DNA from: Sedimentisphaerales bacterium
Lineage (GTDB): Bacteria > Planctomycetota > Phycisphaerae > Sedimentisphaerales > Anaerobacaceae
NCBI GenBank assembly: GCA_963708075.1
Contig: OY970194.1
Location: 2,816,001 to 2,880,000, forward strand
Reading direction: 5' to 3'
DNA: 64,000 nt
Part shown: positions 1-64,000 of the stretch, in pieces
Position numbering within the stretch: position 1 is the stretch's first letter
Layout of the letters: each line of letters begins with the position of its first letter
The notes under the pieces: generated by a model
Told to the model about the DNA's origin: nothing
The model's input: only the letters and a program-made list of their open reading frames with translations
The model's database searches: none
Position numbers and translations under genes: made by a program

Positions 1-3000
1 CGGACGGGGCAAAAGTCTTTCTCGCCGCGCCTCGGCCGTACCTTGGGGAGGATATCTGCGGGACATACCGCCTCTGGCTGGAGCCGGATGAGGAGCCGGC
101 ATCCCCGCTGGCCAGGGTGATGTTCGCCGAGCCCCAGGTCGCGACGCGGCTTCGTGAGAGTGTGCCGTTCACGTACGAGGCGGATGCAGAATCCGCCCCG
201 CAGCACAAAGACTCTGCACCACCGTCGGCCCTTAAGGATGGCAAGTGGCACAGCGCCCCCTCGCAAAGTGTTCAGTACAACAGTGATGTGAATATTGTCG
301 CGGACCTCGGCACCGAGCAGTCTGTCGATAGCGCCGCCGTCATGGCGTACCAGCGGAACGGCGAGTTCGAGGTCACAAGCGTCACGATATCGGTCAGCAG
401 CGACAGGCAGCAGTGGCGACAGGCAACAGTCGTAGAAAATGCCAAGCTCGGGCAAGGCTCTTTCGAGGACACTGCGATTGCCCTTTCCGCCGCCGTCGGT
501 CAGAAGGCCCGGTATCTCAAATTCGCTATCAGGAAGTCCCCCGCTGCCAAGCGTGTGCTCCTCGGGGAGATCCTCATTGGCAAGGCCGAGCGCGCAACTG
601 CGCCGGCCCATCGAAACCCTCCGACGCCGATGCAGGTGAAGCGGGCTCTTGATGATGCGTTGCTCAACGCAGGGGTTCCGTTCCTCTACGGCTGCTACGT
701 GACCGATATCCTGCACGACAATGCCGGCCGACCGGCGGGCATCGTTATCGCCAATCGCTCCGGCCGACAGGCGATCCGGGCCAAGGTCGTCATCGATGGT
801 ACGCCGCGAGCCGCGGTCGCCAGGCTCGCCGGCGCCCACTTCGATCCGTATCTGCCGGGGACACACATATTCAAGAGGACCGTCATCGGCGGGCAGACGC
901 GCCGAGAGGAGCACATGCGGGCCCGCAAGCTGCCCGCCCCCGTGCACACGGCGGATGGACACGCCTACGAGGCGATCGAGTACACGCTTGCCATCCCCAT
1001 GAGAGACGGCTCATTTGCCTCGTTCGCCAAGGCGGAGCAGATCGCCCGTGACCGGACCTGGGAGGCCGGGCAGGTGGACGCGTCGGAGACCCTGTTCCAG
1101 GTGCCGCCGGATGCGATGAGAGGCGAAGCGCAGCAGTGCTGCGAGTGGCCCGGGGCCGGCAAGATCGATCTCGACGTTTTCCGCCCCGCCGGTGTGAAGA
1201 GTCTCTACGTGCTCGGCGGATGCGCGGATGTGTCGCGTGAGGCAGCGAAGAGGCTGCTGCGGCCGCTGGAACTCATGGAAGTCGGAACTCGCGTCGGCTC
1301 CGCAGCGGCCGTCGAGGCCCGGCGTATTGAGTCATCCCACGGTGTCAAGGTTGCCGCACCGCGAGTCAGAGCCGCGGCAACAGGCGCCGTTTGCGAAGAC
1401 CCGGCGTGGATGCGGGCGGCGGGACATGCTGTGCAGATAAAGACAGGAAGATGTGCCGTGCCCGTTCTTGATCAGTATGACGTGGTCGTGGTCGGCGGCG
1501 GCACCGGCGGCGCTCCGGCGGGAATCGCGGCGGCCCGCCAGGGGGCGAAGACGCTCGTCGTGGAATACCTGCACGGTCTGGGCGGCGTCGGCACTATGGG
1601 CCTGATCGGGAAGTACTACTACGGCCACCGGGAGGGATTCACGAAGGAACTCGATCAAGGTCTAATCCAGCTTGGCGGCGAGGGCACAGGCAAGAGCGAG
1701 CCGGGCCAGGCGTGGAACAGCCAGGTAAAAATGGAGTGGTATCGGCGGGAGCTGCGAAAGGCCGGCGCGGACATCTGGTACGGCACGCTCGGCTGCGGGG
1801 CCTTCGTGGATGGCAATCGGGTCAAGGGTGTAGTGGTCGCTACGCCTGATGGTCGCGGCGTTATCATGGCAAAGGCCGTGATCGACGCCACAGGCAGCGC
1901 GGATATCGCCGCTGCGGCGGGTGCCCAATGCAGCTACATCGGCGGCGAGCACGTCGCCGTCCAAGGCACGGGGCTGCCGCCCTGGGAGCCGGGCGCCCGA
2001 TACACGAACACCGATTTCGATTTCATCGACGACATCGACGTCACGGACACATCCTATTCTTTCCTCGCCGCCAGGAAGAAATTCGGCAATGCATACGATC
2101 TCGGCCAGCTCGTCGATAGCCGGGAGCGAAGGCAGATCGTCGGCGATTTCTGCCTCTCTCCGATGGATGTGTACCTCGACCGGACGTTCCCCGATTCCGT
2201 CGTCCGGGCCAGCAGCAATTTCGACTCGCACGGCTTCACGATCCATCCGATCTTCATGCTGCGGCCGCCGGACCGAAAGACCATGCCCTGCTACGTCCCC
2301 TACCGCTGCCTGCTGCCCAAGGGCATCGAGGGCGTTCTCGTCACCGGGCTCGGCGTCAGCGCCGACCGTGACGTGATGCCGGTCATCCGGATGCAGCCCG
2401 ACGTGCAGAATCAGGGTTACGCCGCGGGGGTGGCCGCAGCAACGGCTGTCCGCGAGGGCAAGACCCTGCGCGAGATCGACATCCGCGAGTTGCAGCGCCA
2501 CCTCGTGCAGAAAGGTTGTCTGCCCGAGGAGGTCCTCACGCACAAGGATTCATTCCCCTTGCCGCAAGAGCAGGTCGCGGAGGCGGTCAAGTGCGTCGCC
2601 AACGATTTCAAGGACCTGGAGAAGGTCTTCGTCGCGCCCGAACAAGCTCTGCCTCTGCTCCAGGCGGCGTACCAGACCGCCGGCTCGGAGAAAGATAAGC
2701 TCACCTACGCTCACATCCTCGGCATCTTCGGCGATCCGACCGGTGCCGACACACTGGCCCAAGCCGTCGCCGCAAGGGACTGGGACGAAGGCTGGAAGTA
2801 CACAGGCATGGGACAGTACGGCCCGAGCATGAGCGTGTTGGATAGCCAGATCATCGCGCTAGGCCGGACCCGGCAGGTCTCGGCGTTGCAGCCCATCCTC
2901 GCCAAGGTCAGACAGTTAGGCCCCGAGCACGCGCTGTCGCACCACCGGGCCGTGGCGGAGGCCCTGGAGACGCTCGGCGACCCGGCCGCCGCTGAGCCGC

Positions 3001-3257
3001 TGGCCGAGCTGCTGCAAAAGCCCGGCATGACCGGCCACGCCTTCACGGACGTCCAGACGGCAATGTATGACATCCCGCCCAGTCCGACGGACAACACCAC
3101 CCGCGAATACTCGCTGCGAGAGCTCATGCTGGCCCGTGCCCTCTACCGCTGCGGCGACCGCGAGGGCCTCGGCCGCAAGATCCTCGAACAATACGCCCGG
3201 GACCTGCGAGGCCACTACGCCCGGCACGCTCTGGCGATTCTCCATGAGAAAGATTGA
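1..3257 (+). CDS. Large FAD-dependent oxidoreductase (FAD_oxidored-like) with an inserted discoidin/F5-8-like domain and a C-terminal HEAT-like region; 5'-truncated by the window
   Basis: Frame is open from base 3 (DGAKVFLAAPRPYLGEDICG...). Motifs include YDVVVVGGGTGG...AARQGAKTLVVE, AKAVIDATG and VPYRCLLPKGIEGVLVTG. DLG...VDS...VSSDRQQW...ARYLKF resembles a discoidin domain. Confidence 0.8.
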   Translation, partial: DGAKVFLAAPRPYLGEDICGTYRLWLEPDEEPASPLARVMFAEPQVATRLRESVPFTYEADAESAPQHKDSAPPSALKDGKWHSAPSQSVQYNSDVNIVADLGTEQSVDSAAVMAYQRNGEFEVTSVTISVSSDRQQWRQATVVENAKLGQGSFEDTAIALSAAVGQKARYLKFAIRKSPAAKRVLLGEILIGKAERATAPAHRNPPTPMQVKRALDDALLNAGVPFLYGCYVTDILHDNAGRPAGIVIANRSGRQAIRAKVVIDGTPRAAVARLAGAHFDPYLPGTHIFKRTVIGGQTRREEHMRARKLPAPVHTADGHAYEAIEYTLAIPMRDGSFASFAKAEQIARDRTWEAGQVDASETLFQVPPDAMRGEAQQCCEWPGAGKIDLDVFRPAGVKSLYVLGGCADVSREAAKRLLRPLELMEVGTRVGSAAAVEARRIESSHGVKVAAPRVRAAATGAVCEDPAWMRAAGHAVQIKTGRCAVPVLDQYDVVVVGGGTGGAPAGIAAARQGAKTLVVEYLHGLGGVGTMGLIGKYYYGHREGFTKELDQGLIQLGGEGTGKSEPGQAWNSQVKMEWYRRELRKAGADIWYGTLGCGAFVDGNRVKGVVVATPDGRGVIMAKAVIDATGSADIAAAAGAQCSYIGGEHVAVQGTGLPPWEPGARYTNTDFDFIDDIDVTDTSYSFLAARKKFGNAYDLGQLVDSRERRQIVGDFCLSPMDVYLDRTFPDSVVRASSNFDSHGFTIHPIFMLRPPDRKTMPCYVPYRCLLPKGIEGVLVTGLGVSADRDVMPVIRMQPDVQNQGYAAGVAAATAVREGKTLREIDIRELQRHLVQKGCLPEEVLTHKDSFPLPQEQVAEAVKCVANDFKDLEKVFVAPEQALPLLQAAYQTAGSEKDKLTYAHILGIFGDPTGADTLAQAVAARDWDEGWKYTGMGQYGPSMSVLDSQIIALGRTRQVSALQPILAKVRQLGPEHALSHHRAVAEALETLGDPAAAEPLAELLQKPGMTGHAFTDVQTAMYDIPPSPTDNTTREYSLRELMLARALYRCGDREGLGRKILEQYARDLRGHYARHALAILHEKD

Positions 3258-3420
3258 TCCCTGTAGGGGTACCCCCCTGTTGTCGCCCTATTCCGAGTGA
3301 GCACAGGGGCCTTCTCCTGCAAGATAGGAGCGATACTCTGGTAGACAGAGCCCGAATTATCGTCTACTATGTCCCCATGATTGAAATAACATCAAATGGC
3401 ATTTTAAGGAGGTACTGACG

Positions 3421-4455
3421 ATGGCAGGACAATATCGGTTTTCGTTTGGGCCGTGGAATATTCATGAGGGGGCGGACCCGTTCGGGCCCACGGTGCGGCG
3501 AGGCGTCACGTTCGCCAAGAAGCTCAAAATGTACAAGAAACTCGGTTTCGACGGCGTGCAGTTCCATGATGACGACGCCGTGCCGGATATGAACAAGCTG
3601 AGCCCGAAGGACATTACCAAGGCGGCCAAGGACGTCTATAAGGCTCTCAAGGATGAAGGGCTGACCGCAGAGTTCGTCGCCCCAAGGCTGTGGGAGGACC
3701 CGCGAACCATCGACGGCGGCTACACGTCCAATGATCCTGAGGCCCGTCAGTATGCTAAGGACCGCAGCCGCCGAGCTATCGACATTGCTGTCGCGCTGAA
3801 TACGAAGCTGATCGTACTGTGGCTGGCCCGCGAAGGAACGTACATCCGCGAGGCCAAGGACCCGAAGGTCGCGACGGATAGGCTGGTCGAGGCCATCGAC
3901 GATATGCTCAGCTACAATCCGGACATCAAGATTGCCATCGAGCCCAAGCCCAATGAGCCGATGGACCAGGCCTACATCCCCACGACGGGACATGCGCTGG
4001 CCCTGGGCTACCTGACGAAGGACGAGAGCCGCGTCGGTGTGAACATCGAGACGGCGCACGTGATCCTGGCCGGGCTCGATCCCTCCGACGAAATGGGCTT
4101 TGTACTCGCCTACGACAAACTCTACACGGTCCACCTGAACGACCAGAACGGCCTGAAATTCGATGAGGACAAGAGCTTCGGGTCGGTGAACCTGCGACGC
4201 GCGTTCAACCAGGTCCGTGTCCTCGACAAGTACAACTTCGGCACGCGGGGTGAGTTCGTCGGCCTCGATGTCAAGGCGATGCGAAGCCAGAAGCAGGACG
4301 TGGCGACGAAGCACCTGACGAACAGCCGGACGATCTTCCTGCGGCTCGTCGAGCTCGTCCGCAGTCTCGATCAGGCCAGGGTCGATCAACTGATCGCCGA
4401 CCGCGACTACGAGGAACTGGACATGCTTATCGTCAACCACCTGATGGGCAAGTGA
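3421..4455 (+). CDS. xylA: Xylose isomerase-family TIM-barrel sugar isomerase
   Basis: Motifs FSFGPW, QFHDDD, WLAREG, IEPKPNEP, NIETAH and HLNDQ..DED; RBS AAGGAGG. Confidence 0.8.
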   Translation: MAGQYRFSFGPWNIHEGADPFGPTVRRGVTFAKKLKMYKKLGFDGVQFHDDDAVPDMNKLSPKDITKAAKDVYKALKDEGLTAEFVAPRLWEDPRTIDGGYTSNDPEARQYAKDRSRRAIDIAVALNTKLIVLWLAREGTYIREAKDPKVATDRLVEAIDDMLSYNPDIKIAIEPKPNEPMDQAYIPTTGHALALGYLTKDESRVGVNIETAHVILAGLDPSDEMGFVLAYDKLYTVHLNDQNGLKFDEDKSFGSVNLRRAFNQVRVLDKYNFGTRGEFVGLDVKAMRSQKQDVATKHLTNSRTIFLRLVELVRSLDQARVDQLIADRDYEELDMLIVNHLMGK

Positions 4456-4512
4456 ATCGGACTTATCCTCTGAGGACGCCGCTACAACTTGAGTGGCCGG
4501 GATAACGGATGG

Positions 4513-4586
4513 TATGTCATTCCCGCGCAGGCGGGAATCCATAAGGTAACGGCTTTGTGGATCCCCGCCTTCGTGGGGATGACATA
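4513..4586. repeat. REP/dRS3-like inverted repeat (GTCATTCCCGCGCAGGCGGGAATCC ... GGATCCCCGCCTTCGTGGGGATGAC)
   Basis: Two ~29-bp inverted arms, each with an internal hairpin; intergenic. Confidence 0.85.
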
Positions 4587-4636
4587 GTCAGGCAAGTGGT
4601 TCCGGCAGATATCTGAATATAGGATTATCACAGGCA

Positions 4637-5401
4637 ATGACGACGAATGACAAAGTTGTCCTGAGCATCGGGGCGCATCCGGACGATGCGGAATTCATGT
4701 GCGCCGGCACGCTCGCGCTGCTGCGCGAGCGGGGCTGGGAGGTCCACATCGCCACGATGGCCCCGGGCGACTGCGGGACGGTGCAATACTCCCGCGAGGA
4801 GATCAGCCGGATTCGCAAGGGTGAGTCCGCAAAGGCCGCCGCGATGCTCGACGGGCATTATCACTGCCTCGAATGCGGCGACATCTTCATCATGTACGAC
4901 CGCGGGACACTGCTCAAGACTATCGAGCTGGTACGCAAGGTCCGGCCGAAGATCGTGTTCACGCTGAGCCCTTCGGACTACATGGTCGATCACGATACAG
5001 CCAGTCGGTTGGCCCAGACGGCCTGCTTCTGCTGCGGCGTCGTCAACGTCGAGACGCCCGGGGTCGAGCCCTTTGAGCCGATCCCCTACCTCTACTACGC
5101 CGATCCGGTCGAGGGCAAGGACAAGTTCGGCACGCCGGTCAAACCGACGATGATCGTCAATATCAGTAGCGTGATTGATACCAAAGAGAAGATGCTCTGC
5201 TGTCACGAGAGCCAGCGGGATTGGCTGCTCAAGCATCATGGGATGGATGAGTACGTCAACATGATGAAGGCGTTCGGCGCCAAACGCGGCGCCGAGATCG
5301 GCCGCCAGTTCGGCGAAGGCTTCCGCCAGCATCTCGGCCACGCCTACCCGCAGGACAATATCCTCAAGAAGGAGTTGGCCGACCTCGTCCACACGGCATG
5401 A
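4637..5401 (+). CDS. PIG-L/LmbE-family N-acetyl-sugar deacetylase
   Basis: AHPDDAE metal motif, SDYMVDH and HESQ. Confidence 0.9.
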   Translation: MTTNDKVVLSIGAHPDDAEFMCAGTLALLRERGWEVHIATMAPGDCGTVQYSREEISRIRKGESAKAAAMLDGHYHCLECGDIFIMYDRGTLLKTIELVRKVRPKIVFTLSPSDYMVDHDTASRLAQTACFCCGVVNVETPGVEPFEPIPYLYYADPVEGKDKFGTPVKPTMIVNISSVIDTKEKMLCCHESQRDWLLKHHGMDEYVNMMKAFGAKRGAEIGRQFGEGFRQHLGHAYPQDNILKKELADLVHTA

Positions 5402-5422
5402 GAGCCTCTAACAAAATAAACC

Positions 5423-5501
5423 GGGTGCCATGCTTACGCTTGCGTAAGCATGCTTTGCATGGCGCATCGAACATGTCCGCGCAAGCGTGGACATGGCACC
5501 C
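5423..5501. repeat. Palindromic repeat, family B (GGGTGCCATG...CATGGCACCC), copy 1
   Basis: Terminal inverted repeats plus two internal hairpins; a near-identical copy lies at 11137-11216. Confidence 0.85.
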
Positions 5502-5508
5502 AGAGCTT

Positions 5509-5598
5509 TGTCATCCTGAGCGAAGCGAAGGGTCCGGGCTCCGAATGAGAGGTTTCTCTAATTCGCGGGCCGGATGTTTCACTGCGTTCAGCATGACA
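5509..5598. repeat. Palindromic repeat, family C (TGTCATCCTGAGCGAAGCGAAGG...TTCAGCATGACA)
   Basis: Inverted arms; a related copy lies at 58369-58489. Confidence 0.75.
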
Positions 5599-5633
5599 CA
5601 ACGGTCGGTCAGGATGAGTCAAGGAGAAGTGTC

Positions 5634-6563
5634 ATGGCGAGAAAGTTGAGTATTCTGGCGCCGGACTGGTGGGATTACACGACGCTCGATGACGAGATCC
5701 TCAACGACGCCGCCCGGTTGACCGTGGAGAATATGGCCGCGCTCAGCCGTGAAGGCTTCAAGGCCGTCTTCTATGACACGCTCGAAGATTTCTACCTGGC
5801 AGAGGCGCTGGAGTACATCACAGCGTGGAAGCAGGCGACGCCGGCGAGCCCGGCCGGCATTTGCGGCCCTATCGGCCCGACGGAGCAGCTTCCGCTCGTC
5901 GCCCGGCTGGTGAACGAGCTGGAGGTGGACCTGCGAAACGCGCACTTCTGGGGTATGGATGAGTGGTATATGCAGGGCCGGGAGGTACCCCAGACCCATG
6001 CGCTCTCCTTCGCCCGAGCGGATCGCGAGTTGTGCTTCAGCCGCATCCGGCAGGACCTCAAGATGCCCGAGAGCAATCTGCATTTTCCCAGGGCCGACAC
6101 CTCCGCATACATCAAGAGCTGGGAAGGCGTCCGCTGCGTGGTCATGCAAGGCGGCCAGGGCGACATCAAGCACTGGGCGTTCAACGACCCCGTCCGGCGA
6201 CAGGGCAGGTACAAGGACCTGCCGCCGACGCCGCAGGAGTTTCGCCGGCTCACGACTCGCGTGGTGGACCTGCACCCCGTGACGGTCATGCAAAACGCCC
6301 GCACGAGTGGCGGTGGAGTCGTGACGAGTGTGCCCACGCAGGCGATCAGCGTCGGGCCGGTGGAGACCTGGAAGGCGGAAAAGGTCTCGATCTGGCAGGC
6401 GGGCACGCACGACAATCCGTTCGGGATGCGACTGACGACACTGATGATCGGCAAGCGAATCGCCGACAGCGCTGTGCCCATGTCCCTGCTGGCCGACCAC
6501 CCGAACGTGCAATTCAACTTTTACCGCCCCGCGATCGGCACGTGCGAGGCGGAGATGCATTGA
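5634..6563 (+). CDS. NagB-like glucosamine-6-phosphate deaminase/isomerase-family protein
   Basis: [29 protein letters not shown] and [21 protein letters not shown] before the ATG at 5634. Confidence 0.8.
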
Positions 6564-6590
6564 CGACGAATAACGCATGGAGATAGATCG

Positions 6591-7796
6591 ATGGCTGTAG
6601 ATGTGTTGGTGCTGAATACGGCAGTGGTTGATCTGCGCCGGCCGGACTTCGAGTTCGCCGACACGCTCGTCGGCAAAGGCGGCCTGGCTAAATGTAAGAC
6701 CGCGGACATGCCGGGATACTCCCAGAAGCAGATCAGGCAATGGATCGAAGCGGGTTTCGCCACCGCCGGCGGACCCGGCAACACCGCCCCGCTCATCGCG
6801 AGGACCGGCCTGAAAGTCGCCGTCGCCGTCAATCTCGGCAAGGGCGACTACGGCGGCCTCGACGCCCAGGGCCGATACTGGCACGACGTCATGACCACCA
6901 ACGGCATCGACATGTCAGCCACGTACGCCCACCCCACCCTGCCCACCGGCACGACGTTCATCCACAGCATACCCAGCGGGGAGCGAGGCGGGATCGCGTA
7001 CTTTCCCAATGCCAACAACGACTTCGATTTCGGGAATTTCACGGACGCCGTGGAACGCCTTCAGCCGCGAATCGTGTACTATATGTACTCGGGCCTGTCG
7101 GACCGCGGCGATGCCAACGGCGGCCGGGACCTGGCCGAGTTCATCCGGTGGTGCCGCAGCAAAGGAGCCGTGACAATCGCGGACAGCCACACGCTGACGG
7201 GCAATCCGCATAAGCTCATTGCCGAGGGCAAGCCCGTCAAGGAATACCGTCTTCTGGAGCCGCTGCTGCCGGAACTGGATTTGTTCTTCACCTCCTTCGA
7301 CGAAGCCAGGCTCATCGAGAACACGCTCAGCCGAAAGCCGGCCAAAGGCGACATCAGTGAGCACGCGTACAACGTACACTTCCTCGAACTTCTGACGCGG
7401 CGGTTCTGGCAGGATGACGAACGGACCAAGCTGTTCGGCGTCACAGTCAGCGATGGGGCATACGAAATGCATCTGTGTCCCGACGGCCGGACCGGCTGCC
7501 CGGCCAAGGTGACTTCCCGTTTCATGGCCGGCGAAGTCGTGGACCTTGTCGGCGCCGGTGACTCCTTCCGGGCGGGACTCATCACCTATATCGCGAGCAA
7601 TCTGGACGCCTTCCGCAAAGGGAAGATCGATTTTGAGCAGGCCGTGCAGGCAGGCAACTTGTTCGCCTCGCTCTACATCAAGGCCCCGCTTGGCGACCGT
7701 TACGGCAATATCCGCCCCTACCCGAAGATGCTGCAGGTCCTCCGCGCCAAAGGAGGCTTCGAGAGTCTCGACACCCTGCGACGGGCACTGGATTAA
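6591..7796 (+). CDS. PfkB/ribokinase-family carbohydrate kinase
   Basis: AGGPGNTA and the VVDLVGAGDSFRAG signature. Confidence 0.85.
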   Translation: MAVDVLVLNTAVVDLRRPDFEFADTLVGKGGLAKCKTADMPGYSQKQIRQWIEAGFATAGGPGNTAPLIARTGLKVAVAVNLGKGDYGGLDAQGRYWHDVMTTNGIDMSATYAHPTLPTGTTFIHSIPSGERGGIAYFPNANNDFDFGNFTDAVERLQPRIVYYMYSGLSDRGDANGGRDLAEFIRWCRSKGAVTIADSHTLTGNPHKLIAEGKPVKEYRLLEPLLPELDLFFTSFDEARLIENTLSRKPAKGDISEHAYNVHFLELLTRRFWQDDERTKLFGVTVSDGAYEMHLCPDGRTGCPAKVTSRFMAGEVVDLVGAGDSFRAGLITYIASNLDAFRKGKIDFEQAVQAGNLFASLYIKAPLGDRYGNIRPYPKMLQVLRAKGGFESLDTLRRALD

Positions 7797-7815
7797 GAAG
7801 ATGGAGTGACAAAGA

Positions 7816-8877
7816 ATGGCAACGAAAAAGCCGCAATTCGGCTGGCAGGACAAGATCGGCAACTCTGCTCAGGTCGGCGGGATCGAAACATCGGTACTCG
7901 ATAATGGGCTGGGCCGGGGGACGCGAATCGCATGGATCAACACGGGTTCGGGCCTTCGCTACAGAGTCGTCATCGACCGGGCGCTCGACATCGTTGACAC
8001 GTTCTACAATCAGCACAGCCTCGTGTGGCTCAGTCACGCGGGCGTGACGGCGCCGCGGCCGGACGCCAACCGAGGTCTCGAATGGCTCTGGTCCTTCGGC
8101 GGCGGGCTGCTCACGACCTGCGGCCTGACCCATGCCGGCGGCCCTGAGAGCGATAGCTTCGGCGAGCGAGGCTTGCACGGACGAATCAGTAATATGCCCG
8201 CGCAAATCGAGTCCATCGTTCAGCCGGACCCCGGCAGTGACAATCCGAAGATGAGCATCACCGCCCTTGTGAAAGAGTCGCGTGTCTTCGGCCCCAATCT
8301 CGAACTGCGGCGGACAATCTCAAGCACGCTCGGCGAGCCGGTGATCCGGATTCATGATGTGGTGACGAACGTCGGCAACTCGCCCATGCCGCACATGATG
8401 CTCTATCACTGCAACTATGGCTGGCCCCTCGTCGATGAGGGCACGAAGATCATCTACAAAGGCGAGTGCAAGTCGCGCGGCTCCGAGATGGACAATGCCA
8501 TCTTCAATGACACGCACGATTTCCGCACGTGCCCGGGGCCTCTGGAGCAGCATCGGGGCACGGGCGAAGCGTGCGGCTTCATCGATGTCACGCCGGACAG
8601 CGGCGGCATGTGCACCATCGGCCTGTACAACAGGAAGCTCAATCTGGCCGTCGTCATGCGGTACAAGAAGAAGCAATTGCCCTCGCTGGCCAACTGGCAG
8701 CATTGGGGGCCGGGTGAGTACGTCACGGGGCTCGAGCCCGGGACCAACCCGCCCATCGGCCAGGGCAAGGCCCGTGAGCAGGGCCGGCTCATCCACCTCG
8801 ATCCGGGCAGGAGCCGCACGTACGATCTGGAGATCCGCGTGCTCGCTGAAGACAAGGACATCAAGCAATACCTGTAG
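7816..8877 (+). CDS. Aldose 1-epimerase-like protein (DUF4432)
   Basis: DRALDI, GGLLTTCGL, LHGRISN, MLYHCNYG and YVTGLEPGTN. Confidence 0.85.
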   Translation: MATKKPQFGWQDKIGNSAQVGGIETSVLDNGLGRGTRIAWINTGSGLRYRVVIDRALDIVDTFYNQHSLVWLSHAGVTAPRPDANRGLEWLWSFGGGLLTTCGLTHAGGPESDSFGERGLHGRISNMPAQIESIVQPDPGSDNPKMSITALVKESRVFGPNLELRRTISSTLGEPVIRIHDVVTNVGNSPMPHMMLYHCNYGWPLVDEGTKIIYKGECKSRGSEMDNAIFNDTHDFRTCPGPLEQHRGTGEACGFIDVTPDSGGMCTIGLYNRKLNLAVVMRYKKKQLPSLANWQHWGPGEYVTGLEPGTNPPIGQGKAREQGRLIHLDPGRSRTYDLEIRVLAEDKDIKQYL

Positions 8878-8892
8878 GCGCGGGTCGGCAAC

Positions 8893-10170
8893 ATGAGTGA
8901 GCACATTTTCGCGGGTTTCGGCTTCGGGCCCATCCAGGCGGGTTTATTCGCCAAGGAGGCTTTTCAGAGCGGCAACTTCCGGCGGATCGTCGTCGCGGAG
9001 ATCGATCAGCGGCTCGTGGACGCCGTGCGATCCAACAATGGCACGTACTACGTCAACGTCGCCGGCAGCGACGGGATCGAGACGGTGCGAATCGACGGCG
9101 TTGAGCTATTCAACCCAATGAACCCCGGCGATTCGGCCGCCCTCCTTTCTGCGCTTGCCGAGGCGACGGAGATCACGACCTGCCTGCCCTCGGTCAACTT
9201 CTTCGATTCACACCCGACCAACGGTGTTGCAGCGTTGATCGCTGAAGGACTCCGCCGTCGCAAGTCGGACGCCATGATTGTCTACGCCGCTGAGAATCAC
9301 AATCATGCGGCCGAAATCCTTGAACAGGCCGTCGTGCAAAGACTCGGCGCCGCCCTGTCGCCGCGAGTCCAGTTCCTGAACACCGTCATCGGCAAGATGA
9401 GCCAGGTCGTAAACGATCCCCGCGAGATCGCCGAACGAGAGCTCTCGCCAATTGCCCCGGGCTTCGAGCGTGCGTTCCTGGTCGAGGAATTCAACCGCAT
9501 CCTTGTCACGCGCACGACCGTTCCGGAATTCGTCCCAGGCATCGAGGTCTTCATCGAGAAGGCTGACCTGCTCCCATTCGAGGAGGCCAAGCTCTACGGC
9601 CACAACGCGATTCACGCTCTGCTTGGCTTCGTCGGCCTGCTCAAGGGCTACGGGAAAATGACCGAGCTCAAAGACGATGCCCGTGTGATGCGTGTGGCCC
9701 GCGATGCGTTCATCGCGGAGTCCGGCGGGGCCTTGCTCCGCAAACACGCCTCGCTCGGCGACGACCTATTCACGGAGGCCGGCTATCGACATTACGCAGA
9801 GGACCTGCTGAAACGCATGACCAATCCGTATCTCGCAGACACCACCGCCCGTGCCGCTCGCGACGTCGTGCGCAAGCTCGGAGCCAACGACCGCATCTAC
9901 GGCACGATGGCCCTGGCATTGGAGCATGGCATCGACCCAAAGAACATGGCCATCGGCGCGATGGCCGGCATCGCCCTGCTGCTAGCGAGCGCCGCCGATC
10001 ACGGTCTGCCTCCCGCATTGCACTCGCTGAACTGGCGAACCCTGGATTCGAGCAGCCTCACACAGCTCCTGACGCATCTCTGGCAAAGCCCGGCGCCGCC
10101 CGCTCTGCATAAGCTCGCCGATTGTACCTGCAGCGCCGGCAAATCCCTCGCCGGCCTGCTCACGAGATAG
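8893..10170 (+). CDS. Mannitol-1-phosphate 5-dehydrogenase-like polyol dehydrogenase
   Basis: GFGPIQAG, AAENH, KLYGHNAIHA and RMTNPYLAD...RKLGANDR (MtlD-like motifs). Confidence 0.75.
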   Translation: MSEHIFAGFGFGPIQAGLFAKEAFQSGNFRRIVVAEIDQRLVDAVRSNNGTYYVNVAGSDGIETVRIDGVELFNPMNPGDSAALLSALAEATEITTCLPSVNFFDSHPTNGVAALIAEGLRRRKSDAMIVYAAENHNHAAEILEQAVVQRLGAALSPRVQFLNTVIGKMSQVVNDPREIAERELSPIAPGFERAFLVEEFNRILVTRTTVPEFVPGIEVFIEKADLLPFEEAKLYGHNAIHALLGFVGLLKGYGKMTELKDDARVMRVARDAFIAESGGALLRKHASLGDDLFTEAGYRHYAEDLLKRMTNPYLADTTARAARDVVRKLGANDRIYGTMALALEHGIDPKNMAIGAMAGIALLLASAADHGLPPALHSLNWRTLDSSSLTQLLTHLWQSPAPPALHKLADCTCSAGKSLAGLLTR

Positions 10171-10224
10171 CCGGCGGGCTTTGCGTGCAGATTTGTGCCG
10201 GGGTCTGGCGTATAATGCCGGCCA

Positions 10225-11124
10225 ATGCAGATAGATGACAGACAACACAAACTGGCTTACGCGTATGCGGCCGTGGCGGTCCTGTTCTGGGCCACTGCCG
10301 CCTCGGCGTTCAAGCTCTCCCTGGAGCACGTCGGCGTGCAGCCGCTGTTGTTCATCGCCTCGATATCATCGACGCTTGTGTTCCTCCTCTATCTTGTCGC
10401 CACGGACAGACTGCGGCTGTTGCGAGCCTTCACACGAAGGGACTACCTCTGGTCGGCGGGGCTCGGGCTGCTCAACCCGTTCCTCTACTACGTGATTTTG
10501 TTCAAGGCTTACTCGCTGCTGCCGGCTCAGGAGGCTCAGCCGATCAACTTCGTCTGGCCGCTCACGCTCGTGCTGCTCTCGATCCCGCTGCTCGGCCAGC
10601 GCATCAAGCTCGTGAGCATCCTCGCCATTCTCGTCAGCTTCGCCGGTGTAGTCATCATCGCCACGCGGCCGGAAACACCAAGCGACATTCTCCGCTTTCG
10701 CTTCAGCAACGCTCGCGGCGTGTTCCTGGCCCTGAGCACCACGATCATCTGGTCGCTGTTCTGGATCTACAACGCGAAGGACCGACACGACGAGGCGGTC
10801 CGGCTCTTCGTGAACTTCGCTTTCGCCTCCGTCTACATCTTCGCTTTGATGCTTCTGACGGGTCAGGCGATGATCCCGGATTGGTCCGGGCTCCTCGGGG
10901 GCATCTACATCGGCCTGTTCGAGATGGGCATCACCTTCCTCGCCTGGCTCAAGGCGATGAGAAGCGCCAAGACGACGGCCCACGTGGTGAACCTGGTTTA
11001 TCTCGTCCCGTTCCTGTCGCTGCTGCTGATCGCCCTTGTAGTCGGGGAAAGGATTCTCCCGTCCACCCTCGTCGGCCTGGTCCTCATCGTCACTGGCATC
11101 GTCGCACAGAAGATGGCAGGCTGA
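10225..11124 (+). CDS. DMT/EamA-family transporter
   Basis: About 10 hydrophobic segments in two EamA-like halves; TATAAT at 10211-10216 just upstream. Confidence 0.85.
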   Translation: MQIDDRQHKLAYAYAAVAVLFWATAASAFKLSLEHVGVQPLLFIASISSTLVFLLYLVATDRLRLLRAFTRRDYLWSAGLGLLNPFLYYVILFKAYSLLPAQEAQPINFVWPLTLVLLSIPLLGQRIKLVSILAILVSFAGVVIIATRPETPSDILRFRFSNARGVFLALSTTIIWSLFWIYNAKDRHDEAVRLFVNFAFASVYIFALMLLTGQAMIPDWSGLLGGIYIGLFEMGITFLAWLKAMRSAKTTAHVVNLVYLVPFLSLLLIALVVGERILPSTLVGLVLIVTGIVAQKMAG

Positions 11125-11136
11125 GCATGCCAAGGC

Positions 11137-11216
11137 GGGTGCCATGCTTACGCTCGCGTAAGCATGTTTCGCGTCGATGGATGAAGCATGTCTACGCAAG
11201 CGCAGACATGGCACCC
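11137..11216. repeat. Palindromic repeat, family B, copy 2
   Basis: GGGTGCCATGCTTACGCTCGCGTAAGCATG...CATGGCACCC. Confidence 0.85.
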
Positions 11217-11446
11217 AGATAGAGTACGGTGCTGGCGGCGCCGTGGACGAGCACTCTCTGTCCAGCCGAGAGCCCCCCGGCATCGAAAAGTGCCTGCCAC
11301 GCCGTCATTGCCGCCAGTGGGATCCCGGCCGCATGGACCTGCACCAGCACTTCGCTCTTTCCCGCCTGCGGGCGAGGCGCATCCTCGTAAACCAGGACCT
11401 CCGGCCCGCCATACTCGTGAATGCCCACCGCCTTCATCGTGGCCAT
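11192..11446 (-). pseudogene. Internally deleted and truncated NADPH:quinone reductase/MDR-family oxidoreductase
   Basis: MKAVGIHEYGGPEVL...VHAAG is fused directly to IPLAAMTAWQALFD...VLVHGAA; the frame ends in repeat B after 84 aa. Confidence 0.8.
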
Positions 11447-11591
11447 GTTTCACCTCTACACGGGAACATAGAGCAGGCGTGCTCAGGCCGAAATAGGCAG
11501 ATGGCCCAATCCACGAAATCCAAAACCTCAAAGGGGCATCCGGTTGTGAGTGCCGGACGCCCCTTACAGATTCAAGCGAACAGATGACCTG

Positions 11592-13070
11592 TCAGACGGA
11601 ATCGGGAACGACGAACGGCTTGCGATAGGGCCGCGTCAGCAGGGCATTCGCTTCCTGGTTATTCACGAACTTCTCCGCCTTCGGATCGAACTTCAGCATC
11701 GGCCCGAGTTGGTAGGTGCTCTTGGATATGTCGAGGCCAATCGCGCCTTTGACGGTCTCGCAGACCCTGTCCCACGATTTGGTGATTTCCTCGTGCTTGC
11801 CGAGCACATCTGGCTTAGCTGTGCCGGCGACCTGCTCGCCGAGGCGATAGGAGATGTTGCCCAACTGGCAACACGCCGACGACAGGTATCCATCGGCAAT
11901 GTCGGCATTCAGGTCCTCAACCTTGCGACTGCGCATCGCCTGGATGAAATTATCGAAGTGGCCCTTGCCGGGACCCATTTTGATATCGACGTCCACCAGG
12001 GGTTCGGCCTTGTCGGAGCCTCTCGGATAGAATTTGCCGCCCCGGATGACCCCGGCCTCCAGATAGAACTCGTTCCCCACATTGGACGGGTACTTCTTGC
12101 CGTCCACGCCCACACGATCGACTAAGCCGATGACTTCGAACACCAGCAGCGGTCCGCCGAAGTCCATGATGGTCAACTGGCAGTTTGGCGTCTGAGCCTG
12201 GTCGGTGAAGGGCGGATGTCCCTCGGTCGAATTCACCCAGCGGCCGCCCATACTGATCACGCTCGTGGGCAGGGTCGCCCCTGGAATCGCCCAGCGGGCC
12301 TTGTCCATTTCGTGGACACCCTGGTTGCCGATCTCACCATTGCCAAAGTCCCAGAACCAGTGCCAGTTGTAGTGAACGAGGTTCTCATGGTACGGCTGCA
12401 TGGGCGCCGGGCCGAGCCAGATATCATAGTCCAGGTTCTCCGGCGGCTCCTTGATCGGCTTGAAGCCGATGCTCCATCGCCCGGTCGCCGAACCCTTGGA
12501 GGCCGCGCCCTTGGAGACCAGCAGTTTGCCGTACTTGCCGCTGGCGATCGCGGCCACCTGCCTGGCCCAGCCATCGCTGGAGCGGCTCTGTGTCCCGTGT
12601 TGCACGATCCGCTTGTACTTGCGCGCCGCCTCCATGCACTTTCGCCCCTCAAAGGGATTATGGCTGCACGGCTTCTCCACGTAGACATCTTTGCCCGCCT
12701 GGCAGGCCCAGATCGTCGCCAGCGAATGCCAGTGGTTCGGCGTGGCGATGGAGATGGCGTCGATGTCCTTGTTCTCCAGCAGCTTGCGGATGTCGACGTA
12801 CGTCTCGACTTTTCGGCCGTACTTCTTCTCGAACGCCTCCGCCTTGCTGCCGAGGACCTTCCGGTCCACATCGCAGAAGGCCACGACCTGCACGCCCTTC
12901 ATGTCCCCGAACTCACTGATGTGCGAGCCGCCCCGACCGTTGATGCCCACGACCGCCACCCGAATGTCCTCATTCGCCCCTCGAACTCGTGACGCCGGGC
13001 CTGCCAATGTCACGCCGAGACCTGCGACCAGTGACCCCTTCACGAACTGTCTGCGCGTGATGTACCTCAT
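11592..13070 (-). CDS. Tat-exported Gfo/Idh/MocA oxidoreductase
   Basis: TRRQFVK twin-arginine leader; ATPNHWH and VYVEKP; RBS GGAGG. Confidence 0.9.
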   Translation of the reverse strand: MRYITRRQFVKGSLVAGLGVTLAGPASRVRGANEDIRVAVVGINGRGGSHISEFGDMKGVQVVAFCDVDRKVLGSKAEAFEKKYGRKVETYVDIRKLLENKDIDAISIATPNHWHSLATIWACQAGKDVYVEKPCSHNPFEGRKCMEAARKYKRIVQHGTQSRSSDGWARQVAAIASGKYGKLLVSKGAASKGSATGRWSIGFKPIKEPPENLDYDIWLGPAPMQPYHENLVHYNWHWFWDFGNGEIGNQGVHEMDKARWAIPGATLPTSVISMGGRWVNSTEGHPPFTDQAQTPNCQLTIMDFGGPLLVFEVIGLVDRVGVDGKKYPSNVGNEFYLEAGVIRGGKFYPRGSDKAEPLVDVDIKMGPGKGHFDNFIQAMRSRKVEDLNADIADGYLSSACCQLGNISYRLGEQVAGTAKPDVLGKHEEITKSWDRVCETVKGAIGLDISKSTYQLGPMLKFDPKAEKFVNNQEANALLTRPYRKPFVVPDSV

Positions 13071-13133
13071 TTGGTGCCTCCTTTGGAATGTGCCATCAAT
13101 AGGACTTCTGTTGCGAATCATATGCCGGCAATC

Positions 13134-15634
13134 CTACCGCATGACGGCGTCCCATTCAACAGGTGAGTCGATTTTGACTGTTGTGACCTGCCACGGCTTG
13201 ACACTCAGGATGCTCGGCGCGGTCCCTATGTCACGGCCTGCAAGATCGACCTGTGTCATGGCCGCTTTGCCGGCGGTATAGCCAAGCGACAGCTCGCCTG
13301 CCCTGCCCCGGTACTCGTACAGCCGCACGTACGTTTTGCCATTGCGGTGGTACAGGGCCGAGACAATCGCATCAGCCGATTCCACCTGCACAGGTCGGAA
13401 AGTTTGCCCGAGCGGCCCATCGGCGGAAACGGCAGCCGCACCTACGGCGGGGAAGTTGTACTCCACAGCCCGGCGATGCAATTCCCCTGCCGACCAGACG
13501 CCCGTGAAAGGATAGAGGGCGAATTCATATTCGAAGTCGCCGCTCAGCATCCTCGTGCCCCAGATGTAATAGGAGGCATATGCCAGCGGGATGGAGAACC
13601 CGCCGTCCCTCTCACGAACGGCGCCCATCGTGCCCCTGTTGAATACGGCGACTCCCTTGCCCGCTCCGGCTATAGCCGTCCAGTACAGTCCATTGATATA
13701 CGGGTCGGTAGTCTCGCTGACCGCAAACGGCAGGTCACGAACGCCCACGGCATCGGCCGAGAAGGAGGGAAACATTTTGAAACGCAGCTTGTCCTCGTGA
13801 ACGAAACCGGACGCGCCGTCGCGCACGTCCTCGGTGACTCGCCCGATTTTCTGTCCTGCGTACCGGAACCGCATCCAGCAATCGATGCGAGGGCTCTCAC
13901 GATAGAACTTCATCTCGAGAGTATACGGGATGGTCCCGATCAGACCACTCTCGCGGGCAACCACCCAGGTTGCCCCACCCCGCGCCGCATCAAGGACCCA
14001 CCGCCCCCTGGAGGTCACGTCCTGTCCGTCGATCTTGCCTGCGAACAGACAGCCCGGTGATTCGGGCCGCAGGAATTCCTGGCCGCTACGCTTGTCCTTT
14101 ATCGACGACACGCCGCCGTCACGGTAAAAGCGAACATCCCAGAACGGAGTCGCCAGAGCCAGATTCTTGCTGTTAATGACCAGGTCGCCGGTTGCCGAGT
14201 CGGCTGCGCCTGGCGCAGCTCATAGGACACTACGCCCAGTCCTTCGAGATCGGCGAGGACTGCCAGCTTGATCTCCCGCAGGCTGCCGTCGGAGTGCAGG
14301 TCGGCGGACAGAACGGCAGAGGGCACGACTGTATCCGCGTGGACGACTTGCAGGCTTTTGGCGTAGCCTCGCGGAAGCGACACGGGCACCTCGACCCACG
14401 ACTGCCGTCGCCAGGAGACAGGATTGAACAGGACCAGTTGCTGAGAGCCCCGGGAATTCATGCGCGAGGCGAGGTACCGCATCGACCGCGCGGCGGCATC
14501 CTGCGACGAGCGAATGGACTCGGACAGGAATTTGCGTGCGTCCGGGAGCAATCCGCAGATCTGGATATCGTGATGCTGGGCCACGAGCAGGTTCTTCCAG
14601 GCTCTGTCCAAATCGCCGGCGCACCCATCGCCTCCCGCGATGGCGGCCAGCGCCGCGAGCCGTTCGGCCGTCAAGACCCCGACTTCCGCGGCGCGCGACT
14701 GATTCCAGATCTCGTTGCCGCAGTAGCCCCAGGGCATTCGCACGACAAAGTCGTTGGCTGTGGTCCGCAATTCTTCGCGGGGAGCGGGAAACAGCGGGAA
14801 GAGCTCGTCCAGCAACACCCACTGATAGCCCGGCTTTCCCTCGTACTCCCTGACAAGCTCCTCACGTTTGAGTCCGGCGTCATCCGCCCGACTGGCCAAT
14901 AGAGGCTGGATGCGGCCGAACTCCTTGCGAAAATCCGCAGGCGACTTCGGCGCCTCCCGGCTTGGATATCGCGTCAGGAACCAATTGTCGACCGTAGTTT
15001 TCCCGAATTGGGCCCCTTCGCCGTTATAGGTGGGCACCGTGGGGACGCGGGACCCATCGAGCCCTACCCACCAGCCGACGGGCACATCAAACGTCGGATT
15101 GTACCCGTACATCATGTAATGCGTTCGCATGATCGCGCCGGCAAAGCCGAATCCGCCGAGCAGTTGCGGAATCTGGGCGTGCATCGCGTGCTCGCTCATC
15201 AGGTAGACGTTCGGTGCAGAACCGAAGTATTTGCGGTCCGCCGCCAGGGCGTACTCGATCTGGCGAATGTTGGATTCCTCGTTGATGAAGACCGACAGGG
15301 GCTGCCCGTAGGTGCACGTGCCGATCCCGAAGCGGCCCTTGTATTTATCGAGGGAGCCCCGAATCTGTTCGATCACCGCCGGATCCTGCTCGGCCAGCCG
15401 ATCGTAGGTGTAGGCCTCGTTGTCCAGACCGATCTTGAACGACGGATAGCGATCCAACCACTCGGCGGCGGTCCGCAGGTGTTCCACGAAATGGTCGCGC
15501 CCCCAGAGGACCAGTCCCCCGTGGTCGTACGTCAGCATGTACAGCGGCGACGGCTCCGGAGCGGCAAATGCCCGCAGTGAGCCACAGGCGAACAGGAGTG
15601 CCAAAAAGATCAGGACGCGCAGACGATAGCCCAT
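13134..15634 (-). CDS. Secreted GH38 (alpha-mannosidase-like) glycoside hydrolase, split by a 1-base deletion near 14205-14215
   Basis: Signal peptide; INEESNIRQ, HAQIPQLL, WKNLLVAQHHD and FNPVSW. The alternative frame continues DSATGDLVIN... into ORF 13134-14111, which has the C-terminal YVRLYEY. Confidence 0.75.
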
Positions 15635-15666
15635 AGTACCTCCCTCGGGCGCCGACTCTGCCTTTG

Positions 15667-16554
15667 TCACTCTAACCCGGCGGCGCGTTTGGCGGATTCG
15701 ACAGTATTGTAGAGGAGCATGGTGATCGTCATGGGGCCGACGCCGCCGGGGACGGGAGTTATGAGAGAGGCTTTTTCCTTCACGGCGTCGAAATCGACGT
15801 CACCGACCAGACGAAAGCCCTGCTTCTTCGTCGCGTCCTCGATGCGGTTGACGCCCACGTCGATAACGACCACGCCCTCTCTGACCATGTCGGCCGTGAT
15901 CGTGTTGGGCCGGCCGGCAGCGGCAATGACAATATCCGCCTGCCGCGTGAAATACGCGAGGTCCCGGGTTCGCGTGTGACAGACCGTGACGGTCGCATTG
16001 CCGGTTGGGCTCTTCTGAATGAGCATATTGGCCAAGGGCTTGCCAACGATGTTGCTGCGGCCCGCGATGACTACGTGTGCCCCGTCAATCTTCACGCCGC
16101 TTCGCACGAGCAACTGCACCACGCCGTGCGGCGTGCAGGGCAAAAACGCCTTCTCCCCCACGACCATCTTCCCCACGTTCATCGGGTGAAATCCATCGAC
16201 ATCCTTGTTGGGGTCGATGGCGAGGAGCACCTCGGATTCGTTGAGGTGCCGCGGAAGGGGCAGTTGCACGAGGATGCCGTTGATCTTCGGATCGCCGTTC
16301 ATCCGCCGGACCAGGGCCATCAGTTCGTCCTGCGAAGTCCCAGCGGGCAGCCGGTTGTCATCGGAGAAGATGCCCATCTCTTCGCACGCCCGCTCCTTGG
16401 ACGTCACGTATGATTTCGAGGCGGGGTCCTCGCCAACCAGGATCACGCCCAATCCCGGCACGATCCCCCGCTTCTTCAGCCCAGCCACTTCATCCTTCAA
16501 CTCCGCCCGGATGTCCGCCGCGATTTGTTTGCCGTCGATAATTCGTGCTGTCAT
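15667..16554 (-). CDS. folD: Bifunctional methylene-THF dehydrogenase/cyclohydrolase
   Basis: IIDGK, KDVDGFHP, GRSNIVGKP and TPVPGGVGPMT. Confidence 0.97.
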   Translation of the reverse strand: MTARIIDGKQIAADIRAELKDEVAGLKKRGIVPGLGVILVGEDPASKSYVTSKERACEEMGIFSDDNRLPAGTSQDELMALVRRMNGDPKINGILVQLPLPRHLNESEVLLAIDPNKDVDGFHPMNVGKMVVGEKAFLPCTPHGVVQLLVRSGVKIDGAHVVIAGRSNIVGKPLANMLIQKSPTGNATVTVCHTRTRDLAYFTRQADIVIAAAGRPNTITADMVREGVVVIDVGVNRIEDATKKQGFRLVGDVDFDAVKEKASLITPVPGGVGPMTITMLLYNTVESAKRAAGLE

Positions 16555-16651
16555 TTGTCCTCATCTACAATCTGCGACTGACGACTAATACGAGAACGAC
16601 GATGCGCACAGCATCTTTGCAGATGGTAAATCGCAAACGGCAAACCGTCAA

Positions 16652-18415
16652 TCAAAACAGCCCGTGGACCTTACCCGTGTTGACATCGACGTCGACGCGG
16701 CGGAAGGCGGGATCGGAGCCGGTGCCGGGCATCAGCTTGATCGACCCGGCGACCGGGACCACGAAGCCGGCCCCTTTGTACACGAGGATGTCGTTGATCG
16801 GCAACGTCCAGCCTCGCGGCCGGCCCTTCAACTCCGGGTCATGGGACAGGCTCTGCTGCGTCTTGGCCATGCAGGTTCCCAGGTGCGTGCCGAGGGACTC
16901 CGCCTCCAATGCCTTGGCTCTTTCCAGAGCGGCATCCGTGTAGGTCACGCCGTCAGCACCGTATATCTCCCGAGCGATCAGCTCGATCCGCTGTCTCAAG
17001 GGCATCTTCATGTCGTAGAGGAAATGGAAATCGTTTTTCTCGTTGCAGCTTTCGATCACGGCCTCGGCCAGCTCGATCGCACCCCGGCCGCCTTTGAGCC
17101 AGTGCTCGGAAAGCACGGCCCGGGCGCCGTTGGCCGTGGCGATTCGCCTGACAAGGTCGATCTCCGCCTGCGTGTCGGTTTTGAAACTGTTGACGCAGAC
17201 GACCGGGCGCACGCCGCTCTTCCTGACGATCTCGATGTGCGCGATGAGGTTCTCACAGCCCTTCTCGACGAGGGCAAGGTTCTCGCTGGTGTATGCGGGA
17301 TCGAGCGGCATGCCGGGTTTGACAGCCGGGCCGCCACCGTGCATTTTCAGCGCGCGAATTGTCGCGACGATCACGACGGCATCAGGCCGGAGGCCGGACA
17401 TCCGGCACTTGAGGTTCCAGAACTTCTCATAGCCGATATCTGCGGCAAAACCGCTCTCGGTAACGTGGTAGTCGGCCAGTTTCGTGCCGATCCGGTCGGC
17501 GATGATCGAGCTTTGCCCGATGGCGATATTGGCGAAGGGTCCGGCGTGGATGAACATGGGCTGGCCCTCGATGGTCTGCACCAGGTTGGGATTGATGGCG
17601 TCGAGCATCCAGGCCGTCATGGCCCCATCCACCTCCAGGTCGCCCGTCGTGACCTCCCTGCCCCGCCGGTCGTAGGCCACGACCATCTTCGCGATCCGCT
17701 CGCGCAGGTCCTTCAGATCCCTGGCGACGGCCAGGATGGCCATGACCTCGCTGGCCACGGTCATCTGGAAGCCCGAACTCATCTCGAAGCCGTCCATCTT
17801 ATCGCCGAGCCCGATCCGAATGTGCCGCAGGCTCTGGGCACAGAAGTCGATGGCCCAGCCGATCTGCACGCGATTCGGATCGATGTCCAGGCGCCGCAAA
17901 TTGCTCTTCGCCAGGCGGGCGTCGTCGTAATTCCGCTCGTGCTGCAACCGCGCGGTCAGCGCCACCATCGCGAGGTTGTGGGCGCTGGTCACACAATCGA
18001 TGTCACCCGTGAGCCGGATGGAGATGGGGGTAAGCGGGATGCACTGGGCAAGGCCGCCGCCCGCCGCGGAGCCCTTGATGTTGAACGTCGGGCCGCTGCT
18101 GGGTTGGCGGATCGCCCCGCAGACCCGCTTGCCGAGCTGGCCCAATCCCTCGATCAGGCCGATGGTCGTGGTCGTCTTGCCCTCGCCCAGGGGCGTCGGG
18201 GTAATCGCGGTCACGTCGATGTATTTGGCCGTGGGAGCGTCCTGCAGCCTCGCCAGGACCTTCCTGTAGTCCACCTTGGCAAGCTTGTTCCCGTATGGGA
18301 TCAACTCGTCATCACCCAGGCCAATCTCGGCCGCCAGCCGCTGGATCGGCTTCATCCGCTCCTCGGCCGCCTCGGCTATTTCCCAGTCCTGCATTATTCG
18401 CGGGTCAAGTACCAT
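16652..18415 (-). CDS. fhs: Formate--tetrahydrofolate ligase
   Basis: [29 protein letters not shown] and [11 protein letters not shown]. Confidence 0.97.
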
Positions 18416-18716
18416 TGAGAAACCGAACAGAAAAAACGCAGGCGGCCGGTCGTCGCGACGCAGCGATGCTCATGCCGCACAGCTTGTACATGGCGGGATT
18501 CATCACCCGCTGATCTTCAGGCTATTATGCTTCAAAATCGGCAAAATGGGTAATCCCTCAGCGCTGATTTTTGTAACTATTCTGCTATTTGGCCCGATTG
18601 TGGCCCGAAAAAGAGGTATCCACCCGGTCTGGGGACAGAGGATCTACGCCCGGCGTGAATCCGGGTAGTCCACCTTCTCTAAACGACACAAGGATCAGGA
18701 ACGCGATGGATGGACG

Positions 18717-19763
18717 TCAGCGAGGCTGCTGTTCAAGCCTCTGCTTCCGCAATTCCTCCACCTCCTGGCGAAGCCGCTTGTTCTCCTGTCGCAGTTCCTC
18801 CACCATGCGAGGCATTTCATCGCCGCCTGCCTCGGGTCCCCCCTGCGGCTTGGGACTCCGGAGACGCTGCTCCAACTCGCGAGCCTCGCGGGCAAGGGCC
18901 TCGGCCTTCTTGATGTCGCCCCGCTTCTCGGCCCGCTCGGCCATCATACGCATGTGCTTGAGCTGGGATTCCATCTTGAAACGCTCGATCTTCTGCTTCC
19001 CGGCTTTGCTTTCGCGTTCGAGGTTCTCGGCCCTCTTCCATAGCTCGCTGGCTTCCTCGTAGCGCCCTTCACTCTTGGCTCGCGAGGATTTTTCGCGCAA
19101 TTCCGCCGCCTCCCTGCGCATCGCCTCCAGGTTCGCCGCCATGTTTCGGACCTGGAGTTCGGTGCGCATCTTCATCTCAACAGCTTCAGCCTCCTCGCGC
19201 AGGCGTCGAGCCTCTTCCTCGCGTCCGGCCGCCTCCGCATCACGAGCCTGATCCTGCAACCGCTCGATCCGCTCCCGCAACTTGGGGAACTGCGGCTCTT
19301 CCATTCCCGGCTTCCGCTCTCGCGAGCGGATCTCATCCATCAGTCTCTCCCCGCGACGGCGCAGCTCCATCGCCTCCTCGCGCCGTCCCTCCCGCTCAGC
19401 ACGTCCGATGGCCTCTTTGATCTCCATCAACTCGCGCTGCATCGGGTCCATCGGGCCCGGCCCCGCACCAAACATCGCCCCCGGCCCCATGCCGGGCATC
19501 GGCCCCTGCCGGGCCATCTGATCAAGCTCGTCCGCCTGGCGGCGCAACTGATCCGCAAGCTCCTGAGCCTGGCGAGCCCGCTCATGCAACTGCCGGGCGT
19601 ACTCATGAATCGGAGGCATCGGGGGCTGGGGCTCCATCGGCCGCTCAGGACTGGGCTGAAAAACCGGCGGGCCGCCCCCGGGACGGTCCTGGGCTTGTGA
19701 AGCCAATACAAAAGCCAGGATGACGGCCAGGACTATGACAGCAAGATCGTTTTTCTTCCACAT
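18717..19763 (-). CDS. Secreted alpha-helical/coiled-coil repeat protein of unknown function
   Basis: Signal peptide; E/R/A/M-rich; four A-x-x-x-G-R/D-x-E/K-E/K-A repeats; RBS GGAAGG. Confidence 0.7.
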   Translation of the reverse strand: MWKKNDLAVIVLAVILAFVLASQAQDRPGGGPPVFQPSPERPMEPQPPMPPIHEYARQLHERARQAQELADQLRRQADELDQMARQGPMPGMGPGAMFGAGPGPMDPMQRELMEIKEAIGRAEREGRREEAMELRRRGERLMDEIRSRERKPGMEEPQFPKLRERIERLQDQARDAEAAGREEEARRLREEAEAVEMKMRTELQVRNMAANLEAMRREAAELREKSSRAKSEGRYEEASELWKRAENLERESKAGKQKIERFKMESQLKHMRMMAERAEKRGDIKKAEALAREARELEQRLRSPKPQGGPEAGGDEMPRMVEELRQENKRLRQEVEELRKQRLEQQPR

Positions 19764-19803
19764 ATGGTTAACCTTCCTTTCTTATGTCAGTCCCTGTGGG
19801 ACA

Positions 19804-21102
19804 TCAAAGGACGATTTGCTCCTTTTCCAAATCGAACCTGGCGACTTTGCCTTCTCGCAGGCCGAGCATGCCCATCTGCAGCGCGGTCTGGACGTAATAG
19901 GCCAGGTCCATCGGGCTTTCCGTCTCCTTCTTCCCGGACCGGCAGCAGGCCAGGAAGTTCTTCCAGTAGCCCGTGAAGTCCTCGCCGTGCTCAATGGCGA
20001 ATCGCTGTGGTTTTTTGTTCGAGCCGTCGGCTGGAATAAAGACGATTTCATTGCCCTGAAGCGTCAGCGTGCCGTCCCAGCCGCGGATTGTCGGCACCCT
20101 GCCGGGAGCGCCGCGACCACCGGCGGCGCCCTGGTAGTCATTGCCCTGCGTCCCAAGCACCGCGACGGTGATCTTCTCCGGGTAGTCGATAAGGGTATTG
20201 AACGTGTCCGGAATCTCGCGTTCCTGGTAGCGGAACTTGCCGCCGGTGGCGACGACCATACTGGGCATCTTGACGCCCAGCATGTATAGCAGCGGCGTCA
20301 GGCCGTGCGGGAACAGGTCCGTGGAGGGTCCGCCTGCGTAGTCCTCGTACATCCGCCACCGGAAGAACCGGCTGACGTCGAACGGCCGCTTCGGAGTGTC
20401 GCCGAGGAAGGCCTCCCAATTCAGGTCCGGCCCGGGCTTGGCGTTCGGATCGTCGATGGGCATGCCGCGCTCGCCCCAGTCGCCGACACGGAAATAACCG
20501 CACTCCGCGTGAATCGGCTGGCCGATCAGTCCATCCTGCAGGAGCTTTCGCATCTGGCGCCATGCGCTATCCGACATCCCCTGCGTCCCGAGCTGAAACG
20601 CCCGGTCGGATTCGCGAACGGTGTGCGCGAGGCGCTTGGTCAGCTCGAACTGCCGCCAGTGCGTCACCGGTTTTTCGCAGTACACGTGCTTTCCGGCCTT
20701 GATCGCGTCGACGGCCTGGTATCCATGGACATGGTCCGGCGTGGCGATGCAGACGACATCCACGTTCGGGTCGGCCAGCAACTCATGGTAATCCATGTAC
20801 GCCTTGCCGCCATAACCTTCGACCCGTTTCATCAGCCGGGGCCGGTACACGTCACACGCGGCGACGATCTCGACTGATTCCTTCGCCTGCGTCTTGAGCC
20901 AGTGCACCGCCTCGAAGTGCGCCCCGCTGCGTCCCCCGCAGCCGATGAATCCAACCCCAAGCCGCTCATTGACCCCAAGCACCCTACCCACAAACGGCCC
21001 CCGTGCCATTCCCATCATCGCCGCCCCAGCCACCGCGCCCGCGCCGTGCATGAATCCTCGCCGGGTCATGCTTCCATCCCTATTCCTTTTGCTTTCGCTC
21101 AT
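19804..21102 (-). CDS. Tat-exported Gfo/Idh/MocA oxidoreductase
   Basis: TRRGFM leader; GCGGR, ATPDHVH and YCEKP. Confidence 0.9.
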   Translation of the reverse strand: MSESKRNRDGSMTRRGFMHGAGAVAGAAMMGMARGPFVGRVLGVNERLGVGFIGCGGRSGAHFEAVHWLKTQAKESVEIVAACDVYRPRLMKRVEGYGGKAYMDYHELLADPNVDVVCIATPDHVHGYQAVDAIKAGKHVYCEKPVTHWRQFELTKRLAHTVRESDRAFQLGTQGMSDSAWRQMRKLLQDGLIGQPIHAECGYFRVGDWGERGMPIDDPNAKPGPDLNWEAFLGDTPKRPFDVSRFFRWRMYEDYAGGPSTDLFPHGLTPLLYMLGVKMPSMVVATGGKFRYQEREIPDTFNTLIDYPEKITVAVLGTQGNDYQGAAGGRGAPGRVPTIRGWDGTLTLQGNEIVFIPADGSNKKPQRFAIEHGEDFTGYWKNFLACCRSGKKETESPMDLAYYVQTALQMGMLGLREGKVARFDLEKEQIVL

Positions 21103-21154
21103 CGTGTTTATCCTCACAGAAGTGCATGGGCAACGGACTTGCCCACGCCGCAAA

Positions 21155-22135
21155 TCATCGTTTACTCCCGACTAACGGCTGGGTCGCGACCCACTGGCCG
21201 TAAAGTTCATCAATTTGGGCCATCTCTATGCGGCCATCCCAGAGGGCTACACCATAGTGCAAGACGAGGGGTTTGCCGGCTAACACCTCCAAGGGCTCTT
21301 CGTGAAGTCTCATTGTAGCCGACAGATATGCAAACGGCTTGGCCATCGTGAACCAGGTCGCCGGATAACGTGGGTTATCGAGATGGTCGAACATCGCCAC
21401 GGTTACGAGCTTGCCGTCAGCCTTGGCCGTATATGCGCACCATCGAGAGCACAGCAGCCGCTCCTCGCCCCGGAAGATTACGCCGGGATCCCTGTCCGGG
21501 TTGCGGAACTCGCCATCAGCATCCATCGAGCGAATGAATCGCATGCCAAGCCCGTGATAGTGCGCGCCGCTGAGCAACACGGATTTCTTGCCCGCCGGGA
21601 CTGCCAGTTCACATGTCCATGTCAGAACCGTGGCGGCAGGCTGACCAGCCCGGCCGGCAGTAACTATCCGACGCTCTGATAGCATACTCTCCCCGTCATC
21701 TTGCGAGAACCACCCGATGTCTTCCGCAAAGCAGGCCCAGCGGCAACACTGCGGACCATCCACGGCGACATCCCTGATCCGCTGGTGCCATTGCTTCCCG
21801 AGCGGTGACTGCCCCGCGGTCTCACCCCAGAAATCCACGCCGTTCACGTCGCAGGCAAACATCAGGCCGTGGTGATGCACGTGGTCCGGCGGGGAATCCA
21901 ACAGCACGTTCACCCCGCCGGGCGTGAATAGCTGCTTGATATAGGGTTTGAACGAAACATCGCCAAAGCGATACTTCGAGAGGGATGCATTTCCCGTATG
22001 AATCGTCACGGAGTTCGCGTCCACAGTGACTTCCCATGGGGGTTGTACAGCAGCCACTCGTGACGCTGCCGGAGCAGTGGTGCAGAACACCGGAACAACG
22101 ATCATTGCCACAAATTCCATACACCTGCTGTTCAT
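21155..22135 (-). CDS. DUF6807 (so-called PmoA-family) secreted beta-sandwich protein
   Basis: KPYI..L.TPGG, PPDHVHHHGL, DFWGE and HYHGLGMR; signal peptide. Confidence 0.75.
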   Translation of the reverse strand: MNSRCMEFVAMIVVPVFCTTAPAASRVAAVQPPWEVTVDANSVTIHTGNASLSKYRFGDVSFKPYIKQLFTPGGVNVLLDSPPDHVHHHGLMFACDVNGVDFWGETAGQSPLGKQWHQRIRDVAVDGPQCCRWACFAEDIGWFSQDDGESMLSERRIVTAGRAGQPAATVLTWTCELAVPAGKKSVLLSGAHYHGLGMRFIRSMDADGEFRNPDRDPGVIFRGEERLLCSRWCAYTAKADGKLVTVAMFDHLDNPRYPATWFTMAKPFAYLSATMRLHEEPLEVLAGKPLVLHYGVALWDGRIEMAQIDELYGQWVATQPLVGSKR

Positions 22136-22148
22136 CTCTCCGCTCCTT

Positions 22149-22973
22149 TCATACAAACTGCTTGAGGTGCTTGATGCTTCGCTCGGCCTCGTCGATGGTG
22201 CCGCATTCGACGCTCATGACGATGTCACGCGGGGCGCCCTTGCAGAGCTCGACGATCTTCGCCCAGTCCACGACGCCGTCGCCGCAGGCACAGCCGACGG
22301 CGGTGCCGGTGACCTTGCCGCGCTCGGCTTCGGACTGCTGGACGGAGATGTCCTTGGCGTGCAGGTGCACGAGCCTGCTGCGGACGTGGCGCAGCCACTT
22401 GACCGGGTCCTCGCCGGCGAGGTAGCTGTTGCCGGTATCGAAATTGACGCCGATCGCCTTGGAGCGGACGAGCCCCACGATCTTGTCCAGCCCGTTGGGC
22501 GTTTTGCTGTACTGCTGGTGCGGCTCGATGCCGATCAGGATGCCGCGAGGCTCGGCCACGGCAGCGGCCTCCTTGAGCGTGTAACGAATCAGCGTGAAGT
22601 CCTCGTCCTCGGTCGTCCACGCCTGCTTGGGCCCTTCATCCGTATTGACCACCGGCGCCCCGCACTCGGCGGCGAAGCGGATCGCCTGCTTGAGGTACTC
22701 CGTGCCGATCTCCGGCTTGCACAGCGGCGTATGGGCGGACAAGCCGGACAGCTTGATCCCCGCCTTCTCGCACGCTCGCTTGATCCGGTACGGATCATCA
22801 AGCATCGAGACGCTGTGGAAATAGCCCGCCTCACTGAGCAGCTCGCGGCCCCAGTGCACCATGGGCTCGACGTATTCATAGCCCAACTGAGCCGCCTTCT
22901 GGACGCCCCACTCAAAAGACTTGTCCGCGTGCCGCACGTACTCCATGTTCACCCCGATCCCTACTTTTCCCAT
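22149..22973 (-). CDS. Sugar-phosphate isomerase/epimerase (AP-endonuclease-2 TIM barrel)
   Basis: GIEPH, NFDTGN, HLHAKD, GDGVVDW and SVE. Confidence 0.85.
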   Translation of the reverse strand: MGKVGIGVNMEYVRHADKSFEWGVQKAAQLGYEYVEPMVHWGRELLSEAGYFHSVSMLDDPYRIKRACEKAGIKLSGLSAHTPLCKPEIGTEYLKQAIRFAAECGAPVVNTDEGPKQAWTTEDEDFTLIRYTLKEAAAVAEPRGILIGIEPHQQYSKTPNGLDKIVGLVRSKAIGVNFDTGNSYLAGEDPVKWLRHVRSRLVHLHAKDISVQQSEAERGKVTGTAVGCACGDGVVDWAKIVELCKGAPRDIVMSVECGTIDEAERSIKHLKQFV

Positions 22974-23071
22974 CGCTGCACTCCTTCAAAATGAGTTGAT
23001 AGTTGGCGGTTCCCGGTTGACAGTAGGGGGCGAGCTTTTGCCGACAATTGTGAACTGACAACGGAGAACTC

Positions 23072-24382
23072 TCATTGGAATATCGCCCGCAGGCGGTCCA
23101 TCGTCACGAATAACAAAGACAACATCGCAATCACCCACATCGTGGGCTTCACGTCCCTGGTTTTGCCCGCCGCCAGCTTGATGAGCACGAACGAGATGAA
23201 GCCGAAGGCCAGGCCCCTGCTGATGCTGTAGCTCAAGGCGATCATCACCAGGATGATGAACGAGGGCATCGCTTCTTCCAGGTTGCTAAAGTCGATTCTC
23301 CGGATCTCCTTCATCATGAACAGGCCCACCATCACGAGCGCCGGGGCCGTCGCATACGACGGCACGATGCCGACGAGCGGCACGAACAGCAGGGCCAGGA
23401 CGAAGCACAGGGCCGTGACAAGCGCCGTCAGGCCGGTCCGCCCCCCTTGCTGAATCCCCGCGCCCGATTCGATGTAGGCCGTCACGTTCGACGTGCCGAG
23501 GACCGCGCCCACCATGCTGGCGGCCGTGTCGATCGCCAGCAGGCGGCCCAGGTCTTTGATCCTGCCGCGCTCGTCCACCATACGCGCCTCGTGACAGCAG
23601 GCGACCAGCGTGCCGATGCCGTCGAACATGTCCATGAACAACAGCGTGAACACACTGCCGAACAGGCTCCAGTGGAACGCGCCCAGAATATCCAGTCGAA
23701 ACGCCACCGGCCGGATATCGAAGTTGAAGGAGACCAGCGAGGCCGGCTTCTCGACGTATCCGAAGATCACCGCCAGTAGAGTGGAGAAGGCGATCCCGAT
23801 AAGCAGCGCCCCCTTGATTCTTCGTATCTCCAGAAATGCCATCATCAGCAGGCCGGCCAGACCGATCGCCACCGTGGCGGTCAGCGGACCGGCAGAGACG
23901 AGCGTCGCCTCGTTCTTCACGATGACTCCCATGTTGACCAGGCCAATGAACGTGATGAACAGGCCGATACCCACAGCGATGGCCGACACGAGGCTCACGG
24001 GGATGGCCTCCACCAGCCGCCTGCGCAGGCCCAGCAGCGTCAGCGTGAAACCCAGCAGGCCGGAAAGGAACACGACCCCGAGGGCGGTCTCCCACGTGAT
24101 CTGGTCCGCTTGGACGAGACTGTAGGCGAGAAACGCATTCAGTCCCATTCCCGGAGCCATGGCAATCGGAGCGTTGCCGATCAGGCCCATGACCGCCGTC
24201 ATGATGGCGCTGGCAATGCACGTGACGACGACGAGGGCCTGCTTATCCATGCCCGCGGCGCTGAGGATGGCGGGATTGACGAAGATGATGTACGCCATCG
24301 TCAGAAAGGTCGTCACTCCCGCGACCACTTCCGTCCGGGTCGTGGTCTGTCTGCTATCGAGCCGGAAGTACTCTTTGACCAT
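23072..24382 (-). CDS. NCS2-family purine permease (AzgA/PbuG-like)
   Basis: EVVAGVTTFLTMAYIIFVNP, APGMGLNAF and YIESGAGI..GGRTGLTA. Confidence 0.93.
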   Translation of the reverse strand: MVKEYFRLDSRQTTTRTEVVAGVTTFLTMAYIIFVNPAILSAAGMDKQALVVVTCIASAIMTAVMGLIGNAPIAMAPGMGLNAFLAYSLVQADQITWETALGVVFLSGLLGFTLTLLGLRRRLVEAIPVSLVSAIAVGIGLFITFIGLVNMGVIVKNEATLVSAGPLTATVAIGLAGLLMMAFLEIRRIKGALLIGIAFSTLLAVIFGYVEKPASLVSFNFDIRPVAFRLDILGAFHWSLFGSVFTLLFMDMFDGIGTLVACCHEARMVDERGRIKDLGRLLAIDTAASMVGAVLGTSNVTAYIESGAGIQQGGRTGLTALVTALCFVLALLFVPLVGIVPSYATAPALVMVGLFMMKEIRRIDFSNLEEAMPSFIILVMIALSYSISRGLAFGFISFVLIKLAAGKTRDVKPTMWVIAMLSLLFVTMDRLRAIFQ

Positions 24383-24419
24383 TGCGTCCCCTCACCTGAA
24401 CTTCATGTGCTGGCCCGAA

Positions 24420-25259
24420 TCACGGGCCCAGGCACTCGATCATCCCGGCGACCAGACTCGCCGAGTTCTTCGCTGCCAGAGAGTAGAAGATTTGCTTGTC
24501 CATCACCGCGCTCTCGTCGGCCTTGTCGCTCATGCTGCGGATCACCAGGCAGCCGACGCCCCGCTGGTAGCAGACCTGGGCAACGGCGGCCCCCTCCATC
24601 TCCACCGCATCGGCCCCGAGCTTCTCCTCAAGTTCCCTGCATTTATCCTTGGAAGCCACAAAGGCATCGCCGGTGACGATCGTCCCGGTGATCACCTTGG
24701 GAGGTCGCTTGCCGCTCTGGAGGGTGATGGGATCAAAGACCGCCTTGCGGGCGCCACAGTCAGCGGCAGCCAGGAGATTCGGGTCGGCCGGGAAGAAGAC
24801 GGGGTTGTCCTCGCCGGTGAGGCGGCTCTTGATGCCCCCGTGCTCCATGCCCTCCGGCCACAGGGTCCCCATGTCGTGGTGGGCTGTCCGCCTGGCGATG
24901 ACGATGTCGCCCGGCTCCAGGTTCGGGTCGATGGCACCTGCAATGCCCGTGAAGATGACTCGTGTCGGCCTGAAATGCTCGATCAGCAGCGTGGTCGTCA
25001 TCGCGGCATTGACCTTGCCGACCCCGGTCCACGCGACGACGATGAGTCTGTCCCCGAATCGGCCCGACATGAACGTGATGCCCTCGATCTCCTGCACCCT
25101 GGCATCGGTGAGCATCTTCTCCAGCAGCACGACCTCCGGCCGGAACGCCCCCAGCACCGCCAGAGGACGGACCGCTTGAGTCGACTTGCGTGTGGTGGTG
25201 CAGGACGTAAGCAGAAGTGTGAGTGCGAGCCAGGCAGTCACGAGAATACATCGTTTCAT
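24420..25259 (-). CDS. mtnN: 5'-methylthioadenosine/SAH nucleosidase carrying a lipoprotein signal peptide
   Basis: GVGKVNAA, FTGIAGA, TGDAFV, VEMEGAAVA and RSMSDKAD; lipobox LLTS-C. Confidence 0.88.
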   Translation of the reverse strand: MKRCILVTAWLALTLLLTSCTTTRKSTQAVRPLAVLGAFRPEVVLLEKMLTDARVQEIEGITFMSGRFGDRLIVVAWTGVGKVNAAMTTTLLIEHFRPTRVIFTGIAGAIDPNLEPGDIVIARRTAHHDMGTLWPEGMEHGGIKSRLTGEDNPVFFPADPNLLAAADCGARKAVFDPITLQSGKRPPKVITGTIVTGDAFVASKDKCRELEEKLGADAVEMEGAAVAQVCYQRGVGCLVIRSMSDKADESAVMDKQIFYSLAAKNSASLVAGMIECLGP

Positions 25260-25359
25260 CGTTTCTTCCACCCGAAAGGGGTCTCTTACGTCCCTGAGGT
25301 CGTTTCAGTCCTTTAGGTCCCCTGGAATCTCAAGGACGCCAAGGACCTCAAAGACCCAA

Positions 25360-25443
25360 TGCGAGCGAGAGGAGTCGAACCTCCACGTCCTTTCGGACAC
25401 CAGGTCCTAAGCCTGGCGCGTATGCCAATTCCGCCACGCTCGC
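25360..25443 (-). tRNA. tRNA-Leu(TAG), CCA not encoded
   Basis: GCGAGCG acceptor stem; D-arm TGGCGGAATTGGCATACGC; anticodon arm CCAGG-CTTAGGA-CCTGG; long variable arm; GGTTCGACTCC T-arm. Confidence 0.95.
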
Positions 25444-25589
25444 AGCGAACCGCCGTCTCCCCCTGCCCCAAGGGCTCCCGCCCTCACGGCCTCATCATTA
25501 TTACCCCCTGGCTGCCCTGCATCAACCGAAATCCACCATCCAGAGGTCGTCCACGCAACGCAGTTGTGACAGAACAAGCCCCATGCTGT

Positions 25590-25675
25590 GGGTGGCAGCG
25601 GCAAGCGCAGCCTGCGGAGCTTGCCGATGGCGGATGGGCAAACCATCGGTAAGCCGGCGCTTGCCGCTGCCATCC
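25590..25675. repeat. Palindromic repeat, family A (GGGTGGCAGCGGCAAG...CTTGCCGCTGCCATCC)
   Basis: One of eight copies in the window. Confidence 0.9.
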
Positions 25676-25857
25676 GAAGATACGGAATCCTCAGTCGCAA
25701 TCGGTACCAGCGGCTCCTGCCCTGCTTGCCGATTGTCCTGCGGATTCGTATAATCCCTGGCGGTGGCTATCCGACTGAGGGGCAGACTGACCATCCTGAT
25801 GGATGGGCGGCGGATGCCATGCAAGCAACAGAAGGAACAAGTGGAGAATACTGACAC

Positions 25858-26724
25858 GTGAAGTTCGGCATGCTCGTAAATCCGAAGGCGGGAGGTACAA
25901 ATGCCGCGCGCAAGGCCAGAACGCTGCAGGCGGTCAAGGATATCCTGGGCGACTGCGAGATCCGGGGCCTGGATACCCAGTCCAGGGAGGAATTCGTGCA
26001 GTGCGGGGCCGATCTGGCCCGGGAGGCCGAAATCCTGATCATCGCCGGCGGCGACGGCTCTTTTTCCGATGCCGTCAATGCCCTGGATGCCGCTACCACC
26101 TTTTCCTACCTGCCGCTTGGGTCCGGCTGCGCCCTGGGCTACGCCCTGGACCTGCCGCCGCAACTGACCCGGGCCGCCAAAAAGATCAAGGAGGGCCGAT
26201 TGCGGCATCTCGACCTGATCCTGTGCGACGGCGAGCGAAAGGCCTTCATGAGCAGCGTCGGGATCGAGGGCGACATCATCAACCGCCGCGAGGTGCTCCG
26301 CGAGAGCGGCATCACCGGCCCGCAGGCCTACGCGTGGGCCACCTTCGGCTCGTTTTTCGCCGATCTCGAGCGCGGCGACATGTCCATCCTCGTCGATGGC
26401 CAGGAGTTGGTCGTGCCGGGCGCCGTCACGGCCATCGTGACGAAAATCCCCTACTACGGGTACAAGATGAAGATGGTTCCGCACGCTGTCTTCGATGATG
26501 GCTACCTGCACCTTCTCGCCATCAACTCGAGCTGGGGCGAGATCGTCCAGAACCTGGCCAACGCCTTTCTCAACGAGAACAAGATGGGCATCTACCGCAA
26601 GGCCGGCGAGATTCAGATCACCATGCAGCGGGAGCGCTACGCCCAAGTCGACGGCAACATCTATCGCAAGGGCACGTCCTTCCATTTCAAGGTCCTGCCG
26701 AAGGTCCTGAAAATGTGGTGCTGA
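25858..26724 (+). CDS. Diacylglycerol/lipid kinase family protein (YegS/BmrU-like)
   Basis: VNPKAG, AGGDGSFSDAVN, LPLGSG and QVDG; GTG start with GGAG RBS. Confidence 0.88.
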   Translation: MKFGMLVNPKAGGTNAARKARTLQAVKDILGDCEIRGLDTQSREEFVQCGADLAREAEILIIAGGDGSFSDAVNALDAATTFSYLPLGSGCALGYALDLPPQLTRAAKKIKEGRLRHLDLILCDGERKAFMSSVGIEGDIINRREVLRESGITGPQAYAWATFGSFFADLERGDMSILVDGQELVVPGAVTAIVTKIPYYGYKMKMVPHAVFDDGYLHLLAINSSWGEIVQNLANAFLNENKMGIYRKAGEIQITMQRERYAQVDGNIYRKGTSFHFKVLPKVLKMWC

Positions 26725-26976
26725 CCCCGCGCCCCGGGTGGCACCGCCTCGATTGGACCAGACCATCCGACGCTTCACCGGCAAACAAGCTTGCCCGTGC
26801 CACCCATCCTGTGGCCAGACGGCCATCATAGGATGAATGAACCAGCCCCTTCTCTTCGGTCAGGCGCGACAGCCCCTTGCAGCCGGATGTCGCGTCCGAT
26901 AACCCTCCGGCCCTCCCTTGGCACAGCCGGGAGAGTGAATTATCCCCCCTGTCGCCCCAATTTTGGAGTTTTTTTC

Positions 26977-27005
26977 TTGACGGATGTTCAGCAACGCCCT
27001 AGCAT
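26977..27005 (+). promoter_or_regulatory. Sigma70-type promoter
   Basis: TTGACG-N17-TAGCAT upstream of the structured RNA and rny. Confidence 0.6.
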
Positions 27006-27152
27006 GGCCGACGAAATAGGCAACTGTGGACGAACAAAGTTACTGGTCATCCGTACTCTGCGTCATAGCGAAGGCTAATGCGGAGACGGATGGTACGCTG
27101 GGATGGGCATTTTTGAGCTCGTCTCATACGGTGGCTAAGTTGCGAAGACACC

Positions 27153-27348
27153 TTCATCAAGCCGATCGGAACGCGTGAAGACCCCGATGGTCTCTGTGTT
27201 CTGCGGCCCGTGAGGGCGAGTTTGGCGTGAAACGCAATCGACTCGCAAACGTGAATCGCTTTCCAGCGAGGGAGCGGTGGCATTGAGCATAAGATCAGTG
27301 AATATCCGGGCAATAACAAGTCTGCACATCGGTAGATTACCGGATGAA
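27153..27348 (+). ncRNA. ssrS: Probable 6S RNA; boundaries approximate
   Basis: Long-range pairings TTCATC/GATGAA, CCGATG/CATCGG and GCCCG/CGGGC; internal TGAATC...GGGAGC; lies directly upstream of rny-ymdB, a common 6S synteny. Confidence 0.5.
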
Positions 27349-27501
27349 CAGGGCTTAGGGCTCCTGTCGGGCTGATTTTTGGTCATTTGGCGAGTGGATT
27401 CTGCTGTTCATGGCACTTCTTTGAGCTTTCCTGCCGGCCCATGCGTCTGGCGTCCCCAGTAGCCGTAATATCGCAACGCCGTGGTGTGGAAAGGTAGGAA
27501 C

Positions 27502-29085
27502 ATGGACGCCGTATTGATGCAGTTCACGACGCTTCAAGCCGGCATCGCCACGATCGTTAGCTTCATCCTTGGGGCCTGCCTTTGGGCCATTGTCCTCCAG
27601 ATGTTCGCCAGAACACGGAACAAGACACGGGCAGAGGACCTCCAAAGGCAACTCGATGGAGCTAAACGAGAGGCGGAGAACATTATCAAATCCGCCCAGA
27701 TCGAGGCCGCCGCTGAAGCCATTAAGAAGAAAGAAGAGTTCACCGCCGAGGCCAACCAGACTCGAACCGAGTTGCGGGAGGCCGAGAACAGGCTCTCAAA
27801 ACGGGAGGATGCCCTGAATCGCCAGAGCGAATTCCTCCAGCAGCAGGAAAAGGGCCTGAAAGAGCAGGAACAGGAACTGGACCGACGACTTCGCAACACC
27901 GAGTTGAAGGACAAGCAGTTATCGGTCCTGGTCGCGCAGCAGAAGAACCAATTGCTCAAGATCACCGCTATGAGCATTGATGATGCCCGGGAGCTCCTGC
28001 TAAAACGCCTGGAAGACGAGTGCGAACACGAGATGTCCGCCCTGATCCAGCGCAAGGTCGAGGAGGCGGAAGAAACGGCGGAGGAAAAGAGCCGGCACGT
28101 GATCAGCACGGCTATCCAACGCTATGCCGCCGAGCAGACCTGCGAAGTGACCGTCTCGACCGTGGATATCCCCAACGACGACATGAAAGGCCGGATCATC
28201 GGCCGGGAAGGCCGCAACATCCGGGCCTTCGAGAAGGCCACCGGCGTCGACGTCATCGTGGACGATACCCCCGGCATGGTTGTGGTCAGCGGCTTCAACC
28301 CGGTCCGCCGGGAGGTCGCACGCCTGTCCATGGAAAGGCTCATCCAGGACGGCCGAATCCACCCCTCCCGGATCGAGGAACTGGTCGCCCAGACGAAGAC
28401 CGACGTCAACCATAAGATCTTCCAACTCGGCAAGGACGCGGCGGTCGAAACCAACGTCCGCGGCCTGCCCAATAAGGTCATGAGCGTGCTTGGGGCCCTG
28501 GCCTACAGGACCAGCTACGGCCAGAGCGTCCTGCGCCATTGCGTCGAAGTCGCCTTCCTGGCTCAGGCCATGGCCGATGAGCTCGGTCTGGACGGCTCGA
28601 TGGCCCGCAGGGCCGGCCTGCTCCACGATATCGGCAAGGCCATCGACCACGATGTCGAGGGAAGCCACCCGGATATCGGGGCCAACTACCTCAAGCGGTT
28701 CAACGAGTCACCGATCGTACTCAATGCGGTGGCCGGGCATCACGGCGATGTGCCGCCGGACAACCCGTATACGCCGCTGGTTGCCGCCGCGGACGCCATC
28801 AGTGCATCGCGGCCCGGCGCCAGACGCGAGACCCTGGAGCGGTATATCAAGCGGCTGGAGAAGCTCGAGGAAATCGCCACCAGTTTCAAGGGCGTCGAGA
28901 GCGCGTATGCCATTCAGGCCGGACGCGAGATCCGCGTCATCGTCAACGCCAACGAGGTCGATGATGAGGCGGCCATGAAGGTCGCCCGCGATATCGCTCT
29001 GAAGGTCGAGCAGGAAATGACCTATCCGGGCGAGATCCAGGTGACCCTGCTCCGCGAGGTCCGCTGCGTCGAGTACGCAAAGTAA
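27502..29085 (+). CDS. rny: Ribonuclease Y
   Basis: N-terminal TM plus coiled coil; KH motif KGRIIGREGRNIR; HD motif LLHDIGKA; SASRPGARRE. Confidence 0.97.
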   Translation: MDAVLMQFTTLQAGIATIVSFILGACLWAIVLQMFARTRNKTRAEDLQRQLDGAKREAENIIKSAQIEAAAEAIKKKEEFTAEANQTRTELREAENRLSKREDALNRQSEFLQQQEKGLKEQEQELDRRLRNTELKDKQLSVLVAQQKNQLLKITAMSIDDARELLLKRLEDECEHEMSALIQRKVEEAEETAEEKSRHVISTAIQRYAAEQTCEVTVSTVDIPNDDMKGRIIGREGRNIRAFEKATGVDVIVDDTPGMVVVSGFNPVRREVARLSMERLIQDGRIHPSRIEELVAQTKTDVNHKIFQLGKDAAVETNVRGLPNKVMSVLGALAYRTSYGQSVLRHCVEVAFLAQAMADELGLDGSMARRAGLLHDIGKAIDHDVEGSHPDIGANYLKRFNESPIVLNAVAGHHGDVPPDNPYTPLVAAADAISASRPGARRETLERYIKRLEKLEEIATSFKGVESAYAIQAGREIRVIVNANEVDDEAAMKVARDIALKVEQEMTYPGEIQVTLLREVRCVEYAK

Positions 29086-29110
29086 GCTCAGCAATTGCGA
29101 GAAACCAGAC

Positions 29111-29149
29111 GTGGGTCGAGCAGGTCCGACAGGTCCTGCTCGACCCATG
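29111..29149. other. Intergenic hairpin between rny and ymdB
   Basis: GTGGGTCGAGCAGG...CCTGCTCGACCCAT; no U-tract. Confidence 0.5.
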
Positions 29150-29169
29150 ATTGCCTTGAGATCGTTTCA

Positions 29170-30018
29170 ATGAAGATCAACATCCTATGCATCGGTGATG
29201 TCGTCGGCCGGCCGGGCCGGAGGGTCCTGGCGGACAAGCTCAGGAACCTGGTGAACGAGCGGTCCATCGACTGCGTCATCGTCAACGCGGAGAACGCCGC
29301 CGGCGGGTCCGGGCTCACCCCGCAGATCTACCAGAAGCTGCTCAACTACGGCGTGAACCTGATCACGCTGGGCGACCACGCTTTCCGCAAGCGAGATATC
29401 ATCGAGACCCTGGAGACAGCCACCAACATCGTTCGACCGGCCAACTTCTCCGAGAGCGCCGCCGGCAGAGGCACAGGCGTCTACCTGACCGGCAAGGGGA
29501 CGACCGTTGGCGTCCTGGCCCTGATCGGCCGGCTCTTCATGAAGCCGGCGGACTGCCCCTACGCCGCCGCCGACAAGTGGATTCCCAGGCTCCAGCAGCA
29601 GGCGGACATCCTCGTCGTCGATTTCCACGCCGAGGCCACCAGCGAGAAGATCGCGATGGGATACCACCTCGACGGCCGGGCCAGCGTCTGCTTCGGCACC
29701 CATACCCACGTCGCCACCGCCGACGAGACGATCCTGCCCAAAGGCCTTGCCTACATCACCGACATCGGCATGACCGGCGCCCACGACTCCGTCCTCGGCC
29801 GAAAGACCCAGAGCGTCCTGAAGTCCTTCCGCACCCAGATGCCCGTACCCTTCGAGGTCGCCACCGGCGACGTCCGCATGAACGGCATCCTCGTCACCGT
29901 GGACAGCAACACCAAGCGCGCTGAGCACATCGAGCGTATCTGCGTCAAATCCGAAATCGAGGACGCCACCCACTACGACGCCGACGACGGCCGCCCCGAA
30001 TACTTCAGCGCCTTCTAA
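29170..30018 (+). CDS. ymdB: YmdB-family (TIGR00282-type) metallophosphoesterase
   Basis: GDVVGRPG, NAENAAGG, DFHAEATSEK, GTHTHV and TDIGMTG. Confidence 0.93.
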   Translation: MKINILCIGDVVGRPGRRVLADKLRNLVNERSIDCVIVNAENAAGGSGLTPQIYQKLLNYGVNLITLGDHAFRKRDIIETLETATNIVRPANFSESAAGRGTGVYLTGKGTTVGVLALIGRLFMKPADCPYAAADKWIPRLQQQADILVVDFHAEATSEKIAMGYHLDGRASVCFGTHTHVATADETILPKGLAYITDIGMTGAHDSVLGRKTQSVLKSFRTQMPVPFEVATGDVRMNGILVTVDSNTKRAEHIERICVKSEIEDATHYDADDGRPEYFSAF

Positions 30019-30080
30019 GAACAACCTAGGCCGGACCCGGCAATTGGGTTTGTTTCACACAGCCTGGCCATTTCAAACGC

Positions 30081-30863
30081 TCAGTACGAGCCCGGCACGC
30101 CATGAGAATGCCACGCTACACGTCGCACGCACCGTGGCAGGGCCCCGGCCCCGGTCGCCGACCCTCGCAATTGGCTTTGTTTTGCAGAATCGGTCCCGCT
30201 CGTAGGGTGGGCTGTGCCCACCACTGTCTCAGCAGCCGATTGGCTTTGTTTTGCAGAACAAGGGTTGTTCATGGCCATGGGGTCGAGAGACGCAAGATGT
30301 TGCGTCTCTACAGAAGAATGCGTCGCCGACGCCCGGGCAAGCTGGAACTGGCGCAGCTCTCTGGTGGTCTTGTACAGGCAGTTCTCGATCCAGCGCTCGT
30401 ACGTCAGCAGCCGCTCCAGGGAGCGCTCATAGGCAAAGTCCCTGGCGATCATGCGGCCGATCGCCAGCCGGGGATCGGCGCTCGGATCGCTCATCAGCTC
30501 CTGCTCGTCCTCAGGCGTCAGCTCATCGGGCAAGTCCTCCATGGATTCAGCCAGTTCCTTCGCCAGCAGGGCATCGAAGACCTCGTTCTGCAGCCGTTCG
30601 GCTCGTCTGAGCCGCCACGAGAGCCCGACGAACCGCTGGGCGAGCACGCATTCGGCATCCCCCAGCGGCGACAGATCATCGAGCAGCCCGGCGCGATACC
30701 GCTCAAATTCCTGCGGATCTTCGCCCAGGACGACATCCTGCCGGGCGCACAGGCCATGCTTGAGGGCATTCATGGCGACGACGGCCTTGCCCTGCCGGGT
30801 CCTCGGCCCGGTGCTCTTGGCGGCGTTACGACGATTGGCGGTGACTTGAGCTTCTGTTGCCAT
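30081..30863 (-). CDS. Conserved hypothetical protein (ANRRNAxKSTGPRT...NALKHGL family) with a repeat-derived C-terminal tail
   Basis: Characteristic N-terminal motif; RBS AGGAGG; two SAKQSQ repeats. Confidence 0.75.
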   Translation of the reverse strand: MATEAQVTANRRNAAKSTGPRTRQGKAVVAMNALKHGLCARQDVVLGEDPQEFERYRAGLLDDLSPLGDAECVLAQRFVGLSWRLRRAERLQNEVFDALLAKELAESMEDLPDELTPEDEQELMSDPSADPRLAIGRMIARDFAYERSLERLLTYERWIENCLYKTTRELRQFQLARASATHSSVETQHLASLDPMAMNNPCSAKQSQSAAETVVGTAHPTSGTDSAKQSQLRGSATGAGALPRCVRRVAWHSHGVPGSY

Positions 30864-31004
30864 AGGCAATTCCTCCTAAATCTATGGTATTTGATTTGCG
30901 CTACATGTCATATTCCCACATTCACGGACTCGCTCATCCACTTGTCACCGGCTGCCGACCGCACTGGCGGCCGCCGTGCGTCGCTATGTCGCGACGATAC
31001 CCGC

Positions 31005-31032
31005 AGTATAACTCCAGATGCTAGTTTGTCAA
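31005..31032 (-). promoter_or_regulatory. Sigma70-type promoter for the gene at 30863
   Basis: TTGACA-N16-TATACT on the minus strand. Confidence 0.6.
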
Positions 31033-31175
31033 CTACGAAACTCCCACGGCCTCCGTGTTGCCTGCAACCTCTTGTCCCCCAAGGACTAAGGAACTATCGA
31101 AACATCCTTTAATATCATCAGTTGTGCTTATTCTGTGACACGTAGTACTCTGACCACACTAAAGATGTGAGTATC

Positions 31176-31266
31176 GGGTGGCAGCGGCAAGCGGAGTCCT
31201 CGGAGCTTGCCGATGGTGTTCCGCATATAGCGAGCCATCGGCAAGCTGCGCTTGCCGCTGCCACCC
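31176..31266. repeat. Palindromic repeat, family A
   Basis: GGGTGGCAGCGGCAAGC...GCTTGCCGCTGCCACCC. Confidence 0.9.
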
Positions 31267-31525
31267 ATCGTAAGCAATGCACTTTGCCCACAACTTTAAG
31301 ATGGTCGCAGTAGTAGGGTGTGCACCGCACACCGATTCCCCTCCCCCCACACCTATCGGGAGAGCCGGGCGTACATCAAGAATTGAGTACCCCTCTGTCA
31401 GAAACGCGGAAGGAAGAGTTGTCAGGACATACAGAGGTTCTTGTGATGCGGCCGATACTCTTAGAGGCTCTAACAGAATGAGCCTCACTATGCCACGTGG
31501 AGAGCAGCGCATCCAGAACAAGAAC

Positions 31526-31542
31526 CACGAAACGGATTACAG
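31526..31542. repeat. 17-bp direct repeat CACGAAACGGATTACAG, downstream copy
   Basis: Identical to 32618-32634; the two copies bracket the DMT gene. Confidence 0.85.
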
Positions 31543-31555
31543 AGCACGTTAAGTC

Positions 31556-32608
31556 TCAATGGTTGTGGCGATGATGTACATCCGGGAAATGCTCGTGGTT
31601 ATGAATCAGCGGCGCATGCCGGTGCTGGTGATTGTGCTTCCTACCGGGGGGTCCCGACTCGTCGTGCTTGTGCTGATGGTGCGCATCGTGGATATGCTCA
31701 TGCTCATGCTCCAGCGCTTCGTGCGTGTGTTCGTGAGGGTGCCGTTCGGTCAGATGCAGCCAGACGCCCAGCGCCATGAGAGCGCCGGCGATCAATAGCC
31801 GCGGGCTGACCGATTCACCCAGGAGCGGAATCGCCAGCAGCGCGCCGAAGAATGGTGCAACGGAGAAGTAGGCTCCGGTTCTGGCCGTCCCGAGATGACG
31901 CAAGCCCACTACGAACAGAGACAGACTGACTCCGTAGGCGAGCCAGCCGACCAGCATCGCTCCCAGGAGATTGGGTAGAGGGGGCCACTTCGCACCCAGC
32001 AGAAAAGCAAGCGTCATGTTCACGCCACCTGCCGTCAAGCCTTTGATCGCGGCAATCCAGGTTGCATCGGATAGGGACACCTTGCGGGTCAGGTTGTTAT
32101 CGATGCCCCATGCCAGGCAGGCCCCCACAACGGCCAAAGCGGGCCAGGCGATGGAGAACCGGGCTTCTCCCGGCCAACTGAGCACAACCGCGCCGGCGAC
32201 GATAGCGGCCATCCCCAGCGCGATACGCCGGTCGAAATTCTCGCGGAAGACGAACCACGCCAGCAGCGTAGTGAACACACCTTCGGCGTTGAGCAGTAGC
32301 GATGCGCCCGATGCTGCCATCCTGGCAAGCCCAAACATCAGCAGCACCGGACCAACCACCCCGCCGGCGAAAATCGCACCGGCCAGCCACGGCCATTCAC
32401 CGGGCGCCAGCTTGCCCGCCGGCGTGTTGCGCACGCGGCGGTACAGACAGAGGCCAACTCCGGACCCGAGGTAGAGCAGGCCGGCCAACAGCCACGGGTC
32501 GAGACCCGACAGCAGCCACTTGGCGAGCGGCGTACCGCCACCGAACAGAAACGCCGCGCCCAAAGCAGCCAGTACGCCATGTTGGCGTAATCCGTGTTTC
32601 CAACTCAT
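31556..32608 (-). CDS. DMT/EamA transporter with a His-rich C-terminal tail
   Basis: LFGGGTPLAK, DNNLTRKVS and GTARTGAYF; tail HPHEHTHEALEHEHEHIHDAHHQH...; RBS GAGGTG. Confidence 0.9.
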   Translation of the reverse strand: MSWKHGLRQHGVLAALGAAFLFGGGTPLAKWLLSGLDPWLLAGLLYLGSGVGLCLYRRVRNTPAGKLAPGEWPWLAGAIFAGGVVGPVLLMFGLARMAASGASLLLNAEGVFTTLLAWFVFRENFDRRIALGMAAIVAGAVVLSWPGEARFSIAWPALAVVGACLAWGIDNNLTRKVSLSDATWIAAIKGLTAGGVNMTLAFLLGAKWPPLPNLLGAMLVGWLAYGVSLSLFVVGLRHLGTARTGAYFSVAPFFGALLAIPLLGESVSPRLLIAGALMALGVWLHLTERHPHEHTHEALEHEHEHIHDAHHQHKHDESGPPGRKHNHQHRHAPLIHNHEHFPDVHHRHNH

Positions 32609-32617
32609 CGTGCACCT

Positions 32618-32634
32618 CACGAAACGGATTACAG
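32618..32634. repeat. 17-bp direct repeat CACGAAACGGATTACAG, upstream copy
   Basis: Identical to 31526-31542. Confidence 0.85.
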
Positions 32635-32830
32635 GATACTCTAAGACTTATTATAAGCTGCTGCGTCTTGTCGTTCAGCCCTGCAATTCATGCATTTTGG
32701 GGACATCTTACTTTTTTCGGCTCGGAATTGAGTGCAGCGTCCCCCGGATATTTGCATTGCGTCTACCGCTTTGCACTCCTGCCGACGCGACAGGAGGGCA
32801 GCGGTCGTCGCTTCTTATCCTGCCGACAAC

Positions 32831-32861
32831 GGGCGGCAGCGGCAAGCGTCAGCTTGCCGAT
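32831..32861. repeat. Palindromic repeat, family A, half copy
   Basis: GGGCGGCAGCGGCAAGCGTCAGCTTGCCGAT. Confidence 0.7.
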
Positions 32862-32871
32862 AGAGCTTCTT

Positions 32872-35659
32872 CTACCTGCGGATCTCGTAGTAATAGGTTG
32901 CATAGCGGCCGTCGATGCGGAAAGAGTCGCCGGTCCGCTCGACTTGCCGGCCGGTCGGGACGCCATAGACGTCAACCACCTGCACGGAAGTCGCCGGGCT
33001 GCCTTTCAGCGTGATCGTCGCCTGGACGGGTTCGAGCAGCAGGGGCGGGCCGCCGGTCTCGACCAATTCTGTGCCGTCCTCGTTGTACACCGTGCCGAGT
33101 TGTTTGTCCCTCGCCAAGGCGGTGATCAGGATATGCCCGGACTCGATCAGCGGACGGTTATCCAGCGGTGTGAACAGCAGCGAGACGAAGGGCGTTGCAA
33201 TCTCCTTGATCGTCACGCCGGGCAGGTCGTACGTGCCGCCGGCAGCGAAGCCGACCACGCCCTGAGTCCTGTCGCTATGGATGGCGACGGTCTTGTCTGC
33301 GAAGTCCCACGTGAGCTGGCCCGTGTTGCTTTGCACGATTTGCCTGCGGCCATTGATCCAGTCTGCCAGTGGGGCAAGGTACGAGGGCGGCTGGCCGTCT
33401 GCCACTTTGAGTGTCACTCGTCCGACAGCAAGCGCTTCGACGGGCGTATCGCCGTGCGCAAGCAGCTCGTTCTCATCGCCGCCCACGCGGCCGGAGGTCT
33501 GCTGCAGGGCGTCCGTGCCGGCGAAGATCGCGCTTGTGGACAGCCGCCGGGCGGAGACGATCTGGCCTTCCGCGAAATGGCCGTTGTAGATCGCGAACGC
33601 GAGGGCGGGGAACTGGCCGATATAGTGCGGCGTCTCCGTCACGTAGGAGTTCATGCCGGGCCAGCCGTTGCCCATGTAACTGCGCGAGCCCGCGAAGTGA
33701 TACGATGCGTCCCAGCCCTGCAGGCCCAGTCCGTAGAACGCCACCAGCGGGGCGATTTCCGCCTTCCACTGGTTCGGCGGCATCTGCGTCCATTCGGTCA
33801 TGAGGAAGGGCTTGTCCTCCACCTGCCACAGGCCGCTGGACAGGATGCCGCGACCGGGCTTGTCCAGATGCGTCTGGTTGTTCACCTTGCCCGTGGTGAT
33901 GCCGTGTCCGCCCGCGCCGCCGCCGCAGTAGTTGTGCCGGTCGATGGCGCCCATGGCGTCATCGGTCCAGACGTTCGCGGCCGAGGCGGCCGGCCCGCCG
34001 GCGTACCAGGCCGTGCTCACCGTCACCGCCTTGTAGCCGATGTCGCGCAGCCGCTGCTGATAGGTTCTCATAGGTCTGCCGCTGCATCTCGGCCAGGAAG
34101 CGGATGAAGTCGCCCATTCGCGTCTTCTCGCTGCTCTTGTTGAATCGCGGGCCGTCCTTCTCCATCTCCCACGCGGCGTAGATGTACATGCTCGTCTCGT
34201 CCACCGAGTCGGGCCGGCTGCGCAGCGACCCATCGCCATTGTACGCGGCGCTGGTCCTGCGTCCTGCACCCCAGGCCTTGCTCAGCGCCTGGTCAGTCTG
34301 GTACTTGCCCTTGACCCACTGCTGCCACAGGAGCTTCAGTCTCGCGCCGTGCTTCGGATACGACTTGCCCGTGACGAAGCCGTCGCCCAGCGGGTTGTGG
34401 AAGAACACGCAGTCCTCGTTTCTCGCCTCCACAACCGCCAGGGCCGGATCGTCCTTGTACGCCAGCCCCGTGTACGGGTTGACATGGTTGAGCACCTCGC
34501 GGGCGTACTGCCATTGCGAGTCCTGGTATTCCTGGATGAACGTGGCCAGGCCGTAGGTGTCCTTGCCGGCCCCCTGGCTGGGCAGTTCGTTGTAGAGCCC
34601 CTGATCGATCCCCTGATCCGGCAGGACCACATGGTGGTAGAAAATGGACCACGTCATGTAGATGCCATTCTTCTTGAGGATGCTGAACCATCGGTCGAGC
34701 TTGTCGAGCCTGGCGGCATCGAAGTGCCGGCCACTCGCGTCGCGGGCCAGCGAGCCGAGCACGCTCTCCACCGGGTGTTGGCGGACCATGTTGATCCCGT
34801 GCTTGGCGTAGAACCTTGCCTGCCGCTCCTGCGCTTCGACCGTATCCGTCATGGAAGCGTCGATGCCCCAGAACTTGACGAATGTGCCGTCCTCGAAGGC
34901 GAAATCCTTGCCGCGGGAGGTGAGGACCCCGCGACTCCCCGCAGGTTTCTCGATCAAACGGCTCACATCGATGATCGAGTCGGCAGAGAACGGATCGGGT
35001 CCGGCCATCAGGACAAACCAGTCGCCCGGCCCCGACGCCGGGGCATTGGGATCAGGCGGAACCACCCCCGCCGGCGCCCACGGGAAGTTGACAAGCGCCA
35101 TCGCGTCGATGCCGCCGTGGTTGTCGGCGTCGCCCGCCCGCCGCGACAAGCGCACCTCGATCTCGCACGAGCCTTGCACAAGATCGAGCGCGCCGCCGTA
35201 GCACCACGCGATGAAACGGATATCGATGCCGGGCTCGACCAGATCGATCATCTGGTCCTTCGCCTCGGAGACATCGAGGGTCTTCCACGCGGTCCATGTG
35301 CCGCCCTGCCGGTAGCGATAGCTGTAGTTCCCGCCGCCGTTGCTGTTGCTGAACGGATTGAGCCGAATCCACCACGAATAGGTCCCGCCCTCGGCGATCG
35401 TGAGCCGGTACGTCGCCGAGGCCTGCTCGGTGGAGCCCTTGCTCGTGTAGTGCGCGAGCCAGGCGCCGCCGGCGGCGCCGGGAGTGCCGGGCGAGAGCAG
35501 GTCCTTCCTGATACCCGTATTCTGATACCACCCGTGCCGATTGAACGAGGTGGCGGCACAGTTCTCGCCCTCGATCCAGATAGCCTCCCTGCCCCCCGCC
35601 GCCTGAGATGCTACGACCAGCAAGACCAGCCCTGTTACGCACGTTTTGAAATCTGCCAT
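32872..35659 (-). CDS. Secreted clan GH-A (GH5-like) glycoside hydrolase with an N-terminal beta-sandwich; +1 frameshift at 34063-34069
   Basis: VKFWG, GINMVRQH and NPYTGLAYKDDPALAVVEARNE (NE acid/base); FLMTEW (candidate nucleophile). Removing one base joins ...QTYE to TYQQRLRDIG. Confidence 0.75.
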
Positions 35660-35855
35660 TTGACCTCTGATCCTCTTGAACTGCACGTCTCCTCCACCCC
35701 TGTGGACGGACCTGCCCATGAACCTTTCACGTGCCGCACACGCGATACGGCTGTTTCTACCGATGCTGCCAATATACCACATCCCAAGGATTTCAGGGAC
35801 ACTTTACCGGCAGTCGGCACTCACCCTTACACATTTGATTTCTGCGAAAAACCAC

Positions 35856-35884
35856 TTGCCGAATCCCCGCCCCGGCGGTAGAAT
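35856..35884 (+). promoter_or_regulatory. Sigma70-type promoter
   Basis: TTGCCG-N17-TAGAAT upstream of the gene at 36110. Confidence 0.45.
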
Positions 35885-36109
35885 ATGGAAAATCGCGGAA
35901 CGAAGGCGGGCGGCATGTTGTTATTATAATTCTCGCCATCATCGATCATAATTCGAACGCCTTTCATACCACGCCCCCCTTCCGAAGGATGTTCCCGCGA
36001 TTTGCGTCGTGGCACGCAAGGACGCAAGGATGTCGGCCCCCTGCTTGCAGGCGGGTCAACGCCGGTGGTCCGGCACGGTATCGTTCTCATTCATCGAAAG
36101 GCGACAATC

Positions 36110-38323
36110 ATGGAGCGGAGCAAGCAGTCAGCAGTCATTTGTATCATCGTGGGCCTTTGCGCAGTCGCACCGGCCAAGATCATCTACGTGGATGACGACG
36201 CTGCGCCGGGTGGCGACGGGGCTTCCTGGCAGAGTGCCTGCAAGTACCTGCAGGATGCGTTAGCGGCGGCCAAGTCGGTAGAGCAACCGGTCGAGATCCG
36301 AGTGGCACAGGGTACCTACAAGCCGGACCAAGGCACGGGGCGGAAGCAAGGTGACACTTCCGCATATTTCGGGTTGTTCGATAGCCTGGCTCTTGAGGGT
36401 GGGTATGCCGGCGCAGGAATGCCCGATCCGGACGCCAGGGATGTGAATGACTACGCTACGGTCCTCAGCGGCGATCTAAGGGGAGATGACCTTCCCGAGC
36501 TCCCCACACAGCCCTGGGAGCAATCCTCCGCTGACCGGGTGGACAACGTCACCCGCGTCGTCCGAGTTACAGGCGAAGATGTTATGATCAACGGTTTTGT
36601 CATCACGGGCGGCGACTACAGCATCATCTCCAGGGGAGGCGGGATCGCCGGCGCGGGAATGTCCATCCTGGGGAACAACATCAAAATCGCCAACTGCACC
36701 TTCACGAACAACAGAACGACAACGAGTTGGGGCGGAGCCATCGCCACTGGAGCCATTGGCTCCGTGGAGATCGTCGACAGCACGTTCAAGGACAACTACG
36801 GAGCCAAGGGCGGCGCCCTGTGTACCAACGGGGGCGGCGTCGATCTGTACCGCTGCGTGTTCATCGGGAACCGCTCGTACATGTCCGGCGGGGCCATAAC
36901 GACCTGGGGCGGTAAGGTGTTCGCAGCTTCCTGCACCTTCATCGGCAACACCAGCGGGTCGGGCAACTGGTGGTCTGAAGGCAACGGCGGGGCCGCCGCC
37001 GCGGAGGCAGAGGGCACGCTGGTATTTGAGGACTCGCTGTTCATGGACAACACCGCGATGGTGTCGGGCGGGGCAATTTGCGGCGACCTGAATTCCACGC
37101 TCACATTGAGGAATTCATTGCTCACTGGAAACATCGCGGCACTAGGGGGCGCCATCGCGGGCAGGAATCTCAAGCTGACGAATTGCACCATTGCGGGCAA
37201 TCGCGCGGCTCAGAACCCGGAGATACGCGCCAGCGGCAACGGCTCATCGCAGTTGTTCAACTGCATTGTCTGGAAGAATGAGAAGGTCCCTCCACAGGAT
37301 CAGACGGTGACCGATTGGCTGGGCGCCTGCTCCTACTGCTGTATCGATCCAAACGCGATTGCCTCGCGGGTGATCGGAAACATAGAGCGGGACCCCGCCT
37401 TTGCCATGCCCGGCTACTGGGACCCCAACAGCACGCCGGAGGATCCGAATGACGACTTCTGGGTGGCCGGTGATTACCACCTCAAGAGCCTGGCCGGACG
37501 CTGGGACCCGAACAGCCAAAGGTGGGTGATGGACGACGTCAGTAGTCCCTGCATCGATGCGGGCGATCCGAATAGCCCGGTCGGCGACGAGCCGGAGCCT
37601 AACGGCGGGCGGATCAACATGGGCGCCTACGGCGGCACGCCCGAAGCCAGCAAATCACGTTTGCCCAAGACATTCAATGAGAGGCTCCAGGACCTTCTGG
37701 CGACTGCCGAGGGCCAACCCAAAGGGCAACCGATGATTCGCAAACGCCAGAACTATATCAGCTTCATCCTGCCGCCCGCTGGGACACACTTCGGTGTCGA
37801 TCCAGACTACCGCAGCCCCGCGGAGAAAGCGGCCAATTGGTTCCTGTACCAATGGCGCGATTTATTTGTCAACTCAAGCAATGCGGTCAGTTTCGAAGTG
37901 AGCCGCGTCGGCACCTTCGACGCGTTCTATCAGCAGAAATACGCGGGTCTCGAAGTCTATGGAGCCCAATTGCACATTGACGTCCGGCAGGATGGCCGTA
38001 TTGAGTCGGTGACGAGCGGTATCCAAGTCGATACGTCGGTCCTGGACACAGGGAAGGTTTCGCTGACGCCTTCCCTGGATGGCGCGATGGCCCAGAGCAA
38101 GGCAATCGGCTTCTTCGCCGCACAATATGGATGGACGGTGACGGAGACATCGCCGCCGATTCTGATGATTTACGGGCCCCTCGTCCTCAGCGAAAAGGGC
38201 GAGATTCGCCTGGTATGGAAAATGGAAACCTATGGCGCGAGCCCACGTATGAATCAAGAAGTATTGGTGGATGCCCACAGCGGAGAGATCGTGCGCCACG
38301 TTTCGCTGATCGCGGTTCGATGA
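36110..38323 (+). CDS. Secreted right-handed beta-helix protein (GGA/FxxN repeats) fused to an FTP/PepSY-like propeptide
   Basis: IIYVDDDA...W.SA..LQDAL; repeated FxxN...GGAI; DYHLKSLAGRWDP...SPCIDAGDP...RINMGAYGG; C-terminal YQQKYAGLEVYG...LVDAHSGEIV. Confidence 0.8.
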   Translation: MERSKQSAVICIIVGLCAVAPAKIIYVDDDAAPGGDGASWQSACKYLQDALAAAKSVEQPVEIRVAQGTYKPDQGTGRKQGDTSAYFGLFDSLALEGGYAGAGMPDPDARDVNDYATVLSGDLRGDDLPELPTQPWEQSSADRVDNVTRVVRVTGEDVMINGFVITGGDYSIISRGGGIAGAGMSILGNNIKIANCTFTNNRTTTSWGGAIATGAIGSVEIVDSTFKDNYGAKGGALCTNGGGVDLYRCVFIGNRSYMSGGAITTWGGKVFAASCTFIGNTSGSGNWWSEGNGGAAAAEAEGTLVFEDSLFMDNTAMVSGGAICGDLNSTLTLRNSLLTGNIAALGGAIAGRNLKLTNCTIAGNRAAQNPEIRASGNGSSQLFNCIVWKNEKVPPQDQTVTDWLGACSYCCIDPNAIASRVIGNIERDPAFAMPGYWDPNSTPEDPNDDFWVAGDYHLKSLAGRWDPNSQRWVMDDVSSPCIDAGDPNSPVGDEPEPNGGRINMGAYGGTPEASKSRLPKTFNERLQDLLATAEGQPKGQPMIRKRQNYISFILPPAGTHFGVDPDYRSPAEKAANWFLYQWRDLFVNSSNAVSFEVSRVGTFDAFYQQKYAGLEVYGAQLHIDVRQDGRIESVTSGIQVDTSVLDTGKVSLTPSLDGAMAQSKAIGFFAAQYGWTVTETSPPILMIYGPLVLSEKGEIRLVWKMETYGASPRMNQEVLVDAHSGEIVRHVSLIAVR

Positions 38324-38383
38324 TACTGCGCGATCTGTTTGGGTTCCACCGCGTGCGTTTGGTCCGGCGGATGTAGGCGATGC

Positions 38384-38677
38384 TCAGTCCGTGGGTCGGC
38401 GTTTGGGGCGGGCGGCGGGTTTGGCGGGTTTCTTGGCTTTCTTGCTCAGGGGGAAGCGGGTCTTTTCGCCGGTTTGCTCGTTGATAACGCTGAACGCGCC
38501 GGTGTCGTCACGCAGCATCTGATCGTTGGCGTTGAGCAGTTCGATCCCGTAGACGGTGCCGTCGGGGGCCAGATCGATCACGAGCTCATCGCTGAGCTTG
38601 ATCGACTCGGCATCGGCCTTCTTCGCTTTGAACCGGATGTAGCCAACATTGTAGCGGGGATCATACGTGAATTTCAT
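38384..38677 (-). CDS. DUF2283 protein (putative antitoxin)
   Basis: MKFTYDP...YIRF...IDLAPDG.VYGIELLNA. Confidence 0.8.
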   Translation of the reverse strand: MKFTYDPRYNVGYIRFKAKKADAESIKLSDELVIDLAPDGTVYGIELLNANDQMLRDDTGAFSVINEQTGEKTRFPLSKKAKKPAKPAARPKRRPTD

Positions 38678-38699
38678 GCAACCCTGCCCTGCCCTTCCA

Positions 38700-38951
38700 T
38701 CAGAAGTACCTGGTGACTACCGAGATGACCATCCAGCCATCATAGCGTCGGATCGCATACGCTTCAATCTGTTTCCAACTGTACTGTTTGCCTCTCCAGA
38801 ACTCGCCGAACTGGACATTGCGGCGAAATCCAAACCGGCCAAACCGTGCACTGAATCGCTCACCGGTCTCCACCGTAAGGACGACCTCTTCCTGGCTCGT
38901 GCCGCGTTCCGCCAGGCGGTCGCGGGCATGGGGATGAAAGCGAACCCTCAT
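38700..38951 (-). CDS. DUF4258 protein (putative RelE-like toxin)
   Basis: RFHPHARDRLAERG...VISVVTRYF; paired with DUF2283. Confidence 0.75.
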   Translation of the reverse strand: MRVRFHPHARDRLAERGTSQEEVVLTVETGERFSARFGRFGFRRNVQFGEFWRGKQYSWKQIEAYAIRRYDGWMVISVVTRYF

Positions 38952-39072
38952 CGTCGCGGTTTCCCATGCCGCACAGCGAAGGCGAACGTGGTGCCGGTGC
39001 CTGGAATCACGACATTAGTATACAATTGCCAAGGCCCCTTGACCAGCATTTTTTGGGGGCTGACGTGGTCCC

Positions 39073-39705
39073 TCAGATCAGGAAGGGGTTGGCCCGTTTC
39101 TCTCGGCCGATGGTCGATCTCATGCCGTGGCCGGGGTAGATGACCGTGTTGTCGGGCAGGGTCAGGAGCTTGCTCTTGATGCCGCGGATTAGTTGACCCA
39201 TATCGCCGCCGGGGAAATCCGTCCGTCCTACGCCGTCGGCGAAGAGGGTGTCGCCGACGAAGATCAGGCCCTCCTGGCGGGCGTACAGGCAAATGCCCCC
39301 CGGGGTATGGCCGGGCGTATGGAGGACTTCCAGGCGGATGCCCGCCTCCTCAATGGTCTGGCCCTCTTCCAGGAGCACATCGGCCGGCTTGGTGGTGTAG
39401 GGCTTCTCCACGAAGCTTGAGAGGTTCGCCGCCGCATTCGCCAGCATCGGTGCATCGAGCTTGTGAATCCCCACCTTCGCTTGGGGGAATTGCTGCCGCA
39501 GCACGTCCAGGCCGACGATGTGATCGACGTGCCCGTGCGTCAGGATCACCGCGACAGGATTCAGCGAGTGCTCGACAAGGAAGTCGACGACCTGCTGAGC
39601 GTCGAAACCTGGGTCGATGACCAGGCAATCCCGGGCCGGCTCATCGACGCGAACGATGTAGCAGTTGGTCTCGAAGTCTCCCAGGATGAACCGGTCTATT
39701 TTCAT
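39073..39705 (-). CDS. MBL-fold metallo-hydrolase (glyoxalase II-like)
   Basis: THGHVDH, HTPGHTPG, GDTLF...GRTD and PGHG. Confidence 0.92.
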   Translation of the reverse strand: MKIDRFILGDFETNCYIVRVDEPARDCLVIDPGFDAQQVVDFLVEHSLNPVAVILTHGHVDHIVGLDVLRQQFPQAKVGIHKLDAPMLANAAANLSSFVEKPYTTKPADVLLEEGQTIEEAGIRLEVLHTPGHTPGGICLYARQEGLIFVGDTLFADGVGRTDFPGGDMGQLIRGIKSKLLTLPDNTVIYPGHGMRSTIGREKRANPFLI

Positions 39706-39753
39706 TCGTCGCGCGTCCTTGCCTGACAATCGCCGGCGGGCGTGAACCCCGCC

Positions 39754-41004
39754 TTACTGTGGCGGCTTGTTCGGCTCCGGGGCGGGCGCGGGCTGTGCGG
39801 CCGGGATTTGCTCGGTCACTGCGGGCTGGGGCGCGGCTGCGGGCTGTTCCTGTGGCTTGGGCGGCTGCGGCTGGGCAGGCTGCGACTGCACCACGGGTTG
39901 CGCCTGGGGCGCCGCCGGCGGCTGATTCGGGTCCGCGGGCCTTGCTTCCGCTTCCTTCTTCACGTCCTCCAGAAGTCCCGAGCGGCTCATCATCAGGTAC
40001 TTCGCCTTCCAGTCCGGGACCTCGTAGATCCAGCCCTTGTGACGCGCCGTGAATTTCAGGGCGTGCTCCTGGGCCTGCAGCTTGGCTTCCTTCTTCTTGA
40101 GCTCCTCGGGCGAATCCTTCTCGTTCGGGTTGATCGTCACCTTGGTCGGGTCGGTGTACTGGGCCTCGCAAATCAGGTACGTCTTGGTCCCCTTCTTGGC
40201 GAGTTGCAGCTTGTACTCGGTGGAGTTTTTCAGCCGGCAGACGTAGGTGGAATCGAAGGTCAATCCCGTGACATCGCTGGGCGTATTGACGTCGTCAAAT
40301 CGCAGGCTGCTCAATGCGTTGAGGACGCTCTTGGCTTCGCTATCCTTGAGCTCCCTGTCGGCGGGCAGATCCGCCAGGACCGCACCGTCGCTTCCCTGCG
40401 GCCGCAGCGTGTAGGCGCCTTCCGGCGTGGTCACCGTCACCGTGTTGACATCCTCGCGTTTGACCGTCACAATCTCCTGGTTGACGTAATCGAGCGCCCG
40501 GTCCTTAAACCACGGCACGTTCTGCGCCACGAATACGGTGTCGCTCGACGCCAGCCGGACGTACGTGTCCTGCCCATTCTCCTGCGATTTCCCAATCACG
40601 ACGCCCGCCAGAAGTGAGCCATCCTGCTTGAAGAACTTGACCACGTGCTTGGCCTTCGCCTCAGCCACCTCGAGATCTTCATGGTTCTTCGGATTGGTCG
40701 TATAGACCTCCGACGTTTTGATGTCGAGGGATTTCGTGACCAGGTCGCTGATCTGTTTCGCATCGGCGGGGTAGTTCACCTCGTTGACGACGACGAACTG
40801 GGTTCCCTGCCGCTGGATTTTGATGGCGTCCTTGCCCTGCCCCACCACGATACTGGCGATGGCGTTCTGGTCAAGCCCCTGGACGAGGTACGCCGGACCG
40901 GATTGTTCGGCATGTTTCCCACCCGGAATCCGCGACTGAACCGCCGCCCAGACAACCATCACTGCCGCTACGATGGCGATTATGCCGAGTTTCTGGTTGC
41001 TCAT
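39754..41004 (-). CDS. DUF4340 protein with a Pro/Gln/Ala-rich tail
   Basis: N-terminal TM; YPAD, IGK...TYVR; last gene of the Gld-like ABC operon. Confidence 0.75.
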   Translation of the reverse strand: MSNQKLGIIAIVAAVMVVWAAVQSRIPGGKHAEQSGPAYLVQGLDQNAIASIVVGQGKDAIKIQRQGTQFVVVNEVNYPADAKQISDLVTKSLDIKTSEVYTTNPKNHEDLEVAEAKAKHVVKFFKQDGSLLAGVVIGKSQENGQDTYVRLASSDTVFVAQNVPWFKDRALDYVNQEIVTVKREDVNTVTVTTPEGAYTLRPQGSDGAVLADLPADRELKDSEAKSVLNALSSLRFDDVNTPSDVTGLTFDSTYVCRLKNSTEYKLQLAKKGTKTYLICEAQYTDPTKVTINPNEKDSPEELKKKEAKLQAQEHALKFTARHKGWIYEVPDWKAKYLMMSRSGLLEDVKKEAEARPADPNQPPAAPQAQPVVQSQPAQPQPPKPQEQPAAAPQPAVTEQIPAAQPAPAPEPNKPPQ

Positions 41005-41020
41005 CCAAGCTACTCCTTCA

Positions 41021-41107
41021 TTGATTATCGATGATTGATAATTGATGATTTGAGGCCGCGTCCCGGCATCCACACAAATAATCAATCATCAATTATCCTT
41101 TATCAAT
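41021..41107. repeat. Inverted blocks of degenerate AT-rich heptamer tandem repeats
   Basis: TTGATTATCGATGATTGATAATTGATG...ATCAATCATCAATTATC; similar blocks at 43911 and 44741. Confidence 0.75.
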
Positions 41108-41108
41108 C

Positions 41109-43160
41109 TTATGCGTCGCTCGCGTGACTGATGTAATGTCTCCGGCGGACGCTGCGCCACGTGCCCAGCATCAGCGCGATCACCATCACCACGCCCGGCA
41201 CGGACCCCACGTTGAACATCTCCAGCTTGTTGCCAAGCTGCTCGATCCGCTCGCGCCGCTTGGCCTGGACCGCCCGCAATTGCCGCTGGGCCGTGTGAAT
41301 CTTCAACTCGAGATCCCGTTTCTGCTGGACGATCGTGTCGCCCACCACCGCTTGCTGCTCGTCCCCTTTGGCGGAGGAGACCAATTCCTGCAGCTTCTGG
41401 TTGAAGCCTTCGATTTGCATGTTGATCACCGCGACTTCATTGGCGGTCTCTTCCTCCGCCTCCTGCTCGACCTCGTCCACGACGGTGAAGGGCCGCTTGT
41501 AGTTGCCTCGCGAGCGGATGGAGATCAGGTCGCCCGAGCCGCCCAGGTCCTCGATTGCGTTGATCAGCAAGGCGCTGTTGTCGCCGGCCACGGCCTTGAG
41601 GCCGAACGGCGTGGAGGCGTAGGCCATCATATCGCTGATGAAGTCCACATCGGAGAACACGATGACGGCACAATCCGCGGTCGCCTCGGTCAGGCCGGTG
41701 ACGTGCTTCTTGACCATCTTCGGCGCGTTGGGATCGCTGTCCTTGTCGGCCTCGTCCTTGTCTGCATCCTTCGCCGCGACCTCGACCTCGATGCCTTCCG
41801 GGAAGCTGCTCTTGAATCGGCCCGTGACGAGATAGCCCATTTTCACCGGCTCAGTCCCCTCGATGAACCTGCCCATGAGCTTGGCCGGATCGGGGAACAT
41901 CAGATCGAAGGAATTGGCGACCGTCCACGCATTTCCCGTCGCGGTCGTCATCACCAGAGGCGTCCGCTGGATCGACGGCGTTTCCGCAGCCGGCGCTTCT
42001 TCCTGCGGCTTGTTCGCATCCGCACTCTTCGCCTGCTCGGGCTTCTTCGCGAGATCGATCTCCTTCAGGGCGCCGGCAAACAGCACGCGGACCTGGTTCA
42101 GGTCGGTCGTGATCACACTGTCCTTGTTGAAACACCCCGGGGTCAGACCGAGGTACCCAATGATCTTCTCAGCCCGCTGGTCCCGATTGACGGCAGCCTC
42201 CAGAGCGAGACTCTTATCGCCGGCGAACGTATTCTTCGGCATCTCCAGGCCCCAGGTGCGCAGCAGCCGCTCCAGGTTCGAGCTCTGATCCTGAACCGAC
42301 ATCTGCATGGGGTTTCGCTGCGGGCGGTCCATGATGCAGTGCGGGTCCACACAGACGATTGTCCGGCCGCCCTTGAGGATGTATTGATCGATCGCAAACT
42401 GCGTCTTCTCGGGCAGATCCTTCGGATGAATCACAAGCAGGAGATCGACGTCGTTGATGTCATTGACATCCGTGCCGACCGTGGTCACCTCGTATTCACT
42501 CCTGAGCTGCTGAATAATTGTCCACGGCGGCTCGGGCTGCTGGCCCTGCATCTGCATCATGCGGGCCATGTAGTCGCTCGTGTCCTGCCCCATCACCGCC
42601 AGCGAGCTCATCACACCGATCTTCTTCTTCTGCTTGGTGATCGACGTGTCGATCAGGTAGCTGACATCGTACTCCACGAAATTCTGGCGGTCCGGTGCGA
42701 AGAACGGGATCGTCTTCTCCACACCGAACTGCGTCGTGACGACCAGCCCGAAGAAGAAGTTCTCCTCCTCGGTGATCGGGAACCGTCTCAGCCCGTGCCG
42801 GATCGCCTGTTCCTCCTCATCGGAGAACGGGCGAGGGTCGATCACTTCCAGCTCGATCAGGCCGCGCGACGCCACGACGTACTCTTCGAGCAGGGTCCGG
42901 ACGAATTCGTAGTAGTTGTTGAAGAAACGGATCTGGTCGGGGCCCTTCATCGCGGCCGTCTTGGCGTAGAACAGCTTGGCCTTGATCGGCTGATTCAGCC
43001 GGCCCAGAATGGCTTTGGTCCCATTGGAAAGGGTATAGATGCCCTGATCGGTGACGTCCACCCTCAGGCGTTTGCCCAGATTCTGGCTGATACTGATGCC
43101 GCTGAAGGCAATGATCAGAACAAGAACTGCACCCAGAAATGCTCGTATTGTCCGGCTCAT
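41109..43160 (-). CDS. GldG-family ABC transporter auxiliary component
   Basis: DVT...YTLS.GTK.IL, VEYDVSYLI, IDQYIL.GG and D.DFISD; C-terminal coiled coil plus TM. Confidence 0.85.
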   Translation of the reverse strand: MSRTIRAFLGAVLVLIIAFSGISISQNLGKRLRVDVTDQGIYTLSNGTKAILGRLNQPIKAKLFYAKTAAMKGPDQIRFFNNYYEFVRTLLEEYVVASRGLIELEVIDPRPFSDEEEQAIRHGLRRFPITEEENFFFGLVVTTQFGVEKTIPFFAPDRQNFVEYDVSYLIDTSITKQKKKIGVMSSLAVMGQDTSDYMARMMQMQGQQPEPPWTIIQQLRSEYEVTTVGTDVNDINDVDLLLVIHPKDLPEKTQFAIDQYILKGGRTIVCVDPHCIMDRPQRNPMQMSVQDQSSNLERLLRTWGLEMPKNTFAGDKSLALEAAVNRDQRAEKIIGYLGLTPGCFNKDSVITTDLNQVRVLFAGALKEIDLAKKPEQAKSADANKPQEEAPAAETPSIQRTPLVMTTATGNAWTVANSFDLMFPDPAKLMGRFIEGTEPVKMGYLVTGRFKSSFPEGIEVEVAAKDADKDEADKDSDPNAPKMVKKHVTGLTEATADCAVIVFSDVDFISDMMAYASTPFGLKAVAGDNSALLINAIEDLGGSGDLISIRSRGNYKRPFTVVDEVEQEAEEETANEVAVINMQIEGFNQKLQELVSSAKGDEQQAVVGDTIVQQKRDLELKIHTAQRQLRAVQAKRRERIEQLGNKLEMFNVGSVPGVVMVIALMLGTWRSVRRRHYISHASDA

Positions 43161-43891
43161 CAGCTCGCCTTCCTTTCATCCAGAATGATCGTGCAAGCCG
43201 CAATCCAGCCCGCGATGAGAATCACGAAATAGGCAAGGTCCCTGAACTGCAGGATGCCCTTCTGCATCGACTCGAAATGATCCTGCACGCTCATGCCTTC
43301 GATGGCCGACAACAGCCCGACCGGCAGGAACGATGAGAGGTAATTCAGCGTTGACGGCATCCCTGCGAATACCAGGATTGCACAGGCGACGACCGACAGC
43401 GCGCCTGCAATCACCTGGCTCTTGGTGAGGCCGGAGAAGAAACAGCCTACCGCCAGGAAGCTGCCGGCCATGAGAAAGCCGCCAAGGTAGCCCGTGGTAA
43501 TCAGTCCGGGATCGGGATCGCCGAGGTAGGCAACCGTGATCATCAGGGGAAATGTCAAGGCCAGGGCGATTCCGAGGAATACCCAGGCGGCGAAGAACTT
43601 GCCCAGCACGGCCTGCGTGATCGTCACAGGCAGCGTAAAGAGCAGCTCGATGGAGCCGACCTTGCGCTCTTCAGCCCACAATCGCATCGCGGTCGCCGGC
43701 GCCATGAGCATCAGCATGAGCGGCAGATTCATGAAGAACGACGCCAGATCCGCCTGCCGGACCTCGTAGAAGCCGTTCTTGAATGTTAAGTATCCCGCAA
43801 AGAACAGGAAGATGACCAGAAACACGTACGCAAGAGGGGTCGTGAAGTAGCTCTTCAACTCCCTCTTGAATACCGCACAGAAGCTGTTCAT
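43160..43891 (-). CDS. ABC-2 permease (GldF-like)
   Basis: KRELKSYFTTPLAY and MRLWAEERK.GSIELL.TLP. Confidence 0.9.
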   Translation of the reverse strand: MNSFCAVFKRELKSYFTTPLAYVFLVIFLFFAGYLTFKNGFYEVRQADLASFFMNLPLMLMLMAPATAMRLWAEERKVGSIELLFTLPVTITQAVLGKFFAAWVFLGIALALTFPLMITVAYLGDPDPGLITTGYLGGFLMAGSFLAVGCFFSGLTKSQVIAGALSVVACAILVFAGMPSTLNYLSSFLPVGLLSAIEGMSVQDHFESMQKGILQFRDLAYFVILIAGWIAACTIILDERKAS

Positions 43892-43910
43892 GTCGAAATC
43901 CCCAAAAGTA

Positions 43911-43997
43911 TTGATTATTGATGATGGATTATTGATTATTCAGGCTCGTGCCTTGCCGTTGGCTGCAAATCATCAATTATCAATCATCCATTATCAA
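43911..43997. repeat. Inverted heptamer tandem-repeat block
   Basis: TTGATTATTGATGATGGATTATTGATT...ATCATCAATTATCAATCATCCATTATCAA. Confidence 0.75.
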
Positions 43998-43999
43998 TG

Positions 44000-44719
44000 C
44001 TACGCGCTTTTCTTCCTCGTGATCTTGCGGAAGACCTCTTCCAGGCTGAGGTGATGCTGCTCTTTCAGTTCCTTGGGGGTCGAGTCCACAAGCACCTTGC
44101 CGCGGGCGATGATGATCGTCCGCGAACAGATCGCTTCGACCTCGTCGAGGATGTGGGTCGAGACGATGATGCATTTGTCTTTGCCCATCTCGGTGATGAG
44201 GCGGCGGACCTCGTGCTTCTGGTTCGGGTCGAGGCCGTCCGTCGGCTCGTCAAGAATCAGGACCGGGGGGTCGTGGATCAGCGCCTGCGCCAACCCGACG
44301 CGGCGTTTGTACCCTTTGGAGAGCGTCTCGATGCTCTGGTGATACACGGAGTCGATGGAGCACACCGGCACGACGCGGTCGAGGGCCTTTCTGCGGTCCT
44401 TGCCCTTGATTTGCCGAACGTCGCAGATGAAGTTGAGGAACCCCCCCACCGACATTTCGGGGTAGGCCGGGGAATTCTCGGCCAGGTAGCCCAGCGAGCG
44501 GCGGACCCCGATGGGATCCGTCAGGATATCGTGGCCGCAGACACTCGCGGTACCGCTGTCCGGGCGGATGAAACAGGTCAGCATTCGCATCGCCGTGGTT
44601 TTGCCCGCCCCGTTCGGGCCCAGCAGGCCGAGCACCTGCCCCTTCTCCACGCTGAAGGAAATGCCGTCAACAGCAACTACCGGCCCGAACCGACGCCGAA
44701 GTTCTTTGACTTCAATCAT
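44000..44719 (-). CDS. ABC transporter ATP-binding protein (GldA-like)
   Basis: GPNGAGKTT, LSKGY and LDEPTDGLDP. Confidence 0.93.
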   Translation of the reverse strand: MIEVKELRRRFGPVVAVDGISFSVEKGQVLGLLGPNGAGKTTAMRMLTCFIRPDSGTASVCGHDILTDPIGVRRSLGYLAENSPAYPEMSVGGFLNFICDVRQIKGKDRRKALDRVVPVCSIDSVYHQSIETLSKGYKRRVGLAQALIHDPPVLILDEPTDGLDPNQKHEVRRLITEMGKDKCIIVSTHILDEVEAICSRTIIIARGKVLVDSTPKELKEQHHLSLEEVFRKITRKKSA

Positions 44720-44740
44720 ATCCATCTCCAAACCAAAACC

Positions 44741-44830
44741 ATTGATAATCGATTATTGATGATCGATTATTGGAAAAAGACTCCTCGCCTTCCTCTTCAA
44801 TCATCAATCATCCATAATCCCTAATCAATC
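44741..44830. repeat. Inverted heptamer tandem-repeat block
   Basis: ATTGATAATCGATTATTGATGATCGATTATT...AATCATCAATCATCCATAATC. Confidence 0.75.
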
Positions 44831-45041
44831 CTACGGATTCCCCTCTCTGGTAAACCCCATCAATCTACGGAAAACCGCTTGACAGTCAAGACCCCACCTC
44901 CGATTATTTTCACTTCGTACCAGGACTTTCGGGCTGGGCCAAGGGGACAGCCCATCCCACGTTGGGGAATACCTACGACACGCGGGTAGATTTTGTTCTT
45001 AAGGGCTTGTGTCATTCGGCCGAATCGGAGCGCCAGGGACA

Positions 45042-45833
45042 ATGAGCAGAGTCGCCAAAGTACCGTTCATAGACTACGAAACCAGTATCCGCAAGGCCCT
45101 CGATCTGATCGGAGCGGCACAGGCGCTACCCCAGGATGGTCTGATAATCATCAAGCCCAACCTGACGAACTCCTCACCGCCACCGGTGACAACGAGCGTG
45201 GAGGCCGCCGAGGCCGTGTACAAGTACTGCCGGGACCATACGAAGGCCCAGATCGCCATCGGCGAAGGGGCCGGCGGCGGACGCACCTGTGACGTGTATG
45301 GCGCTCTTGGGTACACCGATATGGCCCGTCGTCACCACATCGAGCTGATCGACTTCAACAGCGCCGACACCATCGAGTTGAGAAACCCCGACGCTCTGCA
45401 ACTCAAGACGTTCCACATGCCGAAGATCGCCCGGGACGCCTTCATCATCTCCGTGCCGGTGCTGAAGGACCACGACTTCAGCAAGACGACGATCTCGATG
45501 AAGAACATGTTCGGCCTGGCCCCCGGCAAGTACTACGCCGACGGCTGGAACAAATCGAAGCTGCACAGCCCCTCGGTTGACGACGCCATCGTAGACGTGT
45601 GCACGTACAAAAAGCCCGCCCTGTCCGTGGTGGACGCCTCAGTAGCCCTGCAGGGCGGTCACCTCTCCGGCCGCAAGAAACACATAGGCCTGATCCTCGC
45701 CGGCTTCGACCCTGTCGCCGTGGACACCGTCGGCAGCGAACTGCTCGGCCACGACCCCGGCTGGGTCCACTACCTGACCTTAGCCGACCCCCGCCTCGGC
45801 TCGATGCAAGACATCGAAGTCCTCACCGCCTGA
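45042..45833 (+). CDS. DUF362 protein
   Basis: IKPNL, VTT, IGEG, VPVLKDH, SMKNMFG and DPVAVD. Confidence 0.88.
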   Translation: MSRVAKVPFIDYETSIRKALDLIGAAQALPQDGLIIIKPNLTNSSPPPVTTSVEAAEAVYKYCRDHTKAQIAIGEGAGGGRTCDVYGALGYTDMARRHHIELIDFNSADTIELRNPDALQLKTFHMPKIARDAFIISVPVLKDHDFSKTTISMKNMFGLAPGKYYADGWNKSKLHSPSVDDAIVDVCTYKKPALSVVDASVALQGGHLSGRKKHIGLILAGFDPVAVDTVGSELLGHDPGWVHYLTLADPRLGSMQDIEVLTA

Positions 45834-45870
45834 CCGCAATGTGAGGAACGCGGCTATACTCTCTTACGGC

Positions 45871-45912
45871 GGGTGGCAGCGTCAAGCGCAGCTTGGCGAT
45901 GGCGTCTTTGGC
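45871..45912. repeat. Palindromic repeat, family A, half copy
   Basis: GGGTGGCAGCGTCAAGCGCAGCTTGGCGATGG. Confidence 0.75.
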
Positions 45913-45936
45913 GGTCACAGGCATGGTTTGCCGGAA

Positions 45937-46242
45937 TCACGCAACACACCGGGTATGAACCTCTCTTGCAATCTTTGAACCAACCTCTCGTTCAGTGATT
46001 CTCAGATCGTAACTGGTTTGCAGGTTGAGCCAGAACTGAGGCGTTGTCCCAAAGTAGCGGGCCAATCGCAGGGCCGTATCGGATGTAATGGCACGTCGTT
46101 CATGCACGATCTCACTGATACGGGGGGCAGGCACCTTGAGCTCCATCGCCAGCGCATGAGCGCTCATCTCCAGCGGAGCGAGGAACTCCTCCCGCAAGAC
46201 TTCCCCCGGATGGATTGGACGCATTTTATTTACCGGACACAT
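45937..46242 (-). CDS. higA: HigA antitoxin (HTH)
   Basis: PIHPGEVLREEFL...RISEIV...TALRLARYFGTTPQFWLNLQ. Confidence 0.93.
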   Translation of the reverse strand: MCPVNKMRPIHPGEVLREEFLAPLEMSAHALAMELKVPAPRISEIVHERRAITSDTALRLARYFGTTPQFWLNLQTSYDLRITEREVGSKIAREVHTRCVA

Positions 46243-46254
46243 TGCTTAGTCTCC

Positions 46255-46533
46255 TCAGTGGTAGTCGACGATCTCAACATCAAGAGCATTGCCATCCTCG
46301 AAGCGAAAGCACAGACGCCACTGGTCATTGACGCGGATGCTCCACTGACCTTTGCGGCTTCCACGCAAAGCCTCCAACCTATTGCCCGGTGGAACGCGAA
46401 GGTCTTGGAGTGCATAAGCATCATCCAGCATTTGCAGCTTACGTTCAGCAACAGCGGCAATCGCTCTGAATCGGCGAGGGCACTTGCCCTCAAACAACGC
46501 CTGCGTATATCGACAACGGAAGCTCTTTATCAT
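46255..46533 (-). CDS. higB: HigB (RelE/ParE-fold) toxin
   Basis: MIKSF...PPGNRLEAL.G.R.GQWSIRVNDQWRLCF...VEIVDYH. Confidence 0.93.
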   Translation of the reverse strand: MIKSFRCRYTQALFEGKCPRRFRAIAAVAERKLQMLDDAYALQDLRVPPGNRLEALRGSRKGQWSIRVNDQWRLCFRFEDGNALDVEIVDYH

Positions 46534-46539
46534 ACGAGG

Positions 46540-46568
46540 ATGATATAACGCACGGCGTTAAACGTCAA
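46540..46568 (-). promoter_or_regulatory. higBA promoter with an operator palindrome
   Basis: TTGACG-N17-TATCAT; the spacer contains TAACG-N5-CGTTA (46546-46560). Confidence 0.75.
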
Positions 46569-46600
46569 GCGAATATCTTCAGCAGGGTCTACGGTGGTTG

Positions 46601-47914
46601 TTACTCGGCAGGGTCGACAGCGGTGACGGCAGGGGTTTGGGCGCGGGCGGCGACTCGTAGTTGGGAGGCGATGTGGATCACGATCTGGCCGACGGCGCCC
46701 AGGGTGACGAGTCCGACGGCGAACCAGTAAGGGGCGTAGGGGCCGATGTGTTGAGCCAGATGACCGCTGGGCCACGAGCCGGCGGTGACGCCGAGGCATA
46801 TCACAATCTCGTGGATGACCATTCGCACGGAGCGTTTACGGCTGGCGGCGGCGCCGTAGAACAGGTGGGAGCTGTAGGCAAATCCAAAGGCTATGCCGAG
46901 AACCACGGCTGAGAGAAGCAGCACGCTCAGGGCCCGGCCGTAGATGACCATCAACAAGGCCAGCAGGACCATGCCCTGCGCCCCAAACAGCAGCCCCGCG
47001 CGGAAATGCCAGAACGCCCAGCGGCCCCCGGCGATCAATGCCAGGAAATTGCACAATGCCACCGTCGTCAGGTACACGCCGAATTGCGATTCGGTGTAAC
47101 CGAGGCCTGTAAATAACAGGGCGAACTGCGACCGGGCAATAGCAAATGAGGCCCAGGCACAGAACAGGGCGATCCTCGACATCCAGCGAAAGTCCACGAG
47201 TTTGGCGTCGGGGATCAAGTCTTCCGATTGCGGATTGCGGATTTCGGATTGCGGAGTAGGGCAAGGGATCGATTCCGCATTCAGCATTCCGCATTCCGTA
47301 TTCTGCGTTTTCCGTGCCAGGCCCAGCAACAGGAAGGAGGCTGCAAAGCACACGACGGCGGCGACCATTGGCCACAAGGGCCCCTGCTCGACCAGCCAGG
47401 CTCCGACGAGCGGGCCGACGACCCCGCCGCTGGACCACGAGCCGTTGTACCGTCCCAGCCGCCGGTTCAGCGCCAGGCCTTCGCAACTGCCTGAGACCCA
47501 GCTCATCAGGAACGGCCAGAACAGGGCCATCGCCGCCCCGCCCAGCCCGCCGGCCGCGATGACCAGCCAGATCCACACCCGCTGGCCGGCGCCATGGTCG
47601 GTCGTCGCCCCGAAGACTGCCATCGCCATCAGAAAAGCAGACAACATCGCTGCCACCACGGCCACCCGGGTGGCACGTTTGGCGTCCAGGTGTCCCAGCC
47701 GTGAGCCGGTCACGAGAAGAGCCGCCATGTAAGCGAGGATGTTCACCGTCGGAGCGTCGCCGACGTGGGCCTTGGTGCCGCCCATGGCGATGAGTACAAA
47801 GGGCATGGCCGACCACGCGGTGCTCAGACTCAAACCCGTTGTGAACGCCGCCCCATAAAGCGGCCACGCCCGCCCGGACGAACCGGCCGGCAGTGCCTTG
47901 CTTGCTTCAAACAT
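46601..47914 (-). CDS. MFS transporter
   Basis: About 12 TM segments; GRYNGSWSSG.VVGP.VG. Confidence 0.82.
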   Translation of the reverse strand: MFEASKALPAGSSGRAWPLYGAAFTTGLSLSTAWSAMPFVLIAMGGTKAHVGDAPTVNILAYMAALLVTGSRLGHLDAKRATRVAVVAAMLSAFLMAMAVFGATTDHGAGQRVWIWLVIAAGGLGGAAMALFWPFLMSWVSGSCEGLALNRRLGRYNGSWSSGGVVGPLVGAWLVEQGPLWPMVAAVVCFAASFLLLGLARKTQNTECGMLNAESIPCPTPQSEIRNPQSEDLIPDAKLVDFRWMSRIALFCAWASFAIARSQFALLFTGLGYTESQFGVYLTTVALCNFLALIAGGRWAFWHFRAGLLFGAQGMVLLALLMVIYGRALSVLLLSAVVLGIAFGFAYSSHLFYGAAASRKRSVRMVIHEIVICLGVTAGSWPSGHLAQHIGPYAPYWFAVGLVTLGAVGQIVIHIASQLRVAARAQTPAVTAVDPAE

Positions 47915-48032
47915 CCTGACTGTGCTCCAAAGCTATTGATTGTACCACCGCCACAACAATGTGCCAGTAGTCAATCCGCCTGACGCGCCGGGGGGGTGTG
48001 GTCGGCCTTTGGTGGCGGATTCCGGTTCTCCG

Positions 48033-48136
48033 CGTAGGACGAGCGTCCCCGCTCGTCCATTGCAGGGATCTGCAATCGACAGGATGTGGTGCGAGGCCAT
48101 GCGACAAAAGGGGCGAGCGGGGACGCTCACCCTACG
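48033..48136. repeat. GTAG-type REP doublet
   Basis: CGTAGGACGAGCGTCCCCGCTCGTCC ... GGGCGAGCGGGGACGCTCACCCTACG. Confidence 0.8.
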
Positions 48137-48227
48137 AAGAGCGGCACCAATCGCCACCGTATTCCGACCGCACCCCGCCGGGGTGTACGACGAGATTGCG
48201 GCAGACCAAGTACAACTATGAGGTTAT

Positions 48228-48315
48228 GGGTGGCAGCGTCAAGGCCGAAGGCCTTGGCGATGGTCTTAGGCACGCCAAAGACGCCATCGCCAAGCTGCGC
48301 TTGACGCTGCCACCC
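48228..48315. repeat. Palindromic repeat, family A
   Basis: GGGTGGCAGCGTCAAG...CTTGACGCTGCCACCC. Confidence 0.9.
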
Positions 48316-48442
48316 GCTTCAATTGCCACTTCTTTGTCGTGCACCCGGTGGAGTGGAAGAGAGTGGGGCCACCCTCCGCGGGTGGCCCATGGGTGCTGAT
48401 GTCGGTCGGGTGAGAGAAGTGAGTTGTCTATAGTGTGCGTGC

Positions 48443-49639
48443 TCAGTTCCCCGTCTGGGCGGGGGCGCGCTCTGTCGTGCCTTGGCTCGCGTCGGGAGAA
48501 GGCTCGGCGGGCTTGAAGGTGTAGTTCTTCTTCCCGGCCTGCTCGCGGACGGCCTGCTTGATGGCAGAGCCCAGTGTCCGGGGACCCTGCTGTTTCGCCG
48601 TCGCCTCGGCGATGAACTTGTTCCTCTGCTCGTTGAGCTGCCGGACTTGGGCCTGCAGGTCGGCCCGTTCCTTCGCCTTGGCATTCACGTAATTGGCCCT
48701 CTGCTCGGCGTTCATGCCCTTCATGTCCTTGGGCAGTTCCTCGTCCTTGAGTTTGCTGACGTCCACCGACTTGGCCTGGACAGCGTCCACCAAGTCCCAG
48801 TTGGTGTTCACGTAGTTGTGCGACGACTTCGTCAGGGTCCGTTGGACGACGGCCTGAGGCGATGCCATGTTCGCATTTGTATCCTGTGCGGCCTGTCGCT
48901 CCTGGGCTGCCTGGCCCCGCTGGCCGAATGGCACGTACGTTGTGTTGAGCCTGACGCCAAGCTCGGCGATCTCCGTGTCCTGCGGCGCGGGGATGTGCAC
49001 GATCTGGCGGTTCTGATCGATGTTGAGATAACGCCCGTCGGCAAGGACCGCGCCATTCTTCCAGTGGCCATCAAGGCCTTCCCGCTCGCTGCCGCAGTGA
49101 ATCGTGTTGACAAGGATTCCCTTTGCCACTGCGGCCTTGCAGGTCATGCGGTAGTCTATCGGTCCCTGCGTGAACGGCTCGTTGCCTGCGATGAAGATCA
49201 CCTTCAGGTCGTCCGGCGACTCGCTCCATCTGAGTTTCTCTGTCGCCTCCTTGATGACCCAGCCGCAGTACTCGTCGCCGCCATTGGTCTTGAGGGCGAA
49301 CAATTCCTCGGAGATTTTGTCGAGGTCCGTCGTCAGCGGGGCAATCTGGCGAATCCACCCGGTCTCGGCGGCCAGACCCATGTTGCCGTATTCGTAGAGG
49401 GCGACCTGAATCTCCGGCTGGCGGCCCCCGCGCTGCGCGAAGATGAATTCGTTGACGATGGACCAAAGCTCCGCCCGCGCCTGATCGATCAGCCCCTCCA
49501 TGCTCCCGCTCGTATCCAGCAGAATCGCGATCTGCACCAGCGGCTTGTTCGGCTCCGGCACCGCCGCTTCGGCCACACGTACGGTACACGGTAGAATCGC
49601 AGCCACAGTCAGAAGTTGGATGAACATTGCTTTTCTCAT
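48443..49639 (-). CDS. Secreted vWA-domain protein
   Basis: Signal peptide; MIDAS motif LLDTSGSM; TNGGDEYCG and IAGNE. Confidence 0.87.
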   Translation of the reverse strand: MRKAMFIQLLTVAAILPCTVRVAEAAVPEPNKPLVQIAILLDTSGSMEGLIDQARAELWSIVNEFIFAQRGGRQPEIQVALYEYGNMGLAAETGWIRQIAPLTTDLDKISEELFALKTNGGDEYCGWVIKEATEKLRWSESPDDLKVIFIAGNEPFTQGPIDYRMTCKAAVAKGILVNTIHCGSEREGLDGHWKNGAVLADGRYLNIDQNRQIVHIPAPQDTEIAELGVRLNTTYVPFGQRGQAAQERQAAQDTNANMASPQAVVQRTLTKSSHNYVNTNWDLVDAVQAKSVDVSKLKDEELPKDMKGMNAEQRANYVNAKAKERADLQAQVRQLNEQRNKFIAEATAKQQGPRTLGSAIKQAVREQAGKKNYTFKPAEPSPDASQGTTERAPAQTGN

Positions 49640-49693
49640 TGCTCGCGCTCCTTTCTCAGCGAGAACCTGTCCCAACAGGCCTGTTGCATGACC

Positions 49694-49782
49694 GGGTGGC
49701 AGCGTCAAGACCGAAGGTCTTGGTGATGGCCGTTTCGCAAGGCCAGAAGACCATCGCCAAGCTGCGCTTGACGCTGCCACCC
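49694..49782. repeat. Palindromic repeat, family A
   Basis: GGGTGGCAGCGTCAAG...CTTGACGCTGCCACCC. Confidence 0.9.
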
Positions 49783-49852
49783 GGAGCATAGCCTCGTGCT
49801 TGAGAGAGCATCAATGGAACGTCCATCATGGGACAGGCTCCAGGATTCGTTG

Positions 49853-52123
49853 TCAGTCTCCACTCGGGGATTTGATCAGGACCGGCTCGCCGTCCACCAT
49901 CAGGAGGATATCGCCGCTCAGGGCGATGCTGCCCTGCCGATTGTCTTTCGCCAGCTTGCGGGCCAGCTCGAAGTATTCCTGCGATCCGAACTCGATGGTT
50001 CGCACGGGCGAGGCCTGCTGCTGCCGGGCGACCAGCTTGCTGTCCACCCACTGCCCGCCGCGGCGATAGTATGCGTTGTCATTGACCTGCTGCACCGCGC
50101 TGATGGAGACTTCGTTGAGGTCAGTATCAAGGAAGTTGTTCTTCATATTCAGTTGTTCCTGGCCCTTCTGCCGAACGCTGTTGAGGCCCTGGTTGACGGC
50201 TGCCGGGCCGGCGCGTGACCGCATTGCCCGTGCGGAGAAATTGTCCATCGCCTCTCGGTGCACTTCGCTGACGTCGTGCAGGTCGGTGCCCTCGCGGGCG
50301 AGGAAGGCCGTGTACTCCGTCAGGATGCCGAACTCGGTCGATAGCCGCACGATCTCATCGATCAGCTCTTTGGTCTTGGGATCGTTCACGGAGGCGGCCG
50401 GGTCGGCGCCCATCTGGCGAACCGCGTCGATCAGCTCGGCGATTTTGCGGCTGGCCCACAGCCGCGGCACAAAACCGTTCTTCGCACTCGTCTTGTCGAA
50501 GTCGAACGCGAATTGGAACGTACGCTGTTTCCCGAAGAAATTGCCTGTGATCTTGAAGGTTACCGGTTCCTCGCCGACGTACTGGCCCAGCAGAATAAGC
50601 CGGTCGCCTTCGAACAGATCAGGCAGTTTCTCAGGCAGGATGTCGCGGGTCCGTCCGATGGCGGCATCGCCGTCACGGTCCGTCACGCGAAGTTCGGGAT
50701 CAGCCAGAACCGGGCCGCTCAACTGCTTGAAAACCCGGCCGACTTTGACCTCGACGTCCTCCTTTGGCAGCACGAACTCCACGCGTCCTCGTGACTCGGC
50801 GGCGATGCGCTCCAGGAGCGGCGCGTTGACATCGAAGCCGACGCCGAAGGTGAAGACCCGCCGCTTGTGCGGATTGGACTTGGCCACGAGATCGCGGATC
50901 ACGGCCTCTGCCGTTTGACCTACGGTCGGCAGTCCGTCTGTGAGGAACAGGACGATTGGCAGCGTCCCTTCGGTGGGCTGCTGGCTCAGGACCGCCTGCA
51001 GTGCGCCGTAAATGTTCGTCCCGCCTGTGGCGGTAATCCCTTCAATGTATCGCTGTGCGGCCTTTTCTGTGGCGTCGCTCTTGATCACGGGCTTGGGCGA
51101 GAACCATTGAACGCTGTTGCTGTAGAGGATGATGTTGAAGGCCTCGCCCTCGCGCAGGCCGGCGATGGTCTGCAGGGCCGCTTCCTTGACCTGCTCGAGT
51201 TTCTCATTGCGCATACTGCCGGAGCGGTCGATGACGAGCGTCACCTCACGTTTGAGGGTCGCCGCAGTCGACTCGCCCGTCATGTCCGCGGGCAAGCCCG
51301 CCAGCAGGAGGAAGTAGCCGCCGCCGACCGTTTTATCGGGGTAGGCGAACATGGAGGCGGTGACACTGTCCTCCTGGAGCAGATAGGACAGCCGGAACGG
51401 CCCCGGCTCTTTCGTGGCCTCATCCGTGATCTTCACGGTCACTTCCCGTCCGCCGACTCGCTCCATCTCGAGCTTGTGGCTGGCGGAATAGACGGTCGAG
51501 ACCGGCCGGGCCGCCTTGATTCTCGCCGTCACCTTCCACGGCACTGCGTATTGCAGCGATTCCGTGCGGGGCAGGATGTAATCGACGCGAGGGCCATCCA
51601 CGTCGAGCAGGTGCTCGTAGGTGATGCGGACCGTCTGCTTGCCGTTCGCCTCGACGGGGAACACGCTCGACTGGATCAGGTTGTATCCCACGAACTCCAC
51701 CAGCGCCGGATCGCGGATTCTGGACACGAGGCTCTCGTAGATCCGCTTGGCCTCCTCCCGCGGCAGGACCTGGGCGGTAATCTGGCCGCTCGGGCCATCG
51801 TAGGCAAAGCCGCGTACCACCGCCCCATCGGGCACGGGGAGAATCAACTCGGCTTCCTGCCGTTGATGAGTCCGGTTGGCCAGGTGGATCTCGATTGAGG
51901 TCGTCGCCGTCACTTCCACGATGTCGATCAGCACATCGACCTTCGTGATCTCGACGGCCCTCTCGTGTCGGGGGGCAAACGCCCACGCACGGCTTTGCGG
52001 AATGAGGACATTGGAGAAGGACGATTCGATCCCGACGTGGCGCACCTGTGCCAAGCCGCAGCGCGGCAACGCAAGTACGAAAACCATCATCACGGCGGTT
52101 GGGACTGCTCTGAACCTGTTCAT
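49853..52123 (-). CDS. Secreted VIT + vWA protein (inter-alpha-trypsin-inhibitor-like)
   Basis: EA.RIYESLV.R.RDPAL.E (VIT); VIDRSGSM, GGTNI and FLTDG (vWA); RLWA.RKI. Confidence 0.9.
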   Translation of the reverse strand: MNRFRAVPTAVMMVFVLALPRCGLAQVRHVGIESSFSNVLIPQSRAWAFAPRHERAVEITKVDVLIDIVEVTATTSIEIHLANRTHQRQEAELILPVPDGAVVRGFAYDGPSGQITAQVLPREEAKRIYESLVSRIRDPALVEFVGYNLIQSSVFPVEANGKQTVRITYEHLLDVDGPRVDYILPRTESLQYAVPWKVTARIKAARPVSTVYSASHKLEMERVGGREVTVKITDEATKEPGPFRLSYLLQEDSVTASMFAYPDKTVGGGYFLLLAGLPADMTGESTAATLKREVTLVIDRSGSMRNEKLEQVKEAALQTIAGLREGEAFNIILYSNSVQWFSPKPVIKSDATEKAAQRYIEGITATGGTNIYGALQAVLSQQPTEGTLPIVLFLTDGLPTVGQTAEAVIRDLVAKSNPHKRRVFTFGVGFDVNAPLLERIAAESRGRVEFVLPKEDVEVKVGRVFKQLSGPVLADPELRVTDRDGDAAIGRTRDILPEKLPDLFEGDRLILLGQYVGEEPVTFKITGNFFGKQRTFQFAFDFDKTSAKNGFVPRLWASRKIAELIDAVRQMGADPAASVNDPKTKELIDEIVRLSTEFGILTEYTAFLAREGTDLHDVSEVHREAMDNFSARAMRSRAGPAAVNQGLNSVRQKGQEQLNMKNNFLDTDLNEVSISAVQQVNDNAYYRRGGQWVDSKLVARQQQASPVRTIEFGSQEYFELARKLAKDNRQGSIALSGDILLMVDGEPVLIKSPSGD

Positions 52124-52226
52124 CTTTGTGCCTCCTGTTCAGTTGTCGGTAGCCTGCAACGAGTCGAGAGCCGTCAACGGCTCCGGTGGCTCTATAGAAT
52201 ATAACGCACAAAGAAGGTCCGGTTTT

Positions 52227-52290
52227 GTAAATAGGACGTAAAAAGAGGGAGAGCGCGTGACGACGCGGATGTGTGTAAAAAGTACGTAAA
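52227..52290 (-). promoter_or_regulatory. Two GTAAA-N6-GTAAA direct-repeat pairs, a candidate OmpR/PhoB-family binding site
   Basis: GTAAA at 52227/52238 and 52275/52286, upstream of the VIT gene. Confidence 0.5.
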
Positions 52291-52366
52291 AAAGGTAATC
52301 GGTAGCCGGTAGTCGGCTTGCGTGCTCTTCATCACCGACTACCGGCTACTGACTACCGATTACCAG

Positions 52367-55300
52367 TCACTTGCCGCTGGGCTTGGCTTCGTTCAGCACT
52401 CGCTGCCGGTTGTTCGACAGCTCCTGACGCAACTGCGGATCGTCCCGCGCCAGGTCGATCGCCATGTCCAGATGCTTGAGGGCGAGGTCGTACTGTTTCT
52501 GCCGGAAGTATAGATTGGCGATGAAGTCGCAGGTCCGCGCCTGCCTGTCGCGGGGCAGCAGCGGCAAGAGGCGTTCGAAGACTTTGATCGCACTTGCGAA
52601 ATCCCCGCGGCTGGCATGCAATTCCGCAAGGTTCGTGTAGGCCGTGTCCAATCCGGGCCGCCATTGGATCGCCCGCTCGAAGGCTTTGGCAGCCTTCTCC
52701 AATTCGTTCACGTTCCTGTAGCAGACGCCGAGATTGTTCCACGCGGCCGCTTCGCCCGGGACGAGACGGATCAGTGCTTCATACTGCTCGGCCGCCTGCC
52801 CGTACTGGCGTAGCAGCAGGAATTTCCGGGCCAGGCGGTCCCTCAGCTCCTCGGAATCAGGGATCCTCGCGACCGCCTCCTCCAGGTCTTTGATTTCCTT
52901 GCGCATTTCGTCCAGGATGAAATCGACGTCGCGATCCTGTGGGTTGGCCTTCCGGGCCATCTCGAATTCTGCGTGCATGGTGTCGGGATCGCCCTGCAGG
53001 GCCCCGACGACGCCGCGCAGCGTACAGGCGGTTCCCTGGGAATACTGTTGCAGCACGAGTCGCGGGTCCTCCGGCTGGTCCGGCAGCCGTCCCGCGTTCC
53101 TCACGCAGGGCAGCACCGGCGAGTAGTATCGGCTGATGGCCTGGATTACGTCCAGCCAGCATCGTTCGCTATCGCGCTTGATCGCCGCCCCGAACTCCAG
53201 GTACGGCGTATCATCCCGGTGCAAAGGGCCCTCGCCTCCCAGGGCCTTGAGTCCCTCCTCACCGACCACGAACCAGTCGAGCAGGTCGTACACGCAATGC
53301 ACGTTGATGATCTTCAGGTCGCCGGCGATGTCAGGCCGGGCCAGGAGTTGCCGGATGCGCTGAAAATCCAGCTTCGTCGGCTCCAGCGTTCCGAGCAGGA
53401 CGCCGTGCTTGTTCAAGCAGTTGTTGACCATCCACAGCGAGCTGTGCGGCATGGCCGCCTGGAAACTTCGCACGATGATCTGAAAGTCTTCCAGCCGCAG
53501 GTCCAGAGGCACCCAGCAGGACAGGAGGCCACCAGGCTTGAGGCGGTCGCGACAGGCCATGAAATGATCGTACGTGTACAGGGCCGAGCTGCCCGTCGTT
53601 CCCGGGTACGTCGAATCGTTCATGATAACGTCGAACTTCTCATTCGTGAGCTTGATGAAGTTCTTGCCGTCCATGATGATCTTCCGCAGGCGAGGGTTGT
53701 CGTAGGAGCGACGGTTGATCTCATCGAAGAACGAGCCCGCTGTGAAGATATCGGGACAGATGTCCACGATGCTGTAGCGAGCGACGCCGAAGTCCAGGCC
53801 GATCCCGCATGTCTCACCGCTGCCATAGCCGATCTGCACGACATCCTGCGGCTTCTCGTGGACGAGCAGCGGCACGTACGCCTGCAGCTTCTGGGTGCTG
53901 CGCAGCATCAGGTCCATCCCGGCCACGTCGATGCCGTCCACCGCGATCAATCGATCTCCGTCGGGCAGGTCGTGTACGGTCACCGTGCCCGTGGTCCCGT
54001 CCTTGATGTACACGATCTTGCTGGGGTAGTGATACGTGTTCATCGTTCGCAGGAATACATCCTGTGGAATGAACAGAGCACTCGCCGTGATGACTGCGGC
54101 CGAGAACCGGCAACGCCGCCGTCGTCCACAAGATGCCTCGCCGGGCCGAAAGCAGAATCAGGAATATAGCCGCAAGGAAGAGAATGCCGACGATCACGAG
54201 AAGACTGTTGCGCATCCCCAGCCAGGGGATCATCAGGAATCCCGCGGTGAACGCGCCGAAGACACAGCCGACCGTGTTGGCCGCATAGACCTGTCCGACA
54301 CCCCGGCCCACGACGTGCCAGACCGGGGCGCAGGCCTTCACGGCGATCGGGAAAGCCACGCCCATCAGCAGCGTCGGGAGGAACATGATGGCCATCGCGT
54401 CGAGGAAATGAGCGGCCATGTCCGTCCAGAAAGACAATTGCCCGCCGACCACGCGATCCACCACATAGATGTCGATGCGCCACAACTGCCCCAGGACCGG
54501 CACGGAGCCGGCCACGGCCAGCGCCAGCAGGAACTCCACGATTCCCAGCGCGAACATGGGGTTCTTCAGCCGCGACACCAGCAAGGTGCCGGCAATCAGA
54601 CTCCCTACGGCGATGCCCAGGATAAAACACGTCAACATGCAGGCGAAGGCATACGCGGAGGTCGCCAGGACAAACACCAGCAGCCGTGTCCACAGCACTT
54701 CCAGCGCCAGGGCGCAGAAGCCTGCCAGGAACACGCTGAGCAGGACCGCGCGTCGGCGGCCGGTCGAATAGACGCAGGTGGGCTCATCCTTCGGGCTCAT
54801 CTCCACGCGGGCAATCTCCTGGGCCAACTGCTCCCGCTTCGATGTGTTGCGGACCACTCGCCGGGCCCGCAGAGTGAAGGACAGGAACAAAGCGGCCGCA
54901 CCGATCACCGCGTTCGCCGCCGCCGCCATGTAGATGGACGCGTTCACGCCCCAGAGGCGGATGAGGAAGTAGCCCGTGAGGAAGCTGCCGATGACAGCGC
55001 CGAAGGAATTGACGGCATAGAGCAAGCCGACGCTTCGCCCTGTGCTGGTCTCCGGCTCGCCATGAGCCGCGGGAATCGCCCACAACGAGCTGAGCATGGG
55101 CAGCGTGCCGCCCATGAAAGCCGTGGGCAGCAGGAGAATGACCACCGACGCTCCGAAGCGGACGAGATTCAAGAGGTAGGAGCCGGGTTGGTAGGTCTGA
55201 TAGAACCACAGGTAGAATTGATCGGCGTGCTGGAGGATCGTCGGGAAGGCGAACGCGTAGGCAGCGATGGCCACCTCTAGCGCACCATAGAATTGCAGTG

Positions 55301-55535
55301 GCCGGCGGGATCGGTCGGCCAGTTTTCCGAGCAGCCAACTGCCAACGGCCAGTCCCAGCATGAACGCCGTCAGAACTGTGCTGGCGGCCAGCACGGTGTT
55401 GCCGAAAACCGTCCCGAACAGACGCATCCAGGTGATCTCGTAGATCAAACCCGTCGCGCCGGAAACCAGAAATAGTACAATCGCCAGCTTGCGAACAATA
55501 GCGACGGCAGGTTGTGCTTGCGTAATGGGTTTCAC
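52367..55535 (-). CDS. Fused MFS-like membrane domain / spermidine-synthase-like SAM domain / TPR protein; +1 frameshift at 54102-54108
   Basis: SGATGLIYEITW.R, LLPTAFMGGTLP, LYAVNSFGA, IGYGSGET, MDGKNF..FDVI and C-terminal TPRs. Removing one base joins LPV to SAAVITASALF. Confidence 0.82.
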
Positions 55536-55690
55536 GACGACCTCGGCTTATAAAGCGTGATGTGTTTCGTAATTTGCCCGATCAGCCTTTCACCGCCGGC
55601 CGACCGAGCGATATGCAGCGTCTCCTCCAGGGTCTTGAGGGCTTCATCGGGCCGGCTTGGTGAAGCTGCGCCGGCAACAGCCACCACGCA
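55532..55690 (-). pseudogene. Possible orphan C-terminal remnant of a TPR protein
   Basis: RPDEALKTLEETLHIARSAGGERLIGQITKHITLYK resembles a TPR capping helix; its stop overlaps the next start (GTGA). Confidence 0.4.
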
Positions 55691-55839
55691 CAGTCCCCCC
55701 ACGAGATTGTGAACCGATTTCCCCATGGGCCCCTTGAATTCACGGTCAATGTAACAGCCAACCTGGGAAGAAATTATACCCGCGCTGCGGCCACGGATCA
55801 AGCATTGGAAATCACAGAATGCGGGTGTGAGATTGGGTC

Positions 55840-56355
55840 TTAGGGCAGAAACGACGACAGATCCGTCGCATATTGGCGGAACTTCTCGGCGGGCAGGGTC
55901 ATGGTCTGCCATTTGGGGCTGCGGCGCTTCATGTGCCGGCAATAATCGTCCAGCCGGATACAGAAGAACAGATACGTGTCACGCTCGTACCTGAACGCAC
56001 CGTGGCCGTTGAAATCCACGTCCGCTTTTTCGATACGGTAGGTAAAAACCAGGACCGCCTCGTGATCTGCGCCGAGGGCTTGTCTCCAGGTTCGCAGGCT
56101 CTCAATGTCGTCGGCGGTGGCCCAGCAATCGAAGCCCTTGAGTCCCGCCAGTGTCGTGCCGTGGAATGTCCGCCCTTTGACCTCGACAATCACCTTCCTG
56201 TCGGGTTGGGGGTAGAGCAGGAAGTCGAAATTCTTGACGGATGCCGGGGGCAGCCCCGGCCGCTTGTGTTCCTCCGCACGAACGTACGGAATGCGACGGT
56301 CGATCAGCCAGTTCTCGAACGCTCGCTCGTAGTGGTTGGGAGAGAACTCTTTCAT
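55840..56355 (-). CDS. HYExAFE-family protein (PD-(D/E)XK nuclease-like)
   Basis: NHYERAFE, KNFDFLL and VEVKGR. Confidence 0.8.
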   Translation of the reverse strand: MKEFSPNHYERAFENWLIDRRIPYVRAEEHKRPGLPPASVKNFDFLLYPQPDRKVIVEVKGRTFHGTTLAGLKGFDCWATADDIESLRTWRQALGADHEAVLVFTYRIEKADVDFNGHGAFRYERDTYLFFCIRLDDYCRHMKRRSPKWQTMTLPAEKFRQYATDLSSFLP

Positions 56356-56402
56356 CGAATTCGCATCCCCGTTCTCTCAATTGCGGACTCAAGACTCAGG
56401 AT

Positions 56403-56496
56403 GGGTGGCAGCGGCAAGCGGAGCTTGCCGATGGCTCGTGGGATATGCGTCAACACCATCGGCAAGCTCCGAAGACTCCGCTTGCCGCTGCCACCC
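56403..56496. repeat. Palindromic repeat, family A
   Basis: GGGTGGCAGCGGCAAGC...GCTTGCCGCTGCCACCC. Confidence 0.9.
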
Positions 56497-56523
56497 ACGG
56501 CTCTCACCTTGACAGCGCCGATC

Positions 56524-57823
56524 TCAGGCACTCAGGCCCGCCAGGAACTGCTCGGCATTCACAAGTTGCTGCTCCCCGGTCGCCATGTCTTTCACGACAA
56601 GTTGTCTCTTGTCGATATACTCCTGCCCGAAGATTATACACTTCTTCGCATTCTGCCCGGCCCCCTCCTTGAGTTGCTTGGAGAGATTGCCGAGTTTGTA
56701 GGTGATGTTGGCTGAGTGGCCTCTTGAGCGAATCTGCGCCGTCACGCGGTACATTTCCTTGGTGAAGACCGGATTCTGCTCAGCAAATGCCACGAAGTAC
56801 TCAAGCTCTCGCTTGGGCACCTGCTTCTCCAGCAATCCTTTCTCCTGAAGCAGGATCTCCAGCACGGCGTCACCCATGCCCATCCCAGTGGCGGATATGG
56901 TGGGCCCGCCGAAATCCCGCAGCAGGTTGTCGTAGCGTCCTCCACCGCAAATCGCCCTCAGTTCCCCGGCGACATCGTGCACCTCAAAGACCATGCCTGT
57001 GTAGTACGCCAAGCCGCGCACGATGCTCGGGTCAAAGCAGCAATAGTCGCTGACCTCCATCCAGTCAAGAATGGCGAATATCTTCTTGAGGTCACGAACA
57101 GCATCAAGGACCTGCTCGTTCGCACCTGCCGTTTCCTCCACCCGCTCGATGGAGTCGAGGGACATGAAGTCCAGAATCCGGCGGGCCTGATTCGCGTCGG
57201 GCACCTGCTCGGCCAGTATCGCCTGGAACGTCTCCGGCGGCAGCTTCGGTTTCTTGTCGAGCACGGCATAGAGTGGATCGAGCTTGTCCGCCGGGATTCC
57301 GATGTTCGCAAGGACCGCCGCCAGGAGCTTGCGGCTGGAGATCTTGGCCCGGATGTCACTGGGGGTCAGACCGACCGTGCGCAGATAATCCAGGGTCGTG
57401 AAGATGACCTCGGCATCGGCCTGCCCGCTCCCATCGCCAATGATATCGAGGTTCCACTGGAAGAACTCGCGGAGCCGGCCCTTCTGCGGTTTCTCCGCGC
57501 GGCACAGGCGGGGCACGGAGAACCACTTGATCGGCCGGGGCAGAGCGTTGATCTGCTGATTGACCATGCGGGCCAGCGTCGGCGTGATCTCGGGCCGAAT
57601 CGCCAGGTCCCGGCCGCCGCGGTCCTGCAGCGAGAACAACTGTTCCACGATCTCCTGCCCGCTCTTGATCTGGTACATGGACAGATACTCGAAGATCGGG
57701 CCGTCATATTCCTCAAAGCCGTTGCGAATCGAGAACCTTCTTCCAACCGTCAATGATCCAGTTGCGGCGGGCCATGTCCGGTGGATAGAAATCCCTTGTC
57801 CCCTTGACCGGCGGTATCTTCAT
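56524..57823 (-). CDS. hisS: Histidine--tRNA ligase; +1 frameshift at 57731-57737, probably an artefact
   Basis: The N-terminus MKIPPVKGTRDFYP starts at 57823 in another frame; RPEITP, RAEKPQKGRLREFFQ, RGLAYYTG and GGGRYD follow. Confidence 0.93.
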
Positions 57824-58224
57824 GCCTTGCTCTTCCTGGCGTTCTTCACCATCTTGCGTTTCTCCGTGACATTGTTGTCGAACTTGATGCGGATGTACTC
57901 GTCCATCTCCCGGTCACTGGTGAAATGGAGCTCGTAATCGTACTCGCCCGGGACCGCGTCACAGTCCCCGTGCCTGTACTTGCGGCAGATTTTCGGCCGC
58001 CTGTCGTAAATCAGGCACTTGTGGTTCTTTTCCGACAGATGCCGGCACTTCCTGCTCACACTGAGATACCAATCCCCATCCTCGACAAAGATTGAGATAT
58101 CCTCGTGGCTAAGATACCAACGAATATCATCGTAGTCTTCTCTCGTCTCAGGTGTCTCAATGGGAAGCGCAAAGTACCGGCAGCACAAGCCCGTACACTT
58201 CTCGCACTGCCCTTTCGCAGCCAT
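57820..58224 (-). CDS. YkgJ-family CxxCxxCC zinc/iron-chelating protein
   Basis: CEKCTGLCC...CRHL...CLIYDRRPKICRKY; ATGA overlap with hisS. Confidence 0.85.
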   Translation of the reverse strand: MAAKGQCEKCTGLCCRYFALPIETPETREDYDDIRWYLSHEDISIFVEDGDWYLSVSRKCRHLSEKNHKCLIYDRRPKICRKYRHGDCDAVPGEYDYELHFTSDREMDEYIRIKFDNNVTEKRKMVKNARKSKA

Positions 58225-58368
58225 CTGTAGATCCTCGTATCTGTCATCATAGGCATACTCTCTTCACGAAACCGTTACTATATGCCATGCCCCCTGTATC
58301 GTCAACAGAGGCAAGTGCTGCCTCCGGGGACGTGCGCGACTACGCTTCGTGGGGGAGCTGTCCGGATT

Positions 58369-58489
58369 TATCATGCTGAGTGAAGCGAAGCATCTGGCCC
58401 ACGAATGAAACCAACGCTTGTTCCCTTGCACAGCGGAGATCCTTCGCTGGCGCTCAGGGCCTGCCCTGAGCATAGTCGAAGGGATGACA
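58369..58489. repeat. Palindromic repeat, family C
   Basis: TCATGCTGAGTGAAGCGAAGCATCT...AGATCCTTCGCTGGCGCTCAGGGCCTGCCCTGAGCATAGTCGAAGGGATGACA. Confidence 0.7.
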
Positions 58490-58764
58490 GGATGGATACA
58501 CGGCCCCCCCCCACGAAGATTAGCCGCACACCCGGGGCGCCGCCTGTGAGGTTTTCCCAGTGCCGGGATGGGTGTTCAGCCGGCGTACGGAGAGAAGAAC
58601 AAAAAAAATCGCAAAAATCGAAGCTCGACCTGTAACGTTTTCCTCTGTGCACAGACCTACAAGTGAAAGCTTCGCGGGCCTCTGCGAAGGCCATGCGAAG
58701 TGTGCTACGCGTGGTTTCCTCCACACGAAGGTGGGCTGCACAGAGAAAAAAGGACAAACGCCCA

Positions 58765-58815
58765 TGCGGCCCCGCTGGTCCCTGGACCCGACCCGGCGGG
58801 GCCGCACCTTCCTTC
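58765..58815 (+). terminator. GC-rich hairpin, possible terminator
   Basis: 14-bp stem TGCGGCCCCGCTGG/CCGGCGGGGCCGCA followed by a pyrimidine tract. Confidence 0.45.
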
Positions 58816-58865
58816 GCTCGTCTTGATCCCCGACGGGAAGATCCGTGAAAAGCGATGCATTTTCT

Positions 58866-58954
58866 GGGTGGCAGCGTCAAGGCCGAAGGCCTTGGCGATG
58901 GCCGTATCGCATCCCAACAAGACCATCGCCAAGCTTCGCTTGACGCTGCCACCC
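58866..58954. repeat. Palindromic repeat, family A
   Basis: GGGTGGCAGCGTCAAG...CTTGACGCTGCCACCC. Confidence 0.9.
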
Positions 58955-59001
58955 GTCGTATTTCACGAGGCGGTAATCCCCCCGACATTCTGTTTGGTCT
59001 C

Positions 59002-60015
59002 TCACGCACACCAGGGACGGGTACGCTTGATATCGCCCGCGAGGACATTCTGCGCGATGATGGTGTCCTCGCGCACCTGGAAATCGAACATGCCCACGCA
59101 GAGGAAGTCCGCGCCGCCCTCGAAGGCGAATTTGAAGCCTTCCTGCGGTCGAACCGCTCCGGCGGCCAGAACCTTGAACGCGATCCACGGCTGCTTCAGG
59201 GTCGCCATGTATTCGATGGTTTCCTGGGGATTGCGGCAGTACATGTTGTCGTGGTACTGGTTGTGATCATTGCTGCCGGGCCCGACCACATCGAACACCT
59301 TGCGGTTCTCCTTGGGTGTGGCGGACCAGTAGTTGTCCGGGTGGAGCGTCTTGACCCAGAAATCCGGCTGGAAACCGGCGTTTACACAGGCCTTGATCGT
59401 CTCCAGATCGTGTGCACCGAGCCCGCCGGGGACATTGAGACTCTTGATATAGTCCAGCGCCTCGCCGAGAGCTGCCGTCTTGCCATCACGCACAGCCTGG
59501 TCGGCCAAGCCGCCCTGGAAGTACACGGCGTGGGCCCCGCTATCGACGGACCGCTTGATGCCCTCCTTGATGTCCTTGCCCGAGGCACAATCGGAGAACC
59601 ACTGAATCTTGCCGCCCCGCTCGTTCCAGTAGCGGTTGATCACCTTGTCGGAGACGGGATTGGTCAGAACCGTATTGATTCCACGCTCCTCGGCTATTTC
59701 CAGCGTTTCCATCACCTTCTCATCGGTATGGTAGGCCTTCACGAGCGAGCTGACATACATCAGGTCCCGGCTGTGGGCCCAGCCGCCAATGAGGTTGCCG
59801 CCGCAGAAGATCCGGCTGACCGTCAGGTTCTTGATCTTGCCGCAGGGCATCTTGCTATCGGAGGTTTTGGCCTTCTCATCGCCCGGCTTGCCGCCTTCGG
59901 CCATTTTTGCCAGCAGGTTCTTCTCCTCAAAGCTGCTCAGCCCCAGGGCCACGCCTGCCGATGCCGCCACCGATCCCTTGATGAATCCGCGTCGATTGAC
60001 TTCTCTCTCCGACAT
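59002..60015 (-). CDS. Tat-exported aldo/keto-reductase-like protein, paralogue 2
   Basis: NRRGFIK leader; VSRIFCGGN, GINT and IAFKVLAAG...VGMFDFQ. Confidence 0.7.
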   Translation of the reverse strand: MSEREVNRRGFIKGSVAASAGVALGLSSFEEKNLLAKMAEGGKPGDEKAKTSDSKMPCGKIKNLTVSRIFCGGNLIGGWAHSRDLMYVSSLVKAYHTDEKVMETLEIAEERGINTVLTNPVSDKVINRYWNERGGKIQWFSDCASGKDIKEGIKRSVDSGAHAVYFQGGLADQAVRDGKTAALGEALDYIKSLNVPGGLGAHDLETIKACVNAGFQPDFWVKTLHPDNYWSATPKENRKVFDVVGPGSNDHNQYHDNMYCRNPQETIEYMATLKQPWIAFKVLAAGAVRPQEGFKFAFEGGADFLCVGMFDFQVREDTIIAQNVLAGDIKRTRPWCA

Positions 60016-60046
60016 AACCCACTCCTTCTCAATAAGGCTCGTAAAT

Positions 60047-61024
60047 CTACGACCGCCACGGGCGCGTTCTGCCGACCTCGCCGGACAGTATATTCTTCGC
60101 GATGACTACGTCCTCTCGGACCTGAAAATCGAACATGCCGACGCAGCAGAAGTCGGCACCGTTCTTAAACGCATGTTTGAAACCCTCGTTCGGCTGAATC
60201 GCCCCGGCAGCCAGGACCTTGTACGCAATCCAGGGCTTTTCCACCTTTGCCATGAACTCCGCCGTCTTCTCAGGCTCCTTGTCCCAGTAGTTATCCACGT
60301 TATAGTTGTCGATCACGTCCTTGTTCTGGTCCGGCCGGCGCTTGGACCAGTACTCGGTGCTGTGATGAGTCTTCATGTAGAAATCGGCAGGCAGCTTCTG
60401 CTCTTCGCAGAGCATGGGCGTGCCGAGATTATGCCCGCCGACGCCGGTGATGACCCCCTGGCTCTTGACGAAGTCGAGGAACTTGCCGATCTGATCGGCC
60501 TTTCCCGCCCGAGACCACTCGTCGCCGACATTGCCGATCAGAAACGCCCCGGCCGCCCCGCCATCGACGGCCTTCTTCACATCGGTCTCCAGATCGTCCG
60601 CCTGGGGAACGCACTGCGCCAGCCACTGGATCTTGCCCCCCCGCTCATCCCGGTATTTCTTGAGCACGGCGGTGGAATTGGTGCCCGTGATGATCGTGTT
60701 GATGCCGTTCTGCTCGCAGATTTCGAGGGTCTCAATGATCTTTTCATCGGTGAAGTAGTGCTTCAGCAGCGGCGAGACGTAGATCAAGTCCCGGCTGTGG
60801 GCCCAGCCGCCGATCAGATTACCGCCGCAGATGAGCCGGCTGATCGTCAAAGTGCCGATCTTGCCCGCCGGCAAACCCTGCACACCCGTCTCCATGGACA
60901 CTTTGGGGGTGCTCGTCGTCGCCCCCAAAAGGGCCTGTTCCTCCAGACTCAGGGCCGACAGAGCCGCCGCAGAACCGACAAGGGAGGTTTTCAAGAATTC
61001 ACGCCGATCCAGGTTGCCTGACAT
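60047..61024 (-). CDS. Tat-exported aldo/keto-reductase-like protein, paralogue 1
   Basis: DRREFLK leader; ISRLICGGN and IAYKVLAAG...VGMFDFQ. Confidence 0.7.
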   Translation of the reverse strand: MSGNLDRREFLKTSLVGSAAALSALSLEEQALLGATTSTPKVSMETGVQGLPAGKIGTLTISRLICGGNLIGGWAHSRDLIYVSPLLKHYFTDEKIIETLEICEQNGINTIITGTNSTAVLKKYRDERGGKIQWLAQCVPQADDLETDVKKAVDGGAAGAFLIGNVGDEWSRAGKADQIGKFLDFVKSQGVITGVGGHNLGTPMLCEEQKLPADFYMKTHHSTEYWSKRRPDQNKDVIDNYNVDNYWDKEPEKTAEFMAKVEKPWIAYKVLAAGAIQPNEGFKHAFKNGADFCCVGMFDFQVREDVVIAKNILSGEVGRTRPWRS

Positions 61025-61145
61025 GTCGTGCTTCCACCTCAAAAGTACATTTCATGCGGGGCCTTACCCCGATAACGGCAGCTATCTTACCACGAATCAG
61101 GCAGGACTTCAATGGCTCCCCGCCCAGCCTGCCTGACAAAGAGCG

Positions 61146-61337
61146 TCACTTGAACTCGGGCGGGATGCCTGCCTGTTTGCAGATTTCGTTGGCCGTGATG
61201 CGGTCGAACTGTCTGTGGCGTTTGACCGGGACTACTTTGACGTCACTGGTGTAGATGGAGTGGTTACCGCCTTCCCTGAGCAAGCGGAAGCCGTTTGTCT
61301 CCAGATGACGGATCAGATCACGTCGCTTGACTGACAC
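61146..61337 (-). CDS. hicA: HicA toxin
   Basis: KRRDLIRHLE.NGF.LLREGGNHSIY...VKRH...ICKQAGI; GTG start at 61337. Confidence 0.88.
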   Translation of the reverse strand: MSVKRRDLIRHLETNGFRLLREGGNHSIYTSDVKVVPVKRHRQFDRITANEICKQAGIPPEFK

Positions 61338-61554
61338 GCTCAACCTCGACCGGGAGTTGCTCGATAAGGGCATTTCCCGCGGGGATTTCCTTGCCCAGTT
61401 GCGCGTATGCCAGCACCATCTCGCGCAAGGCATCCCGAAGCATGGCCCGGCATTCCTCCAAGTCCTTGCCTTCCGTGACAACTTCGGGCCACTCGACCAA
61501 CTGCCCCAGGTAGCCGGAGTCGATCTTGGTATATCTGGCAGTGTAGCTGATCAT
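61318..61554 (-). CDS. hicB: Short HicB antitoxin lacking a DNA-binding domain
   Basis: YTARY...GYLG...WPEVVTEGKDLEEC..MLRDAL...GKEIP. Confidence 0.85.
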   Translation of the reverse strand: MISYTARYTKIDSGYLGQLVEWPEVVTEGKDLEECRAMLRDALREMVLAYAQLGKEIPAGNALIEQLPVEVERVSQAT

Positions 61555-61641
61555 CGCGCTGCAATCTCCCGAAAACAGTAGTCGATTTCGAAGTAGTCTA
61601 ATCGTTTTGCCGGCATCCGTCAAGTCCACGCAAAGGCCGAA

Positions 61642-63372
61642 TTACCGCGCGCCCGGACCCTGTGCATGAACCGAGATTTCGGCCCAGTGGGCGGCTTCGA
61701 AACGCCAGCCGGTGGGCTCGTTGACCAGCTCCAGCTTGACGGTCTGGCCGGAATAGGGCAATAGATCGACAGTCACTTCGGTCCAGCCCAGAGTGCAGGT
61801 TCTCGGGGCCAATGGTCATTCGAAGAAGTTGCCGGCCATTGGCCTTGACGATCAGGTCCCAATCGCCGCGAGGATCGTGGCCTACCACCAGCTTCAGGGT
61901 GCTGACCTGGTTTGCCGGCAGATCGACGGTCCGGCTGATCACGCAGCCGACGGTCTCGCTCAATGGATGGGTCACCAGCACGTTCTTCTTGCCACGCACC
62001 TCGTCCTTCAGGCCGGGGTCCATCTCCTCGCCGCACTTGGTCACCTTCCAATCCGGCGCGAACTTCGCCATGGCCTTGGAAAGGTCCTTGCCGGCGTCGG
62101 CCGTAATCTGGGCCATCTCCTGTTCTGTGTACTTGCTGCCCATGGCAGGTCCTGGCTCCCAGCACTGCTCCAATGCACTCGGGCGGGGCCTCTGCCTGGG
62201 GATCACGAAGTACTCTCTGCCTTGCTTATCGGTCACAATCTTGCCGCCGCAGTTGACCACGGCCTGGCGCGCAGCTTCTCGCATACGCCAATCATCGTGG
62301 GGAAATCATACGGCGTGTGGCTGAATTTGCCCGTGGGGTCCAGGGCACTGGAGAACTTCTCGGGCAGGTTCCTGAACCCGATCGTTGTGAACAGGATGCC
62401 GCCGGCGTTGGACGGGTTGCAGTCGGAATCCAGGCCGCACCGCATCGAGATGACAATCGTCTTGTCCGGATCGCCCCGGCCATAGAGCAGACCCATGACG
62501 ATGTACGCGCCGTTGATCTTGGCATCGATGTTGAACTCGTCCTCCGGGCCGGTGCACGAGAACCGGCGGTTCTGCGGGCTCAGTTGGTATTTCTCGTTGA
62601 TCAGTTGCCAGGTCTTGGACCAGTCGCTGGGATACTCCTTGTACCACCGGACCACGTCCATGATGCACTCGTGGTACTGGCTCTGCGGCGGAATGCACCG
62701 CAGCCCCGCCTCGACGACCCTTACAATGTCCGTTTCGAAGAACGCCTCGGCGTACATGCCGGCGACGAACTGGCCGCCGTATAGGCCATCGCCATAGTTC
62801 ATCAGGCGTCCGAAGATCTCGCCCAGCTCGATGCCGACATTGGGCAGGCCCGGTGAGATCAGGCCCGAGTAATCGGCCTCGATCTGGTAATCGATGTCGT
62901 CGGCGTGCTTGTTGAACTGCGGATGTCCCGAGTCCGGCGGCGCGATGCCGGCCCGCAGATTGTCCCGACCGGCCTTGTTGGCGTGCCAGAGCGGATAGCC
63001 GCTGTTGGCGAAGTCGATGCCGGCCTGCCGGATCGACACCCCGAACCCATGCTGCTCCAGAGTCCGCAGGAACGTCATCTCCACATAGATGTCATCCTGC
63101 TGGAACTGGTTGATGAGCTTCGGCTCCCATTCGGGCACCTTATCTTCAGGTATGATGACGCCCTTGTAGCGGAACTCCGTGGGTGCTCCCCAGCCCACGC
63201 CGGCCATCTGGCCGACCCACCCGGCCTTCATCTTGTCCACGTAATCCTCGACGCTGATGCGCCGCTCCCCCGGCTGCAGCATAGCCGGCCGGCTCTCCTC
63301 CCGGCCCGCACACCCGGACAATACGACAAGAATGGAAACGACAGCCACAGACAGGAATAGATGCCGGTTCAT
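61642..63372 (-). CDS. Lipoprotein ADP-ribosylglycohydrolase-family protein with a C-terminal beta-sandwich; two frameshifts (about 62270 and 61798-61804)
   Basis: Lipobox LSG-C; GQMAGVGWGAPTEF, QDDIYVE and CGLDSDCNPSNAGG. The corrected frame ends GWTEVTVDLLPYSGQTVKLELVNEPTGW...*. Confidence 0.8.
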
Positions 63373-63573
63373 AAGAAACCTCCTTCAGCCCAGACCCCAA
63401 CTCGTAGGAGCCACCCCCTACTACCCGCCCACATATATCCCCGCTGCCGCCCCCAGTAAAGCGAAAATGCCGCCCGGCTCATGTGACGACGCCATCCTGC
63501 CCTTGTCCCCCACCCGACCCCACATAATGAGCAGCACCCTCACCAGGGGCTAGCCGAAGTCCTTCAGCAGCGA

Positions 63574-64000
63574 CTGGTGTGCGACTAATTTTCGTGGGGA
63601 TCGTATGGCCTGTGGGCAGTTGGACAGCGTATGATGAGAATGGAATTATTCAGTCATTCAGTCATACAGCAAGGAAGTACTCATGCACGAGAAGCTCACT
63701 GCCTCACAGTTGAAAAAGGCGATGAGGGGAGAGGTCGATACCTTGATCGAGGACGTGGTCAAGGCCGTCAATCAGGCCCAGGCCGGACGCATCATTGCCG
63801 ATAGCGAAGAACTCGTTCGCCAGGCCAGTGCGTTGTTTCGCCAGCGTCTCTATGAGAGAGCCCTTCAATTACGCCAGCAGCACAGTGAGGCGGCTTTTTC
63901 CCCCGATGCCCAGCGACGACGGCCCCAGGTACGAGAGTAAAGGCTGCCGTTCGATTGAGTATCTGACGGTCAATGGTCCTGTTCAGATCCGCCGCCGGGT
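63574..64000 (+). mobile_element. Left end of an ISKra4-like insertion sequence; transposase from 63683 with a frame break at T5C5; truncated by the window
   Basis: ORF ...AVNQAQAGRIIADSEE...AAFSP; the next frame reads KGCRSIEYLTVNGPVQIRRR; candidate end CTGGTGTGCGAC; lower GC. Confidence 0.65.

Follow-up and report, generated by a model that had tools for sequence, protein, structure and literature searches.

Single-base insertions at GAGACC sites of a Sedimentisphaerales genome assembly as the probable footprint of an Eco31I-type methyltransferase pair

The window, i.e., the whole stretch of 64,000 nucleotides that was analyzed, contains four interrupted genes, all of them on the minus strand. 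They encode a glycosidase-like protein, a membrane/spermidine-synthase/TPR fusion protein, HisS, and an ADP-ribosylglycohydrolase. An earlier note on this DNA had placed a heptamer, GGTTCTC or GAGAACC, in each of the four genes, two in each orientation. Both the positions (Table 1) and the orientations on the plus strand were confirmed, and all four heptamers lie at frame switches. The window contains 20 such heptamers, and a local frame test marked exactly these four as +1 switches. The note had also mentioned more than 20 intact hexamers, and 31 were counted (12 GAGACC, 19 GGTCTC).

Table 1. Coordinates of the features in the window and of the methyltransferase genes.
Feature	Position	Strand	Evidence or remark
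Glycosidase-like gene, about 969 aa	32872-35782	-	interrupted at 34063
GGTTCTC, one spurious base	34063..34069	+	frame switch and homologues; splits glycosidase-like gene
GGTTCTC, fifth error, intergenic	48024..48030	+	X1 and X3 contigs omit one base at 48026
GAGAACC, genuine heptamer	51099..51105	+	ungapped in X1, X2 and X3 contigs
Membrane/spermidine-synthase/TPR fusion gene, about 1055 aa	52367-55535	-	Pfam MFS_1, Spermine_synth, TPR
GAGAACC, one spurious base	54102..54108	+	splits fusion gene
hisS, about 432 aa	56524-57823	-	Pfam tRNA-synt_His
GAGAACC, one spurious base, near hisS 5' end	57731..57737	+	congener comparison
GGTTCTC, one spurious base, 3' extension of ADP-ribosylglycohydrolase gene	61798..61804	+	X2 and X3 contigs omit base at 61800
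Missing base after 62271, GCGC context	62266..62275	+	X1 and X3 contigs add one base
ADP-ribosylglycohydrolase gene	start 63372	-	carries two errors
M1 (m6A) and circularly permuted M2 (m5C), adjacent	G000:C1 4,944,989-4,947,921 (G000, this genome)		profile matches

According to the earlier note, each of the four genes is repaired by the deletion of one base from its heptamer. This was true for three of them, i.e., the open reading frame was prolonged from 607 to 969 aa for the glycosidase-like gene, from 573 to 1055 aa for the fusion gene, and from 36 to 432 aa for hisS. The fourth, the ADP-ribosylglycohydrolase gene, stayed at 379 aa with or without the deletion, and 576 aa were reached when an upstream -1 error was mended as well. 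The latter belongs to an error class distinct from that of the heptamers; when the true word underlying the GCGC-type errors was sought by likelihood, the position of the missing base did not emerge. The four named sites are not the sole errors in the window. This second error in the ADP-ribosylglycohydrolase gene, a fifth, intergenic heptamer error and, near 14204, a candidate -1 break have to be added. The label "GH5-like" for the glycosidase-like gene was also not supported; Pfam yielded a sub-threshold GH42 hint alone (E 0.05-0.11).

The sites were compared with contigs of the public runs X1 to X4, the shares of X5-X12 being small, and with homologous genes. The extra base was absent at 54105 (X1, X2), at 61800 (X2, X3), and at 48026 (X1, X3). 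The X1 contigs were otherwise near-identical to the window, e.g., the contig covering 53826-54347 had no substitution and a single gap at 54105, and the X2 contig behaved likewise. An X3 contig with a depth of 2.4 spans 54105 with no deletion listed, and an X4 contig ends at 61801 and is uninformative for 61800. The site at 48026 is slightly less secure because a repeated element lies next to it and three substitutions in 429 nt were counted for X1. The genuine heptamer at 51099 served as negative control, and it was kept by X1 (no difference in 439 nt), X2 and X3. The bridging contigs had depths of 2.6-4.5, and the library type of the source runs is not on record. At two of the four sites of the earlier note (54105 and 61800), the extra base is thus absent from sequence of the public runs, and the other two (34063 and 57731) were covered by homologues. 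The site at 57731 was bridged by none of the listed contigs. All 11 hisS genes of congeners have one base fewer there, and five of them read GGTCTC. Two homologues of the glycosidase-like gene were found in 20 relatives, and both are single open reading frames, 959 and 965 codons long, that lack one base at the position equivalent to 34063; one of them reads GAGACC there.

The frameshift contexts were also tabulated genome-wide, as the earlier note had suggested, and the motif was strongly enriched. GAGAACC was present within 15 nt of 102 of the 304 +1 frameshift calls, versus 1.7 expected. With a strict penalty, 62 of 160 +1 calls carried the heptamer. Among the -1 calls it was 1 of 136. In a frame test, 179 of the 879 resolvable heptamers switched the frame by +1 (20%), while the values for 13 control words were 0-2.5%. 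The near-miss words GAGAACG (11/906), GAGAACA (9/679) and GAGAACT (6/489) had low rates, and therefore the target is the full six-base word. A five-base target, GTCTC, was rejected, because these three controls were not enriched. The switching heptamers were spread evenly over the genome, with 8-18 per 0.5 Mb, and about 8% of the coding GAGACC sites were hit. The flanking base had a large effect, i.e., a pyrimidine preceded GAGACC in 149 of the 179 errors, versus 1435 of 2794 intact sites (p 7e-18). An avoidance of GAGACC lends no further support, because the depletion was mild (0.83 of a Markov expectation) and was similar in a congener without the pair of methyltransferase genes described below (0.88).

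One explanation would be that the insertions are real, either through a motif-directed mutation, e.g., when restriction sites are nicked and then wrongly repaired, or as programmed frameshifts that the cell reads through. The motif specificity as well as a putative nuclease and Vsr encoded in the genome would fit to this explanation, but at three sites the base is absent from the matching contigs, none of the 11 hisS and 2 glycosidase-like homologues has kept it, and the hisS product would shrink to 36 aa. In addition, the heptamers that switch the frame read both ways with respect to the coding strand (114 in one orientation and 65 in the other), an error of this kind is also present in an intergenic region, and therefore recoding cannot explain them. 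A real mutation or recoding, which the earlier note had already regarded as remote, is contradicted by these results and is exceedingly improbable. The extra letters in the four interrupted genes are almost certainly one-letter errors of the genome assembly and not mutations, and all four genes, including hisS, are intact in the living cell.

The earlier note had proposed that the organism methylates GGTCTC/GAGACC by a Type IIS-like restriction-modification system encoded elsewhere, and a search for Eco31I-like methyltransferases indeed revealed two adjacent genes, M1 and M2. The match of M1 to TIGR02987 had 389.3 bits, which is above the family cut-off of 353.5, and the motifs DPFCGDG and NPPW are present. 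In M2 the order of PF00145 is permuted, with the profile positions 234-322 preceding 2-180, and the motif PPCQGFS is intact. The Eco31I locus was not present in the three stretches of E. coli EC958 that were searched, and the Eco31I-family pair of E. coli Nissle was used as reference, the identity of which with Eco31I rests on its annotation and on the equal length of M2. M1 and M2 are 34% and 50% (396 columns) identical to this pair, and M2 shares with the Nissle M2 the segment GSRSTYYGRL, which is altered in a fused-type member of the family. This genome was the only one of 31 with a protein above the TIGR02987 cut-off, and the pair was not found in the 30 relatives. A homologous locus, in fragments, was also seen in the record of an E. 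coli plasmid, the sequence of which is throughout too noisy for a test of the same error there.

Besides this pair, the genome contains six or more N4/N6 methyltransferase genes and several adenine methyltransferase-like genes, and therefore the link between gene and motif rests on homology. The errors could thus be linked to a modification other than a simple methyl group, or to one that another enzyme of this organism introduces, and six strong N6_N4_Mtase genes have indeed no assigned target. However, an asymmetric six-base word requires a system for two strands, the sole PF00145 locus found encodes the Eco31I-type M2, and its neighbor M1 passes the family cut-off, so that the involvement of another enzyme or mark has very little probability. 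The bacterium most likely methylates GGTCTC by its Eco31I-like enzyme pair.

Alternatively, the sequence context alone could generate the errors, i.e., a basecaller or polisher could have a weakness at GAGACC and the presence of the pair would be coincidental. The strong dependence on the flanking base and the small fraction of sites that are hit would be in line with that, and the methylation itself is something that we infer. In contrast, a congener without a detected pair had no enrichment (7/99 versus 6/145 for a control word, p 0.39; 1.2 Mb of one genome that is 74% complete, platform unrecorded, with a frameshift density five times that of this genome). Moreover, the only rare methylase family that was found, in 1 of 31 genomes, is exactly that known to target GGTCTC, and methylation-linked errors with partial penetrance are described in PMC12392509. 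A context effect without methylation is accordingly very unlikely. Taken together, the best explanation as a whole, in which we have high confidence, is an assembly error caused by methylation of GGTCTC/GAGACC by the Eco31I-type pair, with a doubling of the central A/T.

The pair would be active on the whole chromosome and methylate both strands of the word. Eco31I-type pairs are described to write GAG(m6A)CC and GGT(m5C)TC in PMC4659465 and PMC12679398; if these marks are the same here, the A that is doubled carries the methyl group, and the doubled T is next to the methylated cytosine. The methylation would mislead a basecaller of the nanopore type, which would then double the central A/T. 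Reads of both strands would be perturbed at the same spot, and the miscall would win the consensus at about 8% of the sites, presumably with a bias towards sites that have a pyrimidine in front of GAGACC. The assembly probably derives from native long reads and was probably not polished with short reads.

This kind of artefact, the methylation-linked assembly error, is already known. Nanopore consensus errors have been linked to Dcm methylation at CCWGG (PMC6591954) and to GCAGC and GCTGG in Listeria (PMC10687267), and further cases are treated in PMC12392509, PMC11610573 and PMC11610603. The errors described there likewise concentrated in a short motif, affected only some copies, were absent from short reads, and tracked a lineage-specific methyltransferase; they were mostly mismatches, in contrast to the one-base insertion at GAGACC. 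A narrow search of open-access text retrieved no paper on a GAGACC insertion error.

The system has in common with Eco31I/BsaI the separate, adjacent M1 and circularly permuted M2 as well as the presumed target GGTCTC, and the sizes are alike (570 and 402 aa versus 546 and 396 aa for Eco31I, PMC10810934). The error requires the full GAGACC and not GAGAC, which is a difference to the fused methylases of the Alw26I/Eco31I/Esp3I family, although these belong to the same methylase families as M1 and M2. The methylases of Alw26I (GTCTC) and Esp3I (CGTCTC) are such fused enzymes. A fused member that is carried by an Enterococcus plasmid is less similar to M1 and M2 (21% and 38.5%) and has a different M2 segment.

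A further difference to Eco31I/BsaI concerns the nuclease. The cassette is situated in an island of 52-54% G+C, and M1 and M2 are followed by a co-directional gene for a DUF3883 protein of 437 aa with a predicted Hjc-like PD-(D/E)XK domain, which occupies the nuclease slot, and by a convergent vsr gene. The system elsewhere in the genome that had been proposed thus exists with respect to the methylases, but the adjacent putative nuclease is outside the Eco31I/BsaI family and is unrelated to its nucleases. PF09665 had no match in the genome, but the positive controls of the profile search were also blank, and therefore tblastn was used. With the Nissle nuclease as query, no nuclease of the Alw26I/Eco31I/Esp3I family was detected in the genome (92.8% complete), and the same query matched locus L112. 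For the DUF3883 protein, neither a search of PDB sequences with an alignment of the nuclease nor Foldseek (E<=0.001) yielded a match. We lean slightly towards the view that the DUF3883 protein acts as restriction enzyme and belongs to a widespread, uncharacterized family that recognizes GGTCTC as BsaI does but is built differently, with a recognition domain of about 270 aa that a floppy linker connects to a small PD-(D/E)XK domain of the Hjc-like type, and that the footprint is indirect in vivo evidence for the target word of such a cassette.

The genes at the four sites are intact, and there is little biological consequence at these sites. For this reference genome, 440 frameshifts were predicted, and about one third of the +1 class lies at one word. 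It carries a few hundred false frameshifts, so that claims of pseudogenes or gene loss that are derived from it are unsafe. Frameshift contexts alone can reveal a methylation motif and connect it with a gene, even if the organism is uncultured. If the DUF3883 protein is a nuclease specific for GGTCTC, it would resemble BsaI but have an unrelated build, which would be of importance for the evolution of restriction enzymes and for Golden Gate cloning.

The earlier note had described four genes that are each broken where the BsaI/Eco31I site GAGACC/GGTCTC (the hexamer) reads GAGAACC/GGTTCTC (the heptamer). All four heptamers were found, each at the frame change of a minus-strand gene, and more than 20 intact sites were indeed present (31 hexamers, next to 20 heptamers). 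The window sits within one 7.5-Mb contig (completeness 92.8%). Three genes (glycosidase-like, spermidine-synthase fusion, hisS) were repaired by deleting one base in silico, but the ADP-ribosylglycohydrolase kept its 379 aa until a second error was corrected as well. Pfam backs the identities of hisS, the spermidine-synthase/TPR fusion and the glycohydrolase, but the label "GH5" did not hold for the glycosidase-like gene, which has just a sub-threshold GH42 hint.

Coordinates of the features (bare positions are window positions; G000 is the genome holding the window, C1 its contig; G013 is a congener genome)
Feature	Position	Remark
Heptamer, glycosidase-like gene	34063	969 aa after removal of one base
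Heptamer, spermidine-synthase fusion	54102	1055 aa after removal of one base
Heptamer, hisS	57731	432 aa after removal of one base
Heptamer, ADP-ribosylglycohydrolase	61798	576 aa with heptamer base and second error after 62271 both corrected
Fifth heptamer	48024-48030 (base at 48026)	intergenic, adjoining repeat
Further heptamer	51099	
GCGC/GCGCC-class errors	62271; candidate near 14204	
HicA-like and UPF0150 (HicB-like) gene pair	61146-61629	directly after ADP-ribosylglycohydrolase gene
Intergenic element, ~100 nt	~58185-58300	many copies in G000 and congeners
Repeats related to this element	near 48028-48270 and 56400-56500	marked by depth spikes, loose contig ends
Sequence skipped by one X1 contig	49659-49849	189 nt skipped, 8 other letters between
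M1, TIGR02987 match	G000:C1 4,945,112-4,946,671	sole match above cut-off
Six strong N6_N4_Mtase genes (L018-L023)	G000:C1 2149757, 3448003, 4912952, 5129722, 5190365, 6224840	
G013 region	G013:C35 100001-1300000	~314 frameshift calls per Mb, most of them +1, no dominant motif
Metagenome locus L112	1-5817	
Roseomonas mucosa plasmid CP099480.1 (L041)	4481-8582	M2 in pieces in the record

Region 53000-62500 is partly present in 12 public sequencing runs, and contigs of the best four (X1-X4) were compared with the window over 46001-64000. Contig depths were 2.6-5.4, the library types are not on record, and X1 may be the source sample; seven of its eight long listed contigs had no substitutions. 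In these contigs the extra base was absent at 54105 (X1, X2) and at 61800 (X2, X3), and one base was missing also at the fifth heptamer (X1, X3). The heptamer at 51099 was bridged without a gap by contigs of X1, X2 and X3, and, thus, some heptamers are genuine and the contig test discriminates. A possible counter-case is an X3 contig of depth 2.4, which spans 54105 and for which no deletion is listed; at 61800 the contig of X4 is uninformative, as it stops at 61801. The 189 nt skipped by one X1 contig may be a small insertion that is polymorphic in the population.

Of the two other sites, 57731 was bridged by none of the listed contigs and 34063 lies outside the compared range, so homology was used to decide both. 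In all 11 congener hisS genes this spot is one base shorter, and five of them read GGTCTC. For the glycosidase-like gene, 20 relatives yielded two homologues; neither is broken, and one has GAGACC. The extra base was shown to be an assembly error: the four-site pattern is real, its cause is artefactual, and the first reading is correct.

A codon model was trained on G000 and used for a frameshift-aware Viterbi parse, which made 440 calls under the middle penalty and recovered three of the four window sites; hisS was missed because its break is too near its start. The motif was enriched genome-wide: the heptamer, by far the top 7-mer around +1 calls, lay at most 15 nt from 102 of 304 of them versus 1.7 expected, and near one of 136 -1 calls. 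A site-by-site frame test covered 1683 heptamers, of which 804 were unresolved and dropped; the other 879 comprised 179 +1 switches, nine -1 switches and 691 in frame. Switch rates were 0-2.5% for 13 control words, and the rate fell to about 1.2% when the last base of the heptamer alone was altered. With 2034 in-frame hexamers as reference, the error share is about 8% of sites. The errors were spread evenly (8-18 per 0.5 Mb) and hit the word in either orientation (107 and 72, counted on the + strand), and a pyrimidine preceded GAGACC at 149/179 error sites versus 1435/2794 intact sites.

The control was G013 (74% complete, platform unknown), with 377 frameshift calls in 1.2 Mb of a 1.62-Mb contig. 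The heptamer was absent from the top k-mers of these calls, and 7/99 heptamers switched, compared with 6/145 occurrences of a control word (p 0.39). An M1/M2-type pair was not found in this 74% complete genome.

Further word signals were observed in G000. GCGCC occurred in 83/136 -1 calls (11.5 expected) and GCGC in 72/202 remaining +1 calls (27.8 expected), with a weaker signal in G013 (17/64, 6.4 expected). A search of G000 for a second m5C enzyme found none; another mark or plain context may cause these errors. Palindrome avoidance was extreme, strongest for CAGCTG (170 versus 4016 expected; 56 versus 695 in G013), followed by CTCGAG, GTCGAC, TTGCAA and AAGCTT.

The Eco31I-like methyltransferase that the earlier note had supposed elsewhere in the genome was found as a pair, i.e., M1 (m6A, 570 aa) and, directly after it, M2 (m5C, 402 aa, permuted domain order), the only PF00145 locus found in G000. 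G000 alone among 31 genomes passed the TIGR02987 cut-off. A DUF3883 protein (437 aa) and a convergent vsr complete the cassette (G+C 52-54% versus 60%). Compared with the Eco31I-family enzymes of E. coli Nissle, M1 is 34% and M2 50% identical, the segment GSRSTYYGRL is common to both M2 proteins, and a fused family member is more distant than the Nissle pair.

In the literature, GAG(m6A)CC is reported for enzymes identical to M1.Eco31I and GGT(m5C)TC is predicted (PMC4659465), and both appear in nanopore calls (PMC12679398); the doubled A would therefore be the methylated adenine. Modified bases are known to disturb nanopore basecalls and can win the consensus at some motif copies (PMC6591954, PMC10687267, PMC12392509). 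On the proposed mechanism, the M1/M2 pair would be active in the cell, both strands would carry their marks at one position, and the assembly would stem from unpolished native long reads. This error class is already published; a GAGACC one-base insertion was not found in open-access text.

An Eco31I-family nuclease was not found in G000 (92.8% complete). Of 7993 scored candidates, 209 were near-length homologues of the DUF3883 protein, and 42 loci were examined (31 distinct by a 100-residue segment). A close M2 homologue was present in 32 of 33 loci with at least 600 nt upstream, the 33rd (L111) having a distant C5 methylase instead, and M1 in 25 of the 26 whose upstream sequence spans 2500 nt or more; all 30 M2 genes with the start in view carry xGSRSTYYGRL. 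The AlphaFold model (pLDDT 86.7) has two domains and a disordered linker (278-311), the predicted C-terminal domain matches archaeal Hjc (Z 9.4, rmsd 2.6, 93 residues), and D342 and K357 are invariant. In PMC10609329, DUF3883 is taken to be a group of presumed Type II nucleases, and a targeted search of open-access text found no account of it with restriction enzymes. The protein is probably the cognate restriction enzyme. At L112 one Eco31I-type methylase pair is flanked by both a DUF3883 protein and an Eco31I-family nuclease; this is possibly a swap intermediate, and it leaves room for an accessory role, which DUF3883 may have. The set vsr, M1, M2 and DUF3883 is also carried by the 14.6-kb plasmid of a cultured Roseomonas mucosa strain, and, thus, the cassette is mobile.
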